From positions 22,716 to 86,715 of the forward strand of contig JBFWUM010000012.1 in the NCBI GenBank assembly GCA_050247255.1: DNA of 64,000 bases, written 5' to 3'. How positions within the stretch are numbered: position 1 is the first letter of the stretch; every line of letters starts with the position of its first letter. Under the pieces are notes generated by a model, which was given only the letters and a program-made list of their open reading frames with translations, was not told the DNA's origin and searched no databases. The stretch is from Vicinamibacterales bacterium (GTDB lineage Bacteria > Acidobacteriota > Vicinamibacteria > Vicinamibacterales > UBA2999). Below are positions 1 to 64,000 of this stretch, one piece after another. The position numbers and the translations under genes were made by a program.

Positions 1-176
1 ATCGTGATGCTGCCGTCCGGCTGGATCCGGATAAACGCCGTCACGACAAAGGCACCACCTCCGAATGGGTTCTGCGCCAGCGCCGGGTCCGCGTCCAGAT
101 GCAAGGCCAACAGCACGCCGCCGCCGGCCAGCGCCGTGACTTTGAGGAATCGCCGCCGCGTCACCTGCGTGGTCAT
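1..176 (-). CDS. Molybdopterin-dependent oxidoreductase large (beta) subunit, IorB/aldehyde-oxidase-like; N-terminal fragment that runs off the window edge
   Basis: Minus-strand ATG at 176 gives [58 protein letters not shown]. This has a twin-arginine signal (RRRFLK) followed by a FIRIxPDGxIT-type motif typical of IorB-like subunits. Its start overlaps the stop of the upstream 2Fe-2S subunit gene. It is absent from the ORF track because it is open-ended. Confidence 0.75.
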
Positions 177-670
177 GACCGCACCTCGCGCTCGACATCG
201 GCCTGCGCCGTCTGCGTCTGTCCCCCGGCCGCCTGGTGAATCGCCTGCCGGATCCGCAGGTACGTCCCGCACCGGCAGATGTTGCCGGTCATCGCGCGAT
301 CGATGTCCGCATCGGTCGGCCTCGGCGTTTGCACGAGCAGCGCGGCGGCCGACATGATTTGCCCGGCTTGACAGTAGCCGCACTGCGGCACGTCGAGCGC
401 CTGCCACGCGCGCTGCAGCGGATGCGACCCGTCGGTCGACAACCCCTCGATGGTCGTGACGCGCGCGTTCGCGGCGGCGGACACGGGGGTCTGACAGGCG
501 CGGACGGCGCGTCCGTTCAGGTGCACGGTGCAGGCGCCGCATTGGCCGATGCCGCAGCCGAACTTGGTGCCTTTCAGGTTGAGGACATCGCGAAGCGCCC
601 ACAGCAGGGGCATGTCCCCCGCGACATCCAGCGTGGCCGCTACGCCGTTGACCGTCAGTGTGTATGCCAC
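173..670 (-). CDS. (2Fe-2S)-binding small subunit of a xanthine dehydrogenase/aldehyde oxidase family enzyme (IorA-like)
   Basis: Cys motifs [18 protein letters not shown] and NICRCGTY. The start is moved to GTG 670 (VAYTLTVNG), which has AGGAG about 8 nt upstream. The ORF-track start at 760 adds an atypical 30-aa extension. Confidence 0.85.
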
Positions 671-928
671 GTCCGACACTCTCCTGGTGGCGCGCGCGGC
701 GCGCATGGTTTCAGGGTGGGGCGATCCTACATCATGGGCGACCTCGTGGATGGCCGGCACCGTGACCTGCTGGTGCTGCCGAGGCTGCTGACTGCGTTCG
801 AGATTGTCGGGTCAGAGGAAAACGCGATCGCCTACCTCTCGGCAGTGGCGGGCCTAACAGTCGCCCAGGCATCCTCCCAGGCGATCACATCGGGACACTC
901 CAGGCGTATTGGGAGGCCGGACGCGACA

Positions 929-2284
929 CTATGCGGGTGTGGGCTTACGCACGGCATGCTGGCTCGTCGCCGGTGTCTCGCTGGAACGGGGGCGCTCAGC
1001 CCCCGCGGACTTCAGGCACAGGACCGTGATGCCGCCGAGAATGCCGGCGGCCATCAGGTAATAGATGCCGGCGACATAGTTGCCTGTCCGGTCAGTCAGG
1101 TACCCCACAGCGTAGGGCCCGAGAAAGCCACCGAGATTGCCCACCGAGTTGATCAAGGCGATGCTGGCGGCAGCAGCAGGTCCGCTGAGCAACATGGTCG
1201 GCAAGGTCCAGAACGGAGACGGGAACGAGTAGAGCGCCATTGTCGCCAGCGAAAACGCCGCGATCGCCAGTGGGAGATTGCCACCAGCCAGCACGCTCAA
1301 CCAGAGCGCGAGGCCGACGAGCATCAGGGAGACCGCCGAATGCCAGCGTCGTTCTCCGGAACGATCCGAGTGCGCGGCGGTGAGCAGCATCGCCGGGATG
1401 GCCGCCAGCCATGGGATGCCAGAGAGCAGAATAACCTGGGTCGTGCTCAGACCTGAGACACCCTGAAGGATTTTCGGGAGCCATGTGCCCAATCCGACAC
1501 TGTTGGTGATGTAGCAGAAGTACGCGAGGCACAGCAACAGGACCTGGGGGTGGCGCGCCGCAGCCCAGGCAGTCAGTTTGCCCAGCGATTTCTTGCTCTC
1601 ACGCTCAACCCGCAACTGCTCCGCGATCCACTGCCGTTCGTCGGCGGCCAGCCATGGAGCAGATTCCGGCCGATCCGTCAGCCAGTAGAAGGTCGCCACA
1701 CCCGCCAGGACCGAGGGAAATCCTTCGAGGATGAGCAGCCAGCGCCACCCGGCGTACCCGAGCCAATCAAGCCTCATCAATCCCGCGGCCACCGTTGCGC
1801 CCAGCATGTTCGAGATCGGAATGGCCGCCATGAACAGGGCCACGGCCTTGCCCCGGTCGGTCACGCGAAACCAGCGAGTCATGTAGACGATGACGCCGGG
1901 GAAGAATCCTGCCTCGGCGATGCCCAGCAGGAAGCGGATGACGTAGAACTCGCGGGCGTCCGAGACAAAACCCGTCAGCGTCGCCAGGGTCCCCCACACG
2001 ATCAGGCTGACGCCGATGAACTTCCTGGCGCTCCATTGTTCGACCAGCATCGCGGACGGGACCTGGAACAGGAAGTAGCCGATGAAGAAGATGCCGGCGC
2101 CAAGGCCGAAGACGGCGTTGGAAAAACCCAGGTCGCCGGTCATCTGGAGCGATGCGAAGCTGATGTTGACCCGATCGACATAGTTCAGGACGTAGAGTCC
2201 GAAGAGGAACGGCAGGAGACGGCGCGCGATCTTGCTGCGCGTTCGCACTGACAACTCGGTGGCCTGGATGTCGCTTCCCGTCAC
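929..2284 (-). CDS. MFS transporter, anion:cation symporter (ACS) type (tartrate/galactonate-transporter-like)
   Basis: 451 aa, multi-TM. The N-terminal LYVLNYVDRVNISFASLQM signature is typical of ACS-family MFS permeases. It lies 16 nt downstream of the DHDPS-family gene on the same strand. Confidence 0.85.
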   Translation of the reverse strand: MTGSDIQATELSVRTRSKIARRLLPFLFGLYVLNYVDRVNISFASLQMTGDLGFSNAVFGLGAGIFFIGYFLFQVPSAMLVEQWSARKFIGVSLIVWGTLATLTGFVSDAREFYVIRFLLGIAEAGFFPGVIVYMTRWFRVTDRGKAVALFMAAIPISNMLGATVAAGLMRLDWLGYAGWRWLLILEGFPSVLAGVATFYWLTDRPESAPWLAADERQWIAEQLRVERESKKSLGKLTAWAAARHPQVLLLCLAYFCYITNSVGLGTWLPKILQGVSGLSTTQVILLSGIPWLAAIPAMLLTAAHSDRSGERRWHSAVSLMLVGLALWLSVLAGGNLPLAIAAFSLATMALYSFPSPFWTLPTMLLSGPAAAASIALINSVGNLGGFLGPYAVGYLTDRTGNYVAGIYYLMAAGILGGITVLCLKSAGAERPRSSETPATSQHAVRKPTPA

Positions 2285-2299
2285 GGTGTCCTCGCGTTT

Positions 2300-3238
2300 C
2301 TACGAATGCGCCGCCGCTACGCTCCCCACGATGAGCGGCCTGGCAATGTCAACCCCGGGGAGCGTGTGCTCCAGGAGTGCGTCGAGTTGCGTCGCTGCGG
2401 CTGCCGTGACCGATGCGCCTGGATGACGCGCGCGCGCCGATGCCAGGAGGCCGCGCCGTCGCAGCAACTCCTTCCGAATCGCCACGCCCGGCTGCTGCTC
2501 GAACACGATGAGCGCGGCGAAGCGTGCGTACAGTTCATGCACGGTGCGCCACTCCCCCGCCTGGGCAGCCCGGTGCATCGCGATCAGGACTTCCGGAAAT
2601 GCGAAGCCGGTATTGAAGCCGTCTGATCCAGCGGCCAGGTCAAACGGCGCGTACAACGCACCCAGGCCCGTGAGAATCGGCAGCCTCCGGTTGCCGATCG
2701 CGTCCCGGATGGCCCGGATCCTGGCCGCGGTCGGCACGGCTTCCTCCTTGACGCAGGCAATGGCCGGGACTGCCCGGACGAGCCGCGCGATCAGCGCCAC
2801 CGACATGTGCACGTCGGTCGAGGCCGGGTGATCCTGGAGAACGATCGGAATGCGGATGGTTTCCGCCAGCCGCTGGAATGTCTCGACGATGCGTTCGTCG
2901 TTGGGGACGGGTTCCTTTGCCGGCGTGACCATGACCGCCGCGGCGCCGAGGTCTTCTGCCATCCGGGACAAGTACTCGACGACGCGGGTGCCGCTGTGGC
3001 TCGTGCCGACGATGATCGGCACGCGGCCCTCGACCACGGCGGCGGCGGTCTTGATCAGGAGCCCGCGTTCCTCGTCGGTCAGTCGATTCGATTCCCCGAG
3101 GACCCCAAGGATCGTGATGCCGTCGACGCCGCACCCGACCATGAACTCGATCAGGCGCCGCCACGATTCGAGATCGATCTGCTCGTCATCGGAAAAGGGC
3201 GTCGCGAGAATGGGGATGACGCCGGTGAAGGTGGTCAT
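2300..3238 (-). CDS. Dihydrodipicolinate synthase / N-acetylneuraminate lyase family class I aldolase
   Basis: 312 aa. N-terminus GVIPILATPFSDDEQIDLESWRRLIEFMVGCGVDGITILGVLGESNRLTDEER matches the DapA/NAL family pattern. Confidence 0.85.
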   Translation of the reverse strand: MTTFTGVIPILATPFSDDEQIDLESWRRLIEFMVGCGVDGITILGVLGESNRLTDEERGLLIKTAAAVVEGRVPIIVGTSHSGTRVVEYLSRMAEDLGAAAVMVTPAKEPVPNDERIVETFQRLAETIRIPIVLQDHPASTDVHMSVALIARLVRAVPAIACVKEEAVPTAARIRAIRDAIGNRRLPILTGLGALYAPFDLAAGSDGFNTGFAFPEVLIAMHRAAQAGEWRTVHELYARFAALIVFEQQPGVAIRKELLRRRGLLASARARHPGASVTAAAATQLDALLEHTLPGVDIARPLIVGSVAAAHS

Positions 3239-3300
3239 AGTCAGAATGCTCCGCGGGGGTCGAATTCAGCCGGCACTCTATCGGTCGGCTTCAGCACCGA

Positions 3301-3316
3301 CCAATGAGTAATTCTT
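3301..3316 (-). promoter_or_regulatory. Candidate LysR operator, copy 1 (CCAATGAGTAATTCTT on the plus strand)
   Basis: Exact reverse complement of 4317-4332. AT-rich (11/16) in GC-rich DNA. About 60 nt upstream of the DHDPS-family start, in the divergent LysR promoter region. Confidence 0.45.
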
Positions 3317-3350
3317 CTTGGGCCATAAGTCTCGCTGCTAGACTAGGCGC

Positions 3351-4310
3351 ATGGACCTGCTGCAGTTGGAACACTTTCTGGCGGTCGCGGAGGAAGGCAG
3401 CTTCACGCGGGCGGCGGAGCGTGTGTGCCGGACTCAACCGGCGGTCAGCCTGAGCATCAAGAAGCTGGAGGACGAGATCGGGGCACCACTCTTTACGAGG
3501 GGTACCGTGGATCTCTCCCTGACCAGCGCCGGCAAGACCCTCCTGCAGTCCGCGAAGCGCATGGTGCAGCTGCGCGACGACACCGTCAGGAACCTGAGAA
3601 AGCTGCAGAACCTGAGCTCCGGAAGCCTGTCGATCGCGGCACATGAATCGGCGGCGGCCTACCTGCTGCCTAGCCCGCTCCGCGAATACTTCCAGCGGTT
3701 TCCCGACATCAAGGTCGGCATTCAGCGCAGCCGTCTGGAAGACATCCCTCGACAGGTGATGGATCGGGAGTTCGACATCGGGTTCGTCAAGGATGCGCCC
3801 ACCTTCCACGAGTTACGTTCAGTGGAAGTGCATTCCGACGAGTTGATGCTGATCGCGTCACCACGTCACCCGCTGGCCGTGCGTGATGGACTGACGATCC
3901 AGGACCTCGTCGGCGAACCCTTCATCCTGCACCACCAGTGCTCGACCACCGAGCAGAAGATTCTGCGGATGTTCGAAGCGCACAATGTGCGCTGCAATAT
4001 TTCTGCGGAGCTGTGGAGTTTCGAGAACGTGAAGGACTTCGTCCGCCAGGACGTCGGCCTGGCGATTGTGCCTGGCATCTGCGTCGAACAGGAACTCGAT
4101 GCCGGCACCTTGACCCGGATACCGTTTCCCGAGCTCGACGTGCCCCGCAAGACGCTGATGATCTTCCGCGATCAGAGCTACCGGTCCGAGTCCTCCCGGC
4201 GTTTCGTCGAGCTGATGCAGGAAGCCGTGTCGTCGCGGCGCAAGCGGGCCCGTGAGGCGCGTGAGACACGATCGCGGCGGCAACCTCGTCCTCACGTCCG
4301 CTGCTTATAA
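3351..4310 (+). CDS. LysR family transcriptional regulator
   Basis: N-terminal HTH MDLLQLEHFLAVAEEGSFTRAAERVCRTQPAVSLSIKKLEDEIG followed by a LysR substrate-binding domain. Divergent from the DHDPS/MFS operon. Confidence 0.9.
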   Translation: MDLLQLEHFLAVAEEGSFTRAAERVCRTQPAVSLSIKKLEDEIGAPLFTRGTVDLSLTSAGKTLLQSAKRMVQLRDDTVRNLRKLQNLSSGSLSIAAHESAAAYLLPSPLREYFQRFPDIKVGIQRSRLEDIPRQVMDREFDIGFVKDAPTFHELRSVEVHSDELMLIASPRHPLAVRDGLTIQDLVGEPFILHHQCSTTEQKILRMFEAHNVRCNISAELWSFENVKDFVRQDVGLAIVPGICVEQELDAGTLTRIPFPELDVPRKTLMIFRDQSYRSESSRRFVELMQEAVSSRRKRAREARETRSRRQPRPHVRCL

Positions 4311-4316
4311 GCCGAC

Positions 4317-4332
4317 AAGAATTACTCATTGG
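4317..4332 (+). promoter_or_regulatory. Candidate LysR operator, copy 2 (AAGAATTACTCATTGG)
   Basis: Exact inverted copy of 3301-3316. Lies between the LysR stop (4310) and the OCD-family start (4437), about 105 nt upstream of that start. Confidence 0.45.
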
Positions 4333-4436
4333 CGCCTGTCGCCGGCGCGGCATTACAGTTCGCCGGGCGATCACACGGCGCGTTGGGCGACCTTCGCCCG
4401 TCGCGCGCGTCTCCTGTGATCGCAGGAGGCGATTCC

Positions 4437-5495
4437 ATGGTGTTGCTGCTGTCAGAGGCCGACGTCGCGCGAGCCATTTCGATGCGCGACACAATCGACC
4501 GGCTGGAGGACGTGTTTCGTCAGTATGCACAGGGGGCGGCCCTGGTGACGCCACGGACGAGCGCCCAGATCCCACGCGGCGGTGGTGCGTTTCGGGTGAT
4601 GTCGGCGATCCTGCCGGAATCCGGATTCTTCGGGTTGAAATCGCTCACCGGCTATCCCGGCCGGCGCCTCCCCGGCGAAACCTACTTCGTCATCCTGCTG
4701 TTCAGCGGTGAGACCGGTGCGCTGCGCGCCGTGATTGCCGCCAACCAGCTGACTGGCATCCGGACAGGCGCCGCGACGGGACTGGCCGCCCGCTATCTCG
4801 CCCGCCCCCAGTCGCATGTGGCTGGCATCTTTGGCGCGGGCGTCCAGGCTCGCTACCAGGTGGCCGCCCTGAAGGCCGTGTGCCCGCTCGAAGAACTCCG
4901 CGTCTTTGATCCGGATCCCGTCAAGGCGGCTGCGTTTGCCAAAGCGATGGCGGACGAATTCGACGTGCGGCCGGTCGTCGTCACCCAGCCGCGCGACGCC
5001 GTCGCCGGCTGCGACTTGATCGTGGCTGCCACGTCTGCGCCTGCGCCCGTCTTCGACGGAGCGTGGCTGGAGGAGGGCACGCACGTCAGCGGTATCGGCG
5101 CCAATTCACCGGCCAAGAAAGAGCTGGACGCACTCACCTTCGGCCGAAGTCAAAAGGTCGTTGTTGATTTTCGTGAACAGGTGCTGGAGGAAGCGGGTGA
5201 CCTGCGGCATGCCATCGAGACCGGGACAATGACCGAAGGGGCCATCCACGCCGATCTCGCGCAGCTCGCCGCTGGCCAGAAGCCAGGCCGCGACAACGAG
5301 CGCGAGATCACGCTGTTCAAGTCTGTCGGGGTGGCGCTCGAGGACGTCGCCACTGCGGCGTTTGTGTACCAACAGGCGTTGGCGCAAGGCCTGGGCGAAG
5401 AACTCGATCTCCTGGGGGACCAGACGGTGCCGGTCAGGGCCGACGCCCGCAGGCGTGTGTCCCGCGGACACTCAGTCGAGGAGGTGCCGTCATGA
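4437..5495 (+). CDS. Ornithine cyclodeaminase / mu-crystallin family protein
   Basis: Start set at ATG 4437 (AGGAGG 9 nt upstream). MVLLLSEADVARAISMRDTIDRLEDVF, LTGIRTGAATGLAARYLA and GAGVQA (Rossmann) are typical of the OCD family. Its stop overlaps the next gene's start. Confidence 0.85.
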   Translation: MVLLLSEADVARAISMRDTIDRLEDVFRQYAQGAALVTPRTSAQIPRGGGAFRVMSAILPESGFFGLKSLTGYPGRRLPGETYFVILLFSGETGALRAVIAANQLTGIRTGAATGLAARYLARPQSHVAGIFGAGVQARYQVAALKAVCPLEELRVFDPDPVKAAAFAKAMADEFDVRPVVVTQPRDAVAGCDLIVAATSAPAPVFDGAWLEEGTHVSGIGANSPAKKELDALTFGRSQKVVVDFREQVLEEAGDLRHAIETGTMTEGAIHADLAQLAAGQKPGRDNEREITLFKSVGVALEDVATAAFVYQQALAQGLGEELDLLGDQTVPVRADARRRVSRGHSVEEVPS

Positions 5496-6493
5496 TGCTG
5501 CACGTCGCGGTCCTGCTGCTCGGTTTGCTCGGCCAGATAACGGGGTCGACCGCGCCGCGCAACGACCTGCCGCAGCCGTACCGGACGACGCGCGACTGGG
5601 GACAGCTGCCAGTGGGCGTCCAGTGGGCCGCGGTCACCGCTGTCGAGCCCGCGCCTGACGGCAGCATCTTCGTCATCCATCGCTGCTTCGCGAACTCGTG
5701 CAAGGACCGGCCGGAAGCGCCGATCCTGAAGTACGACGCCCGGGGGCGCCTCCTGAAATCGTGGGGCGAAGGGATATTCGTGTTCCCGCACGGCGCCACG
5801 GTCGATCGGGAAGGGAACCTCTGGGTCACCGACGCCCAGGGCGGCAATGGAAAGGGACACCAAGTCTTCAAGTTCAGCGCCGACGGCCGGCTGCTGATGA
5901 CGCTGGGAAAGGCCGGCGTCTCGGGCTCCGGTCCCGATCTCTTCGATCAACCGTGCGACGTCGTCGTCGCGTCGAGCGGCGATATCTTCGTCGCCGACAG
6001 CCATCGCAGCGGTAGGAACAACCGGATCGTGAAGTTTACGAAGGACGGAACGTTCCTCAAGGAGTGGGGGCGCACAGGCTCCGGACCCGGTGAGTTCAGC
6101 GAGCCGCACACGATTGCGCTCGACTCGCGCGGCCGGCTGTTCGTCGGCGATCGCGAGAACAACCGGATCCAGATCTTCGATCAGGAGGGCACGCTGCTCG
6201 ACGAGTGGCGGCAGTTCGGCCGGCCCAGCGGCATCGCGATCACGCCCGACGACACCATCTACGTCACCGACTCGGAATCGGGCCCCGACACCGGCGCACA
6301 CGAGCTCCAGGGGATCAAGAAAGGCATCCGCATCGGCAGCGCGCGCACGGGCGAGGTCACCGCGTTCATCGAGGACATGGAATCGACGACGCCGGATCAT
6401 TCGGGGGCGGAAGGAGTCGGCGTCGATGCGAACGGCAACGTCTACGGCGCCGTGGTCCGTCGCCAGATGCTGGAGAGACATGTCAGAAGATAG
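5492..6493 (+). CDS. Secreted NHL-repeat beta-propeller protein
   Basis: Hydrophobic N-terminus. Repeated NHL-like units include GNLWVTDAQGG, GDIFVADSHRSGRNNRIVKFTKDG, GRLFVGDRENNRIQIFDQEG and DTIYVTDSE. Confidence 0.8.
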   Translation: MMLHVAVLLLGLLGQITGSTAPRNDLPQPYRTTRDWGQLPVGVQWAAVTAVEPAPDGSIFVIHRCFANSCKDRPEAPILKYDARGRLLKSWGEGIFVFPHGATVDREGNLWVTDAQGGNGKGHQVFKFSADGRLLMTLGKAGVSGSGPDLFDQPCDVVVASSGDIFVADSHRSGRNNRIVKFTKDGTFLKEWGRTGSGPGEFSEPHTIALDSRGRLFVGDRENNRIQIFDQEGTLLDEWRQFGRPSGIAITPDDTIYVTDSESGPDTGAHELQGIKKGIRIGSARTGEVTAFIEDMESTTPDHSGAEGVGVDANGNVYGAVVRRQMLERHVRR

Positions 6494-6920
6494 GCGCGGA
6501 AGTCGAATCGCCGCTGCGCCAGCGGTCGCCATCTGCCTCGCGGTGGCGACACTTGCGGGTCAGGCCGGCCGCACGGTCTGGGATGGTGTCTATACGCAGG
6601 CGCAGGCTGCGCGCGGGGCGACGCTCTATGCCCAGCGGTGCGCGCAGTGCCATGGGGATCTGCTCCAGGGCTTCGAGGCGGCGCCGGCGCTGGCCGGTCC
6701 CCTCTTCGTGGCGACGTGGGAGGGGGTCCAGCTCGGGGAGCTCGCCGACCGCGTCAGGATTTCCATGCCGCTGGACAGCCCCGGTTCGCTGTCGCGACAG
6801 CAGACGGCAGACCTGCTGGCCTACATGTTCGAGGTCGGCAAATTGCCGGCCGGATCGCAGGAGCTTCCTGGTGACGCCGCGCTCCTCGGACAGATCACCT
6901 TCAGAGGGACGAAACCGTGA
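6480..6920 (+). CDS. Mono-haem c-type cytochrome (probable electron acceptor of the adjacent quinoprotein)
   Basis: Start at ATG 6480 (MSEDRRGSRIAAAPAVAICLAVATLAG signal), single CAQCH haem motif. Overlaps the NHL gene by 14 nt and ends 17 nt before the PQQ dehydrogenase start. The upstream part of ORF 6090..6920 is Arg/Ser-rich shadow. Confidence 0.7.
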   Translation: MSEDRRGSRIAAAPAVAICLAVATLAGQAGRTVWDGVYTQAQAARGATLYAQRCAQCHGDLLQGFEAAPALAGPLFVATWEGVQLGELADRVRISMPLDSPGSLSRQQTADLLAYMFEVGKLPAGSQELPGDAALLGQITFRGTKP

Positions 6921-6936
6921 CATGCGGGAGGATTCG

Positions 6937-8965
6937 ATGACGCGTCGACAGGCCTTGCGCCCATGGGTGCTGACGGCGGTCGGCATATGCTTCGCTGGCT
7001 CGGGGGCGCCCGGCGCGCAGCGTCCGGCAGCCGCGACTGAGTGGCGCACGTACGGAGGCGACCTCGCCAGCACGCGCTACGCGCCCCTCGATCAGATCAA
7101 CGCAGCGAACTTCTCAGGGCTGGAAGTGGCGTGGCGGTTCAAGACCGACAACCTCGGCCCGCGACCCGAGTTCAACTTCCAGTCGACGCCGCTGATGGTA
7201 GGAGGCCGCCTCTACTCGACCGGCGGGACCCGCCGCGCGGTCTTTTCGCTCGACGCGGCAACCGGCGAGCTGTTCTGGGTCTACTCCGAGGATGAAGGGG
7301 CCCGGGGCGCCGCCGCGCCGCGCCAGTTGTCGGGCCGCGGCCTCGCTTACTGGTCGGACGGCCGCGAAGAACGCGTCCTCTATGTCACCCCCGGCTATCG
7401 GCTGGATCGCGCTCGACGCGAGGTCAGGCAAGCGGGTGGCCGCGTTCGGCCAGGACGGCGTCGTCGATCTCAAGCAGGGGCTCGAGGGGATGTCCGATCT
7501 GACGACAGCTCCAGTGGGATTGCACTCCACGCCGCTGGTCGCCGGCGACGTCGTGCTGGTCGGGGCGGCGTTCGAAAGCGGCGCAAACCCGCGGAGCCGC
7601 GCCAACGTGAAGGGGGCCGTTCGCGCTTTCGATGCCCGGACCGGGCGGCTTCTCTGGACCTTCAACACGATTCCGGAACCGGGGCAGCCGGGCAGTGAAA
7701 CGTGGGAAGGCGATTCCCTGGCGTACACCGGCAACACCGGGGTGTGGGCGCAGATGTCGGCCGACGTGCAGCTTGGCCTCGCCTATCTGCCCGTGGAACT
7801 GCCGACGCACGACTACTTCGGTGGCGCGCGCCCCGGCGACAACCTCTTTGGCGAAAGCATCGTGGCGGTGGACCTCAAGACCGGTCAGCGCCGCTGGCAC
7901 TATCAGCTCGTGCACCACGGCATCTGGGACATGGACATTCCCTGCGCGCCGATCCTTGCCGACATCACCGTCAACGGACGGGTGGTGAAGGCGCTGGCGC
8001 AGCCGACCAAGCAGGCGTTTCTCTACGTGCTCGATCGCGAGACCGGGCAGCCGGTCTGGCCGATCGAGGAACGCCCCGTACCGCAGGGGGATGTGCCGGG
8101 CGAGAAGTATTCGGCGACGCAGCCGTTTCCGACGCGGCCGGCGCCCTACAATCGGCAGGGCCTCTCGCTCGACGACTTGATCGACTTCACCCCAGAGCTG
8201 CGGGCCGAGGCGGTGAAACTGGTGTCCAACTACCGCATCGGGCCCATCTTCACGCCGCCAGTCGTCAGTCGCGCGGGCGGTCCGCTAGCCACGTTGCAGA
8301 TGGCCAGCCAGGCGGCGGCGACCAACTGGCCAGGTGGATCCTACGATCCCGACACCCGCGTCCTCTACGTCCATTCGCAAAGCCAGGTGGGGACGCTCGG
8401 GCTCGTGCCACCGGCGCCTGGTGTCGCGCCCGATGTGCCGTTCCATCAAGGCACGGTACTCAGCGGGCCTCGGACGTCCGGCGGCCTGGGTTCGGGCCGC
8501 GCCGCGGGTGCCAGAGGAGCGGCGTCGCCGACCACCGTGCAGGGGCTGCCGCTCGTCAAGCCGCCGTACGGACAAATCAGCGCAATCGATCTCGAGCGCG
8601 GCGAGATCCTGTGGCAGGTTCCACACGGTGAGACGCCGGATATCGTGAAGAACCACCCGGCGCTGCGCGGGCTGACCATTCCGCGCACCGGCCGACCGGG
8701 GATGGCGGGGACGCTCGTGACGCGGACCCTGGTCATTTCCGGTGAGCCGGGCTTCGGGGTCACGCCGTCCGGCCAGCGCGGCGCCATGCTCCGCGCCTAC
8801 GACAAGAAGACGGGAGCCGAAGTCGGCGCGGTCTACATGCCTGCGCCTCAAACCGGCTCGCCGATGACCTACATGCTGAACGGCCGTCAATACCTGGTGG
8901 TGGCCATCAGCGGCGGCGCCTACAGCGGCGAGTTGCTCGCGTTCCGTCTGCCGGACGTCCCGTAA
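6937..8965 (+). pseudogene. PQQ-dependent dehydrogenase (glucose/quinate-dehydrogenase-like beta-propeller), interrupted by a 1-nt frameshift near 7405
   Basis: Two ORF-track pieces (frame 1 to 7698, frame 2 from 7292) encode one protein: WRTYGGDLASTRY, YVTPGYRL then IALDARSGKRV, and HHGIWDMD. The frame switches at CGG CTG g ATC GCG (7399-7411). GGGAGGA precedes ATG 6937. Confidence 0.8.
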
Positions 8966-8990
8966 CGCCGACATCAAAGGAGTTCCGTCC

Positions 8991-9461
8991 ATGAAGGCTG
9001 CCATCCCTTTCCTCGCCGCCGGGTTTCTCGTTGTCCCTCTCCTGGCTGCGGACCCGGTGGGGTTCGCCATCTGGAAGTCGGCCGAACTGAAGCAACGGGA
9101 CGAGGCGCTCTCCAGGAGGGTCGGCCCGGATCACTCCGCGCGGGAGACGCTGGCCGACTACGGCGACCATCGCTTCCGACTGCTCTACCGGGACGCCGAC
9201 GGAGTCCCGGAGCAGCATGACAACACGGTCGACGTCGTCATCGTGCAAAGCGGGGAGGGCACGCTGGTCGTGGGCGGCACAATGGTCAACCTCACCGCCA
9301 GGGGCACCGGCGAGTACGTAGGCACCGGAATCGAGGGCGGCGAACGGCATGCGCTCGCGCCCGGGGATGTGGTTCACATCCCAGCCAAGGCTCCACACAG
9401 CTTCCTCGTCGCCAACGGGAAGCACCTCACCTACATGCTCGTGAAGTTTCCCGCACCTTAA
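8991..9461 (+). CDS. Secreted cupin-domain protein
   Basis: Signal-like MKAAIPFLAAGFLVVPLLAA. The C-terminal GDVVHIPAKAPHSF is a cupin motif-2-like element. Confidence 0.7.
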   Translation: MKAAIPFLAAGFLVVPLLAADPVGFAIWKSAELKQRDEALSRRVGPDHSARETLADYGDHRFRLLYRDADGVPEQHDNTVDVVIVQSGEGTLVVGGTMVNLTARGTGEYVGTGIEGGERHALAPGDVVHIPAKAPHSFLVANGKHLTYMLVKFPAP

Positions 9462-9488
9462 CGAACCGCGAATGCACGGAGTTACTCA

Positions 9489-11036
9489 ATGAGCAAAGCG
9501 CTCGCAGTTGCAGCGGTGGCCGCGGTTGTGCTGATGACTGACGCGGCAGCGCAGTCCGACCGTTCGTTGTCAGGCGTCATCGACGTCCACACGCATGCCG
9601 GTCCTGACGATGTCGCCCGGACCATCGACGCCATCGATTCGGCACAGCTGGCGCGCGACCGGGGAATGCGAGCTATCGTGCTCAAGAATCATTCGCAGCC
9701 GACATCAGCGCTGGCGTATCTGGCGCAGCAAGAGGCGCCAGGCATCACGGTCGTCGGCGGAATCGTCTTGAATCGGAGCGTGGGTGGACTGAACGCCGCA
9801 GCCGTGGAGCAGATGGCCGCGATCGGCCAAGGCGCGGGAAGCATCGTGTGGCTGCCGACTCGAGACGCCGAGAATCAAGTCCGGTTCGACAGGCAGGATC
9901 GGCCTTTCGTGGCAGTTTCGAAGGACGGACAGTTGGTCCCCGCGTTCGGGGACGTGCTCCAGGTCATGGCTGCGAAGAACCTCGTGCTCGCAACGGGACA
10001 CTCGTCGGCGGTGGAGAGCCTCCTGATCATTCGAGCGGCCAAGGCGGCTGGCGTGCGAGCCATCGTCGTCACGCATCCGACGACGGCCCTGGTCAACATG
10101 TCGATAGAACAAATGAGAGAAGCCGCTGGCCTTGGGGCTTACCTGGAGCTCACATACAACCAGCTCGTGCTCGGCGGGATCACGAGCGCCGATTACGCCA
10201 GGATGATACGGGCCGTCGGCGCGAACCGAATCATCCTGTCGAGCGATGCCGGCGCCCGGACACAACCCCTTCACCCTGACGCCATGGTGCAGTTCATTCG
10301 TCAAATGCGCGCTGAGGGCATCTCGGACAGCGACATTGACATGATGACGAAGACCAATCCTGCTGCGCTGCTCGGGTTGGAGACAAACGTGGCGCCCATG
10401 GCGTCGCTCACGCCGCAGGGTTTCCCGCCGGGGTTTCCGCGCGAGGGGTCGAAAAAGGTCCTGGAGAACAATCGCGTCATCGTCTGGGATGCGACGTGGC
10501 CGAAGGGCACGGCGACCGGCCTGCATGAGCACCTGGTCGACTATCTCTCCGTCACGGTGGTTGAAGGGGCCGTGAAGATCACGCAACGAGACGGCACCTC
10601 TTCTGTGGCTACGGCCCAGTTCGGGGGCGTCCGGTTCAATCGCAAGGGCGTGATTCACGCGGAAGAGGGTGTCAGCGACCAGGAGAGACGGGCCATCATG
10701 GTGGAACTGAAGACGGTTCAGAGCCCGGCAGAGGCGGTCGTGACTGGATCAGGCATTCCACTAAACGGAGCCACGAAAGGACTGGAGAACGAGCGGGTTG
10801 CCGTGTGGGACGTCACGTGGACCCAGGGTCAACGGCTCCCGCGGCGGCAGCAAGGTCGAGACGCCGTTGTCGTCTTCCTCACGGGTGGTGTCATTCGGCA
10901 ATCGCCGCAGGGTGCGGCGGTCAGCGAGAGGCGGTGGAATGCCGGTGATGTGCTCTACGTCCCCGCAGGGACTGAGGTACCGGCCGAGGAAGCCACTCAA
11001 GGTGCACCGCGAGCGGTCTTCATAGAAGTCAAGTAA
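9489..11036 (+). CDS. Secreted metal-dependent TIM-barrel hydrolase-like domain fused to a duplicated cupin-like module
   Basis: Signal peptide, then an IDVHTHAGPD amidohydrolase-type metal motif. The C-terminal ~200 aa contain two homologous halves: VLENNRVIVWDATWPKG..HEH..IMVELK and GLENERVAVWDVTWTQG..VFIEVK. Confidence 0.7.
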   Translation: MSKALAVAAVAAVVLMTDAAAQSDRSLSGVIDVHTHAGPDDVARTIDAIDSAQLARDRGMRAIVLKNHSQPTSALAYLAQQEAPGITVVGGIVLNRSVGGLNAAAVEQMAAIGQGAGSIVWLPTRDAENQVRFDRQDRPFVAVSKDGQLVPAFGDVLQVMAAKNLVLATGHSSAVESLLIIRAAKAAGVRAIVVTHPTTALVNMSIEQMREAAGLGAYLELTYNQLVLGGITSADYARMIRAVGANRIILSSDAGARTQPLHPDAMVQFIRQMRAEGISDSDIDMMTKTNPAALLGLETNVAPMASLTPQGFPPGFPREGSKKVLENNRVIVWDATWPKGTATGLHEHLVDYLSVTVVEGAVKITQRDGTSSVATAQFGGVRFNRKGVIHAEEGVSDQERRAIMVELKTVQSPAEAVVTGSGIPLNGATKGLENERVAVWDVTWTQGQRLPRRQQGRDAVVVFLTGGVIRQSPQGAAVSERRWNAGDVLYVPAGTEVPAEEATQGAPRAVFIEVK

Positions 11037-11054
11037 GCCATCCATCTGGAGAGG

Positions 11055-11462
11055 TTGCTCGTGGCACATCGCGTTCGCGTTTGGAGTATCGGTGCCGTCG
11101 TCCTGGCGGTGCTGGTGGGCATCGGCGTCGCGCGCGCGCAGGAGAAGCCGCTGGTCGCCGGTCAGTCGAGCGTCGAGCGGCTCTTCACGGTGGACTTGAG
11201 TGATGTCGGGCTGGCGGGAAACAGCGCCGTGGGGCGCCTAACCTTGCCTCCCGGCATCATGACAGCGGACCACACGCACACCGGCAGGAACTCGCTGATC
11301 ATCATGGTGCAGGGCACCCTGACGGAGGCGCGCGGGGACGTGCGCCGGGAGTACAAGCCCGGCGATGTGTTTTCGGTCGCCGAAGGCGTGACCCATCACG
11401 CCGAGAACCACGGCACGGTGCCGGTGATCTACGTCGAGATCAACACGACGAAGAAGAACTGA
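11055..11462 (+). CDS. Secreted cupin-domain protein
   Basis: Signal-like N-terminus, HTHTG (cupin motif 1) and GDVFSVAEGVTHHAENHG (motif 2). Confidence 0.7.
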   Translation: MLVAHRVRVWSIGAVVLAVLVGIGVARAQEKPLVAGQSSVERLFTVDLSDVGLAGNSAVGRLTLPPGIMTADHTHTGRNSLIIMVQGTLTEARGDVRREYKPGDVFSVAEGVTHHAENHGTVPVIYVEINTTKKN

Positions 11463-11470
11463 CAACGTCA

Positions 11471-11872
11471 ATGGCGCGAGGCTGGCCGGACTTGATGCGC
11501 GGAATTGACGCGGTTGCCTTCGTTGCGGCAGTCAACGCCGATCCTGAGTTCCGCCTCGCAGCACGCCACTGGAACGCGAAGGTCGGATTGAACTTCCCGC
11601 CCGACAATCTGATCCTGACCTTCGAAAATGGCGCATTGATCGACGCAGGCCCAGGCGACACAGCCACCGCCGACATTCGACTGACCGCCCCCGAGGGCGG
11701 CTGGCTGGAATTCCTCAAGCCGGTCCCATCGCCATTTCATCACGGCATGGTGCCGGCACTCGTCCGGCAGGGCTTTGCACTCGATGGGGACGTCGTTCTC
11801 TGGACCGCCTATTACGGCGCGCTCTCCCGTGTCTTCGCGGTCCTGAAGACACTCGTCAATGGACAGGGATAG
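11471..11872 (+). CDS. Hypothetical protein (133 aa), immediately followed by the downstream hydrolase gene
   Basis: GC3-rich ORF. Its TAG stop is immediately followed by ATG 11873. I recognised no family with confidence (possibly an SCP2-like fold). Confidence 0.55.
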   Translation: MARGWPDLMRGIDAVAFVAAVNADPEFRLAARHWNAKVGLNFPPDNLILTFENGALIDAGPGDTATADIRLTAPEGGWLEFLKPVPSPFHHGMVPALVRQGFALDGDVVLWTAYYGALSRVFAVLKTLVNGQG

Positions 11873-12727
11873 ATGGCTCGATTTGACAAGGCCGTCGGCC
11901 GATACGTGTACCTGACCGTCGAAGGCGTCGAGTATCGCGTCTATTTCGAAGAAAGCGGCAGCGGAATCCCGCTCCTCTTGCAGCACACTGCCGGGGTCGA
12001 CGCGCGCCAATGGCGGTTCTTCCTCGAGGACGAGGAGATCACGAGACACTTTCGGCTGATTGCGTACGATTTGCCGTTTCATGGCAAGTCCCTGCCCCCC
12101 TCGTCCGAGCGGTGGTGGGAGCAAGAGTATCGGTTGACCGAAAGCTTCCTGAAGGCATTCATCCTGGGCCTATCCGCGGCGCTCGAACTCGACCGCCCGG
12201 TGTTTCTGGGCGCTTCGCTTGGCGGCTACATTGCCACCGATCTCGCGTTAACCCATGCGGACAGCTTTCGGGCCATCATCGGCTGCGAGGTGTCGACCGA
12301 ATTGCGCGGGCTCGACAATCCGCTGTTCCACCATCCGCAGATCAGCGACGGCGCGAAGGCGGCACAGATGTATGACGCCATGGGGCCGGAGAGCCCGGAA
12401 GCCTGCAAGCGGGAGTCGACATGGCTCTTCGCCCAGGCCGCTCCGCCGGTCATGCTGGGAGACCTGTACTACGTCTGCCATGAGCATGACCTGAGCGAGA
12501 CAGCGCAGGAGATTCGCACCGATCGGACGCCGCTCTACCTGCTGAACGGCGAGTATGACTGGGTCATGCCGCCGTCCCACGGCAAGGCACTCGCCGACCG
12601 GATCACAGGGGCACGGTTTTCGACGATGGCCGGTCTCGGCCACTTCCCGATGATTGAGAATCCGCCGGTCTTCCGGCGCCATCTCCTGCCGATCCTGGAA
12701 GAAATACGACGACTGTTTGATCGATAG
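11873..12727 (+). CDS. Alpha/beta-fold hydrolase
   Basis: 284 aa with the nucleophile elbow GASLGG, HTAGVD after strand 3, and a C-terminal GHFPMIENP His motif. Confidence 0.8.
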   Translation: MARFDKAVGRYVYLTVEGVEYRVYFEESGSGIPLLLQHTAGVDARQWRFFLEDEEITRHFRLIAYDLPFHGKSLPPSSERWWEQEYRLTESFLKAFILGLSAALELDRPVFLGASLGGYIATDLALTHADSFRAIIGCEVSTELRGLDNPLFHHPQISDGAKAAQMYDAMGPESPEACKRESTWLFAQAAPPVMLGDLYYVCHEHDLSETAQEIRTDRTPLYLLNGEYDWVMPPSHGKALADRITGARFSTMAGLGHFPMIENPPVFRRHLLPILEEIRRLFDR

Positions 12728-12732
12728 CGATA

Positions 12733-13839
12733 TCACGCACGGAAGCGGCGCCAGTCGATGCCGTGCTTCCGCACCTTGTAGTTGAAGATCCGCTCGGTCG
12801 TCGCCAGCAGCCGGGCGGCCCTGGCGCGGCTGCCGCGCGCGCTCTTCAGCGCGTCCTGCAGCGCGTCCCGCTCCACCGCGTCGATCATGTCCTGCAGCGT
12901 CTGGCGGATCGGCGTCGCGCTCGATTCGGCCGTCTGCAGGGTGGGTGGCAGGTGATGACCGTGGATGACGCTGGCATCGCACACCACCACGGCCCGCTCG
13001 ATGGCGTTCGAGAGCTCGCGGACGTTGCCCGGCCAGTGGTAGGCGACGAGCATGTCGATGGCCGGCGTCGAGATGCGCCGCACGCTCTTCTTGTGCTCCC
13101 GCGCGAACTTCTCCAGGAAGTGGTCGGCCAGCAGCAGGATGTCCGGCTTCCGCTCCCGCAGCGGCGGCACGAAGATGCTGAAGACGTTGAGCCGGTAGAA
13201 GAGATCCTCGCGGAACTGGCCCGCGGCCATCGCCTTCTCGAGGTCGCGGTTGGTGGCGGCGATCAGCCGGATGTTGACCCGCAGCGTCTGGGTGCCGCCG
13301 AGCCGCTCGAACTCGCGCGTCTGCAGCACCCGCAGCAGCTTCACCTGCATCGCCGCGGACAGCTCCCCGATCTCGTCGAGGAACAGCGTGCCGCCGTCGG
13401 CCAGTTCGAACCGCCCCTTCTTCATGCCGCGCGCGCCGGTGAAGGCGCCGGCCTCGTGGCCGAACAACTCGGATTCCAGAAGATCCGCCGGCAGCGCGGC
13501 GCAGCTCACCTTGATGAACGGCTTGCGCGCGCGCGGCGAGTTGTAGTGGATGTCCTGCGCGAGCAGCTCCTTGCCGGTCCCCGACTCGCCGCGCAGCAAC
13601 ACGGTGGTGGTGCTGCCGGCCACCTGCGACACCTGCTCCTGCACCTGCCGCATCGGCCCGCTGTTGCCAACCAGGTTGCTGAAGGCGAAGCGATCCTGGA
13701 GCTGCCGCCGCAGCGCCGCGTTCTCCTCGGCCAGGCGCTGGCGCTCCGTCTCGCTCGCAGCCAGGCGCGACTCGAGACGCTGGAGTTCGGCGTCGACCCC
13801 CTCAGTCGTGCGGATGGCAGCAGCAGCGCGCAATGACAT
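12733..13839 (-). CDS. Sigma-54-dependent transcriptional activator (bEBP) with no sensory/receiver domain; short N-terminal coiled coil
   Basis: Walker A GESGTGKE, GAFTGA loop (HEAGAFTGARG), ELFGHE, and a C-terminal Fis-type HTH (ARAARLLATTERIFNYKVRKHGI). Only ~55 aa (LQRLESRLAASETERQRLAEENAALRRQLQ) precede the AAA+ core. Confidence 0.9.
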   Translation of the reverse strand: MSLRAAAAIRTTEGVDAELQRLESRLAASETERQRLAEENAALRRQLQDRFAFSNLVGNSGPMRQVQEQVSQVAGSTTTVLLRGESGTGKELLAQDIHYNSPRARKPFIKVSCAALPADLLESELFGHEAGAFTGARGMKKGRFELADGGTLFLDEIGELSAAMQVKLLRVLQTREFERLGGTQTLRVNIRLIAATNRDLEKAMAAGQFREDLFYRLNVFSIFVPPLRERKPDILLLADHFLEKFAREHKKSVRRISTPAIDMLVAYHWPGNVRELSNAIERAVVVCDASVIHGHHLPPTLQTAESSATPIRQTLQDMIDAVERDALQDALKSARGSRARAARLLATTERIFNYKVRKHGIDWRRFRA

Positions 13840-13875
13840 GACGATCCCCGTTGATTACGCCTGCCCTATCCGTTG

Positions 13876-13891
13876 AGCAAGCGGCATTCCA
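13876..13891 (-). promoter_or_regulatory. Candidate sigma-54 promoter (-24/-12) of the activator gene
   Basis: Minus strand reads TGGAAT-GCCGC-TTGCT, with GG-N10-GC spacing as in TGGCAC-N5-TTGCW. It lies ~37 nt upstream of ATG 13839. Confidence 0.35.
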
Positions 13892-14009
13892 GTCCTGCCA
13901 CGCCTGGATCGGCGATTTCAGGCCGTTTTTTGTTCCGGCCTGGTCGGCAGGCCTTCAAGTTTGTTGGTTCACACGCCTGGCGCCACAAAGACGTCGCCAG
14001 AAATGTCTC

Positions 14010-15704
14010 TCAGCCCCTGGTCGTCAGGTAGGCGCGCCATCCGCCGTACGTCGTGATGTCGGTGGCCGTCGCCAGCGCCCACGGCTCGCACACGAATCCC
14101 TTGACCCAGGCGCCGTCGGCCAGCTGCACGCTGCCGATGCCGAGCGGCGGCGGGACGGCGGCGACGAAGCTGCCGAACCGCGCCTCCGGAACCGCCCACA
14201 CCTCGACGTCGATCCCTGGACCGGGAAAACCGGGCTCGCGCAGGAGCCCGGGCTTCGGCAGCGCGCCGCCCGCGAGCGCGAACAGGCGGTAGTCGGGCGC
14301 CGTGCGGAACGCCCCGATCAGCCGCCCGCCCCGGTCCACCAGCTGGTGATTGAGCGGCTGGCCGGCCAGGTGCGCGCCGACGACGGCGACGCGGACCGTC
14401 GCCCGGTCTTCGTCGTGCGTCTCGATCTGTTCGGCGAGCATGCGTCCCGCCAGCGCCATCAGCTCGCGATCGGTGAAGGCCGGGCCGATGAGCGAAATGC
14501 CGAACGGCAGGCCGTCGCCGCGGAACCCGGCGGGGACCGCAATGGCCGCGAGGTCGAGCAGGTTCACGAAGTTCGTGTAGTAGCCGAGGTTGCTGTTCAA
14601 CGCGATGGGATCCGCGAGCACCTGGCTGGTCTGGTAGATGGTGCCGGCGGTCGGCAACAGCAGCACGTCCATGCGTGACCACTGCACGGCCGCAGCGTGG
14701 CGGAGCGCCTCGAGGCGGTACTGCGCCCGGAACGCCTCCACCGCGCTGAAGCGGCGGCCACCGGCAATGATGCCGGCAACCACGGGATCGAGATCGTGCG
14801 GGCGGCGCTCGATGAACTCGCCGACGGCGGCAAAGCGCTCGGCCACCCAGGGTCCGGCATACAGCAACGCGGCCGCTTCCCGGAACGGGGTAAAGTCGAT
14901 CGGCACGCGGGTGCCGCCAAGCTGCTCGAGCCGCTCGGCCGCGGCCGCAAACAGGTGCGGCGTCTCGTCGTCGCCGAAGAACTCCAGGTCATCGTCAGCG
15001 GGCACGCCGAAGCGGAATGCCCCCTCCAGTGCCGGCACCGGCGGCGGCGCAAACGGCCGGGAGTAGGGGTCCTTCGGGTCGAATCCGCGCGCGATCCGCC
15101 ACACGCTGGCGGCATCGGCAACGCTGGACGCGAAGACCGAGACACAGTCCAGGCTGCGGCAGGCAGGCACGACCCCCGCGGTGCTGATCGCGCCGCGGGT
15201 CGGCTTCATCCCGACCAGGCCGTTGAACGCCGCCGGCACGCGCCCTGACCCCGCGGTATCGGTGCCGAGCGCGAACGCGCACAGCCCGCTGGCCACCGCG
15301 ACCGCCGACCCGGAGCTCGACCCGCCCGAAATGTAGCGATCGTCGAACACGCTGGAGCAGGCGCCGTATGGGGATCGGGTCCCGACCAGTCCGGTGGCGA
15401 ACTGATCGAGGTTGGTCTTGCCGATCAGGATCGCCCCGGCGTCGAGCAGCCGTTCGACCGCCGTCGCCGTGGTCCGCGCCGCGTAGCCGAACGAGGGGCA
15501 CCCGGCCGTCGTCGTCATGCCGGCGACGTCGATGTTGTCCTTCACGGCGAACGGGATGCCTGCCAGCGGCAGCGATGGATCCACGGTCCGCGCGCGCGCT
15601 ACCGCGGCCTCGCGGTCGGCGAGGGAAATCCAGACCGGCGCCATCCCCTCTTCAGCAATGCGATCGAAGATCGCCGCGATCCCGTCTGCCGTCAGGCGCC
15701 GCAC
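14010..15704 (-). CDS. Allophanate hydrolase (amidase-signature domain + C-terminal AH domain)
   Basis: Amidase signature GGSSSGSAVAVA and KDNIDVAGMTTTAG. Start placed at GTG 15704 (VRRLTADGIAAIFDRI), which overlaps the carboxylase stop by 13 nt. The ORF-track extension to 15926 lies inside the carboxylase gene. Confidence 0.85.
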   Translation of the reverse strand: MRRLTADGIAAIFDRIAEEGMAPVWISLADREAAVARARTVDPSLPLAGIPFAVKDNIDVAGMTTTAGCPSFGYAARTTATAVERLLDAGAILIGKTNLDQFATGLVGTRSPYGACSSVFDDRYISGGSSSGSAVAVASGLCAFALGTDTAGSGRVPAAFNGLVGMKPTRGAISTAGVVPACRSLDCVSVFASSVADAASVWRIARGFDPKDPYSRPFAPPPVPALEGAFRFGVPADDDLEFFGDDETPHLFAAAAERLEQLGGTRVPIDFTPFREAAALLYAGPWVAERFAAVGEFIERRPHDLDPVVAGIIAGGRRFSAVEAFRAQYRLEALRHAAAVQWSRMDVLLLPTAGTIYQTSQVLADPIALNSNLGYYTNFVNLLDLAAIAVPAGFRGDGLPFGISLIGPAFTDRELMALAGRMLAEQIETHDEDRATVRVAVVGAHLAGQPLNHQLVDRGGRLIGAFRTAPDYRLFALAGGALPKPGLLREPGFPGPGIDVEVWAVPEARFGSFVAAVPPPLGIGSVQLADGAWVKGFVCEPWALATATDITTYGGWRAYLTTRG

Positions 15705-18700
15705 CGTTCCTCCACGCGCAACACGGCCAGCTGCTGGCCGGCGGTGACCATGGCGCCCTTGCTGCACTGCACCAGCTCGATCACCCCTTCGCTCGGCGCG
15801 ACGATGGCGACCTCCATCTTCATCGCCTCGAGGACGAGGATCTTCTGCCCGGCGGCCACGCGCTGGCCTGGCTCCACGGCCACCTGCCACACGCTGGCGG
15901 TCATCGGCGACCGGACCGCCTCGCACCCGTCAGGGACGACCGCCGGCGCCGGCGGCGGCATGTCATCGGGCGGCTCGACGAACTCCGGCTGCCCGGCGGC
16001 CGCCCAGCGCTCGCGCTCGGCCACGAAGGCGGCCTGCTGCATCTGCTTGAAGGCGCGCGCCTCGGGCGCAATCGCATCGAGAAAGCGGTGGTAGCTGGCG
16101 AGGCTGAACTCGGTCTGCTCGATGCCGATGCTGTATTCACCGTGCGGGAACGCCTCGCGCATCTCCAGCAGTTCCGCCGCCGAGACCGGGAAAAAGCGAA
16201 TCTGATCGAAGAAGCGAAGCAGCCACGGTGAACCCGGCCGGAACTCCGCCGTGGTGCGGTAGGTGTTCCACATCTGCACGGTGCGGCCGACGAACTGGTA
16301 GCCGCCCGGCCCCTCCATCCCGTAGACGCAGAGGTAGGCGCCGCCGATGCCGACGGAGTTCTCGGCCGTCCAGGTCCGCGCCGGGTTGTATTTCGTCGTC
16401 ACCAGCCGATGGCGGGGGTCGATCGGGGTCGCCACCGGAGCGCCCAGGTAGACGTCGCCCAATCCGAGCACGAGGTACGACGCGTCGTAGACGATGTCGC
16501 GGACCTGGCTGATGGTGTCGAGCCCGTTGATGCGGCGGATGAACTCGGTGTTGCTCGGGCACCACGGCGCATCGGGGCGGACCGACTGCATGTACTTCTC
16601 GATGGCCAGCAGGGTCGCCGGGTCTTCCCAGGACAGCGGCAGGTGCACCACGCGGCTCGGGATCGTCAGGTCGTCGAGCGCCGGCAACGCCGCGTCGCAC
16701 TCGTCGAGGACGGCGAGCAGGCGATCGCGCGACAGCTGGCGGCTGTCGTAGTGGATCTGCAGCGAGCGGATACCGGGGGTGACATCGACGATGCCGCGCA
16801 GCCGCTGCTGGCGCAGCTGCTGCTCGAGCGCGTGGATGCGGAACCGCAGGTTGAGATCGAGTTCGTTGGGGCCCGTCTCGACCAGCAGGTAGCGGTCGCC
16901 CGCGGCCCTCGACACCGTCGCCGCGCCGCGGCGCACCACTGCCGGATCGCGCTGTTCGACATCCAGCGCTGGCAGGGCGCCGGCCAGGCGCGCGACGGCG
17001 CCGTCGAGCGCCCGCTCGAGACCCGTGGCCTGGGCCTCGGTCATGAAACGGAACCGCACAGTGTCGCCCGCGCGCAGCTGGCCGATCTTCCACAGCTCCG
17101 CCTGGGCGATCACCGCCGGGCAGACGAAGCCGCCAAGGCTGGGGCCGTCCGGACCGAGCAGGATCGGCATGTCGCCGGTGAAGTCCATCGCGCCGACGGC
17201 ATAGGCGTTGTCGTGCAGGTTCGACGGGTGCAGTCCCGCCTCGCCGCCGTCCCGGCGCGCCCACGTGGGCCGCGGTCCGATCAAGCGGACGCCGGTGCGA
17301 TCGGAGTTGTAGTGGACCTTCCACGTCGCGCCGAACAGCCGGCCGATGTCCTCGCCGGTGAAGAAGTCGGGCGCGCCGTGCGGGCCATACAACACGCCGA
17401 CGTCCCACTCGTTGGACCAGCGCGGCACGAGGTCGGCCGGCAACTGCTCTACCGGCGGCGTCGCCCGGTCGGGCGCGCCCCAACGCAGCATGTCGCCCGC
17501 GCGCAGCACCCGGCCGGCGTGGCCGCCGAACCGGCCGAGGATGAACGTGGATCGGCTGCCGAGGTACGACGGCACGTCGAGTCCGCCGCGGATCGCGAGA
17601 TACGCCCGGGCGCCAGCGGTCTCCGCCGCCCGCAACCGGAGCACCGCTCCCGCCGGCACCACGATCGACCGCCAGCGCTCCACCGGCGTGCCGTCGAGCG
17701 TCGCCCGCATGTCGGACCCACCGAGGGCGATGACCGTCGGCGCGTGGAAGCGGAGCGTCGGCCCGGTGAGCGTGCACTCGAGCCCGGCCGCCGACTCGGG
17801 ATTGCCGACGAGGCGATTGACCAGCCGGAACGAGAGCGTGTCCATCGGGCCTGACGGCGGAACGCCGACATGCCAGTACCCGAGCCGGCCGGGATAGTCC
17901 TGCACCGTGGTCTGCATGCCGGGATCCAGCACCTCGACCGCGTTGGGCCGGTACTCGATCCCGGCCAGGAACCGGGTCGGGAATCCGCCCGCCTGGAAGC
18001 CGGGCGTCGCCACCACCTGGCGCAGGTATTCGAGATTCGTCTCGAAGCCGGCGAACGAGGTGGCGGCCAGCGCGTCCTGCAGCCTGGCCACCGCGGCATC
18101 GCGCGTCTCGCCGCGGACGATGATCTTCGCGAGCATCGGGTCGTAGTACGGGGTGACCTCGGTGCCGGTGGCGACCCACCCATCGCAGCGCGCGTCCTCG
18201 GGCAGCCGCACCTCGGAGAGCGTCCCGGTGCTGGGGCGGAAGTCGTGGGCAGGGTCCTCCGCGTAGACGCGCACCTGGATCGCGGCGCCTTTCGGCACCA
18301 CGGCCAGCGACTCGAGCGGCGGCAGCTCGCCGGCGCCAAGCCGCACCATCCACTCCACCAGGTCGATGCCGGTCACTTCCTCCGTGACGCCGTGCTCGAC
18401 CTGCAGCCGGGTGTTCACTTCGAGAAAGAAGTACTCGTCGCGATCGGCGTCGTAGAGGAACTCGGCGGTGCCGGCGGAGCGGTATTGCACCGCGGCGGCG
18501 AGCCGCTCGGCGGTCTGCCAGAGGCGGCGGCGCGTGTCGTCGCTGAGCCCAGGCGCGGGCGTCTCCTCGATCACCTTCTGGTTGCGGCGCTGCGCCGAGC
18601 AGTCGCGCTCCCCCAGTGCCAGGACGCCGCCGCGCCCGTCGCCGAACAGCTGCACCTCGATGTGGCGGGCCCGCTCGACGAAGCGCTCCAGGTAGACGCC

Positions 18701-19282
18701 GCCCTGTCCGAAGTTGGCGGCGCCGAGGCGGGCGACCGGGGCGAAGTGCTCGCGCAGCTCCTGCGGCGTGCGGCAGACGCGCATGCCGATGCCGCCGCCA
18801 CCCGCCGTGCTCTTCAGGATCACCGGGTAGCCGCATCGCTCCGCCTCGGCGAGCGCGTGGTGCTCGTCGTCCAGCAGCCCGGTGCCGGGCAGCAGCGGGG
18901 CGCCGGCGGCCTCGGCGATCTCGCGCGCGGTGTGCTTGAGCCCGAGCTCGCGCATCTGCCCGGCGGTCGGTCCGAGAAACACGAGGCCGGCGCGTTCGCA
19001 CGCCTCGACGAAGCCGGCGTTCTCGCTGAGGAACCCGTAGCCCGGGTGAATGGCTTCGGCGCCGGTGCGGACGGCGGCGTCGAGGATGGCCGCCTGGTCC
19101 AGGTAGCTCTGGGCCGCCGGCGCTGGCCCGAGGCGCACGGCGGCGTCCGCCTGCGCCACGTGCGGCGCGTGGCGATCGGCATCGGAATACACTGCGACCG
19201 GCGAGACCCCCATTCGCCGGAGCGTGCGCAGCACGCGGCAGGCGATGGCCCCGCGGTTGGCAATGAGGACCTTACGGAACAT
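15692..19282 (-). CDS. Urea carboxylase family enzyme (biotin carboxylase + KipI/KipA-like carboxyltransferase + BCCP); possibly guanidine carboxylase
   Basis: 1196 aa. N-terminus [17 protein letters not shown] (biotin carboxylase ATP-grasp), central allophanate-hydrolase-subunit-like domains, and the C-terminal biotinyl motif LEAMKME. Confidence 0.95.
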   Translation of the reverse strand: MFRKVLIANRGAIACRVLRTLRRMGVSPVAVYSDADRHAPHVAQADAAVRLGPAPAAQSYLDQAAILDAAVRTGAEAIHPGYGFLSENAGFVEACERAGLVFLGPTAGQMRELGLKHTAREIAEAAGAPLLPGTGLLDDEHHALAEAERCGYPVILKSTAGGGGIGMRVCRTPQELREHFAPVARLGAANFGQGGVYLERFVERARHIEVQLFGDGRGGVLALGERDCSAQRRNQKVIEETPAPGLSDDTRRRLWQTAERLAAAVQYRSAGTAEFLYDADRDEYFFLEVNTRLQVEHGVTEEVTGIDLVEWMVRLGAGELPPLESLAVVPKGAAIQVRVYAEDPAHDFRPSTGTLSEVRLPEDARCDGWVATGTEVTPYYDPMLAKIIVRGETRDAAVARLQDALAATSFAGFETNLEYLRQVVATPGFQAGGFPTRFLAGIEYRPNAVEVLDPGMQTTVQDYPGRLGYWHVGVPPSGPMDTLSFRLVNRLVGNPESAAGLECTLTGPTLRFHAPTVIALGGSDMRATLDGTPVERWRSIVVPAGAVLRLRAAETAGARAYLAIRGGLDVPSYLGSRSTFILGRFGGHAGRVLRAGDMLRWGAPDRATPPVEQLPADLVPRWSNEWDVGVLYGPHGAPDFFTGEDIGRLFGATWKVHYNSDRTGVRLIGPRPTWARRDGGEAGLHPSNLHDNAYAVGAMDFTGDMPILLGPDGPSLGGFVCPAVIAQAELWKIGQLRAGDTVRFRFMTEAQATGLERALDGAVARLAGALPALDVEQRDPAVVRRGAATVSRAAGDRYLLVETGPNELDLNLRFRIHALEQQLRQQRLRGIVDVTPGIRSLQIHYDSRQLSRDRLLAVLDECDAALPALDDLTIPSRVVHLPLSWEDPATLLAIEKYMQSVRPDAPWCPSNTEFIRRINGLDTISQVRDIVYDASYLVLGLGDVYLGAPVATPIDPRHRLVTTKYNPARTWTAENSVGIGGAYLCVYGMEGPGGYQFVGRTVQMWNTYRTTAEFRPGSPWLLRFFDQIRFFPVSAAELLEMREAFPHGEYSIGIEQTEFSLASYHRFLDAIAPEARAFKQMQQAAFVAERERWAAAGQPEFVEPPDDMPPPAPAVVPDGCEAVRSPMTASVWQVAVEPGQRVAAGQKILVLEAMKMEVAIVAPSEGVIELVQCSKGAMVTAGQQLAVLRVEERCGA

Positions 19283-19932
19283 CAGTCAACGGGATCCCAG
19301 ATGAGCACGCGCACCGGCGTCGGGTTGTAGCCGTTGCAGGGGTTGTTCAGCTGCGGGCAGTTGCTGATCACCGCCAGGACGTCCATCTCGGCGCGCATCT
19401 CCACATACTTCCCCGGCGCCGACACGCCGTCCTCGAACGTCAGCTTCCCCTCCGGGGTGACCGGCACGTTCATGAAGAAGTTGATGTTGTGCGTGATGTC
19501 GCGCTTCTCCAGCCCGTGCCCCCAGCCCACGATCGCCTTGACGAAGCTCTGGCGGCAGGCGTGCATGTGCCGCTTCTCGATCGCGTAGCGCACCATGTTG
19601 CTCTCGGTGGCGCAGGCGCCGCCGAGCGTGTCGTGGCGGCCGCAGGTGTCGGCGACGATCGTCAGCAGCGTGTTGCCGCGCGACGACACCAGCCGCGTGC
19701 CGGCGGTCAGGTAGATGCTGCCCTGCTCGCGTATGGTGTCCTGCGCCGAGTAGCGATCCGCGGTGTCGCGCGCGTTGTAGAACAGGGTGTCAGCCGCCTG
19801 GTTGCCCTCGAGATCGACGATGCGGAAGTGCTGCCCCTCGCGGATTTCGTGGATCCACGGCTCGCCGGCGGGCACGACCTCGTCGTGCACGGCCAGCGCC
19901 GGGTCGAGTGGGCTCTCGATCAGGGCGGTCAC
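19282..19932 (-). CDS. Urea-carboxylase-associated protein, DUF1989 family (type 2; carboxyguanidine deiminase subunit-like)
   Basis: [18 protein letters not shown] and the C-terminal [16 protein letters not shown] are typical of DUF1989. Start chosen at GTG 19932 (GTGA overlap with the upstream stop) rather than the ORF-track start at 19992, which would overlap by 63 nt. Confidence 0.8.
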
Positions 19933-20666
19933 AGGAAGTACCTCTCCGTGAGCGTGAAGCCGCGGGCGTTCTCGGGTCTCGACAGCCGGCACTCATCGTC
20001 CGCGGCCGGCGGTGCCACGCGCCGGACCGACAGCGCGGCCGGCTTCGGGTCATAGTGCGCGTTGGGATCGAGCGGGTGCTGGCAGGTGTTGAGGATGACC
20101 AGCACGTTCATCTCGGCGCGCAGCTCCACGTGACTGCCGGCCGCCGAGTGGCCGGCCACGAAGACCATCCGCCCGGCGTCGTCCACCTGCACCTTGCTGA
20201 ACAGGTTGAGCGGGGCGACCATGTCGCGCTCGCCCAGGCCGTACTTCGCCAGCTCGATGACGAAGCTGTCGAACGCATTTCGGTGACAGGCGTTGAGGTG
20301 CTCCTGGTACCGCGCGCCGCCGTACTTGGCCTCGACGAGCGCGGCGTTGGCACACCCGCTGAGCGGATCGTGCCAGCCGACGCTGTCGCTGGTCATCGAG
20401 CAGAGGATGCGCCCCATGTCGGAATAGAGCACGAACCCGCGTGTGAGGCGCGCGATGTGCTGCGCCTTCAGCGTGTCCGGCATGTTGTACCGCTCGGTCG
20501 GGTTGTCGGCGTTGTAGAACAAGGCTCCGACATTGGCGCCGCCCGCGACATCCGTGATGCGCAGCGCCGTGCCGCGCTTCAACACGTGCGACCAGGTCGC
20601 GCCCGGCTCTACCCGATCGTCGAACAACGGAATGTGTGGGCCGGCGTCAGCCGGCCCGGATTCCAT
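19929..20666 (-). CDS. Urea-carboxylase-associated protein, DUF1989 family (type 1; carboxyguanidine deiminase subunit-like)
   Basis: [36 protein letters not shown] and NTCQHPLDP. Paralogous to the next gene. ATG 20666 shares one nt with the upstream stop; ATG 20693 is an alternative. Confidence 0.8.
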
Positions 20667-21664
20667 CACGGCTGCTTCGGGTCGATGCGCCATACGTTCT
20701 CCTGACGGATGTTCGACAGCCAGACCGAGCCGTGCCCGACGCGCACCGCGTCGCCGCCCAGTCCGAACCACTGCTTCACGACGCGGTTCGTTTCCGGGTC
20801 GATCTGCGTCAGCGGCACCTCGAACACGGTGACCCAGACGAAGCCTTCGCCGTAGGCGATCTCGCCGCCGCCGCCGGGCACACCCACCTCGATGTTGGTG
20901 ACCAGCTTCCGCGTCTTCACGTCGACGCGCGAGACGGTGCCGTCGCCCTGGTTGAGCGTCCAGATGGCGCCGCCGCCGACAGTGGTGAAGCGCGGGTTCG
21001 GCCCGACCGCGACGCGATCGGTAATCAGGTTGGTCGCCGGATCGATCCGGACGATCACGCTCTCCTGCGTGCTGACGGCCCAGATCGCCTTGTCCTCGCC
21101 GAGCACGACGACCGACGACCCTTTCGGCACGGCGATCTCGGCAACGACGCGGTTGGTGTCCGGGTCGATGCGCGACAGCACGCCGCTCATGTCGCTGAGC
21201 ATCCAGATGCTGTCCTCGGTGGCGGTGAGGCCGCCCTCGCTCAGGGCCGGGCCCACCGTCAGCGTCGCCGCCACGGTGTTGGTCTTCGGATCGATCCGCT
21301 GCAACCCCTTGGTCTCGGGCTTGTCCTGCTCGCCGCAGATCGGCACCCAGATGCTGCCGAACGCCGCCACCAGCCCCGAGCACGGGCGCGTGGCGGTCTC
21401 GACCAGCGTGACCACCATGTTGGTCTTCGGGTCGAGACGTCCGACCAGGTTCTTGCGGCCGCTCGTCACCCACACCGCATCCTCGGTCACCACCTGCCAG
21501 TCCGGGTTCCCCGGGATCGGGAATTCGGCGATCGGCTTGAGCGCGGTCATCTCGCGCTTGACGCCTGGTGTGGACACGCCGGGCCGCGGCGGGCGATTCG
21601 GCTGCTGGGCGCCGACCCCGGCGACCCACACACCCAGCAACCCAACGACCACCATATTTCTCAT
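20666..21664 (-). CDS. Secreted seven-bladed beta-propeller protein (YVTN/Vgb-like repeats)
   Basis: Signal MRNMVVVGLLGVWVAGVGAQ. Seven repeats of the form xIWxxxxxxxxVxRIDPxTNxVxxxIxVG, for example LSRIDPDTNRVVAEIAV and IVRIDPATNLITDRVAVG. Confidence 0.75.
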   Translation of the reverse strand: MRNMVVVGLLGVWVAGVGAQQPNRPPRPGVSTPGVKREMTALKPIAEFPIPGNPDWQVVTEDAVWVTSGRKNLVGRLDPKTNMVVTLVETATRPCSGLVAAFGSIWVPICGEQDKPETKGLQRIDPKTNTVAATLTVGPALSEGGLTATEDSIWMLSDMSGVLSRIDPDTNRVVAEIAVPKGSSVVVLGEDKAIWAVSTQESVIVRIDPATNLITDRVAVGPNPRFTTVGGGAIWTLNQGDGTVSRVDVKTRKLVTNIEVGVPGGGGEIAYGEGFVWVTVFEVPLTQIDPETNRVVKQWFGLGGDAVRVGHGSVWLSNIRQENVWRIDPKQP

Positions 21665-21666
21665 TT

Positions 21667-23100
21667 CTAGACTCCCTCCTGTACCGCCTCGTTCAGCACG
21701 TAGTGGCGGTTCTCCGCTGTTCGGTATGTGAACTGGCATGTCAGGTAGAACGCCGCGCCGCTCAGGACCGGCGGGATCAGCGTGTCGAGGCCGGCCCACT
21801 CGGCCGGCGTGACGAAGTGCGCGACGAGGCGGGCGGCGGTGCCGACGACGATCGACGCGATGGCGCCGCTGGCGGTGGCCTTCTGCCAATAGACGCCGGC
21901 AAACAGCGGCACCACGCATCCGGCGAGGACGATGTCGAATGCCACGATCAGGAGGATGCCCGGCTCGGGGCGCAGGAACGCGACCAGCCCCGCCGCCGCT
22001 GCGGTCGGCAGGGCCATCAGCCGCGAGAGCCGCAGCATCTGCGAATCGTTCAGGTCAGGACTGCGCCAGCGCTGCACGACGTTGCGCGCCAGCACGACCG
22101 AGATCACCAGGATGGCGCCGTTGGCGGTCGACATCGACGCGCCCAGCACGCCGACGAACACCAGGACGCCGATCCAGTACGGCAGCACGTCCACGGCCAG
22201 CGTGGGCAGCACCATTCGTGGATCGGCCACGCCCGTCACGAGGGCCATGCCGGCGAGGCTGATGATGGCCACGCAGGCGCCGATGACGATCGTCATCGCG
22301 CCGCTGTAGTAGCAGCCGAGCCTCGCCGTCCGGCCGTCGCGCGCGGCGAACACGCGCTCCATGAAGTCGAGCGCCATCGCGTTGCCGAAGGCAAGCGCGA
22401 TCATCCCCGCCCAGTTCACCAGCGATCCGCTCTCGCGGTTGACCAGGGTGCTGACGTCCACCGCGCTGACCGGCACCGCGGCCAGCAGCCCTTCCAGCCC
22501 CGGCCCCAGCAACAGCCACACGGCCGCCGCCGCGAACCCGATCAGCGCGGCATAGACCTGCAGAAAGTCGGTCCACACCGCCGAATAGAGCCCGCCGGCG
22601 ATCGTGTAGGTGACGATCACCGCCGTGGTGATGACCAGCGCCGTCAGGTAGTCGGCGCCGCTGACGACCGACAGCACCCACGCCACGGCGCTCAGGTTGC
22701 CGGCAATCAGCACCGTGAAGGACACGATCGTGAGCATCGACACCAGCAGCTCGGTGCGGGCGCCGTAGCGGCGGAAGAAGAACTCCGGCAGCGTCAGCAG
22801 GTTCATCCTGTTCAACGGCGACGCCAGGAAGCGGCCGACGACGAACAGGCTGAGCCCGAGGCCGAGCGACACCATGAAGCCCGCCCAGACGCTGGCCGAA
22901 TGGCTGATGGCCACCGCCCCCAGCGTGGCGTTGCCGTCGACCGACTGCGCCATCAGCGTCGTGCCGACAACGACCAGCGGCAGTGACTTCCCGCAGACCG
23001 CGAAGCGTGTGCCCGAGCCACGGACCTTGGTGTAGGTGTAGAGGCCGATGGCCAGCGAGATCGCCATGAAGATGGCGACGGGCCAGAACATGATGGTCAT
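21667..23100 (-). CDS. Sodium:solute symporter (SSS) family transporter
   Basis: 477 aa, ~13 TM segments. The N-terminus FAVCGKSLPLVVVGTTLMAQSVDGNATLG is typical of the SSS family, to which the eukaryotic urea transporter DUR3 belongs. Confidence 0.85.
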   Translation of the reverse strand: MTIMFWPVAIFMAISLAIGLYTYTKVRGSGTRFAVCGKSLPLVVVGTTLMAQSVDGNATLGAVAISHSASVWAGFMVSLGLGLSLFVVGRFLASPLNRMNLLTLPEFFFRRYGARTELLVSMLTIVSFTVLIAGNLSAVAWVLSVVSGADYLTALVITTAVIVTYTIAGGLYSAVWTDFLQVYAALIGFAAAAVWLLLGPGLEGLLAAVPVSAVDVSTLVNRESGSLVNWAGMIALAFGNAMALDFMERVFAARDGRTARLGCYYSGAMTIVIGACVAIISLAGMALVTGVADPRMVLPTLAVDVLPYWIGVLVFVGVLGASMSTANGAILVISVVLARNVVQRWRSPDLNDSQMLRLSRLMALPTAAAAGLVAFLRPEPGILLIVAFDIVLAGCVVPLFAGVYWQKATASGAIASIVVGTAARLVAHFVTPAEWAGLDTLIPPVLSGAAFYLTCQFTYRTAENRHYVLNEAVQEGV

Positions 23101-24074
23101 CGCCGCGGCTCCCGCGGGCTCAGGATGACGTCTCGCAGCACGACGCGCCGCAGCTGGCCGTTCAACCCCCGGATGGCGTCGTTGAGCTCCAGCAGCACGC
23201 CGCGCGTCAGCTCGAGGGTGTGCTCCTCCGGCTGGTACGCCGTGCCGCGCGGGTAGTCGACGAATGGCGTGCTGGTCTGCTCGATGTGAGTGCCGAGGAT
23301 GTGCGCCACCGGCTTGTCGGCGGTGAAATCCACCAGCCGCTGATGGCTGGCCGCGAACGTCGCGAACTCGGCGTCGCCGACATACAGCCGGCCGGGATAG
23401 AAGCTGTCACCGGTCAGCAGCACGCCGGTCTGCCGGTCGTAGAGCGCGATGCCCGCCACGTCGTGTCCTGGAATCGGGATCAGGTCGACGATGCGCCGGC
23501 CGAGGTCGATCTCGACGATGTCGGTCGGCCAGGTCGTGATGCCGAACGCCGTCCGCAGCGTCTCCACGGTCGCCGGCACCAGCCTGACGTTGGCCAGGTT
23601 CTCGAAGCCCTTGTCTCCCGCCACGTGGTCCCCGTGCGAGTGCGAGTGAACGACGATCAGCTCGGGCGGCGTCTCGCGGTTGTTGCGCGCCTGCCACTTC
23701 GCGATCAGGTCCATCACGACCGGCGCCGTGTCGATCCGGCCCGCGCCGGTGTCCTCCAGCAGGACTTTGTCGCGCCCGAAGATGAGGAACAGGAACGGCT
23801 TCTCGTAGTGGATGCACCCGGACTGCCGCAGGATGAAGAAGTTCGGGTTGTATTCGTGCACCTGGAACGCCGGCTGCTCCATGCACTTCGGCCCGCCCGA
23901 CATCCACCCCGTCGGCAGCACGCCGGGCTCGATGAATGCCGAGGGCGGGTGCGGCGGCGCCGCCTGCGCTGCGCCGGCCGGAGCCTGGGCGCGGGCGGGC
24001 CGGCTGAAGCCGGCCCCTACGTACGGAAAACCGGCCCCGACGAGAACGAGAGCGATCACGGCGGCTCGGGTCAT
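23097..24074 (-). CDS. Secreted metallo-beta-lactamase-fold hydrolase
   Basis: Start at ATG 24074 (MTRAAVIALVLVGAGFPYVGAG signal), overlapping the upstream stop. Contains the HSHSHGDH (HxHxDH) zinc motif. Confidence 0.8.
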   Translation of the reverse strand: MTRAAVIALVLVGAGFPYVGAGFSRPARAQAPAGAAQAAPPHPPSAFIEPGVLPTGWMSGGPKCMEQPAFQVHEYNPNFFILRQSGCIHYEKPFLFLIFGRDKVLLEDTGAGRIDTAPVVMDLIAKWQARNNRETPPELIVVHSHSHGDHVAGDKGFENLANVRLVPATVETLRTAFGITTWPTDIVEIDLGRRIVDLIPIPGHDVAGIALYDRQTGVLLTGDSFYPGRLYVGDAEFATFAASHQRLVDFTADKPVAHILGTHIEQTSTPFVDYPRGTAYQPEEHTLELTRGVLLELNDAIRGLNGQLRRVVLRDVILSPREPRR

Positions 24075-25831
24075 CGGTACTCCACGTTCTTGAAGGGCCA
24101 CTTCGCCGCCACCCACTCGCGCACCGCCTTCTCGAGCTTCGGCTCGAGGCCCGCCTCGGCGCCCACTTTGGTGACCCACAGGCGCACCGTGGCGTCGTAG
24201 CCCTGCGTCGCACTCGGGTTGATGTAGACGCACCCGAGCTCGGTCTGCTTGTCCGGCGTCAGCACGCCCCAGGCGAACGCCGTGTGATGCTGGAACTCCC
24301 AGCGGTGACGTTTCAGCTCGCCGTAGTCTTCCGCCTTTGTGATCGTCATCGGCGAGCTGCGATCGGCCCGATCCATCAGCGCCCCGTAGTCAGGATCGAG
24401 AATGCCGGGCTCGAGGATGTTCCAGACGTAGCCGGCCAGCGCCGGCGGTCCGGGCGCGACGAAGTTGGCAGGCACGAACAGCGTCTGCTTCATCGCCACG
24501 TCGAGCGGCGTCGTCGGCGACGCCGCGACGAGCGGCTCGGAGCAGGCGGCGCCGGCACAGACCTGGTAGGCGATCCAACGCGGCCGATCGCCCGTGAACG
24601 TCGCTTCGAGGTGAGCGCCGGCGGCGACGAACGGCGTCTCCGCCGACGCGCCGTTGAGCGTGGTCCTCAGCGTGAGCGGCGGCTTCGCCGCGGCGAGCGG
24701 CCCTCCGCCGACAAAGTCGGCGCGGAACGTCGTCGGCTGGCCGGGGAACCAGACATCGAGGTCTTCGACCAGCAGATCGGCGCTGCCGTCCTGGTCCAGG
24801 TCGACCCGCTGGGCCTTGCTCGTCCACGACGCCGGGACGAGGTCGAGCACCCGGGCGGCCTGGATGCGCCACACGTTGTTGAAGCGGCCGTTCGACAGCC
24901 AGATCGCCCCGTGCAGCACGCGCATGCCATCGCCGCCGGGACCGACGAACTGGTGGGTCACCGTGTTGGTGTGCACGTCGATCCGCGAGAGCGGGACGTC
25001 GTGGATCGTCACCCACACCGAGCCCTCGTCCGCCGCGATGTCGCCGCCGGTGCCCGGCACGCCGACCTGAATGGTCGCCGCCAGCTTCAGCGTCGACGGA
25101 TCGATCTTGCTGACGCTGCCGGTCCCCTGGTTCAGCGTCCACACGTAGCCTTCGCCCGCCGACATGAAGCGCGGACGCGGGTCGACCGGGATCTCGGCGA
25201 TGACCGTGTTGCTCGCCGGATGAATCACCGACACGATGCTCGTCTCGGTGCTCGAGACCCACACGCGCCCGTAGCCGTAGACGGCGGTGAACGAGCCGGC
25301 CGGCAGCGCGATCGTGGCGAGAATGTCGTTGCTGACGGCATCGATGCGCGCAATCGCGTTGCCCTTGTCGGTCGGCATCCAGATCGAGCCGGCGCCGTAG
25401 GCAATGCCGCCCTCGTTGTTCGCCGGCGCGACCGGCACCTTCGACACCACCTGGTTCGTGGTCGTGTCGATGCGATAGATCACCCCTTCGGTACAGCTCG
25501 GTGCCCACAGCGTGCCGGCAGCAATCGCGAGACCCGAGCAGGGATCCTTCACCGCCACCATCGCGACGGTCTCCCCCGTGTCGGGATCCATCCGCACGAC
25601 GAGATCGGAGCGGCGGTTGTTCGTCCAGATCTGGTCCTCGCCGGCCGCGAGCCAGTCGGGGCCGCCCGGCGTCGGGTACTCGGCGTCCGGCACGAGCATC
25701 GACACCGGGTACTGCACGGCCGGCACACCCGGCTTCGGCGGCGGCGTGGCCTGCTGGGCGTGGAGGGGCCGGCTGACGCCGGCCCCCGCCGCATACACGA
25801 GTACTGTCAGAAGGAGCGCAATTCGTCTCAT
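24071..25831 (-). CDS. Secreted seven-bladed beta-propeller (paralog of 20666..21664) with a ~250-aa C-terminal extension of unknown family
   Basis: Signal MRRIALLLTVLVYAAGAG. Shares PGGPDW..DPCSGL..G.LW.PSC.E and the RIDxxTNxV repeats with the shorter paralog. The extension runs from ~ARVLDLVPASW to the end. Confidence 0.75.
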   Translation of the reverse strand: MRRIALLLTVLVYAAGAGVSRPLHAQQATPPPKPGVPAVQYPVSMLVPDAEYPTPGGPDWLAAGEDQIWTNNRRSDLVVRMDPDTGETVAMVAVKDPCSGLAIAAGTLWAPSCTEGVIYRIDTTTNQVVSKVPVAPANNEGGIAYGAGSIWMPTDKGNAIARIDAVSNDILATIALPAGSFTAVYGYGRVWVSSTETSIVSVIHPASNTVIAEIPVDPRPRFMSAGEGYVWTLNQGTGSVSKIDPSTLKLAATIQVGVPGTGGDIAADEGSVWVTIHDVPLSRIDVHTNTVTHQFVGPGGDGMRVLHGAIWLSNGRFNNVWRIQAARVLDLVPASWTSKAQRVDLDQDGSADLLVEDLDVWFPGQPTTFRADFVGGGPLAAAKPPLTLRTTLNGASAETPFVAAGAHLEATFTGDRPRWIAYQVCAGAACSEPLVAASPTTPLDVAMKQTLFVPANFVAPGPPALAGYVWNILEPGILDPDYGALMDRADRSSPMTITKAEDYGELKRHRWEFQHHTAFAWGVLTPDKQTELGCVYINPSATQGYDATVRLWVTKVGAEAGLEPKLEKAVREWVAAKWPFKNVEYR

Positions 25832-25839
25832 GCCGCTCC

Positions 25840-27288
25840 CTACGCGATGATGTCGTGAATGACCTTGCCCTCGGTATCCGTCAGCCGGAAGTTCCGTCCG
25901 CTGTAGTGATACGTGAGCTTGGTGTGATCGATCCCGAGCAGGTAGAGCATCGTCGCGTGCAGGTCGTGCATGTGCACCTTGTTCTCGACCGCCTTGAAGC
26001 CGAAGTCATCGGTCGCGCCGTACGACATGCCGCCCTTGATGCCGCCGCCCGCCAGCCAGATCGAGAACCCGGTGACGTTGTGATCGCGGCCGTTCACCAC
26101 GCCGGCGACGTTCTCGTTCGCCGTCTGGATCGCTGGCGTGCGCCCGAACTCCGTGGCGCCGACGATCAACGTGTCCTCGAACAGCCCGCGCTGCTTCAGG
26201 TCCTTGATCAGCGCCGCGTAGGCCTGATCGGAGTCCCTGGCGAGCTTCCGGTAGGTCATGATGTCGTTGTGCGCGTCCCACGGGTCGCCCTTGCCGTAAT
26301 AGGTCTGCACGAAGCGGACGCCCTTCTCGACCAGCCTCGCCGCCATCAGGCAGCCGAGCGCCGTATTGCCGGGCCCGTACATCTCGAGCGTCGCCTTGCT
26401 CTCCTTGCTGACGTCGAACACGTTGGGCGCGTCGGTCTGCATCCGGAACGCGGTCTCCATCGTCTCGATCGACGCGTCGAGGTCTGAGTCGCGCTCCCGC
26501 ACCCGTTCGAGGTGCATCTCGTTCATGTGGCGCAGGAACCCGATGTCACGCAGCTGCCGCTCTTCCGGCGCGCTGCGGACGATGTTGGGGATGACCTTGT
26601 CGGCCTGGAACGCCTCGTCTTCCACCCACTTGTTGTGGACCAGCGTGCCCTGGTGCACCGCCGGCAGGAACGCCGACGTCCACAGCGGGCTGCCGATGGT
26701 CAGCGGCTCGGTCGGCGTCAGCACGACGAACCCCGGCAGGTTCTCGTTCATCGTGCCGAGACCGTAGGTGACCCACGAGCCCATCGACGGGCGGCCGAGG
26801 AAGTTGGCGCCGGTGTTGAGCATGGTCAGGCTCGGCTCGTGGTTCGGGATATCGGCATACATCGACTTGACGACGCAGATGTCGTCGGCGACGCCGCCGA
26901 GGTGCGGCCAGAGATCGCTGATCTCGAGGCCGCTCTTGCCCCACCGCTGGAACGCGAACGGCGACTTCATCAGGTTGCCGGTCTTGCGCTGCGTCAGGAT
27001 CGGTCCGCCCGGCGTCGGCTGGCCGTGGTACTTGTCGAGCATCGGCTTGTGGTCGAACGTGTCGACGTGCGACATGCCGCCGTTCATCATCAGGAAGATC
27101 ACCCGCTTCGCCCGCGGCTTGAAGTGCAGCTGCTTGAGCACGCCGCCGGTGGCCGGCAGGTCGAGCGCCTGCGCCTGCGCCAGCGAGGTGTTGAGCATCT
27201 GCGACAGGGCGAGCAGGCCGAAGCCGCTCCCGAGGCGGCCCAGGGCCTGGCGTCGCGTCACCGGTCGAAAAATGTGGTTGCAGGACAT
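25840..27288 (-). CDS. DUF1501 domain protein (sulfatase/phosphatase-fold, Tat-exported)
   Basis: Start at ATG 27288 (GGGAGA RBS). Tat-like TRRQALGRLGSGFGLLALSQ, and MNGGMSHVDTFDHKP typical of DUF1501. Confidence 0.85.
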   Translation of the reverse strand: MSCNHIFRPVTRRQALGRLGSGFGLLALSQMLNTSLAQAQALDLPATGGVLKQLHFKPRAKRVIFLMMNGGMSHVDTFDHKPMLDKYHGQPTPGGPILTQRKTGNLMKSPFAFQRWGKSGLEISDLWPHLGGVADDICVVKSMYADIPNHEPSLTMLNTGANFLGRPSMGSWVTYGLGTMNENLPGFVVLTPTEPLTIGSPLWTSAFLPAVHQGTLVHNKWVEDEAFQADKVIPNIVRSAPEERQLRDIGFLRHMNEMHLERVRERDSDLDASIETMETAFRMQTDAPNVFDVSKESKATLEMYGPGNTALGCLMAARLVEKGVRFVQTYYGKGDPWDAHNDIMTYRKLARDSDQAYAALIKDLKQRGLFEDTLIVGATEFGRTPAIQTANENVAGVVNGRDHNVTGFSIWLAGGGIKGGMSYGATDDFGFKAVENKVHMHDLHATMLYLLGIDHTKLTYHYSGRNFRLTDTEGKVIHDIIA

Positions 27289-27298
27289 CCGTATCTCC

Positions 27299-30200
27299 CT
27301 AGTCGATGAAGAGGAACTCGTTCGAGCTGATGAGCGCCCAGGCAAACGACCGCAGCGGCGAGTCGGGCAGCCGCTTCGGCGCGTCCTTCGCGTCCGTGCC
27401 GTCGGCCCCCTGCTCGGCCTGCGGCACCGGCGGCGGCGTGTCCGCCTGCGGCGGCTTGTCGATGAACGCCATCGACACCGAGAGCTCCTCGGGCGTCGGC
27501 CGGCGCTGGTAGATCCGCTCGAAGGCCTGCGTCACCTTCGCCTGCGGGGTCCCGGCCGTCTCGAGCGAGTCGGCGATGCGATCGGCCTGCCGCTGCACCA
27601 GGGCGCTGTTCAGGAAGAACAGCCGCTGCTGCGGCACGTTGGTCGTGTAGCGCTTCTCCGTCGAGATGGTCGCAGTCGGCAGGTCGAAGGTGGCGTGGAA
27701 GTCGGCCGGATACATCCGGCTCACCTTCGCGTAGACCGCGCGCCGCTTCATCTTGTCGTCGAGGTCCGCCGACGGCCCGCCGATGCCGGAGAGGTCGAGC
27801 TCGCCTGACGTCTGGAGCAGCAGGTCCCAGACGCCTTCCGAGTCGATCCGCTGCCGGTTCGCGCGCCAGTAGAGCGTGTTGCTCGGGTCGCGGCCGACGT
27901 TGGCGGCGATCGGCGCGGCGCTGAGCTGGTAGGTCCGGGACATCAGGATGTCCTTGTGCAGCTTCTTGAACGACCGGCCGTCGGCGATGAACTTCGCGGC
28001 CAGGAAGTCGAGCAGCTCCGGGTGGGTCGGCCGGTCGCCGGCCATCCCGAAGTTGCTCGGCGTGTCGACGATGCCGCGGCCGAAGTGCCAGCGCCAGACG
28101 CGGTTGACGATGACCCGCGCCGAGATCGGGTGGGCGATGATGTCCTCGGCGAGCTGCAACCGGCCGCTGCCCTCGGTATAGACCTTCGCCTGGCCGCGGT
28201 TGAGGATCGACGGGAACCCTCGCGGCGCGTCGACGCCGAAGGTGTAGGGGTTGCCGCGCGTGAACACCTTGAGGTCCGACGGCTGCTCCGCCTCGCCGAT
28301 GCCGTAGATGGCCGGCGGCCGCGGCGGCATCGCCTTGCGGAACGCCTCGATGTCGGCGCGCTGCCTGTCGATGTGCAGCCTGAAGTCGGCCGACAGCCGC
28401 CGTTCGAGCGCGCCGCCCGTCAGTTTGAGCACCCCGGGCACCGGCCGCGCGTTGTCGTCCATGTCCTCGGCGGTCGCCTCGGGCACGTCGCGGTCGAACA
28501 CGTCGCGCCACAGCAGCTGCTCTTCGCGGTCGAGGCTCTTCAGGTCGATCTGGTAGTTGTTCAACCGGCGTTTCTTGCCGTTCGGCAGCGGATCGGCCGG
28601 GTCCTTGTCGTCCTTGACCGATGCCAGCAGGATCTCGTTCTCCTTCGAGAGCTTGAGGTACTTCTCGTTGACCTCCGCGACCGTGGCGACGAACTCGGCC
28701 GCCAGCTTCTTCGCCTGCTCCTCGGTGCCGCCGAGCGACACCATCTCCTGCCAGGTCTTGAGCGCCGAGTAGTTGTCCGGCCGCTTCTTGAGGAAGCGTT
28801 CCCAGCGCCGCAGCAGCTCCGGATCCAGCTTCGCCTCCTCGGCGATGTCCTCGACGGTCGCCTTCTTCTCCTTGCCGAGCTTCCAGGCCGCCACCATGTA
28901 CGCCTCGGCCTGCGAGAACAGGACCTGCGCGTAGACGTCGGAGGCGTCCTCGAGGAACTGGCGCAGGTCGGCCTGCTTCTTCTCGAGGACCTTGTTCTCC
29001 TTCTCCCATTCGTCGGCGACCGACTTCGGCACCCGCGGGTACGACTTGAAGTTCGAGCTGGCGAAGATGCTCGCCATCCCGTAGTAGTCCTTCGAGTAGA
29101 TGGCGTCGTACTTGTGGTCGTGGCAGCGGGCGCAGCCCACGGTGACGCCCATGAAGGCCTTGCTGGTGACGTCGACCTTGTCGTGCCACTCGTCGGCGCG
29201 TTCGATCGGCGCCGGACTGGCCTGGAAGATCCAGATGCCGTTGCCGTGGAAGCCGAGCGCCGGCAGGTGCGAGTCGCGGATCCGGTCCGGCAGCAGATCG
29301 GCGGCCAGCTGCGCCTTGACGAACATGTCGTACGGCATGTCGTCGTTGAGCGCGCGGATCAGCCAGTCGCGATACAGGTAGGCGAACGGATACTTCTCGG
29401 TGCGGTCCGGGCGACCGCCGACGTTGTAGTCCTCTTCGCCGTAGCGGGCGACGTCCATCCAGTGGCGGGCCCAGCGCTCTCCGTAGCGCGGAGACGCCAG
29501 CAGCCGGTCGACGACCTTCTCCCAGGCGTCGGGGCTCTGGTCGTTCTCGAAGGCCTGCACCTCCTCGTAGGTCGGCATCAGGCCGGTCAGGTCATACGTG
29601 ACGCGCCGCAGCAGCGTGCGGCGGTCGGCCGTCGTCGTCGGCTTCAGGCCCTCCTTCTCGAGCCGGGCCAGCACGAACCGGTCGATGTCGGTGATCGGCC
29701 AGGCGGCGTCCTTGACCGCCGGCGGCTGGTGCGTGCCGAGCAGCTGCACCGACCAGAGGTTCTTCTGCTCGTCCGAATAGGTCTTCTGCGGGGTCGTGTC
29801 GACCGGCCAGTAGGCGCCGTCCTTCACCCAGGTGACGAAGAAGGCGATCTGCTCCTCGGTCAGCCGCGTGCCCCCCTTGGGCATCCGCAGCGTGCCGCTG
29901 TGCTTGAGCGCGGCGATGATCAGGCTGCGATCCGGGTCACCGGGAACGATCGCCGGCCCCGACGCGCCGCCCTCGAGCAACCCGGCGCGCGAATCGAGCC
30001 GCAGCCCGCCGCTCTTCTGCGCGCCGTGGCAGGCGAAGCACTGCTGCGCGAGCACCGGACGGATGTGCGTCTCGAACTGATCGCTCAGCACCGCCTCGGG
30101 CTTGGTGCCGGCCTGCACCTCGGGCCACGCGGCCCCGTCCGCGATCCACGCCTCGAGACCGGCGATGGTCGCATCGCTCAACTTGTCGGCGCCGAGCGGC

Positions 30201-30526
30201 ATCTTCAGCGCCGTCGTGTGCCTGAGCGCGGTGATCAGCAGGCTCTTCGACGGATCGCCGGGCACGATGGCCGGGCCCGACTTGCCGCCGGTCAGCAGGC
30301 CCTCGCGCGAATCGAGCCGGAGCCCGCCCATCGCCGTCGGGCCGTGACAGCTCGAGCAGCTCTGGGCCAGGACCGGGCGGACGTTCTTTTCGAAGAACTC
30401 CGTCTGTGTCGGCGTCGGTGCCGGTGCAGCCGTCGCCCCCTGCGACGACTGTGCGGTGAGCGCCCCGGTGTAGACGAACAGCGCCAGCGGCAGCAGTGCC
30501 GCCAGCGCAGTGAGAAACCGTGTCAT
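27299..30526 (-). CDS. PSCyt1/PSCyt2(DUF1549)/PSD1(DUF1553) multidomain protein (planctomycete-type cytochrome c domains)
   Basis: 1075 aa with a signal peptide and two FFEKNVRPVLAQSCSSCHG / IRPVLAQQCFACHG haem-like CxxCH modules, followed by long DUF1549/DUF1553-like regions. It has the canonical pairing with a downstream DUF1501 gene. Confidence 0.85.
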   Translation of the reverse strand: MTRFLTALAALLPLALFVYTGALTAQSSQGATAAPAPTPTQTEFFEKNVRPVLAQSCSSCHGPTAMGGLRLDSREGLLTGGKSGPAIVPGDPSKSLLITALRHTTALKMPLGADKLSDATIAGLEAWIADGAAWPEVQAGTKPEAVLSDQFETHIRPVLAQQCFACHGAQKSGGLRLDSRAGLLEGGASGPAIVPGDPDRSLIIAALKHSGTLRMPKGGTRLTEEQIAFFVTWVKDGAYWPVDTTPQKTYSDEQKNLWSVQLLGTHQPPAVKDAAWPITDIDRFVLARLEKEGLKPTTTADRRTLLRRVTYDLTGLMPTYEEVQAFENDQSPDAWEKVVDRLLASPRYGERWARHWMDVARYGEEDYNVGGRPDRTEKYPFAYLYRDWLIRALNDDMPYDMFVKAQLAADLLPDRIRDSHLPALGFHGNGIWIFQASPAPIERADEWHDKVDVTSKAFMGVTVGCARCHDHKYDAIYSKDYYGMASIFASSNFKSYPRVPKSVADEWEKENKVLEKKQADLRQFLEDASDVYAQVLFSQAEAYMVAAWKLGKEKKATVEDIAEEAKLDPELLRRWERFLKKRPDNYSALKTWQEMVSLGGTEEQAKKLAAEFVATVAEVNEKYLKLSKENEILLASVKDDKDPADPLPNGKKRRLNNYQIDLKSLDREEQLLWRDVFDRDVPEATAEDMDDNARPVPGVLKLTGGALERRLSADFRLHIDRQRADIEAFRKAMPPRPPAIYGIGEAEQPSDLKVFTRGNPYTFGVDAPRGFPSILNRGQAKVYTEGSGRLQLAEDIIAHPISARVIVNRVWRWHFGRGIVDTPSNFGMAGDRPTHPELLDFLAAKFIADGRSFKKLHKDILMSRTYQLSAAPIAANVGRDPSNTLYWRANRQRIDSEGVWDLLLQTSGELDLSGIGGPSADLDDKMKRRAVYAKVSRMYPADFHATFDLPTATISTEKRYTTNVPQQRLFFLNSALVQRQADRIADSLETAGTPQAKVTQAFERIYQRRPTPEELSVSMAFIDKPPQADTPPPVPQAEQGADGTDAKDAPKRLPDSPLRSFAWALISSNEFLFID

Positions 30527-30545
30527 CCGATGCTCCCCCTTGTCC

Positions 30546-33500
30546 CTAGAACTCGTAGCGAAGCGCGAACTGCATCACGCGGGCGGGCGCCGCCGCGGTG
30601 AACTGGCCGAAGGTCGCCGGCGAGTTGGCGTCGAGCGAGATGCGCGTGAAGTTCACGTTGTTGAAGGCGTTGAACGCCTCGGCCCGGAACTGAATCCGGT
30701 GGCGGTTCGGCAGCGTCACCGACTTGGTCAGCGAGATGTCGGCGTTGACGTAGTCGTCGAGCCGCACCGCGGCGCGGGTGCCGACCTCGCCCGGCAGCAT
30801 CGGCAGCCAGTTGGCCGCCGCCTCCTGCGGGTCGGCGAAGATGCCCGGCTGCCCGTTCGCGTTCATCTGCACCTGCGCCTCCTCGTCACCGGTGGCGTAG
30901 GCGAGCGTCGTGAACGAGAAGTTGGTCGGCCACAGGCCGCTGTAGGCAACCGCCGACGGCAGCGCCGAGCGGTAGCGGAAGATCGTCGACAGCTGCCAGC
31001 CGCCGACCAGCCCGTCGAGGATCGGGCCGGCGTTGCCGAGCAGCGGCTTGCCGCGGCCGAACGGCAGCTCGAGCAGGACGTTGCTGTTGATGTTGTGGCG
31101 GACGTCGAAGTCCGAGTCCCCGTAGAACGAGTCGAGGTCGTACGGGTTCAGCATCAGGCCGCCGGCGCTGCCGCCGCCCGATTCGGGGGCGCCACCGTTG
31201 TCCATCGCGTGCGCCAGTGTGTAGTTGACGTCGAACGAGACACCGGCGCTGAACGATTTGCGCAGCGACACCAGCAGCGCGTTGAAGTTCGAGTAGCCGG
31301 CGTTGGTCCACATCGACATGCCGCTGCTCTGCGTCGGATACATCGTGTAGCAGCCGGTGGCGATGATGCAGTTGGGGTACGCCGCCGACTTCACCCGGTC
31401 GATGGCGTGTACCGCGTCGGCGTCCGAGCCGCCGAACTGCCCCCAGATCAGGTCGTAGTAGTTCGCCGTCGCGCTGCCGGAGAAGAACATGTTGGCCAGC
31501 GCCGGCGCCTGGTTCTCGATCCACGGGATCGGCGTCACCAGCGACGGGTTGGCGCGGACCTGTGCCGGCGTGATGCCGGCGTCGTGGACGGCGCGGATGG
31601 CGTGCGCCATCTCCTTCCAGGTCTGCCCGGAGGCCTGGTCCTTGAACAGAATCGACCAGCCGCCGGCGTCGGTCTGCATCAGCAGGTCACGCGACCAACG
31701 CCCCATGTAACCGACCTCCGCCGACAGCCCGCCGCGCAGCTCGCGCGCTACCGAGACGTTGGCGTTGAACGAATACGGCGCGTGCAGCGTCGAGTCGATG
31801 CCCATGTAGTTGCCGCCGATGAAGTTGACCTCCGGCGGCGTGAACGGGAAGGCGTGGACGGTAGCCGCGGGAATCAGCGGCGTCGTCCCGCTGTAGCGCG
31901 TGCCGGTGGTGAAGTTCACCGACGACGACCGCACCACCTCCGACAGGCCGAACGAGGCGCTGTTGTCGAACTGCGTCACCAGGTCGCTGCCGAAGCGGTC
32001 GTAGGTCAGTCCGGCGCCGGCGCGGATGACGCCGCCGCTGCCGGTCAGCTTCGAGAGAAACCCGCCTTCCGGCGTGTAGGCGATGGCCACGCGCGGGGCA
32101 AAGTTGTTGTGATCCGCGCCGTACCAGCTGGCCTTGCCATTCGCGGGGCCGATGAAGTCGTACGACAGCAGGCTGTTGGTCATCTGGTTCATCGGCAGGC
32201 CGGCATCCATCGCCGCCAGCCGCTCCTGCCAGAACTCCTGCAACGGGAAGGTCGGCGCCACCTGCAGCCCGCTGGTCTCGTAGGGCACGCCGAGGTTGAC
32301 GTAGCGCACGCCGTAGGTCAGCGTCAGGTTCGGCGTCATGCGCCAGTTGTCGCCGAAGTAGAGCTCGAACTCGTTGCTGGCAAACGTCCGCGTCGTCGGC
32401 TCGCCGATGGCCAGCGGGTTGCCGAGCCCGTCGTAGCTGTAGGTCATCGAGGCGCCGGTGACGATGCCGAACAGGTCGAGGAACGCCCGGCTCACCGAGT
32501 TCGCGTCCGCCAGCCGGATGCCCGGGCCGTAGGTGGCCGCCAGGTAGTTGTTGGCGAGCGCGGTGATGTCCGAGCCGAGGCCGAGCAGCGAGCCGCGATT
32601 GATCGAGATGCTCGGGAAGGCGTTGCTGTAGTTCGTCCGCGTGTTGCGGATGAACCGCAGGTTGCCGCCCATCGTCATCGTGTGCGTCCCCTTGGTCCAG
32701 GTGAGGTCGTTGACGATGTTGTAGGTCGGTGCCTCGCGCTCGAACGGCCGCGTGTAGTCGTTGAGGGCGGCGACGCTGTCCATCGAGAACGACGGGCCGA
32801 CCTGGCCGGTCTGCGACAGCCGGACGTTGGTCAGGCCGAAGTTCGTGACGTTGACCAGGTTCGAGGCGAGGACGCCGGTGTAGGCAGCCGAGACGCCATA
32901 GCTCTTGTTGAGCGCCACCGACGCCGCGTCCTGGCCGGGGAACTGCGCCAGCACGCGATCCTCGGAGTTATCGGCGAACGTCGCGCGCACCGAGAGGTTG
33001 TGCGCGCTCTGGTTGTCGAGCTTGACGTCGAACTTCATCACGTAGGCGCGGTTGTCGAGCGTCAGCGGCGCGTTGAAGCGGTAACCGGCGAAATTGAGGC
33101 CGACGTCACGGCCGAGCGAGGGATCGTTCCCTTCCGGCAGCGCGTTGAGAATCGCCAGCATCGCCGGGTTGACGCCGAGCCCGAGTGGGTCAATGGCCTT
33201 GATGGCGTCCGGACCGAGGGCGTAGGTCTGACCGTTGGTGGCGCGGGCCATGATGATCCCCTGCCGCAGCGTGTCGGAGCCGACGTTGCGCGTCTCGCCA
33301 CGGGCGCTGTCGTCGGTGCGCCGCTCGAAATTGCCGAAGAAGAAGACGCGGTCGCGCACAATCGGGCCGCCGAGCGACACGCCGTACTGGTTGCGCTTGA
33401 GCTGCTCCTTCGGGATGCCCGCACGGTTGTTGAACCAGGTGTTCGAGGAGAACTTCGTGTCGCGGTTGTACTCGTAGCCCGACCCGTGGAACTGATTGGT

Positions 33501-34259
33501 GCCGCTCTTGGTGACCAGCGATACCTGGCCGCCGGAGCTGCGTCCCTGGTTGGCGTTCTGCCCGCCGACGGTGACGCGGAACTCCTGCACAGAATCGAGC
33601 GGCACCGGCAGCACGGCGTTGAACCCGCTCTCGCGCTGCTGGCCGGTGTTCAGGCCGCCCTGCTGGCCGTTGCCATCCGCGGCCTGGAGGCCTGCGGTCT
33701 GGTTGTCGTTGATGTCGACGCCGTCGAGGGTGATGTTGTTCTGGTCGCGGCGCGCGCCGACCACTTCGCCGGTCGGCGTCACCCCGGGCTGCAGGCTGAG
33801 CAGCTCGACGACGTTGCGCGTCAGCAGCGGCAGCGCCCGCACCTGCAGTTCGTTGAAGGCGTTGCCGACCGAGGCGTCGACCGTGTTGATCGTCTGGATC
33901 GTCGCCTCGACGCTGACCGTTTCCGCCAGGCCGGCGAGCTCGAGCCGCACGTCGGCGGTCGCCGGCGTGTTCACCTGCAGCGTGACCGCACTCGACGCGG
34001 TCTGGAAGCCCTGCAGCTCCGCTGTCAGCGTATAGGTCCCGGGCGGCACCTGGAGGAACTGGTAGTTGCCCGTTTCGTCGGTGTAGACCGTGCGCGAGAA
34101 CGACGTCTGCTCGTTGACGAGCGTCAGCGTCACGCCCGGGATGGCGGCGGCCTGCGCATCGCCAACCTTGCCTCTCAGCGAGGAAGTGGCCTGCGCGAAC
34201 GCCGACACCGTGATCGACAGGACAACGGCGGCGAGTACAAGGATCCGGCTGCGGTGCAT
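30546..34259 (-). CDS. TonB-dependent receptor with N-terminal carboxypeptidase-regulatory-like domain
   Basis: Start ATG 34259 (GGAGG 10 nt upstream). Signal MHRSRILVLAAVVLSITVSAFAQ, CarboxypepD_reg pattern GVTLTLVNEQT..TDETGNYQFLQVPPGTYTLTAELQGFQ, and a C-terminal aromatic ..ALRYEF. Confidence 0.85.
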   Translation of the reverse strand: MHRSRILVLAAVVLSITVSAFAQATSSLRGKVGDAQAAAIPGVTLTLVNEQTSFSRTVYTDETGNYQFLQVPPGTYTLTAELQGFQTASSAVTLQVNTPATADVRLELAGLAETVSVEATIQTINTVDASVGNAFNELQVRALPLLTRNVVELLSLQPGVTPTGEVVGARRDQNNITLDGVDINDNQTAGLQAADGNGQQGGLNTGQQRESGFNAVLPVPLDSVQEFRVTVGGQNANQGRSSGGQVSLVTKSGTNQFHGSGYEYNRDTKFSSNTWFNNRAGIPKEQLKRNQYGVSLGGPIVRDRVFFFGNFERRTDDSARGETRNVGSDTLRQGIIMARATNGQTYALGPDAIKAIDPLGLGVNPAMLAILNALPEGNDPSLGRDVGLNFAGYRFNAPLTLDNRAYVMKFDVKLDNQSAHNLSVRATFADNSEDRVLAQFPGQDAASVALNKSYGVSAAYTGVLASNLVNVTNFGLTNVRLSQTGQVGPSFSMDSVAALNDYTRPFEREAPTYNIVNDLTWTKGTHTMTMGGNLRFIRNTRTNYSNAFPSISINRGSLLGLGSDITALANNYLAATYGPGIRLADANSVSRAFLDLFGIVTGASMTYSYDGLGNPLAIGEPTTRTFASNEFELYFGDNWRMTPNLTLTYGVRYVNLGVPYETSGLQVAPTFPLQEFWQERLAAMDAGLPMNQMTNSLLSYDFIGPANGKASWYGADHNNFAPRVAIAYTPEGGFLSKLTGSGGVIRAGAGLTYDRFGSDLVTQFDNSASFGLSEVVRSSSVNFTTGTRYSGTTPLIPAATVHAFPFTPPEVNFIGGNYMGIDSTLHAPYSFNANVSVARELRGGLSAEVGYMGRWSRDLLMQTDAGGWSILFKDQASGQTWKEMAHAIRAVHDAGITPAQVRANPSLVTPIPWIENQAPALANMFFSGSATANYYDLIWGQFGGSDADAVHAIDRVKSAAYPNCIIATGCYTMYPTQSSGMSMWTNAGYSNFNALLVSLRKSFSAGVSFDVNYTLAHAMDNGGAPESGGGSAGGLMLNPYDLDSFYGDSDFDVRHNINSNVLLELPFGRGKPLLGNAGPILDGLVGGWQLSTIFRYRSALPSAVAYSGLWPTNFSFTTLAYATGDEEAQVQMNANGQPGIFADPQEAAANWLPMLPGEVGTRAAVRLDDYVNADISLTKSVTLPNRHRIQFRAEAFNAFNNVNFTRISLDANSPATFGQFTAAAPARVMQFALRYEF

Positions 34260-34327
34260 CGAGAGGAACCTCCGAAATAGCAAAACGGCGAATGGACGGA
34301 TGCCAGTCCGCGGATGCCGGCGTGTGG

Positions 34328-34343
34328 TGCAAGCGAAATGCCC
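34328..34343 (-). promoter_or_regulatory. Candidate sigma-54 promoter (-24/-12) of the TonB-receptor-to-allophanate-hydrolase array
   Basis: Minus strand reads GGGCAT-TTCGC-TTGCA (consensus TGGCAC-N5-TTGCW, correct GG-N10-GC spacing). The -12 element is ~68 nt upstream of ATG 34259. Confidence 0.5.
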
Positions 34344-34432
34344 CGCGTCGCACACGCGCCCGTGGCCGGATAAGTCGTTGTCGCAACGACGGTTGTCGCG
34401 CGGCGCGCCCGCGCGATCGAAGCCTGCGCGTG

Positions 34433-34448
34433 CGAACACAAATGTTCG
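34433..34448. promoter_or_regulatory. Palindrome CGAACA-CAAA-TGTTCG; candidate enhancer (UAS) site
   Basis: Perfect 6-4-6 dyad ~100 bp upstream of the -24 element at 34343. A near-identical GAACA-N4-TGTTCG with a similar GC-rich flank occurs at 49496-49510, at a similar distance from a second sigma-54-type promoter. Confidence 0.4.
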
Positions 34449-34632
34449 TCGGCGCGGCGAACGACACATCGATGTTGGAATTCGATCTCGCGCGGACGGC
34501 GGCGGCGGCGACGGCGACGCGCGGCGATGCGGTATCTGCCGGCGGCGACGGACACTTCTGTCGATGCGACGCGCGCGCGGGCACACATTCGTCTGTAGCC
34601 TGCGGTGCGCAGAGACGCGATACTGCGTCGCG

Positions 34633-36819
34633 ATGCGTCGTCATGCCCGCCGTGCCCTGACCCTCACACTCACCCTCGCCCTGACCGCGATCGCCTGCGC
34701 CGACGCGCTCGCCCAGTCGATGACCGTTCGCGCCGTCCGACTCGGCGAACCGCTGCGCATCGACGGCGCGCTCGACGAGCCGCTGTACCGCGAGACCGAG
34801 CCGATGACCGGGTTCGTCCAGATCGAGCCCGACGCCGGCGCCCGCGCCACCGAGCGCACCGATGCCTGGGTGGCCTTCGACGGCGGCTACGTCTACGTGA
34901 GCTTTCGCGTGTGGGACTCGCAGATGGATCGCCTGGTCGCGACCGAGATGCGCCGCGACAACGGCAACATCTGGTCGGGCAACGACATCGTCGTGTTCGT
35001 CTTCGACACGTTCAACGATCGGCGCAGCTCGATCTCGTTCACGGTGAATGCGATCGGCGGCCGCTCCGACGGGCAGGTGATCAACGAGCGGCAATACAAC
35101 GCCGACTGGAACCCGGTATGGGCGCTCGAGACCGGCCGCTTCGACGGCGGCTGGACGCTGGAGGCGGCGCTCCCCTTCAAGTCGCTGCGCTACCAGCCGG
35201 GGCCGGAACAGGTGTGGGGATTCAACGCCATGCGCGTGAAGCGCTCGCGCAACGAGACCTCGACGCTGTCGCCGGTGCCGCCGTCACAGGGCGCCCAGGG
35301 CGTCGAGCAGCCGGTCTTCGCCGCGCAGCTGCTCGGCATCGAGGCACCGCCGCAGGGGCCGGCCATCGACGTCAAGCCGTATGTCTCGTCTGCCCTGGCC
35401 AGCGGGCGCGACGGCCGCGCCGAGGCCGGCCTCGACGTCAAGTACGGGATCACCCGCAACCTGACGGCGGACGTCACGGTGAACACCGACTTCGCGCAGG
35501 TCGAGGCGGACCAGCAGCAGATCAACCTGACCCGCTTCAGCCTCTTCTTCCCGGAGAAGCGCGAGGTCTTCCTCGAGAACCAGGGCACGTTCTCGTTCGG
35601 CGGGGTCGCGGTCGGCAGCCTCAACGCCGGCCAGTCGGACGCGCCGATCCTCTTCTACAGCCGGCGCATCGGCCTGCACGAGGGACGGGAGGTGCCGATC
35701 CGCGGCGGCGCCCGGCTCACCGGCCGCGCCGGCCGCTACACCATCGGCGCCGTCAGCATCCAGTCCGACGACGAGCCGGTCGCCGGCGCCGCCGCGTCGC
35801 ACGCCACCGTGGCCAGGCTCAAACGCGACGTGTTCGGCCGCAGCAGCATCGGGGTGATGGCGACGCGACGCGCCTCGGCGGGAGCCGACCAGCTCGCCTA
35901 CGGCGTCGACGGCACGTTCGCCTTCTTCCAGAACCTGCAGCTGAACACCTACTGGGCCCGCACGGAGGCGGCGGCCGGCGTCAGCCGGCCCGACAACACC
36001 AGCTACCGCGCGCAGCTCGAATACACCGGCGATCGCTACGGGCTGCAGATCGAGCGGCTTGGCATCGGCCGCGACTTCGCCCCGGAGGTCGGCTACGTCC
36101 GCCGCGCCGACATGTTCCGCAGCCTGGCGCAGGTGCGCGTCAGTCCGAGGGCCCGGGCCGGAAGCGCCATCCGCAAGTACGTCTACCAGGCGACGCTCGA
36201 CTACGTGGAGAACGGCGCCGGCACGCTCGAAACCCGCACCCGCAGCGCCGAGTTCGTCCTGGACTTCCGCAACGCCGACCGGCTGGGGGCGCTCTACACC
36301 AACAGCTACGAGTACCTGCCGCGGCCGTTTGCCATCGGCGGCGGCCTCACGCTGCCGACCGGCGAGTACGCGTTCGACACGGTGCGGCTCAACTACAACA
36401 TGGGCCAGCAGCGGGCGGTGTCGGCGAATCTGTCGCTGGAGCACGGCACGTTCTACAGCGGCCGCAAGACGTCGGTGAGCATCGCGCGCGGCCGCATCCC
36501 GGTCACGACGCAGATGTCGGTGGAGCCGACCTATTCCTACAACCGTGTCGCGCTGGCGGAGGGACGCTTCTCGACGCATCTGGCCGGCACCCGCGTCACC
36601 TACACCGCGACGCCGCTGATGTTCGTGAGCGCGCTCGTGCAGTACAACGCCGGCACCCGCACCACGTCGACCAACGCGCGCCTGCGCTGGGAATATCAGC
36701 CGGGCAGCGAGCTGTTCGTCGTCTTCAACGAGGAACGCGAACAGCAGCGCACCGGCGTCCTGCCCGGCGCGGCGCATCGATCGTTCATCGTGAAAGTGAA
36801 TCGGCTGTTCCGCTTCTGA
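34633..36819 (+). CDS. DUF5916 / CBM9-like domain outer-membrane protein
   Basis: Start ATG 34633. Signal MRRHARRALTLTLTLALTAIACADALAQ. The N-terminal LRIDGALDEPLYRE..WVAFDGGYVYVSFRVWD is CBM9/DOMON-like, and the long beta-rich C-terminal part ends in ..VKVNRLFRF (terminal Phe). Confidence 0.75.
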   Translation: MRRHARRALTLTLTLALTAIACADALAQSMTVRAVRLGEPLRIDGALDEPLYRETEPMTGFVQIEPDAGARATERTDAWVAFDGGYVYVSFRVWDSQMDRLVATEMRRDNGNIWSGNDIVVFVFDTFNDRRSSISFTVNAIGGRSDGQVINERQYNADWNPVWALETGRFDGGWTLEAALPFKSLRYQPGPEQVWGFNAMRVKRSRNETSTLSPVPPSQGAQGVEQPVFAAQLLGIEAPPQGPAIDVKPYVSSALASGRDGRAEAGLDVKYGITRNLTADVTVNTDFAQVEADQQQINLTRFSLFFPEKREVFLENQGTFSFGGVAVGSLNAGQSDAPILFYSRRIGLHEGREVPIRGGARLTGRAGRYTIGAVSIQSDDEPVAGAAASHATVARLKRDVFGRSSIGVMATRRASAGADQLAYGVDGTFAFFQNLQLNTYWARTEAAAGVSRPDNTSYRAQLEYTGDRYGLQIERLGIGRDFAPEVGYVRRADMFRSLAQVRVSPRARAGSAIRKYVYQATLDYVENGAGTLETRTRSAEFVLDFRNADRLGALYTNSYEYLPRPFAIGGGLTLPTGEYAFDTVRLNYNMGQQRAVSANLSLEHGTFYSGRKTSVSIARGRIPVTTQMSVEPTYSYNRVALAEGRFSTHLAGTRVTYTATPLMFVSALVQYNAGTRTTSTNARLRWEYQPGSELFVVFNEEREQQRTGVLPGAAHRSFIVKVNRLFRF

Positions 36820-37048
36820 GCGGGTCGGCCGGCGGGAGAAGCATCCGGCTGGCGGGAACGCCCCGCCAGCCGGTGCCCGTTGGAGGAGAGATACGCGTTA
36901 CATGAACGCGCGGGACGTCTCTCCAGAGAGCAAGCCGACTGCCACCTTCGGCCGTGACGGCCGGACACCACATTTCAGGCGTTTTTCCGATTGTTTTCGG
37001 TGTTTTCCCGCCGGTGCGGGTTCCCGCGGAACGCCGACAGAAACGTGG
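36703..37048 (+). repeat. 346-bp direct repeat, copy A (last 117 nt of the DUF5916 gene + 229 nt downstream)
   Basis: 344/346 identical to 53189-53534 at a constant offset of 16486. The mismatches are at 36725 and 37001. Weaker similarity continues ~45 nt further. Confidence 0.9.
36845..36873 (+). terminator. GC-rich hairpin downstream of the DUF5916 gene (no U-tract)
   Basis: CCGGCTGGCGGG-aacgc-CCCGCCAGCCGG, a 12-bp perfect stem 26 nt after the stop codon. Duplicated at 53331-53359. Confidence 0.4.
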
Positions 37049-37095
37049 TAATCGCTGGCTGCCCGCACAAAGACGAAAGATCGCCCGGCACACCG

Positions 37096-37911
37096 TCAGA
37101 ACATGCGCAGCGCCGTCACCGCGAGAAAGACGGCGAAGACGCGTCGCAGGTACCGGGTATCGAGTCGGTGGGCCAGCCGCGCTCCATACGGCGCGAGCAG
37201 CGTCGAGGTCGGAAAGATCAGGGCGAAGCCGATCAGGCTGACATAGCCCACGCTGAAGGGCGGCAGGCGCGGCGCGTTCCACCCGGCAATGGCAAACCCG
37301 ACGGCGCCGGGCACGCCGATGAGGAACCCGATGGCCGCCGCCGTGCCAATGGCGCGGTGGATCGGGTACCCGAAGAGCGACAGGAGCGGGACGCTGAGCG
37401 TCCCGCCGCCGATCCCCATCATCGCCGAGAGCGCGCCGATGACGCCGGCGATGATCGCCCGGACTCCACCGCGGGGCAGTTGTTGGGCCACCCGCCACTC
37501 TGCCCGCCCCAGCCCCATGTACCCGGCGACCACGAGCGCAGCGCAGGCGAACACCAGGGTCAGGACCCGGCCGCGGACCGCGCCGGCCACGGCGGTGCCA
37601 ACGAGCACTCCGCCGAGGATCCATGGACCCCACTGGCGCAGCAGGCCGACATCGACCGCCCCGCGCCGATGGTGCGCCCGCACCGACGACGCCGAGGTCG
37701 CGATGATGGTCGCCAGCGAGGTGCCCACGGCCAGGTGCATACGCACCCCTTCGTCGACGCCCATCGAGGTGAACAGGGTCCACAGGACCGGCACGAGCAC
37801 GATGCCGCCGCCGACCCCCAGGAGCCCGGCGGTCACGCCGGCCACCGCACCGGCACCGAGCAACACCAGCACGAGCGGGAACACCTGCTCGACGCCCCAA
37901 GGCGAGGGCAT
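37096..37911 (-). CDS. TauE/SafE family sulfite/anion exporter
   Basis: Start ATG 37911 (shares 1 nt with the upstream stop). 271 aa, ~8 TM, with two LGVGGG / MGIGGG repeats characteristic of TauE/SafE. Confidence 0.85.
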   Translation of the reverse strand: MPSPWGVEQVFPLVLVLLGAGAVAGVTAGLLGVGGGIVLVPVLWTLFTSMGVDEGVRMHLAVGTSLATIIATSASSVRAHHRRGAVDVGLLRQWGPWILGGVLVGTAVAGAVRGRVLTLVFACAALVVAGYMGLGRAEWRVAQQLPRGGVRAIIAGVIGALSAMMGIGGGTLSVPLLSLFGYPIHRAIGTAAAIGFLIGVPGAVGFAIAGWNAPRLPPFSVGYVSLIGFALIFPTSTLLAPYGARLAHRLDTRYLRRVFAVFLAVTALRMF

Positions 37912-39215
37912 CAGGCGTTGCTCCCGATCGGGCCGAGGACCGCCGGCGGCTCGACGGGCGCGGCCTTCACGGCCATCGCCAGCCACCGCCCGCGCATCGG
38001 CTTCAGGACCCAGATCGCCAGCGCCGCCGTTGCGAAGTCCATGGCGATGATGACGGCAAACACGGGAATCCACGACCCGGTGGCGGCATGCAGCAGCGCC
38101 GCGACCGGGCCGCCCAGCACCGAGCCGACCCCCTGCGCCATGTAGAGCACTCCGTAGTTCGCCGTGGCATGCCGCGTGCCGAAGGTGTCGGTCAGCGTCG
38201 ACGGAAACAGCGAGAAGATCTCGCCCCACCCGAAGAACACCAGCCCCGACAGGATCACGAACAGCACGGGCTGATCGCGTGTCATCAACCAGAGGGTCAT
38301 CGCCGCCCCTTCCAGGGAGAAGGCGATCAGCATCGTCTGTTCACGCCCGACGCGGTCGGAGATCCACCCGAAGAACGGACGCGTCAATCCGTTGGTGACG
38401 CGGTCGAGTGAGAGCGCCAGCGGCAGCACCGGCAAGCCCAGGACGAGGACGTCGGCCATGCCAAAGTCGCGGGTGAACGCACCCATCTGCGAAATGACCA
38501 TCAACCCCGAGGTCGACATCATCGTCATCATCAGGAACATCAGCCAGAACACCGGCGTCCCCAGCATCTCGAGCGGCCCGACGTGGACGGGACCACGGCC
38601 GGGGAGCGCGGCGCCGGCTGCGTCGCCCGGCGGCCTTGCCAAGCCGGGACGCCGCAGCCCCTGCGCCGCCGCCACGCCGACGAGCGCAAAGATGCACCCG
38701 AATCGGATCAACGCACGCTCGAGGCCCTCCTCGCGAACGGCCGCGGCGATGGGAAACGTGGTCAGCAACGCGCCGAAGCCATAGCCGGCCGCCACGAGCC
38801 CGGTTGCCAGGCCCCGCTTGTTCGGGAACCACTGCACCATGTGCCCGATCACGCCGATGTAGACGATCCCGGTACCCAGGCCGCCAAGGACGCCGTAGGT
38901 GAGATACAGCGCTGTCAGCGACGACGCGCCAGCCGCCAGCACCCAGCTGAATCCCGTCAGCAGCAGGCCGATCGAGAGGAGCAGTCGCGGTCCGAAGCGG
39001 TCCACCAGCGCTCCCTGCCACGGCGAAAAGAACGTCTGAATGACAATCAGGAGCGAGAAGGTCACCTGCAGTGCGGGCAGGTCGGCGCCGGTCCGCTCGG
39101 TCAGCGCCTGCGTGAAAACCGCCCACACATACTGTGGGCTGGAGATCACGATCATGCAGGTGAGCCCGAGCAGAAGCTGGAACCAGGGCGAGCGAACGCG
39201 GAGCGGGTTGGACAC
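37911..39215 (-). CDS. MFS transporter, oxalate/formate antiporter (OFA) family
   Basis: 434 aa. N-terminus WFQLLLGLTCMIVISSPQYVWAVFTQAL..LQVTFSLLIVIQTFFSPWQGALVDRFGPR is typical of OFA-family MFS. Confidence 0.85.
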   Translation of the reverse strand: MSNPLRVRSPWFQLLLGLTCMIVISSPQYVWAVFTQALTERTGADLPALQVTFSLLIVIQTFFSPWQGALVDRFGPRLLLSIGLLLTGFSWVLAAGASSLTALYLTYGVLGGLGTGIVYIGVIGHMVQWFPNKRGLATGLVAAGYGFGALLTTFPIAAAVREEGLERALIRFGCIFALVGVAAAQGLRRPGLARPPGDAAGAALPGRGPVHVGPLEMLGTPVFWLMFLMMTMMSTSGLMVISQMGAFTRDFGMADVLVLGLPVLPLALSLDRVTNGLTRPFFGWISDRVGREQTMLIAFSLEGAAMTLWLMTRDQPVLFVILSGLVFFGWGEIFSLFPSTLTDTFGTRHATANYGVLYMAQGVGSVLGGPVAALLHAATGSWIPVFAVIIAMDFATAALAIWVLKPMRGRWLAMAVKAAPVEPPAVLGPIGSNA

Positions 39216-39221
39216 GGCACC

Positions 39222-40868
39222 TCACGGAAGAGACGGTTGTGGCACGGCGGCGCCGTCCTTGCGCGGGTCGGACGCCCCGTAATTGACGTCCGTGGTGCAG
39301 TCGCGCATGACGCTCTGACCACCACCGACGAGACTGGAGAAGCTGCCCAGCACCTCGACATCGTGCCCCCGCGCGGCCAGCTCCGCCCGCACGTGGAGCG
39401 GAACGCGCGATTCGACCATCACGTCGCAGCCGTTGAAGGTCAGCTTGGTCACCCGCGGCGCCTCCAGCGCCTCTTGGATGTTCATCCCGTGGTCGACGAC
39501 GTTGGAGACGAACTGCGCGTGTGCCTGCGCCTGGTTCCAGCCGCCCATGATGCCGAAGGCGATGTTGACGCCGCGCCCGGACATGAAACCCGGGATGATG
39601 GTGTGTAACGGCCGCTTGCGCGGGGCCAGCGCGTTCGGGTGCCTGGGATCGAACTTGAAGAGACCGCCGCGGCTCTGCAGCACGAAGCCCGCGCCCTCGG
39701 GAACGACACCGGAGCCGAAATTGGCAAAGTTGCTCTGGATGAGCGACACCATGTTGCCCTCGCGATCGGCGACGCTCAGGTAGGTGGTGTCGCCCCCGTG
39801 GTCGGGGAGCCCCGAGGGCACCTCAGGGTTCGCCTGCTCCGGGTCGATCCGCGCGGCGCGCTCCAAAGCGTATTCCTTCGACAGCAGCGTCTCGGGGGTC
39901 AGGTGGAACGCCGGGTCGGCGACGTGGCGTGCCAGATCGGCGTAGGCCAGCTTCTTGGCCTCGATGATCGCGTGGAGCGTCTCCGCCGAGCCTGGGCCGT
40001 AGATGCCGAGGGAGAACGCCTCGAGAATGTTCAGCATCATCAACGCCGCGATGCCCTGTCCGTTGGGCGGCAGTTCATAGATGGTCCAGCGGCGATAGGA
40101 CGTCGCCAGCGGCGTGACCCACTCGGCGTCGTACTCGGCGAGGTCGGCTGACACGAGCGCGCCGCCGTGCCCGCGCGAACAGCGGAGGATCCGCCGCGCC
40201 ACTTCGCCGCGATAGAACGTCTCGGAGCCCTCTTCACCGAGTAAGCGGTAGGTTCCGGCCAGATCCACGTTCCGAAACAGGTGGCCGGTCCGCGGAATAC
40301 GTCCGCCGGGCACGAACACCCGCGACGCGACCGGGTCGGTGCGCAGCAGGGCTTCACTGCCCTTCCACTCGGCCGCGGTCATCTCGGCGACCGGAAACCC
40401 CTCGTCCGCCACGTGTGCGGCCGACGCCAGCAGATCCCTGAAGGGACGGCGCCCGAAGCGCTCGTGCAGCTTCGCCCAGGCGGCGACGGCGCCTGGGACG
40501 GTGACCGAGTTGATCCCGCTCTGAGGCATCGACGACATCCCGCGCGCCTGGAGCGCCTCGATACTCAGCGCGGCTGGCGCCCAGCCGCTCCCGTTGATCC
40601 CGTGCAGCCGTTCCGTGTCGGCCTCGTAGACGAGGGCGAACAGGTCGCCGCCGATGCCGTTCATCATCGGCGCGACCACCCCCATCATCGCGTTGGCCGC
40701 GATGGCGGCGTCCACCGCATGGCCGCCGGCTGCCAGGATCGAGGCGCCGGCCTGCGAGGCGAGTGGGTGCTCGCTGGCGACCACGCCACCGACGTGCATC
40801 ACCATGGAGCGCCCCTGGTTGCGCTCGATCGCCGTGCGAACGTAGTCCGCTGTGACTCCCACGGGCAT
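39222..40868 (-). CDS. ggt: Gamma-glutamyltransferase family protein
   Basis: 548 aa. ASEHPLASQAGASILAAGGHAVDAAIA, and the autoprocessing/catalytic Thr context HGGDTTYLSVADREGNMVSLIQSN. No obvious signal peptide. Confidence 0.9.
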   Translation of the reverse strand: MPVGVTADYVRTAIERNQGRSMVMHVGGVVASEHPLASQAGASILAAGGHAVDAAIAANAMMGVVAPMMNGIGGDLFALVYEADTERLHGINGSGWAPAALSIEALQARGMSSMPQSGINSVTVPGAVAAWAKLHERFGRRPFRDLLASAAHVADEGFPVAEMTAAEWKGSEALLRTDPVASRVFVPGGRIPRTGHLFRNVDLAGTYRLLGEEGSETFYRGEVARRILRCSRGHGGALVSADLAEYDAEWVTPLATSYRRWTIYELPPNGQGIAALMMLNILEAFSLGIYGPGSAETLHAIIEAKKLAYADLARHVADPAFHLTPETLLSKEYALERAARIDPEQANPEVPSGLPDHGGDTTYLSVADREGNMVSLIQSNFANFGSGVVPEGAGFVLQSRGGLFKFDPRHPNALAPRKRPLHTIIPGFMSGRGVNIAFGIMGGWNQAQAHAQFVSNVVDHGMNIQEALEAPRVTKLTFNGCDVMVESRVPLHVRAELAARGHDVEVLGSFSSLVGGGQSVMRDCTTDVNYGASDPRKDGAAVPQPSLP

Positions 40869-40880
40869 CGCGCGCTGCCG

Positions 40881-41906
40881 CTACCGAACCGGAGCCGGCA
40901 GCGAGGCTTTGCTCACGCGCGCCACCACGGTGAACGCCGCATCCGATACACGCGCGATCTGGTATTCGACGGCCTGCCCCATCAGCAGCGAGACTGCCTT
41001 TTCGCTCAACCCGAAATCGTCGTCCAGCCAGTGGTGCAGTTCGAGCGTGGCGTGCCGGAGAGCGTCCTGCAGCGACGCCGCGCTGCTTCCGACCGTCATC
41101 AGGTGCCGGTCGGTCTCGATCCGCGGCCATGCCATCTCGAATTCGCCGACGACGGTCGAGGGGCGCACCACGCTGCTATGGGGCCAGCTCTGTTTCTTGA
41201 CGACCTCGACGGTGAACTCGACCTCGAGCGCCGACTCGATGCCGGTGCCGGTCACGGCGCCGTCGCCCTGCGCCGCGAGGCCGTGGCCGAGGAACAGCAG
41301 CGCGCCGGGATGAAACACCGGGAGCATCACCCTGGCGCCCGCGCCGACGGCGCCGGCCAGCAGCGTGCCGCCATGCGCGCCGGGCAACGGGCCGGCGGGC
41401 TCCGGGCCCGGCGGTGCGACGGCGATCGCCCCGAGCGCGGGCCGCAGCGGCACGACCAGCGCCGGGTCGGCGAACCGGCCTTTCCAGTCGGTCGATTTCG
41501 ACACGGCATGGAGGTCGAGCCTGGCCACGCCGGCCGCCTCGTCGATCAGCCATGGATACGCCGTCGAATCCGGACGGCTCGACAGGGACCCCGCCACGAT
41601 GACCGCTCCGGCCATCGTCGAGGTCGACGTACCCGCCGCCCCGCGCGGCGCCAGGCGATCGATCGTCACGACGAGCAGGTCACCGGGCGCGGCCTCCTCG
41701 ACGAAGAACGGCCCGATCAATGCCGCCGGATCGCCGGCCGTTGCCGTCACGAGCCGGTCACCGCTCTTGAGGCGCTGCGCGACCGGATGCGCGCTCGACA
41801 GCGTCGTGTGGTACGTCGCCGGGATGAACCGGTAGGTTTCGGCGATCAGCGGCGCGCCGATCGCCAGGACGCCGATCGCGGTCGCGGAACACAGCCGTCG
41901 TCTCAT
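40881..41906 (-). CDS. Acetamidase/formamidase (FmdA/AmdA) family protein, secreted
   Basis: Signal MRRRLCSATAIGVLAIGAPLIA. GPFFVEEAAPGDLLVVTIDRL resembles the family's GP.YV.GA.PGD.L.V motif. Confidence 0.75.
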   Translation of the reverse strand: MRRRLCSATAIGVLAIGAPLIAETYRFIPATYHTTLSSAHPVAQRLKSGDRLVTATAGDPAALIGPFFVEEAAPGDLLVVTIDRLAPRGAAGTSTSTMAGAVIVAGSLSSRPDSTAYPWLIDEAAGVARLDLHAVSKSTDWKGRFADPALVVPLRPALGAIAVAPPGPEPAGPLPGAHGGTLLAGAVGAGARVMLPVFHPGALLFLGHGLAAQGDGAVTGTGIESALEVEFTVEVVKKQSWPHSSVVRPSTVVGEFEMAWPRIETDRHLMTVGSSAASLQDALRHATLELHHWLDDDFGLSEKAVSLLMGQAVEYQIARVSDAAFTVVARVSKASLPAPVR

Positions 41907-41957
41907 GTCAGCCTCCGAAGGAAATCTGGTGAGTGATCAGCGCCGCGGCCGGCGCGG

Positions 41958-42950
41958 TCACCCGAGTCTCATTTGTGCGAGTACGGCGCGACCGAGCAGC
42001 CCATAGGGATTGGCCAGTGTCTCGAGCACCTCGAAGTGGTTTGTGGCTTCGGCTACGAGGAGATCGACCGGCGTGCCGGCGGCGCGGAGCGCGGCCGCGA
42101 ACTCGCGCGTCTGACGCTGGAACTCCGGCGATTCCAGCGTGCCGTAGGCGGCGATGATCGGGCACGTCAGGCGCGCGAGGTGGCGCTGCGGGCTGAGCGC
42201 CGCCTCGACCTCGTCGGTGAACCTGACGTAGGCGCTTCGTGCCGACCGCCGCACCGGCGCGAGGTCGAACATCCCGCTGCACAGCAGCGCCCCCCTGACC
42301 ACGTCATCAGGCAGCCCGAATTGCGCGCCCCAGTCGGTGGTCAGCGCCACGGCAGCCAGGTGCGCGCCGGAGGAATGCCCCGACAGGAAGATGCGGTCGG
42401 GATCACCGCCGAACGACGCCGCATGGCGACGGACCCAGGCGACGCCGCGGCGCACCTGCTCGGCCATCGGCACCAGATCGCCGCCGGTCTCGAGCACGTT
42501 GGCAAAATCGAGCACGGCCAAGTGCGCGCCGGCACGCACGAACAGTTCGGCGAAGAAGGCGTAGTCGCGCGCCATCCCGCCGCGCCAGGCGCCGCCGTGC
42601 ACGAAGACGTTGATCGGGGCACCGGCCCGGTCCGACAGGAACAGATCGACCTGCTCCGCCGCCGCATCGCCGTAGGCGAGCCGGCGCGGCGGACCCAGGC
42701 GCGCGCGCACCGCCGCGCTGTTCGCCGCGTAGCGCTCCAGGATCTGGCCGCGGTTCGGGGCGTAGACGGTCTGGTCGTAGGCCGCGTCCAGCGCCTGCTG
42801 ATCCAGGTCGCGCCACACCGCCGGCCCGCGGCGCGCCGTGGCGCCAAGGCCCCGCTCCTGGCCCATGATTCGCGGAGCCGCAAGTCCGAGCGCGGCGGCG
42901 CCGAGGAACGCGCGGCGCGTCGAACGGTGGAGGACTGCCGCGTGTGGCAT
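41958..42950 (-). CDS. Tat-exported alpha/beta hydrolase, arylformamidase/esterase-like
   Basis: Tat-like RRAFLGAAALGLAAP, the oxyanion motif VFVHGGAWRGG, and the nucleophile elbow GHSSGAHLAA (resembling HGGYW / GHSAGAHL of AFMID-type formamidases). Confidence 0.75.
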   Translation of the reverse strand: MPHAAVLHRSTRRAFLGAAALGLAAPRIMGQERGLGATARRGPAVWRDLDQQALDAAYDQTVYAPNRGQILERYAANSAAVRARLGPPRRLAYGDAAAEQVDLFLSDRAGAPINVFVHGGAWRGGMARDYAFFAELFVRAGAHLAVLDFANVLETGGDLVPMAEQVRRGVAWVRRHAASFGGDPDRIFLSGHSSGAHLAAVALTTDWGAQFGLPDDVVRGALLCSGMFDLAPVRRSARSAYVRFTDEVEAALSPQRHLARLTCPIIAAYGTLESPEFQRQTREFAAALRAAGTPVDLLVAEATNHFEVLETLANPYGLLGRAVLAQMRLG

Positions 42951-42955
42951 GGCCG

Positions 42956-43837
42956 CTAGAAGGATCCAGGGCGCATGCGGAACGTGCCGTCCTCGACCCG
43001 ATCACGATAGGCCCCATGGCATGCCTGGCACGTCTGGTTGAGCGCGCCGGAGGCCGTCGTCACCGCCCCCCAGTCGCCCCCCGCCGCCGCGCCCTCGATC
43101 GCCACGGCCTGCCGCCTCGCCTCGCGCGCCCACTCCGCGGCGGCGCTCTGGCCGAGATCCTCCCACATCGCCTCGACCTGGCCGAAGGATTGCACCAGCG
43201 TGGCCACCGGTTCGGCCACGCCGTCGACGTTCATCCCCTGCGCTGCGTCGCGCAGCGTCTCGACACTCGCCGCAATGCGCTTCATCTCGGCGCCCATCGC
43301 CAGCTCCGCGGGGGTCGGCGGCGGCAGCGGCTTGGCGCCCAGCTCCATGTAGGTGGGATCGAGCACCGACGTGGCGACCAATACCGGGGCCCCGCTGTAG
43401 CGGGCCGCGAGGCCGGCCGGCAGGTCGACCGTGTAGCCCTCGGCCACGCCGCCGATGGCCGCCGCCGCGAACCGGACCACCCGGCCGCGCAGCAGTACGT
43501 ACCGGCCGTGCGGCACCGCGCGGGTGAGGTACGGGGCGAGCACCAGCAACGGGGCACCGGCGGCGCTCGTCTCGTGCGCGTTCACGGCGCGCTGCTGATC
43601 GACCACGAATGCCGTCGGTGTGAGCAGAGCCTCGACCCGTGCCGAGACGGTTACCAGTTTCCCGACGAAGGCCTCCGGGTTCCCGGTGATCGCCGTGGTC
43701 GTGACCGGCATGCCGAATGCCGCGCTGTCCGCGCGCCGGCGCTGGGCGCTCGGCCCGGCGGGCCAGCTGACGAGCACTGCGGTCAGTGCCGCCGCGGTGC
43801 CGGCGCGACGCAGGGTGGCGGTCGATCGCGCCGTCAC
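42956..43837 (-). CDS. Secreted fusion protein: unknown N-terminal domain + class II (cytochrome c'-like) four-helix haem domain
   Basis: Signal peptide. The C-terminal ~120 aa is helical and ends in ..ALNQTCQACHGAYR, with CxxCH near the C-terminus as in cytochrome c'/c556. I did not recognise the N-terminal ~150 aa. Confidence 0.65.
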   Translation of the reverse strand: MTARSTATLRRAGTAAALTAVLVSWPAGPSAQRRRADSAAFGMPVTTTAITGNPEAFVGKLVTVSARVEALLTPTAFVVDQQRAVNAHETSAAGAPLLVLAPYLTRAVPHGRYVLLRGRVVRFAAAAIGGVAEGYTVDLPAGLAARYSGAPVLVATSVLDPTYMELGAKPLPPPTPAELAMGAEMKRIAASVETLRDAAQGMNVDGVAEPVATLVQSFGQVEAMWEDLGQSAAAEWAREARRQAVAIEGAAAGGDWGAVTTASGALNQTCQACHGAYRDRVEDGTFRMRPGSF

Positions 43838-45414
43838 GGCTGCCCCTGTTCCTGCAGGCGTTTCAGCGCTTCCTGCCGGCGCTGCTGTTCCTCGATCAGC
43901 CGGCGCTGCACCTCCGCCGGGTCGTCGGCGTCCAGCAGGTCGTCGGCGACGCCGTTCTCGCGCAGCGCACCGCCGATATTGGTGCCGGAGTCGGTCGTAT
44001 CGAGACCCCGTTCCGTCATCAGCTCGCGCAGCAGCCTGGCGGTGTGCTTGTTCATCATCACGCGGGCGTTGTAGTACACGCCGTCAGCGATGGTCAGCGG
44101 CAGCCAGCCGCGATTGTTGCGCACGTCGAGTCTGGCACCGGCGTCGACGAGCAGTGTCACCGCCTCGTTCGAACCGCGCCAGGCCGGCCCGTGCAGCGCC
44201 GTCTCGCCGTCGCGATCGACGTCGTCGACCGACGCCCCGAGGTCGAGGAGCAGCTTCACCGCCTCGGCCGACTCCACCGGGTCGCCGGGACTCTCGCCCT
44301 GCGAATAGACCCCGACCCCGGCGGCCACCATCAGAGGGGAATCACCTTCGATGTTGCCCAGAAACGGATCGGCGCCGAGGCCGAGGAGCACTTCCATCAG
44401 GGGTACGTCGACCGACTTGGCCGCCAGGAAGAACGGCGTTGCGCCGAACCGATTGAGACTGTTGCGCCCCTCCATGTCCGAGGTCGGCTCTGTCGTCTGC
44501 CGGGCATTGACGTCGGCACCGTGCTCGACCAGCGCGCGGGCCAGGTCCAGGCTGCTCATGCCGCCCTTCGGTTTCTGGCCGGGATTGTTCTGCCCACGCT
44601 GCGGCCGGCGCGACCAGGCAATCTGGTGCAGCGCCGTCCACCCCTGCAGCGCCGCGTTCGGGTCGATGCCGAGGTCGAGCAGCGCCGCCGCCGTTTCGTA
44701 GTTGAGCCCCTGCACCGCCGTGACCAGGGCGCTCGTCCCGTCGGGCAGCTTCTCGTCGACGTCGGCGCCCGCCTGCACGAGCAGCTCGATGACCTCCGGG
44801 TGTCCCTGGCGGGCGGCGAACAGCAACGGCGTCCAGCCGAACCGCGACCGGTCGGCAACGGCCGCACCGGCCTCGAGGAGCACGGCGACCGCCGCGGCGT
44901 TGCCTTCGTGCGCCGCCCACATCAGCGCGGTCTGCTGCTTCCACCCCTCCCGGGCGTTGACCTCGGCCCCACGCGCCAGCAGCAGCTTGATCGCCTCGAC
45001 GCGCCCGGTGCGGGCGGCGGTCATCAGCGCCGTCTCACCTTCCGGCAGCGCGGCGTCGACGTCCGCACCCGCTGCGATCAGTCGAGCGAGCATGGCGGCG
45101 TTGCCGTGCAGCGCCGCCGAGTACATCGCGGTGACGCCGTAGCGATTGGCCGCCCTCGCGTCGGCGCCCGCACCGAGGAGGAGGTCGACCATGGCCAGGT
45201 CGTCCTGGTCCGCTGCCCAGTGCAGCGCCGTGGTGCCGTCGGCCTCGGCGACGTTGACCGACGCCGGATCCCGTTGGAGCAGTTGTCGAACCGTGGCGGT
45301 GTCGAGGCGCTTCGCCGCCTCCACCAGCGGCTGTGCCCCGGCCGCTGCCGCCTGTTGTACAGCGACCGCCCCGAGCAGGACGGCTGCGAGCACGACCGTG
45401 GACCTGATGCGCAT
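43834..45414 (-). CDS. Secreted ankyrin-repeat protein (~10 repeats)
   Basis: Start at ATG 45414 (GGGAGGG RBS). Signal MRIRSTVVLAAVLLGAVAV. Repeats such as TALHWAADQDDLAMVDLLLGAGADARA and TPLLFAARQGHPEVIELLVQAGADVDE. Charged coiled C-terminal tail. Confidence 0.85.
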   Translation of the reverse strand: MRIRSTVVLAAVLLGAVAVQQAAAAGAQPLVEAAKRLDTATVRQLLQRDPASVNVAEADGTTALHWAADQDDLAMVDLLLGAGADARAANRYGVTAMYSAALHGNAAMLARLIAAGADVDAALPEGETALMTAARTGRVEAIKLLLARGAEVNAREGWKQQTALMWAAHEGNAAAVAVLLEAGAAVADRSRFGWTPLLFAARQGHPEVIELLVQAGADVDEKLPDGTSALVTAVQGLNYETAAALLDLGIDPNAALQGWTALHQIAWSRRPQRGQNNPGQKPKGGMSSLDLARALVEHGADVNARQTTEPTSDMEGRNSLNRFGATPFFLAAKSVDVPLMEVLLGLGADPFLGNIEGDSPLMVAAGVGVYSQGESPGDPVESAEAVKLLLDLGASVDDVDRDGETALHGPAWRGSNEAVTLLVDAGARLDVRNNRGWLPLTIADGVYYNARVMMNKHTARLLRELMTERGLDTTDSGTNIGGALRENGVADDLLDADDPAEVQRRLIEEQQRRQEALKRLQEQGQP

Positions 45415-45424
45415 GTGCCCTCCC

Positions 45425-46798
45425 TTAGGCATCGGCGGTGGCCGTGTCGAGATCGAGCACCCCGGTGCTATCGCCGAAGCTGTCTACCGGCAGGTCCGCC
45501 CGCTGCACCAGGTGCAGGAGCAGATTCGACATCGGCGTGCCCATCGGCGTCGCGATGTGCCGGTTCCCTTTCATGCCGTTGGCGCCCCCGACGAGCGCGA
45601 TGGGCAGATCCATGTGCGAGTGGATGTTGCCGTCGCTCATGCCGCCGCCGATCATCAGCAGCGAGTGGTCGAGCAGCGTGCCGTCCCCGTCGCGCGTGTT
45701 CCGCAGCTTCTCGACCAGCTGGGCGAACAGCTGCACGTGCCACGTGCAGAGCTTGGTGTACTTGGCCAGCGTCTCGGGGTTGTTGCTGTGGTGGGACATC
45801 CCGTGGTGTGACTCGTTCAGGCCGATCTCCGGATACATCCGGGCCCGCTGCTCGGCGCCGAACATGAAGGTGCTGACGCGCGTGATGTCCGCCTGGAAAG
45901 CCAGGAACTGCAGGTCGAACATCAGCGTGGCGTGATCGTCGAAGCGCTCAGGCGTGCCGATGCCTGGCCGCTCGTATTCGGGGAGAGGCGATGCCGCGTT
46001 GCGCGCCTCCGCCTGCTGGATGCGCCGCTCGACCTCGCGCAGGACGTCCAGGTAGTCGCCAACCGTCGATCGGTCCGCCGGCCCGAGCCTCGCGCGCAGG
46101 CTGGCCATCTCGTCGATGGCCGAATCGAGAATGCTCTTGCGCGTGCGCGTCGCGGCGAGCTGCTCCGCTGTGGAGCCGCCGTCGCCGAACAGCTGCTCGA
46201 ACACCAGGCGCGGACTGCTCTGCGTTGGCAGCGGCGTCGTCGGCGTCGCCCATGACAGCGTCGTGCCGTAGGCGCAGCTGTACCCCGTATCGCAGCCGCC
46301 GGTGACCGAGTTGGGCAGGATCGCGAGCTCCAGTGACGGCAGCGGCGTGTCGCGGCGCGCCTGCGCCGCCAGAACCTGATCGACCGATACCCCGGCGCGC
46401 AGATCCGAGCCTTCCGTCCGCTTGATCTTCGTCCCGGTCAGCCACGTTCCCGTGCTCCGGGTGTGATCGCCGTTGCCGTCGCCGAGACTCTCCGACGAGC
46501 GGTGGTGCAGGCCGCTGACGACCGTGAGCCGATCGCGGTAGGGCTCGAGTGGCGACAGGATCAACGAGAAGTCGAAGTCGGCGCCGACCGTCGTCGGCTT
46601 CCAGTAGTTCACACCGGTGTGATTCATCGCCACGCCGTTGGGCATGTAGAAGAACCCGTAGCGGCTGACGGGCCTGGCTGCGGTCTTCTGCTGCGCCGTG
46701 AGCGCCGGGACCATCGCGTCCAGCAGCGGCAACGCCAGGCTCACGCCGAGACCGCGCAGGACGGTGCGGCGCGACAACGCCTTCTTCGTGATGATCAT
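45425..46798 (-). CDS. DUF1552 domain protein (HXXSHH family), Tat-exported
   Basis: MIITKKALSRRTVLRGLGVSLALPLLDAM, and the family signature ESHHGMSHHSNNPE (HxxSHH). Confidence 0.85.
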   Translation of the reverse strand: MIITKKALSRRTVLRGLGVSLALPLLDAMVPALTAQQKTAARPVSRYGFFYMPNGVAMNHTGVNYWKPTTVGADFDFSLILSPLEPYRDRLTVVSGLHHRSSESLGDGNGDHTRSTGTWLTGTKIKRTEGSDLRAGVSVDQVLAAQARRDTPLPSLELAILPNSVTGGCDTGYSCAYGTTLSWATPTTPLPTQSSPRLVFEQLFGDGGSTAEQLAATRTRKSILDSAIDEMASLRARLGPADRSTVGDYLDVLREVERRIQQAEARNAASPLPEYERPGIGTPERFDDHATLMFDLQFLAFQADITRVSTFMFGAEQRARMYPEIGLNESHHGMSHHSNNPETLAKYTKLCTWHVQLFAQLVEKLRNTRDGDGTLLDHSLLMIGGGMSDGNIHSHMDLPIALVGGANGMKGNRHIATPMGTPMSNLLLHLVQRADLPVDSFGDSTGVLDLDTATADA

Positions 46799-49338
46799 GA
46801 TTCGGATCTCCTCATTTGGAAGGGAGTGCTCTTGACGATGCCGAGCACGAGCGCGGCGAAGCGGTAGTCCGATGTCCTGGCTTCGCGCAGGATGGCGCGG
46901 ATAGCCGGTGCGTCGTAGTAGTCGACGCCACGGCCGATGGCATAGGTCAACAGCTTTCCGGTGAGGTTCACCAGAAACTGATCACCATGCTTGACCAGGA
47001 CGTCCCGCAACCCGGGCAATCCGTCGATCGCCGAGCCGTCGGGATAGACGCCCGAGGTGTCGAGGGGCTCGAAGTTCTCATCGTAGGTGCGGTACTTGCC
47101 GACGGCGTCGAAGCTCTCGAGGGCGAAGCCGATCGGATCCATCAGCTTGTGGCACGAGGCGCACACCGGGTTCGCCCGGTGCTGCTCGACCCGTTGCCGC
47201 ATCGTGCGGACCTTGGTGACCTTTTCCCCGTTCTCCGCCAGGCCGGGGACGTTCGGCGGCGGCTCGGGCGGCGGCGCGCCGAGGATGTTTTCCAGCACCC
47301 ACTTGCCGCGGACCACCGGCGAGGTCCGGTTCGGGAAGGCGGTGACCGTGAGGATGCTGCCCTTGCCGAGCAGCCCGCGCCGCGGACTGTCATCGGGCAG
47401 GGTGACGCGGCGGAAGCCGATCCCCTTGATGTTCGGGATGTCGTAGTGTCGCGCCAACCGTTCGTTGACGAATGTCCAGTTGGCGGTCAGCAGCTCGAGC
47501 GCCGGCCGGTCCTCGCGCACGATGCTGTCGACGAACAGCTCGGTCTCGCGCTGGAACGCACGCGCCAGCGTGTCGCCGTAGTCGGGGAACAGGAACGGGT
47601 CCGGCACGATGTCCGGCAGGCGCCGCAACTGCAGCCACTGCCCGGCGAAGTTGTCGATCAACGCGCTCGACTTTGGGTCGGCCAGCATCCGGCGCACCTG
47701 GGCCTCGAGCACGGCCGGCTCGCGCAGGCGGCCCACTGTGGCCAGGTCGAGCAGCTCGTCGTCAGGAATGCTGCTCCAGAGGAAGAACGACAGCCGTGAG
47801 GCCAGCTCGACGTCGTCGACACGGTAGACGGGAGAGACGGCGGCCCTGAGCGGCGCGAACTCGGTCCGGAAGAGGAACGACGGGCTGACGAGAATCCGCT
47901 GCAGCGCCAGTTCGATCCCGCTGTCGAAGGTGCCGCCGGCGCGTCCCTGCGCGAAAAAATCGAGCAGCACCGCGAGGTCGGCGTCGGTGGGCGTGCGCCG
48001 GTAGGCGCGCCGCGCCAGCGCGATGAGAATCGTCCGCGCGCACGTGGGCTCGTCCGCCGGCCCTGCCGGCCGGCAGACGAAGACCCGCCGGTAACTGGGC
48101 GACGACTCGGCGCCGCCGGGGTTGACGGGGCCGAGAATCTCGAGCTCGCGCAGCGCCGCGCCTTCCCGCGTTTCGCGCTCGTCGTCGATGCCGCGGCCGA
48201 TGTACGGCTTCAGGAACGGCTTACGAAACCCTTCCGACACGGCATTGGTCTTGGCCAGGAAGGTGGCGCGGATCTCGTGCACGCCGGCCGTTAGCGGCAC
48301 GCTGACCACCCAGTCCTCGTCGACGTCCTTCGGCGCCGCCTCGCTGCGATCGATGCGCTGGGGGCGACCCTGCGACACCTGGCGCTCGAGGTTGAGGTCG
48401 GTGTTCGGCGTCGCCGGCAGGGTGAAGACCTGCACGCGGACGCCGTCGACGCTGATCTCCAGGTGCTGGTCGCCGAGATAGTGCGGGATGTCGTAGTCGA
48501 GGCCGCGGCCGATGCGAGCCTTGATCAGGTATTCGCCGTCGCGCGGGGCGAAGTAATCGACCCGGTGGCCGCCGCGCGTACCCGGCGGCATGCCGTCGAG
48601 TCGCACGTCCTGGTCGAGTTGGTCGGGTACGCGGAAGAAGTCCCCGTTGGGCGGCGCCGGCGTCCCGAGCGCGAGGCGGGCAATCTTCTGCGCCGCACTG
48701 AGGTAGCGATCCGTGAGCAGCGGCGACAGCTTGAGCACGCCGGCGATGTTGTCGAAGCCGTAGCTCACTTCGTCGGTCGGCAACAGCGCCGACGCATCGA
48801 TGTCGAGCGCGAGCAGATCGCGGATCGCATTCTGGTACTCGGCTCGGTTCAGGCGATGGAACGGCTCGGTGCGACCGGGGTTCGGCGCCGCCGTCGCGGC
48901 CCGGTCGAGCGCGGCCTCGAGCGACACGCGGAACTCGTCGATCGCCGGCTGCGCCGGACGCGGCATGCCGGCCGGCGGCATCAGGCCGGCGCGCAACTTG
49001 ACCGCCACCTTCTCCCACTCCCTGGCGTGGGCGGCGACGTCGGTGAGATCCAGCAGATCGAGTGCCAGGCCGCCGGTCTTCAACCGCTGGTTGTGGCAGG
49101 TGACGCAATAGCGATCGACGAAGGCCCGCGACGGCCCCGCCGGCTCCGCCTGCCGCGACGCCAGCGCCAGGGCGCCCAACGGGTCGCCGCCGCGCGCCGG
49201 AGCGCCGGCGATCGCCACGGCCACCGGCGCCGGGGCGCTCGCCGTGGTCGAGGAGGCCGCCGAAACCGCCACCAGACAACCCGTGAGGATCGAAGCGAGG
49301 AGAGAAGGCAGAGAGAACCGGCGCCATCGCATCGTCAT
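46795..49338 (-). CDS. DUF1592/DUF1588/DUF1595/DUF1587/DUF1585-type multidomain protein with CxxCH motifs (usual partner of DUF1552)
   Basis: FVDRYCVTCHNQRLKTGGLAL near the N-terminus and NPVCASCHKLMDPIGFALE near the C-terminus. Start placed at ATG 49338 (MTMRWRRFSLPSLL); the ORF-track GTG at 49359 would lie almost on the predicted transcription start. Confidence 0.8.
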   Translation of the reverse strand: MTMRWRRFSLPSLLASILTGCLVAVSAASSTTASAPAPVAVAIAGAPARGGDPLGALALASRQAEPAGPSRAFVDRYCVTCHNQRLKTGGLALDLLDLTDVAAHAREWEKVAVKLRAGLMPPAGMPRPAQPAIDEFRVSLEAALDRAATAAPNPGRTEPFHRLNRAEYQNAIRDLLALDIDASALLPTDEVSYGFDNIAGVLKLSPLLTDRYLSAAQKIARLALGTPAPPNGDFFRVPDQLDQDVRLDGMPPGTRGGHRVDYFAPRDGEYLIKARIGRGLDYDIPHYLGDQHLEISVDGVRVQVFTLPATPNTDLNLERQVSQGRPQRIDRSEAAPKDVDEDWVVSVPLTAGVHEIRATFLAKTNAVSEGFRKPFLKPYIGRGIDDERETREGAALRELEILGPVNPGGAESSPSYRRVFVCRPAGPADEPTCARTILIALARRAYRRTPTDADLAVLLDFFAQGRAGGTFDSGIELALQRILVSPSFLFRTEFAPLRAAVSPVYRVDDVELASRLSFFLWSSIPDDELLDLATVGRLREPAVLEAQVRRMLADPKSSALIDNFAGQWLQLRRLPDIVPDPFLFPDYGDTLARAFQRETELFVDSIVREDRPALELLTANWTFVNERLARHYDIPNIKGIGFRRVTLPDDSPRRGLLGKGSILTVTAFPNRTSPVVRGKWVLENILGAPPPEPPPNVPGLAENGEKVTKVRTMRQRVEQHRANPVCASCHKLMDPIGFALESFDAVGKYRTYDENFEPLDTSGVYPDGSAIDGLPGLRDVLVKHGDQFLVNLTGKLLTYAIGRGVDYYDAPAIRAILREARTSDYRFAALVLGIVKSTPFQMRRSES

Positions 49339-49376
49339 ATGACTCGTGACTCCAGGCACGTGATGTCCCGACCCTG

Positions 49377-49392
49377 AGCAAGACGGGTTCCA
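49377..49392 (-). promoter_or_regulatory. Candidate sigma-54 promoter (-24/-12) of the DUF1592-to-TauE array
   Basis: Minus strand reads TGGAAC-CCGTC-TTGCT (TGGCAC-N5-TTGCW spacing), ~40 nt upstream of ATG 49338. Confidence 0.45.
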
Positions 49393-49495
49393 TCCACCGG
49401 AGTACGGCCGGCGGCGCGCAATGATCCAAGCGGCGCGTTTGGGCGCAATTCACGCGCGGCATCCGGCGGCATGAGGTGCCGCCGCGCGCCCCGAT

Positions 49496-49510
49496 GAACA
49501 TTGCTGTTCG
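49496..49510. promoter_or_regulatory. Palindrome GAACA-TTGC-TGTTCG; candidate enhancer (UAS) site
   Basis: 5-4-5 dyad ~110 bp upstream of the -24 element at 49392. It has the same half-sites and a similar flank (TGTTCGTG-CGGCGCG versus TGTTCGTC-GGCGCGG) as 34433-34448. Confidence 0.4.
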
Positions 49511-49987
49511 TGCGGCGCGCGAGGGCACACAAGAACGTCATGCCGGTACAACCGGCGAGGTCCTCCCTCATCAGCGGGCACGGGAGGCGCGAGGCGTCCG
49601 GCCGCTGGCGCGCAGCGCAGACCCGCGGACCGAACGAATGGACGTTTCTGTCCGCTTCCAGCTGCGCGGTTCACCCAGGTCGAGGTCACGGACATGACCG
49701 CGAGCGCGCACCGACGCGCGTGCGCGATGACAATCGACGGTCTCGTTCGGATCCGCGTGTTGAAGACATTTGCGTCGAGCGCCTGCGGCCGACGAGGCTC
49801 GTGGCCGCGGCGGCCGATGCCGACATCGGCCGCGAGCGCTCGGCAACAGAACCGTCGGCCCCGCCGGCGCGTTCGCGACAAGCGCGTAGGGTTGACGCGC
49901 GCCGGGCGGCGCGTCTCGGCCGGATCGCCGTCGGCCGCACGCATTCCGCAGGAAAAAACCACGCGCCGGCCGTGTCCGATCGGGCGC

Positions 49988-50003
49988 TGGCCCATCACTT
50001 GCT
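49988..50003 (+). promoter_or_regulatory. Candidate sigma-54 promoter (-24/-12) of the second TonB-dependent receptor
   Basis: Plus strand reads TGGCCC-ATCAC-TTGCT, ~95 nt upstream of ATG 50098. Confidence 0.45.
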
Positions 50004-50097
50004 CGTGGGCCCAGCACGTTCACAACGTGATGGCGAACGCCGCGATCGACGCGGCGGTCCGACGCCATCGTTGCAATTCGGCAAGGGAGGTTCACCG

Positions 50098-52998
50098 ATG
50101 GTCCGATTGATCGGTTCGTTGATCGCATGCGCCATGCTGTCGTCGAGCCTCGCCGCCCAGCAGAACGCCACGCTGCAGGGCACAGTGCTCGACGAGCAGA
50201 AGGCCGTGATGCCCGGAGCCACAGTCATGCTGACGGAGACCGGTACCGGCCGCCAGTCGTTCGAGGTGACGACGCAGACCGGGCGCTACCGCTTCGAGAA
50301 CCTGCCTCCGGGGCAGTACGCACTCCGCGTCGAGTTGCAGGGATTCGCCACCGTGGAGATTCCGCGCGTTGAGCTCCTCGTCGGCGCCAACGCCACGGTG
50401 CCGGCGATCACGATGCAGCTGGGGACGCTGACCGAGACGATCATGGTCACCGGAGAGGCCCCGCTTGTCGATGTCACGTCATCGCAGGTGGCGGGCAACA
50501 TCGACCGGCGACAGATGGCCGAACTGCCGCTGCAGGGACGCAACTGGCAGGAGCTGTCGCTGATGGTGAAAGGGGTGACGGCCAACAACGCCGGCAACAC
50601 GCCCGGCGCCATCGACAACCAGTTCCAGCTGAACCTCGATGGCCAGCAGATCACCCAGCGCGTCGCCGGCTCGGGCTTCGGTCAGCCCAAGGTCAGCCGG
50701 GAGGCGATCGCGGAGTTCCAGATCGTCACCAACATGTTCGATATCACGCAGGGGCGGTCGACTGGCATGCAGGTGCAGGCCATCTCTCGTTCCGGCACGA
50801 ACGACCTGCGCGCGTCGGTGTTCGGCTTCTTCCGCAGTGACAAGCTCAATGCCGCCGACCCGATCGCCGGTGTGGTACTGCCGTTCGAGAACCAGCAGGT
50901 GGGCGGGACGCTCGGCGGGCCGATCCTGCGCGACAAGGCGCACTTCTTTTTGTCCTATGAATACGAGCGCCAGCCGCAGGACGTGTTCCTGGCGCCGACC
51001 CGCCTGCCGCACCAGACCTTCCAGTTCGAGACGAAAGACGTCAACAAGAACTACCTGGGGCGCGTCGACTACCAGTTTTCGTCGACCGACAGCCTGACGC
51101 TGCGCGGGCAGCGCTGGGCCTTCGACAACCCGTTCTCGATCTCGAGCGGAACGTCGCACCCGTCGACCGCCGACAACCTGCGATCCTTCGCCACCAACAT
51201 CGGCGGCACCTGGACGCACGTGACGAGCGCGAACCTGACGATGCAGATCAAGGGAGGCGTGAACCGCTTCTCCTGGTACAACGATGCCCTGCCATCGATG
51301 GACGTGCCCTTTCACAACACGCCGTTCTTTGTGCCCGAGCTCAGCTTCCCGGGCCTGACGATCGGCGGCGCCTCCAACTATCCCAACGACACGTGGCAGA
51401 ACACCTACAGTGCCCGCGCCGATCTCAACTGGCACTCCGGCGATCACGACGTAAAGTTCGGCGGCGAGTTCCTGCGCGTCCGCGACACCAAGGAATGGTC
51501 GCTGAACCGCCGCGGCACCTACGTCTTCTCAACGCGTCCGTCGGACGAGGAACTGGAACGTCGCTTCCCCGCCGACGCGTGGGACGATCCTGCGCGATGG
51601 GACATCAGCGGCCTCGAACCGTACCTGCTGCGGTTCGACATCAACTTCCACCCGGACTACCTGATTGATATCCCCCGTCCCACGTTCGCCGCATGGTTCG
51701 GCGACAACTGGCGCGCGACGGAGAACCTGTCCATCAACGTCGGCGTGCGCTGGGATGCAGACTGGGGGGCCACCGACCCGCCAAACGTCACCGAGACCGT
51801 GATTTTGATCGACAACGGACGCGAGTCGGGCGACTTTGGCTTCAAGACCGGCATTCGCGACCTCAACAACGTCGCGCCGCGCGGCGGCTTCGCCTATAAC
51901 GTTGGCGGCGGCGGTGACTTCGTGATCCGTGGCGGTACGGGTATCTACTTCAATACGCCGGTCTCGAATGTCACCTACAGCCACCAGTACTTCAACCAGG
52001 CCATCTCGGCGACGATCACGCCGAATGGCCCTGGCTTCATGGAGAACCCCACGCGCGGCATCACCGCCGAGGACTACCTCTCCGGTGCCGTCGCCGCGCC
52101 GATACAGGCGCCCCGGGTCATCGCCAGCGACTACGTGATGCCGTACAGCTGGCAGAGTTCGCTGGGGTTTCAGAAGCAGCTCGGCGCAGCGATGGGATTC
52201 GACATGGACCTCACCTATCTCGACGAGCGCAACCAGGTGCGCGGCCGCGATCCCAACCTCTTCTACGACCCCGTGACCGGCTACAACCTGAACCCGTCGA
52301 CGGCGGGAAGGCCCAATCCGGCGTACGGCCAGGTGCAATGGATGGAGAGCACCGGACGCACCGAGGCCCTCCTCCTCGCCAGCTCCTTCACTCGCCGGTT
52401 CAGAAGCAACTTCCAGGGCAGCGTCACTTACACGCGGACGCTGAAGAACAACAACAACACGACCGGGTTCGGCATTCAGGCCGACAACCAGTTCGACCTC
52501 GACGCGGACTGGTCGCGTTCGGCCGACTTCCAGCGGGACACGCTTCGCGCCAACGGCATCGTCAACCTGCCGTGGCAGACAACCGTCGCTGGCTCGTTCC
52601 TCTACGGCTCTGGCACCTACTACAACGCGACGCGCAGCGGCAGGCCGTTCAACAAGCCTGGAACCAACCGGCTCAACATCGGCGCGCCGATCGTGATCCC
52701 CGAGGCGATGCTGGATCGATGGGAGGGGCCGGATGTCATCGCCACCGGCGCCGTGTGGCCGCGCAACGCGCTGCGCGGTCTCCCCCTCTACAAGGTGGAC
52801 GTCCGCGTGTCGAAAGCGATTAGGGCCGGCGGCGTCAACGTCACCTTGCTCGGCGAAGTGTTCAACGTGTTCAACCGGAAGAACTACGGCAGCTTCACCA
52901 CCCAGCTTGACTCGGCGAATTTCGGGAAGCCGACCGCCAACTCCGGCAACGCCTATGGGCCACGATCCGGCCAGGTCGGGTTCCGCGTCGAGTTCTAG
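50098..52998 (+). CDS. TonB-dependent receptor with N-terminal carboxypeptidase-regulatory-like domain
   Basis: Start ATG 50098 (AGGGAGG RBS). Signal MVRLIGSLIACAMLSSSLAAQ, GATVMLTETGTGRQ..TQTGRYRFENLPPGQYALRVELQGF, and a terminal ..GFRVEF. Confidence 0.85.
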   Translation: MVRLIGSLIACAMLSSSLAAQQNATLQGTVLDEQKAVMPGATVMLTETGTGRQSFEVTTQTGRYRFENLPPGQYALRVELQGFATVEIPRVELLVGANATVPAITMQLGTLTETIMVTGEAPLVDVTSSQVAGNIDRRQMAELPLQGRNWQELSLMVKGVTANNAGNTPGAIDNQFQLNLDGQQITQRVAGSGFGQPKVSREAIAEFQIVTNMFDITQGRSTGMQVQAISRSGTNDLRASVFGFFRSDKLNAADPIAGVVLPFENQQVGGTLGGPILRDKAHFFLSYEYERQPQDVFLAPTRLPHQTFQFETKDVNKNYLGRVDYQFSSTDSLTLRGQRWAFDNPFSISSGTSHPSTADNLRSFATNIGGTWTHVTSANLTMQIKGGVNRFSWYNDALPSMDVPFHNTPFFVPELSFPGLTIGGASNYPNDTWQNTYSARADLNWHSGDHDVKFGGEFLRVRDTKEWSLNRRGTYVFSTRPSDEELERRFPADAWDDPARWDISGLEPYLLRFDINFHPDYLIDIPRPTFAAWFGDNWRATENLSINVGVRWDADWGATDPPNVTETVILIDNGRESGDFGFKTGIRDLNNVAPRGGFAYNVGGGGDFVIRGGTGIYFNTPVSNVTYSHQYFNQAISATITPNGPGFMENPTRGITAEDYLSGAVAAPIQAPRVIASDYVMPYSWQSSLGFQKQLGAAMGFDMDLTYLDERNQVRGRDPNLFYDPVTGYNLNPSTAGRPNPAYGQVQWMESTGRTEALLLASSFTRRFRSNFQGSVTYTRTLKNNNNTTGFGIQADNQFDLDADWSRSADFQRDTLRANGIVNLPWQTTVAGSFLYGSGTYYNATRSGRPFNKPGTNRLNIGAPIVIPEAMLDRWEGPDVIATGAVWPRNALRGLPLYKVDVRVSKAIRAGGVNVTLLGEVFNVFNRKNYGSFTTQLDSANFGKPTANSGNAYGPRSGQVGFRVEF

Positions 52999-53010
52999 TC
53001 CCCACACGCC

Positions 53011-53044
53011 GGCCACGAGGGCAGGCATGATGCCCTTCGTGGCC
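53011..53044 (+). terminator. GC-rich hairpin after the TonB receptor gene (no clear U-tract)
   Basis: GGCCACGAGGGCA-ggcatga-TGCCCTTCGTGGCC, a 13-bp stem with one bulge, 13 nt after the stop codon. Confidence 0.4.
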
Positions 53045-53188
53045 GTTCCCGCGCCATCCCACCCAGTATCACGTCCTCGCGATCCCGATCGGTTGAGTGC
53101 GATCTGTCGGCACGACCCCCGAACATGGCGCGCAGCAGTGGAGCTCCTGTGCGAGCTTCGGCAAGCGATACGGCCGGCAAACCATCCT

Positions 53189-53305
53189 GGCAGCGAGCTG
53201 TTCGTCGTCTACAACGAGGAACGCGAACAGCAGCGCACCGGCGTCCTGCCCGGCGCGGCGCATCGATCGTTCATCGTGAAAGTGAATCGGCTGTTCCGCT
53301 TCTGA
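53189..53305 (+). pseudogene. 3'-terminal remnant (last 38 codons + stop) of a DUF5916-like gene
   Basis: Encodes SELFVVYNEEREQQRTGVLPGAAHRSFIVKVNRLFRF, versus ..ELFVVFNEE.. at the end of 34633..36819. Sequence upstream of 53189 is unrelated, so no intact gene is present. Confidence 0.7.
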
Positions 53306-53534
53306 GCGGGTCGGCCGGCGGGAGAAGCATCCGGCTGGCGGGAACGCCCCGCCAGCCGGTGCCCGTTGGAGGAGAGATACGCGTTACATGAACGCGCGGG
53401 ACGTCTCTCCAGAGAGCAAGCCGACTGCCACCTTCGGCCGTGACGGCCGGACACCACATTTCAGGCGTTTTTCCGATTGTTTTCGGCGTTTTCCCGCCGG
53501 TGCGGGTTCCCGCGGAACGCCGACAGAAACGTGG
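53189..53534 (+). repeat. 346-bp direct repeat, copy B
   Basis: 344/346 identical to 36703-37048. Confidence 0.9.
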
Positions 53535-53587
53535 AAACCGCCGACGTCCCCATACAAAGACGAAGGATCGCCCTCCGGACCGTGCCG

Positions 53588-56296
53588 TTAGAACGGCGAC
53601 ACGTCCGAGCTCGTGCCGCCGGCGGCCGGAATGTACGCCTTCTGCACGTAGTCCATCACCATCCGGTCGGCGCTGAAGCGCCACCCCAGCGTGCGAATGG
53701 CCCGTGTGACCCGCGCGATCCACGCCCGCGGCAGCCCGTCGGCATCGCGATCGTAGTAGAGCGGCACAACCTCCTCGCGCAGCGTCCGCAGCAGCGCCGA
53801 CGCGTCACGGGCGTCATGCTCGTCGATCGACGCGTGCGTCTCGCCCATGCCGATCGCGAAGCCGTTCAGGCCGTCGTAGGCCTCGGCCCACCAGCCGTCG
53901 AGCACCGACAGGTTGAGCGCGCCGTTGAGGACGACCTTCTGGCCGCTGGTGCCGCACGCCTCGAGCGGCCGCCGCGGATTGTTCAACCAGACGTCGACCC
54001 CCTGCACCAGATGGCGGCCGACGTTGATGTCGTAGTCCTCGATGAACACCACCTTGCCGATGAAGCGCGGGTCGCGCGTCAGCCGGGCGATCTCGCGCAG
54101 CACGTGCTTGCCCGGACCGTCCTGTGGATGCGCCTTCCCGGCGAACACCAGCTGGATCGGCCGCTGCAGGTCGTTGACCAGGCAGGCGATCAGCTCGATG
54201 TCGCGCAGCAGCAGGTTGGCGCGCTTGTAGGTGGCGAACCGGCGGGCGAAGCCGATGGTCAGCGTATCGACGCTCAGCGCCCGCCGCAGCGGCGCGATCA
54301 CCGCCGCCGGCTCGCCGCGCCGTTCGGCCTGGCCGACGATGCGCCGGCGCGTGAACGCGATCAGGCGGTTCTTCAGGATCTGGTGGGCTTCCCACAGCTC
54401 GCCCGCGTCGAGCCGCTCGACGTCGTCCCAGAACCGCTCCCCGTCCCGGCTGCGCGCCTCCCACCCGGGGCCGAGGTGGCGCTCGTAGACCTGCCGCATC
54501 TGCGGCGCCAGCCAGCTGCGGACGTGCACGCCGTTGGTGACGTGGCCGATCGGCACGTGGTCTTCGCGGAAGCCCGGGTGCAGCCCGGTCCACATCGCCC
54601 GCGAGACGTGGCCGTGGAGCGACGACACCGCGTTGGCGCGGCGGCTGGTCTTCAGCGCGAGCACCGTCATGCAGAACGCTTCGCCGCCGTCGTGCGGGTT
54701 GACGCGGCCGTGGGCGAGGAACGCCTCGCGCGACAGGCCGAGCGCATCGCGCAGCGGGCCGAGGTGCTCCTCCACCAGGTCAGCGGGAAACCGATCGTGG
54801 CCGGCCGGCACCGGCGTGTGCGTCGTGAACACGACCTGCGCGGCGACGCGGCGCTGCGCCTCGGCGCAGTCGATGCCCTCGCGCTCCATCCGCTGGCGCA
54901 CCAGTTCGAGCGCCGCGAAGGCGCTGTGCCCTTCGTTCAGGTGCACCACGCCCGGCACGATGCCGAGCTGGTTGAGGGCGCGCACGCCGCCGACCCCGAG
55001 CAGCAGCTCCTGGCGGATGCGGGTGCGCGAGTCGCCGCCGTAGAGCCGCGCCGTCAGGTCGCGGTCCTCGGCGCCGTTGCCCTCGATGTCCGAGTCGAGC
55101 AGGTAGAGCGTCACCCGGCCGACCTGCACCTGCCACACGCGCGCGGCGATCGGCCCGGTGCGCGTCTCGATCGAGACCCTCGCCGGCACGCCGTCCGGCC
55201 GCAGCGCCGGGGTGATCGGCAGCCGGGCGCCGTCGATGTCGAGATACTCCTCGAGCTGCCAGCCGTCGGCGTCGAGGTGCTGCCGGAAATACCCCTGGTC
55301 GTAGAACAGTCCGACGCCGACGAGCGGGATGCCGAGATCGGACGCGCTCTTCAGGTGATCGCCGGCCAGGATGCCGAGGCCGCCGGAGTAGATCGGCAGC
55401 GATTCGTGCAGCCCGAACTCCGCCGAGAAATACGCGACCGGACGCGCCGCCAGCACGCTGGCGTGGCGCGCCCCCCAGGTATGGGTCGACGCGAGGTACT
55501 CGCGCAGGCGGCGGTACGCCTGGTTGATGCGGCCGTGCATCGCCAGCTCGGATGCCCGCTCCTCGACCTCGGCCGCCGACATCTCGTCCAGCAGGACGAT
55601 CGGGTTCTGGCCGCAGTCGCGCCACCGCACCGGGTCGAGGTCGCGGAAGATCCCCGGCGACTCGCCGTCCCACGACCACCACAGGTTCTGCGCGAGGACC
55701 CTGAGCCGCTGGTGCACCGGCGCGACGAAGTGACCGAGCGCCCGCGCTTCGGTCACCAGCGGCGCCACCTGGACGCCGGCCGTCGTCAGCATCCGCACGT
55801 CGTCGTCGGTGAACGGCCGTTCGCTGGCCGTCTGCACCACGAGCACGCCCTGGAGGACGCCGCGCTCGATGATCGGCACGCCGAGGAACGTGCGGTACGG
55901 GTCCTCGCCGGCCTCGCGGAAGTACTTGAAGCGCGGATGGTGCATCGCGTCCTGCACCACGATCGGCCGCGCCTGCTCGGCGACGAGGCCGGCCAGCCCC
56001 TCCGAGGTCCGCATCCGGACGCGGCCGACGCTTTCGGGCCGCAGGCCGATGGTCGCGGCCAGCACCAGCGTCGTGCGATCGGCCTCGAGCAGGTAGACCG
56101 AACAGACGTCGGTCCCGAACCGGCGCTGAATCAGGTGGACGATGTTGGTCAGGGTTTCCGAGGGATTGCCGCTGCCCGACACGAGGTGGCCGATCTCCTC
56201 GAGCGTCCAGAGCAGCGACGGTTGTTCCGGCAGGGGAATCGACGGGTCCGTCACGGTCCAGCCGGGCCAGCAAGATCGCTGCCCCGTTTCGCGCAC
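53588..56296 (-). CDS. glgP: Alpha-glucan (glycogen/maltodextrin) phosphorylase with an N-terminal GAF domain
   Basis: N-terminal ~170 aa is GAF-like (FGTDVCSVYLLEADRTTLVLAATIGL..GLAGLVAEQARPIVVQDA..FLGVPII). This is followed by the DUF3417-type NLWWSWD and the PLP-lysine context EACGTSGQKVVLNGALNLSVLDGWW. Confidence 0.9.
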   Translation of the reverse strand: MRETGQRSCWPGWTVTDPSIPLPEQPSLLWTLEEIGHLVSGSGNPSETLTNIVHLIQRRFGTDVCSVYLLEADRTTLVLAATIGLRPESVGRVRMRTSEGLAGLVAEQARPIVVQDAMHHPRFKYFREAGEDPYRTFLGVPIIERGVLQGVLVVQTASERPFTDDDVRMLTTAGVQVAPLVTEARALGHFVAPVHQRLRVLAQNLWWSWDGESPGIFRDLDPVRWRDCGQNPIVLLDEMSAAEVEERASELAMHGRINQAYRRLREYLASTHTWGARHASVLAARPVAYFSAEFGLHESLPIYSGGLGILAGDHLKSASDLGIPLVGVGLFYDQGYFRQHLDADGWQLEEYLDIDGARLPITPALRPDGVPARVSIETRTGPIAARVWQVQVGRVTLYLLDSDIEGNGAEDRDLTARLYGGDSRTRIRQELLLGVGGVRALNQLGIVPGVVHLNEGHSAFAALELVRQRMEREGIDCAEAQRRVAAQVVFTTHTPVPAGHDRFPADLVEEHLGPLRDALGLSREAFLAHGRVNPHDGGEAFCMTVLALKTSRRANAVSSLHGHVSRAMWTGLHPGFREDHVPIGHVTNGVHVRSWLAPQMRQVYERHLGPGWEARSRDGERFWDDVERLDAGELWEAHQILKNRLIAFTRRRIVGQAERRGEPAAVIAPLRRALSVDTLTIGFARRFATYKRANLLLRDIELIACLVNDLQRPIQLVFAGKAHPQDGPGKHVLREIARLTRDPRFIGKVVFIEDYDINVGRHLVQGVDVWLNNPRRPLEACGTSGQKVVLNGALNLSVLDGWWAEAYDGLNGFAIGMGETHASIDEHDARDASALLRTLREEVVPLYYDRDADGLPRAWIARVTRAIRTLGWRFSADRMVMDYVQKAYIPAAGGTSSDVSPF

Positions 56297-56468
56297 GCGT
56301 TTTCCGGCGTGAACTGCACACCGATGCCTGGTGACTCCGACAAGTTCGGCGCCTCATTCACAAGGTTCTACAAAACCGTAGGCTCGGCGCCGTCACGAGA
56401 CCGCCCCGGGTATCGCCGCAACCATCGCCCGTTCAGCGAGTTGCCGGCGCCGCGCTGAACCGACGCAA

Positions 56469-56768
56469 ATGGCGCACGGGTTGCTCTGCCGGTTCGACAT
56501 GGCCTTTGCTGCTCTCGTCGATCGCGTGCGCGACGACTTTCTCGAACTACCGAACCTGGAGCTCTCGCTGGCCCAGGCCGTGCGTCTCTGGGGGCTCGGC
56601 GCCGACGACGCGCGGTTCGTGCTCGATTCGCTGGTCGATGTGGGCTTCCTGCGCTGGACGCCGCGGCGCACGGTCGTGCGCGCCAGCCGCGCCTCGCTGC
56701 CGGCCCTGCCGGAGCCATCCCACATTTCTGTCTATGCGGTCAGCCGGCGCCACAAGTCTGTCGGATAG
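56469..56768 (+). CDS. Small hypothetical protein (99 aa, or 89 aa from the second Met), possibly winged-helix-like
   Basis: GC3-rich codons throughout. [62 protein letters not shown]. Its 3' end overlaps the ATP-grasp gene start by 35 nt. I recognised no family. Confidence 0.45.
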
Positions 56769-58203
56769 CGGCCTCTTTGCCGGCTACGAGATCGGCCAGC
56801 CGTACGACGAGGTGTTCGCCGCCCCCGGCGAGCCGCGGCCGCACTGCCGTGCGCTGCTCGAGGAACTGGCGGCCGCCTCGGCCGACACGCTTCGGCGACG
56901 CCAGGTCGAAGCCGACAAGGCGTTCCTGACCCAGGGGATCACCTTCACCGTCTACGGCGACGCGCAGGGCACCGAGCGGATCTTCCCCTTCGACCTGCTG
57001 CCGCGCATCATCACCGCGCGCGAGTGGGAGGTGCTCGAGCGCGGGCTGGCGCAGCGGCTGACGGCGATCAACCTGTTCCTCCGGGACGTCTACCACGAGG
57101 GGCGTATCCTCGCCGAAGGCGTCGTCCCGCGCGACCTGGTTTACAGCTGCCGCCACTACCGGCGCGAGATGCGCGGCGTCCACGTCCACCGCGACATCTA
57201 CGTTTCGGTCGCCGGCACCGACCTGGTGCGGCTGGAGGACGGCCGCTTCGTCGTGCTCGAGGACAACCTGCGTGTGCCGAGCGGCGTCTCCTACATGCTC
57301 GCCAACCGCGAGGTCACCAAGCGGGTGTTCCCGGGACTGTTCAACCGCTACAACGTCAAGCCGATCGCCCACTACGGCCAGGCGCTGCTGGCGACGCTGC
57401 GCGCCCTGGCGCCGGCCGATCGCCAGGAGCCGACCTTCGTGGTGCTGACGCCGGGGGTCGGCAACTCGGCCTACTTCGAGCACGCGTTCCTGGCGCGCGA
57501 GATGGGCGTGCCGCTCGTCGAAGGGCGCGACCTGCTGGTCCACGACAACATCGTCTACATGCGGACGACGTCGGGCCTGCGCCGGGTCGACGTGATCTAC
57601 CGGCGGGTGGACGACGACTTCCTCGACCCGCTCGCCTTCCGCGCCGACTCGCACCTCGGGGTGGCCGGCCTGCTCAACGCCTATCGCGCCGGCAACGTCT
57701 CGCTCGCCAACGCGATCGGCACCGGCATCGCCGACGACAAGGCGCTCTACGTCTACATTCCGGCGATCATCCGCTTCTACCTCGCCGAGGATCCGATCCT
57801 GCCGAATGTCGAGACCTTCCTGCTCGCCGACCGCGCGCAGCGGCAGCACGTGCTCGAGCACCTGGACCAGCTGGTGGTGAAGGCGGTCGGCGAGTCGGGC
57901 GGCTACGGCATGCTGGTCGGCCCGCACAGCACCGCCCGCGAGCGCGAGGCGTTCCGCGACCGCATTCTCGCCGAGCCGCGCAGCTTCATCGCCCAGCCGA
58001 CGCTGGCGTTCTCACGCACCGCCTGCTTCATCGACGAGGCGATCGAACCGCGGCACATCGACCTGCGGCCGTACGTGCTCTTCGGCGATGGCGTCAGCAT
58101 CGTTCCCGGCGGCCTGACGCGGGTGGCGCTGCGCCGCGGATCCCTGGTCGTGAACTCGTCGCAGGGCGGCGGCTCCAAGGACACCTGGGTCCTGCTGGAG
58201 TGA
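56734..58203 (+). CDS. Circularly permuted type-2 ATP-grasp protein (COG2308; DUF404/DUF407)
   Basis: 489 aa from ATG 56734. [50 protein letters not shown], and [18 protein letters not shown] are all typical of this family. Confidence 0.85.
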
Positions 58204-58211
58204 GACCGATC

Positions 58212-59171
58212 GTGCTGCTGTCCCGCGTCGCCGACGCCCTCTACTGGATCAGCCGGTATCTCGAGCGCGCCGAACACACCGCGCGCGTCGTCGGCGTCGT
58301 CGTCGACATCGGCCTCGGCCGCGCCGGGGCTGAGACGGAAACCGGGGCCATCAGCAGGCTGTACGGCAGCCTGGGGCTGCCACCGGTGGCGGCGCCGGGA
58401 CAGCTGGGCGCGTTTGCCGCGGCGGCGCTCTTCGATCTGACGAACCAGAACTCGGTGGTCAGTTGCCTGACGGCCGCGCGCGAGAACGCGCGCCAGGTGC
58501 GCGAAGAGATCAGCGCCGACATGTGGGAACAGCTCAACGCGCTCTTCCTGCGCATCCGGCAGCTCCACGCGGATCAGGCGCACGGCTCGCGCACCCACTT
58601 CGTGTCACGCGCGGTCATCGACGGCATCCACCTGTTCCAGGGCACGACCGACGGCACGATGGCGCACGGGGAAGGGTGGCAATACCTGCGGGCTGGTCGG
58701 TACATCGAGCGAGCCGGGACGACGGCGGCGCTGGTCGAGGCCTTCGTGGCCGACCCGATGGGCGGCGCGGACGCCGAACCGCTCGACCGCGCCGACTGGG
58801 TCGCGCTGCTGCGCGCCTGCGCCGCGCTCGAAGCCTATTCGCGGCACTACACCGCCGACGTACGTCCCGAGCGCGTGGCGGAGTTCCTGCTCCTCAACGG
58901 CGAGTTTCCACGGTCGGTCCGCTTCGCCGCGGCGGCGATCGAGTCGGCCCTGCTCGACCTCGGCCGGCGCAGCGGCCGCCGCGCCGGCGGTCGTGTGGAA
59001 CGGTTGTCGGGCCGGCTGCACGCCGCGCTCGACTATGGGCAGGTCGACGAGATCCTCGATCAGGACCCGCGCGGCTACCTGCTGGACATCGCGTCGCAGT
59101 GCGCGCAGATCCATGCCGCGCTCTACCAGACCTACGTCACCTACCCGATCGAGTCGGCGCTGCCCGCATGA
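58212..59171 (+). CDS. Alpha-E domain protein (COG2307; DUF403)
   Basis: GTG 58212 gives (M)LLSRVADALYWISRYLERAEHTARV, the hallmark N-terminus of alpha-E proteins. It starts 8 nt after the ATP-grasp stop. Confidence 0.85.
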   Translation: MLLSRVADALYWISRYLERAEHTARVVGVVVDIGLGRAGAETETGAISRLYGSLGLPPVAAPGQLGAFAAAALFDLTNQNSVVSCLTAARENARQVREEISADMWEQLNALFLRIRQLHADQAHGSRTHFVSRAVIDGIHLFQGTTDGTMAHGEGWQYLRAGRYIERAGTTAALVEAFVADPMGGADAEPLDRADWVALLRACAALEAYSRHYTADVRPERVAEFLLLNGEFPRSVRFAAAAIESALLDLGRRSGRRAGGRVERLSGRLHAALDYGQVDEILDQDPRGYLLDIASQCAQIHAALYQTYVTYPIESALPA

Positions 59172-60121
59172 GATACGCCGTCAAGCACGTCACGCGTTTC
59201 GCCTACGAGTCGCCCATCGCCGAGAGCGTCATGGAGGTGCGGATGCAGCCGCGGAGCGAGGGCGCGCAGCGCTGCCTGCAGTTCGCCCTCGGCACGACGC
59301 CCGGGTCCCGGGTCCTGATGCACGTCGATCACGACGGCAACACCATCCATCACTTCAACATTCCCGGCAGCCACTCGCGGCTGACGCTGACGGCCACGGC
59401 GCTCGTCGACTGCGATGCCGTTCCGTCGGTGCCGCACCGGCTCGGGCCCGGCGGCTGGACCCAGCTCGACGCCATGAGCGCCTCCGGCGAGCACTGGGAA
59501 TGGCTGTCGCCGAGCACGTTCACCGCCGCGACGCCGCTGCTGGGACGCCTGGCCGACGACATCGGCATCGAGCGGGGCCATTGCCCGCTGGTGATGCTGC
59601 GCCGTCTGATGGGCGAGATGTACAAGCGCTTCGAGTACAGCCCCAGGACCACTCGCGTCGACTCGCCCATCGATGAAGCGCTGGGCAGGCGGCAGGGAGT
59701 CTGCCAGGACTTCACCCACATCTTCATCGCCCTCGCGCGGGGGCTCGGCGTGCCGACGCGCTACGTCAGCGGCTATCTGTTCCCCAACCAGCAGCGGAAC
59801 GATCGCTCTGTCGACGGCGCGACGCACGCCTGGGCCGAGGCGCTCCTGCCCGAGCTCGGATGGGTGGGCTTCGACCCGACCAACAACCTGCTGGCGGAAG
59901 ATCGCCACATCCGCGTCGCCGTCGGGCGCGACTACGCCGACGTGCCGCCGACCCGCGGCGTGTTCAAGGGGACGACCGTCGTGAAGAGCGAGCTCGCCGT
60001 CTCGGTGCGCATCGGCTCGATCGACCAGCCGCGGGCCGAGGTGCTGCCCTTCGCGCCCTGGACGTCGCGGGACGGGGGCGGCGGCGCCGCGCCGGAGGGC
60101 GCGCCTGATCAGCAGCAGTGA
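59168..60121 (+). CDS. Transglutaminase-like family protein (COG1305) with N-terminal bacterial TGase-N domain
   Basis: ATGA overlap with the alpha-E stop. MRYAVKHVTRFAYESPIAESVMEVRMQP, and the catalytic Cys context RQGVCQDFTHIFIALARGLGVPTRYVSGY. Confidence 0.85.
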   Translation: MRYAVKHVTRFAYESPIAESVMEVRMQPRSEGAQRCLQFALGTTPGSRVLMHVDHDGNTIHHFNIPGSHSRLTLTATALVDCDAVPSVPHRLGPGGWTQLDAMSASGEHWEWLSPSTFTAATPLLGRLADDIGIERGHCPLVMLRRLMGEMYKRFEYSPRTTRVDSPIDEALGRRQGVCQDFTHIFIALARGLGVPTRYVSGYLFPNQQRNDRSVDGATHAWAEALLPELGWVGFDPTNNLLAEDRHIRVAVGRDYADVPPTRGVFKGTTVVKSELAVSVRIGSIDQPRAEVLPFAPWTSRDGGGGAAPEGAPDQQQ

Positions 60122-60137
60122 GGCGCTGGGAACGTCC

Positions 60138-61634
60138 TTAGACCCAATCGAGCGATCGGCTGACCGCCTGCGACCAGCGCGCGCGCAACGCCTGCCGGCG
60201 ATCGTCCGGCATCTGCGGGGTCCAGCGGCGGCTCTCGACCCATCGCGAGCGGAGATCGTCCAGGTCGCGAAACACGCCGATCGCCAGCCCGGCGGCAAAC
60301 GCGGCACCGAGCGCCGTGGTCTCCCTGATCTGCGGCCGCACCACCGGTCGATTGATCAGGTCGGCCTGCGACTGCATCAACAGCTCGTTCACGGTCATCC
60401 CGCCGTCGACGCGCAGGGTGTCGAGGCGCACGCCTGAATCCTGTTCCATCGCCTGCAGGACGTCGCAGGTCTGGTACGCGGTCGCTTCGAGCACCGCGCG
60501 GGCGATGTGCCCGCGGTTCGCATAGCGGGTCAGGCCGATGATCAGGCCGCGGGCGCCGTCGTTCCAGTGCGGCGCATACAGGCCCGAGAACGCCGGCACG
60601 AAATAGACGTCGCCGTTGTCGGGAACGGTCTGCGCCAGCGCCTCGATGCCGTCGCTGCTAAGAATCAACCCGAGGTTGTCGCGCAGCCACTGCACGAGCG
60701 CCCCGGCGATGGCGATGCTTCCTTCGAGCGCATAGTGCGGTGCGTCCTCGCCCATGCGGTAGGCCACCGTGGTCAGCAGGCCCGATCGGGATCGGACGAC
60801 GGACGTCCCGGTGTTCAGCAGCAGGAAGCAGCCGGTGCCGTAGGTGTTCTTGGCCTCGCCGACGCGAAAGCAGGTCTGCCCGACCAGCGCCGCCTGCTGG
60901 TCGCCGAGGATCCCGGTGATCGGCACCCCCGCCACCGGCTCGACCGCGGCCTCGCCGTAGCGTTCGCTGCTGGAGTGGATCGCCGGCAGCATCGCCCGGG
61001 GAATCTCGAACTGCGCGAGCAGTTCGGGGTCCCAGTCGAGGGTGTCGAGGTGCATCAACTGTGTCCGGCTGGCGTTGGTCACGTCAGTGATGTGACGTCC
61101 ACCGTTGACGCCTCCGGTCAGCTGCCACACCAGGAAGCTGTCGATGGTCCCGAACAACGCGTCGCCCCGCTCGGCCAGCGCCCGCGCGCCGGCGACGTGA
61201 TCGAGCACCCAGCGAATCTTCAACGCGCTGAAGTAACTCGACAGCGGCAGCCCGGTGCGTGAGCGGAAGAACTCGACGCCGGGGCTCTGGCTGTACGCGG
61301 GCAGGTACTCGGCCACGCGGGTGTCCTGCCAGACGAGTGCGTTGTGCAGCGGAACGCCCGTGCGGCGGTCCCACACCACCGCCGTCTCACGCTGGTTGGT
61401 GATGCCGATCGCGGCGAGGTCGCTCGCCTGCAGCCCGCCGGAACGGAGCGCGCCGGCGATGACCGTCTGGGTGTTGCGCCAGATCTCGATCGGGTCGTGC
61501 TCCACCCACCCGGGTTGTGGATAGATCTGCTCGTGCTCCACCTGCGACTCGGCCACGATGCGCGTGGCGTCATCAAAGATGATGAACCGGGTGCTGCTGG
61601 TTCCCTGATCGATCGCTCCAAGACAGGTCGGCAC
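60138..61634 (-). CDS. glpK: Glycerol kinase
   Basis: 498 aa. [39 protein letters not shown] and TYGTGCFLL are canonical GlpK motifs. Confidence 0.95.
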
Positions 61635-61749
61635 GGGACGCTCCTCGCGGTTCGATCAGGACAGCCGCAGTTGCCGCTCCATCGCCGGCCAGTGCCTGCG
61701 CCAGCCGGCTGTCAACGCGGCCACCTGCACTGGCAGATAACGGGCGCTG

Positions 61750-62505
61750 TCACACCGCCGTGTAGCCGCCGTCGATCAGGTAATAGCCGCCGGTCATGAA
61801 CGAGGCGTCATCCGACAGCAGGAAACAGACGAGCGGTGCGACCTCCTCCGGCCGCCCCAGCCGGCCGAGTGGGTGCCGGCTGATGAGCACCTTCCGGTAC
61901 TCCTCAGGCAGGTTGGCCAACAGCGGCGTGTCGATGTAGGCCGGGCCGACGCAGTTGATGCGCAAACCGCGAGGCCCGTACTCGGCCGCGGCGTTCTTCG
62001 TCAGCCCCACCACGCCATGCTTAGCGGCCGTGTAGGCGGCATTGCCGATGGCCGCCACGGTCCCATGGATCGAGGCCATGTTGACGATGGCGCAGGCGCG
62101 CGGATCGCCCGCCAACATCGCCGGAATCTGGTAGCGCATGCCGTAGAGCACGCCATTCAGGTTGATGTTGATGACGTGGGTCCAGTCGGCGAGGTCGACT
62201 TCCCCCGCCGGCGCCTGGGCGCCGCCGATGCCGGCGTTGTTGACGGCATAGTGCAGCGCGCCGTAGGTCTTCACGGCATGATTCACCACACGCTCGGAGT
62301 CCTCCGGGCGCGCGGTGTCCTGCTGCACCGCCGTCGCGGCGCCGCCGTCGCCCCTGATCGCCCCGGCCACTCGCTCCGCCCCCTGGAGATTGATGTCGCT
62401 CACCACGACCGACACGCCGTCCCGCGCCAGCGCCCTGGCAATCGCTTCGCCGAGCCCTGATCCGCCACCGGTGACGATGGCCACTTTCCCCTTCAGTCCG
62501 GTCAT
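61750..62505 (-). CDS. SDR family oxidoreductase (classical short-chain dehydrogenase)
   Basis: TGGGSGLG cofactor motif, NNAG, and the catalytic YTAAK (YxxxK). Confidence 0.9.
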
Positions 62506-62527
62506 GCTCGCCTCCAGGCCCGACAGC

Positions 62528-63469
62528 CTACTCCCGAATCGCCGGCGCCTGCCTCGGCCATAGCATCGAGGCGCCCGTGGCGGCGCCCAGCACGCCGACG
62601 ATCACGGCAAGGGACACGCCGATAGGCACGTGGTAGACGTCGGCCAGCAGCATCTTGATCCCGACGAACACCAGCACCGTCGACAGCCCCAGCTTCAGGT
62701 AGTGGAACCGCTCGATCACGTCGGCCAGCAGGAAGTACAGCGCCCGCAGGCCAAGGATTGCGAACACGTTGGAGCTGTAAACGATGAAGGGGTCCTGGGT
62801 CACGGCGAAAATCGCCGGGATCGAGTCGACCGCGAAGATCAGGTCAGTGGTCTCCACCAGCGCGAGCACCACGAACAGCGGCGTCGCGGCGAGCCAGCGC
62901 GCGCCGCCCTGCTCCAGTCGCACGAAGAACGCCTGGCCGTGGTAGTCCGGCGTCACCGGCAGCAGCCGCCGTACGAGCCGGATGACCGGATTGTTGGCCA
63001 CCTCGAAGTCGTGCTCGACGTGCATGGCCATCCGGATCCCGGTGATCACGAGGAAGGCGCCAAAGACATAGAGCACCCAGTGGAACTGCTCGATGAGGTA
63101 GGCGCCCGCCGCGATCATCCCGCCGCGCATCACCAGCGCGCCGAGGACGCCCCAGAACAGGATCCGATGCTGGTATTTCGCAGGAACGCGGAACGTGGTG
63201 AAGATGAGGACGAAGACGAAGATGTTGTCGACCGAGAGCGCCTTCTCGATCACGTAGCCGGTGAAGTACTCCAGGCCGGCGGTGCGCCCCATCCACACGT
63301 AGACCCCGGCGCCGAACAGCAGCGCCAGCGCGACCCAGGCGACGCTCCACGCCGCCGCCTCGCGCGGCCGGACCTCATGCGCCTCCCGGTGGAAGACGAA
63401 CAGGTCGATGGCCAGCATGGCCAGGACGAAGAGGTTGAACAGGCCCCATAACCACAGCGGATCGCTCAT
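62528..63469 (-). CDS. TerC family integral membrane protein (putative Mn2+/metal exporter)
   Basis: Start ATG 63469 ([27 protein letters not shown]). [23 protein letters not shown] is the TerC signature. Confidence 0.85.
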
Positions 63470-63486
63470 CCGGCTCCTCGAGACGC

Positions 63487-63541
63487 AAAAAAGGCGAGAC
63501 CCTCGCACGGGGCTTTCGCCACTCGTTGCGAAGGTCTCGCC
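63487..63541 (-). terminator. Intrinsic terminator forming the expression platform of the Mn riboswitch
   Basis: Minus strand reads GGCGAGACC..(31 nt)..GGTCTCGCC followed by TTTTTT. The 5' arm overlaps the 3' conserved GAGACC/P1 strand of the aptamer. Confidence 0.6.
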
Positions 63542-63637
63542 TTGATCCCTGAGGAACCCGGCCGAACCGTGCGCACGTCGTGCGCAGTCTTGACGATTCG
63601 GCCGCGCGGCCACCCGGCCGCGTAGCTACTCCCCTTC
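63530..63637 (-). promoter_or_regulatory. yybP-ykoY (manganese) riboswitch aptamer upstream of TerC
   Basis: Minus strand reads GAAGGGGAGUAGC...GUCAAGAC...AUCAAGGCGAGACCUUC. It has the conserved 5' GGGGAGUAG and 3' GAGACC boxes, P1 pairing GAAGG/CCUUC, ~108 nt length, and the classic TerC-family downstream gene. Confidence 0.75.
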
Positions 63638-63737
63638 TTCGGCCTCCAGACTACTACAAGTGACGGAAATCGCCCCGCTCACGGGAATCTCACCTCCCGC
63701 TCACCGGCCGATCAAGACTTATCCCCGCAGCCGGCGC

Positions 63738-64000
63738 ATGCTGTCGCCCATGACACGCCCCACGCCGTTGGCCACCCTGGCCGCTCTCGCCGCCCTGTCG
63801 CTCGCCGCCTGTGATCCGGCGTTCGAGCAGACGACCACCCCACAGCCCATCCGCCCGGCTGCCAGCAGTGCGCTTCCACCCCACCCGCACTCGGCGCTGC
63901 TTTACGGCCGCGTCGTCGCCGACGGCGGCACGTGGGAAGGCCGGCTGCGCTGGGGCAAGGGCGACCAGGAGGCCTCCTGGAGCGACCTCTTCGACGGTTG
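63738..64000 (+). CDS. Putative lipoprotein, N-terminal fragment (runs off the window)
   Basis: ATG 63738 (or 63750) gives MLSPMTRPTPLATLAALAALSLAAC-DP with the lipobox LAAC, then an open GC3-rich frame to the window end. Not in the ORF track because it has no stop. Confidence 0.5.
   Translation, partial: MLSPMTRPTPLATLAALAALSLAACDPAFEQTTTPQPIRPAASSALPPHPHSALLYGRVVADGGTWEGRLRWGKGDQEASWSDLFDG

Follow-up and report, generated by a model that had tools for sequence, protein, structure and literature searches.

A conserved acidobacterial gene array joins a predicted guanidine carboxylase pathway to a candidate SSS-family importer and to six predicted extracytoplasmic proteins

The window analyzed here, the whole 64,000-nucleotide stretch of DNA, carries a minus-strand array of 11 reading frames (14010-34259), all with high third-position GC. 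From the upstream end, its features are as follows:

34328-34343, minus strand: candidate sigma-54 (-24/-12) promoter, GGGCAT-N5-TTGCA, with its 5' end 84 nt upstream of the first ATG
30546-34259, minus strand: outer-membrane beta-barrel, 1237 aa, similar to TonB-dependent transporters of the Oar subclass (signal peptide, CarboxypepD_reg, OMP_b-brl_4)
27299-30526, minus strand: exported PSCyt1-PSCyt1-PSCyt2-PSD1 protein, 1075 aa (Pfam and signal peptide)
25840-27288, minus strand: DUF1501 protein, 482 aa, with a twin-arginine-like signal, TRRQAL (Pfam, 6e-137)
24071-25831, minus strand: propeller-1, 586 aa, signal peptide and seven-bladed YVTN/Vgb-lyase-like propeller (Pfam and structure prediction, pLDDT 89.7)
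23097-24074, minus strand: exported metallo-beta-lactamase (MBL) fold protein, 325 aa (Pfam and fold search)
21667-23100, minus strand: SSS-family permease, 477 aa, candidate guanidine (guanidinium) importer (Pfam)
20666-21664, minus strand: propeller-2, 332 aa, signal peptide and YVTN/Vgb-lyase-like propeller, paralogue of propeller-1 (Pfam)
19929-20669, minus strand: carboxyguanidine deiminase subunit, DUF1989 of TIGR03425 type (327.8 bits, cut-off 206)
19282-19932, minus strand: carboxyguanidine deiminase subunit, DUF1989 of TIGR03424 type (349.3 bits, cut-off 285)
15692-19282, minus strand: biotin-dependent guanidine carboxylase, 1196 aa (Urea_carbox TIGR02712, 1833 bits, above cut-off)
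14010-15704, minus strand: allophanate hydrolase, 564 aa (TIGR02713, 788.8 bits, above cut-off)

The genes are tightly packed, with intergenic gaps of 19 nt between the barrel and PSD1 genes (30546/30526), 10 nt between the PSD1 and DUF1501 genes (27299/27288), 8 nt between the DUF1501 and propeller-1 genes (25840/25831) and 2 nt between the SSS and propeller-2 genes (21667/21664). Four-nucleotide overlaps are found at 24071-24074, 23097-23100, 20666-20669 and 19929-19932, the second DUF1989 gene and the carboxylase gene share a single nucleotide at 19282, and the carboxylase and allophanate hydrolase genes overlap by 13 nt (15692-15704), provided that the GTG at 15704 is the hydrolase start. 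The 11-gene array described in an initial annotation of this DNA is thus reproduced in its coordinates, gaps and overlaps, and so are its signal peptides, in that a hydrophobic, signal-like N-terminal segment is present in all six noncytoplasmic soluble or outer-membrane proteins and absent from the four cytoplasmic enzymes. The further proposal that gene order tracks cell topology holds only roughly, since the MBL and propeller-2 genes flank the SSS gene. The same window also encodes, near the array, a gamma-glutamyltranspeptidase and a formamidase-like protein, which are other nitrogen-releasing enzymes.

At the downstream end, carboxylase residues Asp700 and Asp943 align to N1330 and D1584 of the Kluyveromyces lactis enzyme (3va7/5i8i), and Asp at both of these positions is the criterion that separates guanidine from urea carboxylases (PMC11410670). 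Wherever the 10 linked loci cover a diagnostic position, all 10 have the signature Asp there, and in the window the carboxylase is accompanied by two different, adjacent DUF1989 subunits, which as a pair constitute carboxyguanidine deiminase (PMC11410670, PMC12186494), and by an allophanate hydrolase. Judged by its sequence, the cytoplasmic end of the array is the already characterized guanidine carboxylase/carboxyguanidine deiminase/allophanate hydrolase pathway (PMC11410670, PMC12186494). The initial suggestion of an undescribed pathway therefore stands for the composition as a whole, in that no paper describing such an 11-gene system was found in the literature searched, but not for the cytoplasmic half, which is a published pathway; similarly, of the proposed urea/guanidine assimilation the signature residues retain guanidine and argue against urea. 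As in the known pathway, the carboxylase would use ATP to carboxylate guanidine, the product would be deiminated to allophanate by the two-subunit DUF1989 enzyme, and allophanate would be hydrolyzed, for a total yield of three NH3. A urea amidolyase-type system, in which a DUR3-like SSS urea permease is fed by periplasmic ureide breakdown, would be in keeping with the NCBIfam labels, which read urea carboxylase and, for the binding protein, 'putative urea ABC transporter', as well as with yeast, where urea amidolyase is paired with an SSS urea permease. Such a urea sink is nevertheless highly improbable, given that the window and all linked loci alike have Asp, not Asn, at the K. lactis 1330 position and that both carboxyguanidine deiminase subunits are present (PMC11410670, PMC12186494).

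The SSS permease was initially proposed as the uptake route, and its gene is well placed for that role. The SSF domain (PF00474) spans residues 34-420, the score against TIGR00813 (122.5 bits) lies under the cut-off of 184, no equivalog model is reached, and among solved structures its closest relative is the choline transporter CHT1 (9e-17). In one locus (L083) the SSS gene adjoins the four pathway genes and no other array gene; in three others, from close relatives (L098, L101 and L164), a TIGR03427 ABC importer occupies the exact SSS position while propeller-1, MBL, propeller-2 and the pathway are kept; and in a further four (L031, L036, L048 and L051) the MBL gene immediately precedes a TIGR03427-type ABC transporter. 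This comparative genomics suggests that the permease would carry the carboxylase substrate across the inner membrane, a role that the urea-carboxylase-associated ABC transporter would fill in relatives. Because all other nonpathway proteins bear an export signal, whatever passes the inner membrane would already have to be guanidine, and the permease probably represents a new kind of guanidine importer.

Among the exported proteins, the PSCyt/PSD1 protein contains three CxxCH haem-c motifs (residues 57, 163 and 465) and is encoded next to the DUF1501 protein, its usual partner in a gene pairing described previously (PMC3542564); both bear export signals, and PDB searches gave no relative of either. 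The two propellers, claimed to be paralogous, are 45% identical. Propeller-1 matches the BtuG propeller at the fold level in its predicted structure and ends in ~250 conserved C-terminal residues, folded as a beta-sandwich plus alpha/beta, that match no family, whereas propeller-2 is the commonest accessory gene immediately upstream of the DUF1989 pair. The MBL protein retains a complete HxHxDH two-metal site, with H145, H147, D149, H150, H204, D223 and H263 invariant in 53 sequences, together with conserved Cys64 and Cys87; a fold search confirmed its fold, the nearest structures being chlorothalonil dehalogenase (6uxu, TM 0.47) and B1 lactamases, and, as for propeller-1, these matches hold at the fold level only.

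The outer-membrane protein combines an N-terminal CarboxypepD_reg extension (PF13620, 3.4e-20) with a large C-terminal beta-barrel (OMP_b-brl_4, PF25183, 4e-132), an arrangement that matches the Oar subclass (PMC6434023). By eye only, plug-like motifs and a TonB-box-like ETVSVEA (residue 113) were also spotted. Pfam found neither a Plug domain (residues 100-260, even at E = 10) nor a TonB_dep_Rec domain, and a PDB search gave no relative, so that the earlier assignment as a TonB-dependent receptor is putative, its basis being the Oar-subclass architecture and ETVSVEA. Guanidine is too small to require a TonB-dependent importer, and the CarboxypepD_reg extension and large barrel would suit an outward-directed function, in which, as for Myxococcus Oar, one or more of the signal-bearing enzymes would be secreted, guanidine freed outside the cell and entry left to porins. 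The Oar subclass does include an exporter (PMC6434023). Such a secretory role is nonetheless improbable: import is the direction of most characterized TonB-dependent transporters (PMC6434023), and the presence of haem-c and Tat-exported partners points to electron transfer in the periplasm. We infer that the barrel protein would instead import a substrate.

Upstream of the first gene, sigma-54 type -24/-12 elements recur ~75-89 nt from the start in four relatives, among them CGGCAC-N5-TTGCT in L081 (-89) and L164 (-82) and a CGGCGC variant in L165, while in the window the motif by itself is not above chance (19 matches observed vs. 22.9 expected). Rfam matched no guanidine riboswitch at the gathering score, either in the window or in the seven related loci scanned. 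The array is probably expressed from the candidate sigma-54 promoter upstream of its first gene and not under a guanidine riboswitch, a form of control that is usual in described guanidine carboxylase operons but not obligatory. A single transcript across 14010-34259 would be compatible with the overlaps and gaps of at most 19 nt and with terminator-like and sigma-70-like sites not exceeding shuffled controls.

Comparison across genomes bears directly on whether these genes belong together. Identical gene order is found in three other Vicinamibacterales loci (L003, L005 and L165), six cut-off loci (L002, L004, L006-L008 and L120) have the same order across the part covered, and at least six rearranged architectures (for example L014/L016, L017/18/20, L024, L033/42/63, L037, L075 and L162/163) unite the same families in Bryobacterales, Solibacteraceae and Terriglobales. 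All-against-all clustering of 1066 neighboring ORFs likewise showed that the only families present in more than five loci are the array's own and the TIGR03427-type ABC importer (permease, binding protein and ATPase). Synteny beyond the source genome, which the initial annotation had proposed as a check, is therefore conserved, whether identical or shuffled, and the array is, by its gene order, a conserved unit beyond chance juxtaposition. Chance association of modules in one genome, for which nothing speaks beyond their separability, has a negligible probability in view of the same order or families in dozens of loci from three orders, and was rejected.

Linkage is nevertheless incomplete, as counted in the 79 loci anchored on the MBL gene, with neighbors taken within 10 kb. 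Pathway enzymes are present in 19 of these, pathway enzymes or importer in 30, PSD1/DUF1501 in 29 and a propeller in 28, against an estimated ~0.5% probability that a single-copy cluster of 7 kb would lie this close by chance; 34 have no other array family nearby. These counts do not represent independent events because the compared loci are related to one another, and part of the co-occurrence could be background since PSD1/DUF1501 and Oar-type barrels are multicopy. Conversely, accessory genes occur in just 10 of 30 carboxyguanidine-deiminase-anchored contigs of at least 7 kb, and in one locus (L081) propeller-1 has been lost and no MBL gene is present, although the remainder of the array is kept.

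Such separability is what would be expected of a co-regulated nitrogen-scavenging island, in which the barrel/PSD1/DUF1501/propeller-1 (and MBL) module handles an unrelated nitrogen substrate and merely shares a signal, e.g. nitrogen limitation through sigma-54, with the guanidine genes. In line with this, the barrel, PSD1, DUF1501 and propeller-1 genes are joined instead to an RND pump and an M20 peptidase in L166, 14 MBL-anchored loci have PSD1/DUF1501 with guanidine genes absent within 10 kb, most deiminase-anchored loci lack the module, and the gamma-glutamyltranspeptidase and formamidase-like protein lie nearby in the window. We consider an unrelated substrate rather unlikely, however, as the module boundaries are crossed by gaps of 2-19 nt or by overlaps, the linkage is shuffled yet repeated in three orders, the MBL gene immediately precedes a guanidine-type ABC importer in four loci and propeller-2 lies immediately upstream of the DUF1989 pair in many.

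On balance we lean toward reading the array as a composite nitrogen-scavenging operon of a Vicinamibacterales bacterium with three separable modules, namely the guanidine pathway, an importer and an extracytoplasmic module that would release guanidine. The last would comprise the Oar-type barrel, the haem-c PSCyt/PSD1 protein, the Tat-exported DUF1501 protein, the two propellers and the two-metal MBL enzyme, whose co-localization suggests that they would convert a larger or scarcer guanidino compound to free guanidine outside the cytoplasm; we infer this release as the best account of the exported proteins. More tentatively, and with less confidence than in the composite operon itself, these proteins, with a divergent MBL-fold enzyme among them, might form a new extracytoplasmic machine that captures a natural guanidino compound and frees guanidine from it, perhaps oxidatively, with electrons passing to the haem-c domains. 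If so, this would be the first function for the large DUF1501/PSD1 families and a major guanidino-nitrogen mining route of abundant soil Acidobacteriota, and the SSS permease would represent a new guanidine importer class. The recurrence of the array across the phylum gives exported families without known function a first testable role.

Relative to the guanidine operons of Pseudomonas syringae, Raoultella and Klebsiella, the array shares the four cytoplasmic enzymes with their signature residues, a dedicated importer gene and a role in nitrogen assimilation, but has a sigma-54-like promoter in place of a guanidine-I or guanidine-II riboswitch, an SSS permease in place of an ABC or APC transporter, and six additional exported or outer-membrane genes upstream. 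A precedent for the guanidine-releasing module is found in the guanidine carboxylase operon of Vreelandella boliviensis, which encodes the methylguanidine hydroxylase MgdH and an N-(hydroxymethyl)guanidine lyase that make guanidine from methylguanidine (PMC12508155). There too, in-operon accessory enzymes convert a substituted guanidine to free guanidine, as proposed for the array, yet those enzymes (a 2-oxoglutarate dioxygenase and a small lyase) are cytoplasmic, whereas the array's belong to unrelated families with export signals and include an outer-membrane barrel. The PSCyt/PSD1-DUF1501 module of Planctomycetes and Verrucomicrobia (PMC3542564, PMC5615132) has the same domains, gene pairing, Tat-like signal and haem-c motifs; those reports identified neither a function nor a defined metabolic neighbor for it, whereas the pair described here is part of an operon whose metabolic sink is known, in an acidobacterial host (Acidobacteriota). 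Utilization loci organized around a TonB-dependent transporter of the outer membrane, such as Bacteroidota PULs and BtuB-BtuG, likewise combine a barrel bearing CarboxypepD_reg with exported proteins for processing or binding and with an importer in the inner membrane, but the array has no SusD-like gene, glycoside hydrolases or lipoprotein cysteine on its propellers, and its end product is a nitrogen source, not a sugar or vitamin. Yeast DUR3 and DUR1,2 pair an SSS permease with a biotin carboxylase and allophanate hydrolase, as does the array, whose carboxylase differs in carrying the guanidine signature and needing a DUF1989 deiminase, and whose SSS protein has a choline transporter as its best solved relative. 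The novelty of the array is thus the combination, in a soil acidobacterium, of a known three-enzyme pathway with a candidate SSS importer and with six proteins that are exported or lie in the outer membrane.

Eleven consecutive genes, delineated by ORF listing and third-position GC, occupy the minus strand of the window (~68% GC) from 34259 to 14010:

30546-34259, minus strand, outer-membrane barrel protein
27299-30526, minus strand, PSCyt1x2/PSCyt2/PSD1 protein (PSD1)
25840-27288, minus strand, DUF1501 protein
24071-25831, minus strand, propeller-1
23097-24074, minus strand, metallo-beta-lactamase (MBL) fold protein
21667-23100, minus strand, SSS permease (sodium:solute symporter)
20666-21664, minus strand, propeller-2
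19929-20669, minus strand, DUF1989 protein, TIGR03425 type
19282-19932, minus strand, DUF1989 protein, TIGR03424 type
15692-19282, minus strand, carboxylase
14010-15704, minus strand, allophanate hydrolase

With the chosen start codons the intergenic gaps measure 19, 10, 8 and 2 nt, and the overlaps comprise four of 4 nt (ATGA/GTGA), one of 1 nt at 19282 and one of 13 nt at 15692-15704, so that the tight junctions described in the initial annotation are recovered exactly. A signal-like hydrophobic segment starts all six non-cytoplasmic soluble or outer-membrane proteins, and no export signal was found in the four pathway enzymes; the gene order proposed to follow cell topology does so only approximately, however, as the SSS permease sits between two exported proteins. 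GC is slightly higher in the pathway genes (0.71 over 14001-20000) than in the accessory genes (0.67-0.69 over 20001-34000), and no tRNA genes were found in the window. Close by, at 37911-43001 (minus strand) and 7202-11036 (plus strand), are genes for additional candidate enzymes, nitrogen- or amide-releasing and periplasmic: an MFS transporter, a gamma-glutamyltranspeptidase, a formamidase/acetamidase-like protein, an esterase, a PQQ dehydrogenase and a DUF6282 amidohydrolase-like protein with cupin domains.

Judged by its sequence signatures, the cytoplasmic half of the array is the known guanidine pathway, and as such already known biology. The K. lactis urea carboxylase (3va7/5i8i) can be aligned with the whole length of the carboxylase, and guanidine carboxylases can be recognized by a two-residue criterion that reportedly goes back to Schneider et al. 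2020. This calls for Asp at K. lactis position 1584 and for Asp, not Asn, at position 1330 (PMC11410670), and the window enzyme presents D943 and D700 at the respective sites; Asp likewise occupies each diagnostic position covered by the alignments in the carboxylases of 10 out of 10 related loci. Where an undescribed pathway had been suggested, the sink, with its Asp signature residues, DUF1989 pair and allophanate hydrolase, instead corresponds to the published route via guanidine carboxylase, carboxyguanidine deiminase and allophanate hydrolase (PMC12186494). The literature searched contained no mention of the guanidine pathway in Acidobacteriota and no relevant mention of a guanidine carboxylase in Acidobacteria.

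Linkage of the accessory genes to this pathway was surveyed in a locus scan anchored on the MBL-fold protein, with one genome per GTDB species. The family is large and very conserved (>4000 matches, many at 65-89% identity); the comparison took the best 79 loci of these >4000 matches, nearly all labelled Acidobacteriota, and the window proteins were searched against them by tblastn. The whole 11-gene order is kept in the Vicinamibacterales loci L003 and L005 (L-numbers denote related loci from other genomes or contigs) at 65-86% amino-acid identity, and the cut-off loci L002, L004 and L006-L008 follow the order of the window over the part covered. In more distant loci the same families recur in rearranged form: the DUF1989 pair, PSD1, DUF1501, propeller-1 and two MBL genes, with the barrel on the other strand (L017/18/20); a propeller, PSD1, DUF1501, a propeller and MBL, with genes of the pathway or of an importer close by (L014, L016); two propellers, the DUF1989 pair, carboxylase, hydrolase and MBL (L037); a propeller, the DUF1989 pair, carboxylase and hydrolase, then MBL and barrel (L075); and, in the cultured strain Granulicella rosea DSM 18704 (L065), carboxylase, hydrolase, an opposite-strand barrel and MBL. 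Within 10 kb of the MBL gene, pathway enzymes are found in 19 of the 79 loci, pathway enzymes or an importer in 30, PSD1/DUF1501 in 29, a propeller in 28 and the barrel in 22, with none of these families in 34; by chance, a single-copy 7-kb cluster would be expected there in an estimated ~0.5% of cases, taking genomes of 5-9 Mb. As an internal control, 1066 neighbouring ORFs were clustered all against all, and the only families present in more than five loci were the cluster's own and one ABC transporter.

A second sample took the first DUF1989 gene as its anchor in metagenome contigs, and in it the accessory genes prove optional in guanidine pathway loci: 10 of 30 contigs of at least 7 kb have them, and among 47 contigs with enough flank, 9 have a propeller immediately upstream of the DUF1989 pair. 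A further complete architecture, in L162/163, comprises a barrel, MBL, an opposite-strand propeller, PSD1, DUF1501, the DUF1989 pair, carboxylase, hydrolase and ABC transporter. Look-ups of propeller-1 homologues added three further contexts, of which L165 has an order identical to the window, including a divergent DUF5916 gene, and L164 matches it except for an ABC transporter in place of the SSS gene. In L166 (1837-17471) an RND efflux pair and an M20 peptidase come after the barrel, PSD1, DUF1501 and propeller-1, in place of MBL, importer and guanidine pathway, so the upstream module also serves with other partners. The array is modular, with propeller-2 the accessory gene most tightly tied to the DUF1989 pair and the MBL gene the one most tightly tied to the importer. 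Synteny beyond this genome, which the initial annotation had set against chance juxtaposition of the modules, is found in L003, L005 and L165 and in rearranged form elsewhere, and chance juxtaposition is rejected on that ground.

The MBL gene is often tandemly duplicated in 2-4 adjacent copies and also occurs as fused double-MBL proteins of ~470-570 aa (L052, L056, L057, L059, L017-L020; proteins P0003-P0008, P0016, P0057). L081, which is without an MBL gene, carries between DUF1501 and the SSS gene (9909-10004) a 31-aa ORF, MTRLLFFAFCLSAAVREWIKTKWPFQSVEAP, that looks like the beginning of a signal peptide joined to the final ~18 residues of propeller-1 (AVREWVAAKWPFKNVEYR in the window); this deletion remnant shows that propeller-1 was lost in that lineage.

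The recurrent ABC transporter bears on what the SSS permease carries. Its binding protein scores 461-479 bits (cut-off 334) with TIGR03427, the model of the urea-carboxylase-associated binding protein, and transporters of this type are the guanidine importers of the pathway in the literature (PMC11410670, PMC12186494). It adjoins the MBL gene in 12 loci, directly following it in L031, L036, L048 and L051, and in L098, L101 and L164, whose clusters are otherwise 83-85% identical to the window, it takes the exact SSS position between MBL and propeller-2. In the minimal locus L083, the four pathway genes are accompanied only by a divergently oriented SSS homologue (70% identity). Mainly from this in situ displacement and from L083, we infer that the substrate of the carboxylase enters through the SSS permease. 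Among solved structures the permease is closest to the Na+/choline transporter CHT1 (9e-17), a kinship that fits, though weakly, an organic cation like guanidinium. Since the other non-pathway proteins all bear export signals, the molecule crossing the inner membrane should already be guanidine.

As for the exported proteins themselves, the outermost combines a CarboxypepD_reg extension with a large barrel, as in the Oar subclass of TonB-dependent transporters. This agrees with its original naming as a TonB-dependent receptor, although Pfam finds no Plug domain, leaving that name on a weak basis; as protein secretion depends on Oar itself (PMC6434023), transport may run in either direction. 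Three CxxCH motifs are present in PSD1 and an RR motif in DUF1501. The pair is conserved in Planctomycetes and Verrucomicrobia, and electron transfer and a cofactor-bearing, Tat-exported enzyme have been proposed for it (PMC3542564, PMC5615132); the literature searched held nothing relevant on the functions of DUF1501, DUF1553, DUF1800 or DUF1549, and no PDB sequence relatives were found for barrel, PSD1 or DUF1501. The two propellers are paralogues (45% identical), and in the confident model of propeller-1 (pLDDT 89.7) a seven-bladed propeller precedes a beta-sandwich and an alpha/beta domain; Foldseek returned generic seven-blade matches (YVTN surface-layer propeller, BtuG, virginiamycin B lyase, YncE), and no Pfam family was found for the C-terminal 257 aa.

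In the MBL-fold protein the two-metal site is intact and invariant, and two cysteines are conserved. Known structures match its AlphaFold model (pLDDT 78) at fold level only, the best Foldseek hits being chlorothalonil dehalogenase and B1 lactamases at TM ~0.47 and 12-17% identity. Next after the MBL gene in L065 (10940-11398) and L072 (7339-7773) is the gene of a small c-type cytochrome, a stand-alone PSCyt1 with a CARCH motif, which hints that the MBL-fold protein may have a haem-c partner; found in these two loci only, the cytochrome is rejected as a general one. Further recurrent neighbours there are a LysR regulator and a gene for a periplasmic glutathione-peroxidase-like protein (L065, L073-L075).

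Accessory enzymes inside a guanidine carboxylase operon have a precedent in the methylguanidine hydroxylase and lyase, which convert a substituted guanidine to guanidine (PMC12508155). By analogy, the barrel, PSD1, DUF1501, the two propellers and MBL would act outside the cytoplasm on a guanidino compound that is larger or scarcer than guanidine and set guanidine free from it. Of the composite import, processing and assimilation system originally envisaged, the linkage of the guanidine pathway to the permease and the exported proteins is conserved and, in the literature searched, undescribed; the biochemical role of the exported proteins is put forward here by inference.

With regard to regulation, Rfam detected no guanidine riboswitch at gathering score in the window or seven related loci, and scans for sigma-70 promoters and intrinsic terminators gave nothing above shuffled controls and therefore located no internal transcript boundaries. 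The sequence GGGCAT-N5-TTGCA at 34343-34328 is a -24/-12 type element whose 5' end precedes the first ATG by 84 nt. CGGCAC-N5-TTGCT elements occur at -89 in L081 and -82 in L164, with a CGGCGC variant in L165, and the surrounding sequence is not conserved between window and relatives. One such match in the window does not exceed chance, and it is the conserved position that supports the element as a putative promoter; the strict sigma-54 pattern, applied to all loci, gave no further matches upstream of cluster genes outside Vicinamibacterales. Downstream of the array lies a 368-aa sigma-54 activator (12733-13839, minus strand) with a short coiled-coil N-terminus, without receiver or sensor domain, and preceded by its own -24/-12-like element, TGGAAT-N5-TTGCT (13876-13891, minus strand). 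It was rejected as a conserved regulator, being absent after the hydrolase gene in L081 and having a relative near the cluster in one distant locus only (L134), and was left out of the unit because it is not conserved in relatives. Upstream, a divergent DUF5916/CBM9-like gene (34633-36819, plus strand), also present in L164 and L165, may share an intergenic control region with the array. L110 (9150-9986) and L111 (6685-7965) are guanidine pathway loci that carry none of the accessory genes; immediately before the DUF1989 pair they have a GAF-ANTAR type regulator, perhaps another riboswitch-independent control.

Guanidine has only lately been recognized as a true metabolite and nitrogen source, and its natural sources have been called a major gap (PMC12186494). 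A sink joined to uptake and processing proteins suggests an origin of environmental guanidine. Acidobacteriota are among the most abundant soil bacteria, and the array points to the mining of guanidino compounds by these organisms. PSCyt/PSD1 and DUF1501, very large families without function since 2004-2012 (PMC3542564, PMC5615132), here gain a defined metabolic neighbour, which makes the question experimentally approachable; a cultured carrier of a related locus lacking the pair is available in G. rosea. Compared with described guanidine carboxylase operons, the window does without both the guanidine riboswitch and the ABC or APC importer, and the SSS-for-ABC replacement predicts a new type of guanidine transporter.

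Follow-up and report, generated by a model that had tools for sequence, protein, structure and literature searches.

The stretch of acidobacterial DNA analysed here (64 kb; referred to as the window) carries on its minus strand a gap-free array of 11 genes, which extends over 20.25 kb from position 34259 to position 14010. Pfam and NCBIfam assignments placed a TonB-dependent receptor (TBDR) with a CarboxypepD_reg domain at the head of the array (gene 1, 30546-34259), followed by a DUF1549/DUF1553 cytochrome-domain protein (gene 2, 27299-30526), a DUF1501 protein (gene 3), a beta-propeller protein (gene 4), a metallo-beta-lactamase-fold (MBL) protein (gene 5), an SSF sodium:solute symporter (gene 6), and a second beta-propeller protein (gene 7). 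The remaining genes, all on the same strand, code for UAAP1 (gene 8, 19929-20666), UAAP2 (gene 9, 19282-19992), urea carboxylase (gene 10, 15692-19282; TIGR02712, 1833 bits), and allophanate hydrolase (gene 11, 14010-15926). A stop and a start codon overlap at 20666. An apparent gap of 670 bp (19993-20665) was considered as an internal promoter region and discarded, as it holds a second DUF1989/UAAP1 gene. Judging by these assignments, the tail of the operon is a urea (or guanidine) carboxylase/allophanate hydrolase pathway. The gene order of the array is common to four related loci described below (L001, L051, L052, and L053). Our literature search returned no functional study of the DUF1549/1553-DUF1501 pair.

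A nitrogen-scavenging array of about 20 kb with an activator gene at its end had been proposed from the sequence of the window (the original prediction). Both elements were found: the array runs without gaps into the UAAP1/2, urea carboxylase, and allophanate hydrolase genes, and the last gene of the row, located 170 bp beyond the array end (12733-13839, minus strand), encodes a sigma-54 enhancer-binding protein (EBP) with an intact GAFTGA motif.

Upstream of the array, a divergent spacer of 373 bp (34260-34632) separates the ATG of the receptor gene at 34259 from the ATG at 34633 of a plus-strand gene (34633-36819), which encodes a predicted secreted DUF5916/CBM9-like protein (Pfam; ATG and signal peptide). 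This gene also adjoins the receptor gene in L001, there in tandem orientation. Contigs from two independent source runs, both landfill metagenomes, cover the interval from 33300 to about 34990 and show 0 differences, which means that the spacer did not arise by an assembly join.

A -24/-12 box precedes the array

The minus strand of the spacer reads GGGCATTTCGCTTGCA at positions 34343-34328, which corresponds to a sigma-54-type -24/-12 promoter (GGGCAT-TTCGC-TTGCA). The invariant GG (-24/-25; 34342-34341) and GC (-12/-13; 34330-34329) doublets are exactly 10 nt apart, and the -12 element is a TTGCA. The box is noncoding and lies on the same strand as the receptor gene, with 83 nt between its GG and the ATG at 34259. 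A GGAGG ribosome-binding site is found at 34273-34269 on the minus strand. Box, spacing, TTGCA, GGAGG, and start codon all have the positions originally assigned to them. If the transcription start site (TSS) follows the -12 C by about 12 nt, the geometry of the -12 GC would put it near 34317, which gives a predicted leader of 58 nt (34260-34317, minus strand). This leader folds no better than its shuffles (z-score of 0.09), and Rfam returned no match at the gathering threshold in the whole window and none at an E value of ≤1 in 34200-37150. A riboswitch or attenuator in the leader, which we had entertained, was dropped because the leader is unstructured. Scans of the spacer for a sigma-70 consensus promoter and a terminator were negative; for the promoter, this is weak evidence, since acidobacterial housekeeping promoters are poorly defined. 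No sigma-54 box for the DUF5916 gene was detected by matrix scan on the plus strand of the spacer. The sole RNA match came from a weakly matching metatranscriptome, and its single contig (34012-34238) lies inside the receptor coding sequence.

A loose consensus, TGGCACN5TTGCW with up to 2 mismatches, matched the window 19 times compared to 22.9 expected; this approach, together with ad hoc scoring, was abandoned as uninformative. Exact GGCAY-N5-TTGCW has a single occurrence in the window (128 kb on both strands; 0.39 expected). We then employed a log-odds position weight matrix (PWM) built from 175 curated sigma-54 promoters listed in Table S2 of PMC12316311; the file labelled S3 in that source contains protein motifs, and the matrix was made from the S2 sequences instead. 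The box scored 6.1 bits, rank 23 among the 127,964 positions of the window. This is below 99% of the training sites (median of 18 bits, 5th percentile of 11) and does not reach the level of known sigma-54 promoters. Shuffled windows yielded about 21 matches equal to or above that score, and within a 250-nt region, with a null derived from the same loci, the best score had a P value of 0.13. A background scan with a matrix was one of the refuting tests named with the original prediction, and the box by itself would fail it: as a single sequence, the box does not match above chance.

The box is conserved in orthologous loci

Relatives of the receptor were fetched from species-representative genomes and metagenomes. 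Ten loci with a receptor 60 to 68% identical to that of the window form six independent lineages (L001; L051; L052, L053, and L061; L054 and L057; L055 and L058; L056), and the window adds a seventh. The motif GG[CT]A[CT]-N5-TTGC was present in 7/7 lineages, 53 to 138 nt before the receptor ATG, and in every one of them it was also the best PWM match within the 250 nt that precede the gene. The boxes of the relatives scored 10.4 to 13.7 bits, low for the training set but within its range; P values for single lineages, with these same loci supplying the null, were 0.005 to 0.02. The window box is the weakest of the orthologous family, as it carries G instead of T at -26 and T at -21 (GGCAT). 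When the seven promoters were anchored on the box, pairwise identity was 90% at the box positions, compared to 29% across N5 and 28% across flanks of 30 nt, which argues that selection acts on the -24/-12 motif itself. The box was absent upstream of the distant receptor homologues L002 to L004 (about 48% identity); in L003, the receptor gene is internal to an operon.

The predicted sigma-54 promoter in front of the array was thus borne out by comparison, and the significance of the box arises only with comparative data. These results are also a warning about method. In DNA of 68% GC, the PWM score of a real sigma-54 promoter can be no better than chance, and because of this, only phylogenetic footprinting separates such a promoter from noise.

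A family of ACA-N4-TGT dyads lies upstream of the box

Three dyads had been predicted as upstream elements, and all three are present and perfect (34374-34390, 34433-34448, and 34466-34475). The latter two belong to a conserved family with the core ACA-N4-TGT and are predicted activator sites (UAS). Dyad 2 (CGAACA-N4-TGTTCG, 34433-34448; core at 34436-34445) is centred 98 bp upstream of the GG, in agreement with the distance of about 100 bp given to it beforehand. Dyad 3 (ACA-TCGA-TGT, ACATCGATGT, 34466-34475) is centred 128 bp upstream of the GG, 30 bp from dyad 2. A further member of the family, GACA-CTTC-TGTC at 34551-34562, had been overlooked; the centre of this predicted activator site is 214 bp upstream of the GG, the ATG of the divergent gene is about 76 bp away, and no other exact GACA-N4-TGTC exists in the 64-kb window. 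The three distances (-98, -128, and -214 from the GG) fall in the range of about 80 to 250 bp expected of activator sites. The function proposed for dyad 1 (GTCGTTG-N3-CAACGAC, 34374-34390), which stands between the UAS and the -24 box, was not supported. Dyad 1 is outside the ACA-N4-TGT family and has no counterpart among the orthologous upstream regions, and perfect dyads with 7-bp arms show at most a mild enrichment in the spacer, near chance (2 versus 0.35 expected; P=0.07).

ACA-N4-TGT occurs nine times in 64 kb, and three of these occurrences fall in the 373-bp spacer (P ~2e-5). Across the seven orthologous upstream regions, 11 were observed versus 0.28 expected. The family has the consensus GCGACA-AATT-TGTCGC with an AT-rich centre, and paired dyads spaced by 29 to 32 bp recur in L001, L155, and L157. 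In L051 there is no exact dyad, only ACGTTTCTGT. Within the window, the half-sites of dyad 2 recur at a promoter at 49.5 kb. Both the dyad pattern and the regular expression used for the box were defined after viewing the data, which is mitigated by the independent PWM and by a second set of loci, those of the EBP orthologues described below.

The EBP belongs to a NifA-like family and lacks a sensory domain

The EBP has 368 amino acids, with a coiled-coil linker, an AAA+ domain (PF00158, E value of 3e-72), and a C-terminal Fis-type helix-turn-helix (HTH_8, PF02954). By Pfam and motif searches, it contains Walker A, Walker B, ELFGHE, and HEAGAFTGA, so that the genome encodes a potential cognate EBP with a GAFTGA loop. 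It has no sensory domain: AAA+ begins at residue 56, the open reading frame cannot be extended upstream, and the protein starts at the inter-domain linker helix. The best NCBIfam match was nifA (TIGR01817), with 421 bits, below the equivalog cutoff of 528.85; the PspF models also stayed below their cutoffs (TIGR02974, 305.9 versus 443.55; NF008622, 269.7 versus 529).

Orthologues that are 55 to 75% identical were found in Holophagae, Myxococcota, Desulfobacterota, Planctomycetota, Spirochaetota, and others. Most of them have about 520 amino acids with an N-terminal GAF domain, genes for P-II and amt often follow, and the HTH recognition region AARLL-TTERI-NYK is kept across the family. In L106, another Acidobacteria MAG, we found a second GAF-less copy (366 amino acids, 75% identical), and its existence indicates that the short form is real. 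An activator dedicated to the array had been considered on the ground of synteny and was rejected, since 0/76 loci with an EBP orthologue had a gene neighbour in common with the window. By homology, the EBP is a member of a widely conserved NifA-like family of nitrogen regulators and is not specific to the array.

The EBP gene is itself preceded by a strong sigma-54 box (TGGAAT-GCCGC-TTGCT, 13876-13891, minus strand), 37 nt before its ATG. With 15.3 bits, this is the second best PWM match in the window. The near-dyad ACATTTCTGG accompanies it at 13997-14006. The EBP gene of L106 has TGGAAC-N5-TTGCT (14.0 bits), which is the only match of ≥10 bits in that locus and comes with the only dyad of the locus. 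A strong box of the kind seen at the GAF-less EBP genes was not found at the full-length EBP gene of L057. The gene for sigma-54 itself, rpoN, was not found within the 64-kb window.

ACA-N4-TGT dyads co-occur with sigma-54 boxes beside EBP orthologues

Beside the EBP orthologues of other phyla, 14/45 strict boxes had an ACA-N4-TGT within 350 bp upstream, compared to about 3 expected. Several of these loci have three dyads, and in two of them the three dyads lie between divergent sigma-54 boxes. Dyad spacings of 29 to 30 bp at these loci match the 30-bp pair of the window. In L057, a full-length EBP orthologue with a GAF domain is encoded divergently from the receptor, and three dyads and a box separate the two genes. 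Because the EBP orthologues elsewhere are not beside array genes, the pairing of this EBP with this promoter comes down to the shared dyad and the arrangement in L057.

Comparison with known sigma-54 systems

The glnAp2/NtrC and nifH/NifA promoters resemble the present one in having GG and GC 10 nt apart and dyads about 100 to 240 bp upstream. Classical sigma-54 systems also share the nearby gene for an AAA+ activator with GAFTGA and the nitrogen-scavenging operon. Unlike classical promoters, the window box has G rather than T at -26 and GGCAT rather than GGCAC, hence its low PWM score. No IHF-like AT-rich site was evident in the spacer. The dyad associated here by sequence is ACA-N4-TGT, which is neither the TGT-N10-ACA UAS of NifA nor the NtrC site. 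With the NifA family, the EBP shares AAA+ with ELFGHE and GAFTGA and the Fis-type HTH, and its full-length orthologues share the GAF domain. It differs from that family in its score below the equivalog cutoff, in lacking the N-terminal GAF domain, and in having no nif genes nearby.

As an AAA+ domain plus HTH only, presumably with constitutive activity, the EBP resembles the sensor-less EBPs PspF and HrpR/HrpS. Such proteins are controlled via their expression level or a partner protein. The EBP is not a member of the PspF family, to judge by its scores, and it derives from a GAF-containing family; no pspA-like or hrpV-like negative regulator was seen near its gene.

In Desulfovibrionales, the predicted regulon of the single-component EBP DVU1949 comprises amt-glnB, glnN, glnA, and other genes (PMC4641369, Kazakov et al. 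2015). Its predicted sites, for example GTAACAAATTTGTCCA and TTTACATTTTCGTAAC, lie upstream of sigma-54 promoters (PMC4641369) and have the same CA-N4-TG dyad with an AT-rich centre as the family described here. However, the DNA-binding domains differ (LTPRQMGYRIRQW in DVU1949 and TTERIFNYKVRKH in the window EBP family), and both sets of sites are computational. DVU0569, which has the most similar-looking DNA-binding domain, was tried as a guide to the site and rejected, as its predicted sites are of a different type. Urea-carboxylase-associated (COG3665) genes stand under predicted sigma-54 promoters in Proteobacteria (PMC12316311); here, in contrast, the pathway genes come last in a 20-kb operon that begins with a TBDR and DUF1549/1553-DUF1501. 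The 2025 cross-phylum sigma-54 survey does not cover Acidobacteriota (PMC12316311), and the literature that we searched contained no description of such a regulon or of a sigma-54 regulon in Acidobacteriota.

Proposed mechanism and alternative explanations

We consider it likely, with a probability of about 0.8, that 34343-34328 is the genuine sigma-54 (RpoN) promoter of the 11-gene operon, with ACA-N4-TGT enhancer dyads and a NifA-like EBP as its activator. On this reading, the promoter is real but ordinary, a sigma-54 switch of known design. By homology to such switches, sigma-54 RNA polymerase would occupy GG (-24) and GC (-12) as a closed complex, while dimers of a NifA-like EBP would bind the three ACA-N4-TGT dyads centred at -98, -128, and -214 relative to the GG. 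These dimers would assemble into an ATPase ring and, through DNA looping, remodel the promoter via the GAFTGA loop. Transcription would proceed from near 34317 through the unstructured leader into the 11-gene operon. The operon is likely activated by the array-end EBP (12733-13839), by a full-length paralogue with a GAF domain encoded elsewhere in the genome, or by the two together. The array-end EBP has no sensory domain, and its gene is preceded by a strong sigma-54 box and a dyad-like site; regulation therefore probably acts on the amount of this EBP rather than on its activity. Under nitrogen limitation, the circuit may work as a cascade, with the full-length GAF paralogue as signal input, or by positive feedback, or in both ways.

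The alternative that survives best accepts the promoter and disputes its activator. The dyads could be sites for another regulator, such as a repressor or a protein that controls the DUF5916 gene, and another EBP (for example, one of the NtrC type) could activate through unrecognised sites. The lack of synteny between EBP orthologues and the array in 76 other loci is in keeping with this view, as are the closeness of the distal dyad (34551-34562) to the divergent ATG and the missing exact dyad in L051. The predicted sites of DVU1949 point the same way: because an EBP with a different DNA-binding domain has similar predicted sites, the dyad type does not identify the protein. However, it is specifically next to orthologous members of this EBP family that sigma-54 boxes are accompanied by the dyad across phyla, and a dyad or near-dyad precedes both GAF-less EBP genes. 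In L057, the receptor gene has the EBP gene as its neighbour, with the dyads between the two, and in L001 the dyads are present although the DUF5916 gene is not divergent. We regard a different regulator as unlikely, and retain the NifA-like EBP as the predicted activator.

It is less probable still, and in our estimate clearly improbable, that GC-rich DNA produced the box by chance and that the operon is read from an unrecognised sigma-70-type promoter elsewhere in the spacer. A score of only 6.1 bits, equalled or exceeded about 21 times per shuffled window, an unenriched loose consensus, and a sigma-70 scan that has little weight in this phylum are what chance would predict. Chance does not account for a box that is the best PWM match in 7/7 orthologous regions and is 90% identical amid background identity, nor for the conserved dyad family alongside it.

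Control of urea-carboxylase-type operons by riboswitches (guanidine-I/ykkC) is found in some bacteria. This precedent, and the 5' position of the motif in a long operon with products that suggest a control by metabolites, would be the case for a cis-acting RNA or DNA structural element (leader or attenuator) in place of a promoter, an explanation that can be dismissed, since the Rfam searches were empty, the leader has a z-score of 0.09, and the variable distance to the ATG (53 to 138 nt) together with conservation of only the GG-N10-GC-spaced positions indicates a DNA motif read by a protein and not a structure.

A candidate nitrogen-limitation regulon

The sigma-54 promoter of the array may have a wider context. 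More tentatively, and with the odds somewhat against it, we propose that it is a node of an undescribed acidobacterial nitrogen-limitation regulon read via ACA-N4-TGT. In such a regulon, the GAF-deleted copy of the NifA-like master activator, its own gene read from a sigma-54/dyad promoter, might serve as a feed-forward or positive-feedback amplifier. Two long scavenging operons might be among the targets, along with a second TonB-dependent receptor and a small RNA that is present in two copies, would depend on sigma-54, and exposes an anti-Shine-Dalgarno stretch (CUCUCCUCC). In soil, Acidobacteriota rank with the most abundant bacteria, and the regulation of their nitrogen acquisition is almost wholly undescribed. 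The present analysis offers a testable promoter grammar (a GGCA(C/T)-N5-TTGC box and ACA-N4-TGT dyads) and a candidate regulator family for nitrogen control in this phylum. It also links an uncharacterised uptake module (TonB receptor, DUF1549-1553, and DUF1501) to the degradation of urea or guanidine.

The window appears to hold more candidate members of this regulon, including a twice-copied candidate small RNA that sigma-54 may drive. The three best PWM matches in the window, at 49391 (minus strand, 15.4 bits), 13890 (minus strand, 15.3 bits), and 49989 (plus strand, 14.6 bits), all lie a short distance before a gene start and point towards that gene. Since 3 matches of ≥14.5 bits precede gene starts, compared to 0.375 expected in the window, sigma-54 promoters are evidently in use there.

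Some further observations were made on these regions. A 391-bp repeat is present in two copies, each with a sigma-54 box followed by a predicted noncoding transcript of about 85 nt that is strongly structured (z=-4.66), one of the two predicted transcripts running from 36918 to about 36832; blastn against all 181 fetched loci detected no homologues of this small RNA-like repeat. A second scavenging array starts from the ATG at 49338 and encodes DUF1592-type and DUF1552 proteins and, further on, a formamidase/acetamidase-like protein, a gamma-glutamyltranspeptidase, and an MFS transporter. Finally, an extended half-site, ACRYTTCTGK, was found 6 times in the window compared to 0.49 expected, although this pattern was defined post hoc. 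All six sites are intergenic and beside sigma-54-type boxes: in the EBP promoter, in the 34260-34632 spacer (at the dyad at 34551-34562), in the spacer between the second array and the second receptor gene, in a spacer at 56.7 kb, and in both copies of the 391-bp repeat.

Additional candidate sigma-54 promoters in the window

The matrix built from 175 curated sigma-54 promoters gave its top score in the window, 15.4 bits, to TGGAAC-CCGTC-TTGCT on the minus strand (49377-49392). A perfect dyad of the candidate activator-site type, GAACA-GCAA-TGTTC (49498-49507), lies 111 bp upstream of this box, which precedes a second long minus-strand array with its first ATG at 49338 and extending to 37911. 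The first gene encodes a DUF1592/1588/1587/1585/1595 protein and is followed by genes for DUF1552, ankyrin, cytochrome c' and hydrolase proteins; formamidase/acetamidase-like, gamma-glutamyltranspeptidase and MFS genes end the array. On the plus strand, a third strong box, TGGCCC-ATCAC-TTGCT (49988-50003; 14.6 bits), was found 109 nt 5' of the gene for a second CarboxypepD_reg TonB-dependent receptor (ATG 50098). The divergent spacer common to this gene and the second array contains dyad-like sites at 49642 and 49765.

The locus at 56470-56768 holds a box scoring 10.5 bits, TGGCGC-ACGGG-TTGCT, only about 14 nt upstream of the ATG (56499) of an 89-amino-acid ORF without a Pfam match. Two dyads (56722 and 56752), 30 bp apart, lie at the 3' end of this ORF, directly 5' of a circularly permuted ATP-grasp/transglutaminase gene set.

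The activator gene and its candidate promoter

The activator, a sigma-54 enhancer-binding protein (EBP), is a GAF-less derivative of a GAF-AAA+-HTH family, and its start corresponds to the inter-domain linker helix. In each of the two genomes with the short form (12733-13891 in the window; 1036-2237 in L106, a fetched homologous locus), a strong TGGAA(T/C)-N5-TTGCT box and a dyad lie upstream of the EBP gene, whereas the full-length EBP gene of another fetched locus, L057, has no box of this type. This distribution suggests that the GAF-less EBP, whose gene has its own box and dyad, acts in a cascade or positive-feedback design.

The receptor locus in relatives and in soil

The receptor gene has a DUF5916/CBM9-like gene as its immediate upstream neighbor both in the window (34633-36819) and in the homologous locus L001 (3159-5294). 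The window has the two genes in divergent orientation and L001 has them in tandem, which implies a local inversion around a conserved promoter region. A Bryobacteraceae MAG (L003, 15-9672) carries the same gene set as the window array in permuted order: allophanate hydrolase, DUF1549/1553, DUF1501, propeller and, at the end, the receptor gene, which in this MAG lacks its own sigma-54 box.

A 227-nt contig from a rhizosphere metatranscriptome (run X12) matched the 5' portion of the receptor coding sequence (34012-34238) at 98% identity. This match hints that a close relative transcribes the gene in soil; the contig may instead represent DNA carry-over.

A two-copy candidate small RNA

Two copies of a 391-bp repeat, 96.7% identical, occur in the window (36697-37086 and 53183-53573); the repeat takes in the final ~123 bp of the DUF5916 gene. 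Each carries a minus-strand sigma-54-type box, TGGCAG-TCGGC-TTGCT (36944-36929 and 53430-53415), preceded at a distance of about 97 bp by a dyad-like ACGTTTCTGT. The non-coding stretch of about 85 nt 3' of the box, a predicted minus-strand transcript from 36918 to about 36832 with a twin in the second copy, comprises a small hairpin, an exposed, anti-Shine-Dalgarno-like CUCUCCUCC and a 12-bp GC hairpin (MFE, -43.2; z = -4.66). The unit had no match in Rfam and no homologue among the fetched loci. We regard it as a candidate two-copy sigma-54-dependent small RNA.

About 0.8 kb separates this unit from the end of the MFS gene. Both strands of the region (36820-37910) hold long ORFs, none of them matching Pfam or showing a clear GC signal by codon position.

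Follow-up and report, generated by a model that had tools for sequence, protein, structure and literature searches.

A divergent intergenic region of a Vicinamibacterales bacterium with two sigma-54-type promoters and putative paired-dyad enhancers

The question raised by this locus is what occupies the long gap that separates a leftward DUF1592 gene from a rightward outer-membrane protein (OMP) gene in the DNA of a Vicinamibacterales bacterium. Within the window, that is, the whole 64,000-nucleotide stretch that was analysed, this is the longest intergenic gap, as the initial annotation had noted: it measures 738 bp from the GTG at 49359 (49360–50097) or, if the better-placed start, the ATG at 49338, is taken, 759 bp (49339–50097), and the next longest gaps on the gene map of the window are 589 and 523 bp. 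The gap is ordinary in kind and well preserved as a control region, and is probably a bidirectional regulatory region without a gene of its own. Its sequence is also found on independent contigs from two landfill-metagenome runs, the runs holding it being DNA only, with no RNA runs among them; the host is a soil/landfill acidobacterium. The features of the region are the following, with strand where it applies.

46795–49338, minus strand: DUF1592/PSD-family gene (Pfam PSD3, PSD5, PSD4, PSCyt3, PSD2)
49392–49377, minus strand: P_L, sigma-54-type promoter, TGGAACCCGTCTTGCT (GG-N10-GC), ending about 38 nt before ATG 49338
49476–49528: extended imperfect palindrome, GTGCCGCCGCGCGCC ... GGCGCGCGAGGGCAC, an inverted repeat centred on dyad A
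49496–49509: dyad A, GAACA-TTGC-TGTTC, putative promoter-proximal activator site
49527–49540: dyad B, ACACA-AGAA-CGTCA, 31 bp from dyad A centre to centre (-141), putative distal partner
49770–49846: GC-rich nested double-hairpin palindrome, spacer between the promoter modules (-36.9 kcal/mol, z = -5.1)
49844–49857: R1, CAACA-GAAC-CGTCG, degenerate, putative distal site of P_R (-137)
49876–49889: R2, CGACA-AGCG-CGTAG, degenerate, putative proximal site of P_R (-105), 32 bp from R1
49943–49959: A/T-rich block ATTCCGCAGGAAAAAAC, 29–45 bp before the TGG of P_R
49988–50003, plus strand: P_R, sigma-54-type promoter, TGGCCCATCACTTGCT, ending 94 nt before ATG 50098
50098–52998, plus strand: outer-membrane beta-barrel gene (CarboxypepD_reg and OMP_b-brl_4 domains; ribosome-binding site GGGAGG)

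The open reading frames of the gap are Arg-rich, as first noted, and none of those that reach 30 amino acids has a relative among related loci totalling 2.9 Mb; a hidden gene was rejected on these grounds. Searches of the gap found nothing in Rfam at gathering or E-value thresholds, and no tRNAs, sigma-70-like promoters or terminator-like sites. A GGT gene sits between the two clusters in L001, L002 and L080, and a GGT pseudogene in the gap was rejected, as tblastn returned only the intact paralogue at 39222–40868 and left the gap empty. It could still be argued that the dyads are chance, structural or repeat elements (hairpin or REP-like), or that a decayed gene or an sRNA is concealed here: palindromes are abundant in GC-rich DNA, two strongly folding ones lie in the gap, relatives have a gap about 250 bp shorter, and codon-position GC shows a mild periodicity in parts of it. 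Like the dyads, the shorter palindrome (49476–49528; DNA fold -21.2 kcal/mol, z = -3.6) is flanked by the two divergent promoters, neither of which would transcribe it. The longer one, at 49770–49846, has no second copy in the window or in related loci, and the distance between P_L and P_R exceeds that in L082 by about 170 bp. Such an explanation is scarcely credible when set against the exact dyad GAACA-N4-TGTTC, which occurs twice in the window where 0.02 occurrences are expected (0 of 200 Markov resamplings reach 2) and whose position is conserved in relatives; against the lack of any Rfam match, of open-reading-frame homology in related loci and of a GGT remnant; and against the absence of a terminator tail and of other copies of the gap sequence in the window.

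Both -24/-12 elements named in the initial annotation, TGGAAC-CCGTC-TTGCT on the minus strand at 49392–49377 and TGGCCC-ATCAC-TTGCT on the plus strand at 49988–50003, are present. The P_L element precedes the orthologous gene or operon in five DUF1592-side loci (L001, TGGAATCCAGCTTGCT; L080, TGGACCTCACCTTGCT; L082, TGGAACCTGCCTTGCA; L085, TGGAACCCGCCTTGCA; L086, TGGACCCCGGCTTGCA), and TGGAAC-N5-TTGC stands before the DUF1592 gene in relatives. For P_R, a TGGC..-N-TTGC element lies 26–210 nt before the ATG in about 21 of the 24 non-redundant OMP-relative loci (protein identity 62–84%), taking the form TGGCC[CT]-N5-TTGC[TA] at 73–207 nt in most loci and TGGCAC-N5-TTGC at 26–35 nt in the 80% identity group. 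The intergenic DNA of relatives is otherwise unalignable with the gap, and the putative P_L and P_R elements are phylogenetic footprints. Over the whole window TGG-N8-TTGCT occurs seven times against 0.86 expected, a number reached in 0 of 100 shuffles; since the matches at 36929 and 53415 are one duplicated sequence and that at 21636 falls within the opening codons of a gene for a beta-propeller protein, about five independent sites carry this enrichment.

On the left, the DUF1592 gene starts at ATG 49338 with a signal-peptide-like N-terminus and a GGAG 11 nt upstream, and it heads a long minus-strand string that continues with DUF1552, ankyrin, cytochrome c'-like and esterase genes, then formamidase/acetamidase, gamma-glutamyltranspeptidase, MFS and TauE genes. 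On the right, the product of 50098–52998 is 100% identical over its full length to a 966-aa database protein; the earlier label "TonB receptor" is borne out only as a name, in that some database relatives are called TonB-dependent receptors, the domains themselves being CarboxypepD_reg and OMP_b-brl_4.

The dyad that had drawn attention to the gap, GAACATTGCTGTTCG-TG-CGGCGCG at 49496–49520, was described as lying some 110 bp upstream of the left promoter, and 110 bp is the distance measured from the centre of dyad A to the T of the P_L TGG. Six relatives (L085, L086, L082, L080, L098 and L001) carry tandem dyads at -119/-150 relative to the left promoter, and dyad B, which alone scores just 10/16, was called because in these relatives the proximal dyad is followed, 31 bp farther out, by another good one, for example GCACATTTCTGTGC at -150 in L086. 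In relatives the distance from the dyad to P_R varies from 263 to 485 bp while its offset from P_L is fixed, indicating that the dyad belongs to the left promoter. Its letters differ among relatives, yet the symmetry persists (GCACA..TGTGC, GGACA..GGTCC and CAACA..AGTTG). Dyad A is thus best regarded, on sequence grounds, as the putative strong, promoter-proximal site of P_L and one of a tandem pair spaced 30–31 bp.

The right promoter appears to possess a pair of its own. R1 is in register with a conserved block (sACAAATCAGT / GGACAAAnnTGTkC) at -134 to -137 in OMP relatives, and R2 with the block CGACAACGTTGTsGCTTT at -103 to -105, the dyad pair of these relatives standing at -104/-135; L080, the closest relative, likewise has ACA-N4-CGT at the R2 position. 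Dyad B, R1 and R2 all score weakly in the window (10–11/16) and were called mainly because they are in register with relatives. Nearer the promoter, most OMP relatives have a TTTC-N5-6-GAAA-like block about 40–60 bp before the promoter TGG. The A/T-rich block at 49943–49959, placed where a bend or IHF-type site is commonly found, is a candidate for one.

The expectation that such dyads would be found upstream of sigma-54-type promoters more generally is supported in the loci of relatives, where in an unbiased count ACA-N4-TGT ranks second of all 704 trinucleotide dyads, ranks 1 and 3 being facets of the same R2 block; it lies upstream of 13% of sigma-54-like sites against 1% (p = 2e-13), although p-values of this kind overstate independence, given the phylogenetic relatedness of the orthologous sets. 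Related loci amounting to about 1 Mb contain the exact dyad GAACA-N4-TGTTC a single time. Among the matches listed of a collection-wide scan, 8 of 126 pairs are suitably spaced from a sigma-54-like site, a number that is 0 in control windows; the eight include a Vicinamibacterales porin-like gene, and most of the matches listed are chance matches in unrelated taxa. A perfect palindrome of 14–16 bp is typical of many HTH dimers, and the palindrome at 49476–49528 is longer than a bacterial enhancer-binding protein (bEBP) site requires, both of which would suit an operator bound by an ordinary dimeric regulator (repressor or activator) outside the bEBP class and placed upstream of these promoters by coincidence. 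This is highly improbable, as the tandem 30-bp spacing and the fixed position at -95 to -150 relative to the -24/-12 elements fit an enhancer, one would expect a repressor to bind across its promoter, and a bEBP gene is co-located with such dyads in other phyla.

A second locus, near 34 kb, has an equivalent arrangement.

30546–34259, minus strand: second OMP gene, behind the 34343 promoter
34328–34343, minus strand: sigma-54-type promoter GGGCATTTCGCTTGCA of the second OMP gene (GGGCAT-TTCGC-TTGCA)
34434–34477: tandem dyads GAACA-CAAA-TGTTC (34434–34447, -97) and ACACA-TCGA-TGTTG (34464–34477, -127), 30 bp apart
34550–34563: third dyad, GGACACTTCTGTCG

The initial annotation had pointed to CGAACACAAATGTTCG-TC-GGCGCGG at 34433–34457, which is present, and had put it about 100 bp upstream of the promoter of "the other array"; the distance from the dyad centre at the 34343 promoter is 97 bp. 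Promoter and dyad are real, but the array is not a DUF1592 array, as it starts with the OMP gene, followed by DUF1549/DUF1553 and DUF1501 genes. The dyad core is the same at both loci; the GGCGCG flank that they have in common does not stand out clearly from GC-rich background or from a part of an extended palindrome. Recent duplication as the origin of the common dyad was rejected, as the two gaps align at the dyad only. Under the dyad score, the tandem at 34434–34477 is the only one of its type in the window (0.03 expected), and four of the seven best dyad scores in the 64 kb fall inside these two gaps. The promoter is conserved in the ortholog L165, where AGGCATGGGAGTTGCT begins 88 nt before the ATG. 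By sequence, then, the dyad at 34434 would be the equivalent site of a third sigma-54 promoter, before the other OMP cluster. The dyad-to-promoter distances are unequal, the pair standing at -110/-141 in the gap, -119/-150 in relatives and -97/-127 at 34434, which counts against a common enhancer model. From the 34343 promoter a co-directional run of minus-strand genes leads through DUF1549/1553, DUF1501 and further genes and a urea carboxylase cluster to the gene of a candidate activator.

12733–13839, minus strand: candidate activator, a 368-aa sigma-54 enhancer-binding protein with coiled-coil linker, AAA+ Sigma54_activat and HTH_8
13876–13891, minus strand: sigma-54-type element TGGAATGCCGCTTGCT, ending 36 nt before the activator ATG

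Pfam matches in this protein are limited to Sigma54_activat, AAA_lid_14 and HTH_8; no GAF domain was found by Pfam, and the reading frame closes at 13854. As its closest relatives carry a GAF domain, the absence looks like a secondary loss. Upstream of the gene the window has half-dyads only. In a GAF-less ortholog (L215), TGGAACGGCGTTTGCT stands at the same place before the activator gene, and GGACAAGTTTGTCT is centred about 48 bp upstream of the TGG of its sigma-54-type element. The window does not include rpoN.

Relatives of the activator, which have a GAF-AAA+-HTH architecture and adjoin ammonium-transporter (amt) operons in other phyla, are themselves accompanied by the dyad. Across 76 of their loci, 24 hold 33 exact ACA-N4-TGT pairs where 0.05 would be expected, almost all spaced by exactly 30 bp and most lying just upstream of the activator gene start or just past its stop. 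In Holophagae a downstream pair stands at -124/-94 from the sigma-54 promoter of an operon of a Gcw_chp porin and Amt, offsets nearly equal to those at 34434. The recognition helix TTERIxNYK is common to the activator and these relatives. The proposal that the bEBP at 12733–13839 reads the dyad gains from both the adjacent tandem dyads and the common helix, and the broader enhancer proposal is strengthened and extended by conserved promoters, fixed-offset dyads and regulator-adjacent dyads, as far as sequence comparison can indicate.

The promoters and dyads may nonetheless be real and be bound by another bEBP, paralogous or unrelated, encoded outside the window, with 12733–13839 serving its urea carboxylase neighbourhood only. 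The activator gene lies 20–36 kb from its proposed targets and has only half-dyads before it; linkage to OMP/DUF1592 loci in other genomes was rejected, no ortholog being found in any such locus fetched; and large acidobacterial genomes usually encode many bEBPs. Other activators are surely encoded elsewhere in this genome. This alternative is judged unlikely in view of the exact dyad type and exact 30-bp spacing that flank the activator's relatives in several phyla, the common recognition helix, the near-equal offsets at 34434 and in Holophagae, and the position of the activator gene at the end of the run that starts at the 34343 promoter.

The preferred explanation, which we consider likely, is that the gap holds two sigma-54 promoters, each with a paired-dyad enhancer, controlled by the NifA-like activator or a same-HTH paralogue in the service of nitrogen scavenging. 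P_L would read leftward into the DUF1592-DUF1552-ankyrin-...-formamidase-GGT string and P_R rightward into the outer-membrane barrel gene. Each promoter would have its own enhancer of two 14-bp dyads, (G/C)(A/G)ACA-N4-TGT(T/G)(C/G), 30–32 bp (about three helical turns) apart centre to centre and roughly 100–150 bp upstream of the TGG, with the A/T-rich block between P_R and its dyads. In the inferred mechanism, dimers of the enhancer-binding protein, most likely the product of 12733–13839 or a close paralogue with the same HTH, would occupy the paired dyads on one helix face and assemble into an active AAA+ oligomer. DNA looping would bring this oligomer to the closed complex of the sigma-54 holoenzyme, which it would open at the expense of ATP; transcription, as at sigma-54 promoters in general, would be expected to begin some 12 nt past the GC and to require rpoN. 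Given that the activator lacks the GAF sensor and is preceded by its own sigma-54-type promoter, it may be controlled through its synthesis (by autoregulation or within a cascade) or through a partner protein. The nitrogen signal is suggested by the position of relatives beside ammonium-transporter operons and by the urea, amide and gamma-glutamyl catabolic genes in which the window is rich; by analogy with these neighbourhoods in other phyla, the likely role is nitrogen scavenging.

A wider and more tentative possibility, to which we give less than even weight, is a hitherto undescribed regulon across several phyla, of which the window would show one branch. A NifA-like GAF-AAA+-HTH family would read ACA-N4-TGT pairs exactly 30 bp apart, which in Holophagae, Fibrobacterota/Chitinispirillaceae and others are found next to the regulator gene as well as at amt/porin operons. 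In Vicinamibacteria the family would have lost the GAF sensor, gained its own sigma-54 promoter and come to drive large OMP plus DUF1592/DUF1552 and DUF1549/DUF1553/DUF1501 clusters along with amide and urea catabolism. If this were true, the enigmatic 'planctomycete' PSD/PSCyt clusters would serve nitrogen scavenging under the control of a cascade activator that has no sensor.

Vicinamibacteria are abundant in soil and have few cultured representatives, and to our knowledge almost nothing is known of their transcriptional control; a literature search returned no description of sigma-54 regulation in Acidobacteria or of DUF1592/DUF1552 cluster regulation. The region offers a concrete, putative regulator-operator-promoter triple, with a 14-bp dyad consensus, a 30-bp pairing and a candidate activator whose relatives point toward nitrogen acquisition. 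The fixed pairing rule permits a specific genome-wide regulon prediction, and the region gives a functional handle on the widespread, uncharacterised PSD/PSCyt clusters (DUF1592, DUF1552, DUF1549, DUF1553, DUF1501) and on the outer-membrane barrels that accompany them. The mechanism is classical, whereas the pairing of this activator with this site looks undescribed; the logic being that of a textbook sigma-54 enhancer, what the region contributes is annotation and the discovery of a regulon more than new transcription biology.

Compared with known systems, the LexA 'Cheo box' (GAAC-N4-GTTC) was rejected, as the spacing in the window dyad is N6. With PspF/HrpRS-type proteins the activator shares a short N-terminus followed by AAA+ and HTH_8 without a sensory domain, a layout implying that activity would be set by a partner protein or by its own synthesis; it differs in scoring below the cut-offs of the PspF models (306 bits against 444) and in having closest relatives that carry GAF, and no pspA-like gene was seen beside it. 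NifA is its best match, as NCBIfam model and as PDB chain, over linker, AAA+ and HTH, and the likeness extends to the GAF-AAA+-HTH architecture of relatives and to sites about 100–150 bp upstream of sigma-54 promoters. Unlike NifA, the activator lacks GAF and scores 421 bits against the TIGR01817 cut-off of 528.85, its relatives adjoin amt rather than nif genes (the window has none of the latter), and the NifA site TGT-N10-ACA is opposite in polarity to, and longer in spacer than, the ACA-N4-TGT of the window; TGT-N10-ACA is absent from both gaps and occurs 3 times in the window against 5.1 expected.

The closest parallel in geometry is NtrC at glnAp2 of E. coli/Salmonella, where two dyad sites about three helical turns apart, some 110 and 140 bp upstream of the start, support sigma-54 activation via oligomerisation and DNA looping in a nitrogen-scavenging regulon; the pairs in the window are 30–32 bp apart and about 97–150 bp upstream of the TGG. 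The window activator differs from NtrC in having no Pfam match to a receiver domain (Response_reg) and a score of 323 bits against the TIGR01818 cut-off of 558.6, and its half-sites are GAACA/TGTTC (GAAC-N6-GTTC) versus TGCACC-N5-GGTGCA. As in established sigma-54 promoters, GG-N10-GC stands in a TGGCAC-N5-TTGCW-like context, with orientation and short distance to the gene kept in orthologous loci. As at bEBP enhancers, the dyads are paired about 80–200 bp upstream with a spacing that would place them on the same helical face, and sites of the same type lie beside orthologs of the candidate activator gene.

The gap lies in a stretch with a G+C content of 68%, whose encoded proteins have their nearest relatives in metagenome-assembled genomes labelled Vicinamibacterales (phylum Acidobacteriota) and whose sequence is contained in landfill-metagenome runs. 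Its features are as follows, with offsets counted from the TGG of the respective promoter.

46795-49338, minus strand: DUF1592/PSD-family gene, flanking the gap on the left
49377-49392, minus strand: left sigma-54-type promoter, P_L
49496-49509 and 49527-49540: dyads A and B, the P_L pair (GAACAGCAATGTTC at -110 and a weak TGACGTTCTTGTGT at -141)
49770-49846: GC-rich nested double hairpin in the spacer between the P_L and P_R modules (DNA fold -36.9 kcal/mol, z = -5.1)
49844-49857 and 49876-49889: blocks R1 and R2, the P_R pair
49988-50003, plus strand: right sigma-54-type promoter, P_R
50098-52998, plus strand: outer-membrane barrel (OMP) gene with CarboxypepD_reg and OMP_b-brl_4, flanking the gap on the right

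The OMP start is fixed because a 966-aa database protein is 100% identical over its full length, and for the DUF1592 gene the most probable start codon is ATG 49338, which GGAG precedes by 11 nt, so that the gap would measure 759 bp; the 738 bp of the initial annotation hold when counted from GTG 49359. As had been claimed, this is the longest intergenic gap in our gene map of the window, and its ORFs are indeed Arg-rich. A comparison with 2.9 Mb of related loci found no relatives of them, an Rfam search of the gap returned no family, and simple scans of it found no sigma-70-like promoter or terminator; the gap is, as predicted from its sequence, non-coding. That sequence is reproduced in contigs from two independent runs, one of which has a contig with five SNPs in the gap, none of them in the dyads or promoters. 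An extended palindrome surrounds dyad A, the double hairpin is single-copy within the window, and P_L and P_R lie about 170 bp further apart than in the related locus L082.

Gene order at the OMP/DUF1592 junction is variable among related loci (L001, L002 and L080 versus the window, L003 and L082). In some relatives a gamma-glutamyltranspeptidase (GGT) gene is inserted between the two genes, and a sigma-54 element then precedes whichever gene comes first; in L001 the element instead follows the GGT gene and remains immediately before DUF1592. The possibility that the gap is a remnant of such a GGT gene was ruled out.

All of the motifs reported by the initial annotation lie exactly where it had placed them. 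TGG-N8-TTGCT occurs seven times in the window (0.86 expected): twice within a 391-bp duplicated segment, once where a beta-propeller gene begins, within its first codons, and otherwise in intergenic DNA in the correct orientation. BLAST could not align the upstream DNA of OMP relatives (62-84% protein identity, fetched with flanking DNA) to the window, and a TGGC..-N-TTGC element precedes the ATG in about 21 of 24 non-redundant loci, mostly as TGGCC[CT]-N5-TTGC[TA] at 73-207 nt and, in the 80%-identity group, as TGGCAC-N5-TTGC at 26-35 nt. Likewise, TGGAAC/TGGACC-N5-TTGC[AT] precedes the DUF1592 gene or the inserted GGT gene in L001, L080, L082, L085 and L086. P_L and P_R are thus phylogenetic footprints and predicted promoters. 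A third promoter, GGGCATTTCGCTTGCA (34343-34328), precedes a second OMP gene and has a counterpart in one clear ortholog, L165.

The exact dyad GAACA-N4-TGTTC is found twice in the window (0.02 expected; none of 200 resamplings reached two); about 1 Mb of related loci contains a single copy. With relatives anchored on P_L, two dyads appear at -119 and -150 in L085, L086, L082, L080, L098 and L001 (for example GAACGCGCGTGTTC with GCACATTTCTGTGG, and CGACAAGAGTGCGT with CGACATTCTTGATG), and these belong to P_L because their offset from it is fixed whereas their distance to P_R varies from 263 to 305 bp. The window's P_L pair lies one helical turn nearer to the promoter, and from one promoter to another the dyad offsets likewise vary by about one turn; weak sites were called by register with relatives. 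The sites near the 34343 promoter are:

34434: pair of the 34343 promoter, GAACATTTGTGTTC at -97 and CAACATCGATGTGT at -127
34550-34563: third dyad, GGACACTTCTGTCG, within the gap 34260-34632

Under the score used, the window has no such tandem besides the former (0.03 expected). The latter is a good dyad whose centre lies about 76 bp before the ATG of a DUF5916 gene, at a distance of 213 bp from the OMP promoter; no -24/-12 element that would convincingly serve the DUF5916 gene was found. The module of P_R is a separate one and is conserved across OMP relatives:

near -135 from P_R: block R1
near -104 from P_R: block R2, CGACAACGTTGTsGCTTT
about 40-60 bp before the P_R TGG: A/T-rich TTTC-N5-6-GAAA-like block

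In the window, as in the closest relative L080, R1 and R2 are degenerate (ACA-N4-CGT). Across loci the half-sites covary with symmetry kept (GCACA..TGTGC, GGACA..GGTCC, CAACA..AGTTG). When all 704 trinucleotide dyads were counted without bias in the interval -180 to -75 relative to sigma-54-like sites, ACA-N4-TGT ranked second, being present in 13% versus 1% of control pieces (p = 2e-13, which overstates independence as the loci are related); the first- and third-ranked dyads are parts of R2.

The candidate activator (368 aa) comprises Sigma54_activat, AAA_lid_14 and HTH_8, with an N-terminus that is coiled-coil only and contains no GAF domain.

12733-13839, minus strand: activator gene
13876-13891, minus strand: sigma-54-type element of the activator gene

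NifA is its best family and best solved structure, yet the score falls below the NifA cut-off. Its relatives at 55-75% identity come from Holophagae, Myxococcota, KSB1, Planctomycetota, Fibrobacterota and further groups. A GAF domain is present in nearly all of the closer ones (about 50% identity or more); the exception is the closest, L215, which is also short and has the same sigma-54-type element, accompanied by a GGACAAGTTTGTCT dyad. With these relatives the activator shares the recognition helix TTERIxNYK; of their 76 loci, 24 contain 33 exact ACA-N4-TGT pairs (0.05 expected), spaced by exactly 30 bp in almost all cases and mostly located just upstream of the activator gene start or just past its stop. 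The Holophagae downstream pair (e.g. TTACAAATATGTAA and TTACATTTTTGTTG) has offsets of -124/-94 relative to a sigma-54 promoter predicted to serve a Gcw_chp porin and an ammonium transporter, nearly matching the -127/-97 of the window. A collection-wide pair scan gave mostly noise; among the matches listed, 8 of 126 were accompanied by a sigma-54-like site at the distance expected, compared with none in control windows, and one of the eight is a Vicinamibacterales locus with the site before a porin-like gene. The activator gene ends a co-directional run that starts at the 34343 promoter, and is immediately downstream of a urea-amidolyase-type cluster (SSF transporter, beta-propeller protein, two DUF1989 proteins, urea carboxylase and allophanate hydrolase), with which it occupies 12733-23100 on the minus strand.

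The duplicated segment is a 391-bp direct repeat (96.7% identical; 36697-37086 and 53183-53573). Copy 1 comprises the final 123 nt of a DUF5916/CBM9 gene and its 3' flank; copy 2 is located 185 bp past the OMP gene, at a place where the related locus L081 has a full DUF5916 gene, of which the window therefore seems to retain no more than a 3' stump. In two metagenome runs the depth of the repeat is roughly doubled and the contig graphs branch at it, which makes joins across it provisional. On the minus strand, each copy carries TGGCAGTCGGCTTGCT (36929-36944; 53415-53430), with three or four phased A-tracts (GGAAAACACCGAAAACAATCGGAAAAACGCCTGAAATG) in front of it and two hairpins after it that run back toward the 3' end of the upstream gene. 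A possible reading is a short antisense or small RNA driven by sigma-54; the element matched no Rfam family at the gathering threshold and has no copy in related loci.

Further along, a sigma-54-like TGGCGCACGGGTTGCT (56470-85) precedes an 89-codon ORF (56499-56768) without a Pfam match, the 3' end of which holds an exact ACA-N4-TGT pair at 56722 and 56752 (CCACATTTCTGTCT, CCACAAGTCTGTCG; spacing exactly 30 bp), just before a circularly permuted ATP-grasp gene. On neither side of this pair is there a -24/-12 element at the expected distance; a downstream enhancer is one possible reading, a chance product of a repeated H-x-S-V peptide another. The alpha-glucan phosphorylase-like protein at 53588-56296 (minus strand; DUF3417 and Phosphorylase with an N-terminal GAF domain) is a combination unrelated to the promoter finding.

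The proposal that the shared dyad is an enhancer site agrees with the paired dyads, the promoter footprints and the relatives' sites, which together fit a classical sigma-54 enhancer model with predicted binding. The amt neighbours of the relatives, together with the urea carboxylase, allophanate hydrolase, formamidase/acetamidase, GGT and amidase encoded in the window, suggest a nitrogen-scavenging role. The position of the activator gene at the end of the 34343 run, its own sigma-54-type element and the missing sensor suggest that the activator may be controlled through its own synthesis. With respect to known systems, the activator protein is similar to NifA, the site of which differs from the ACA-N4-TGT found here, and the geometry of NtrC at glnAp2 is matched by the window pairs.
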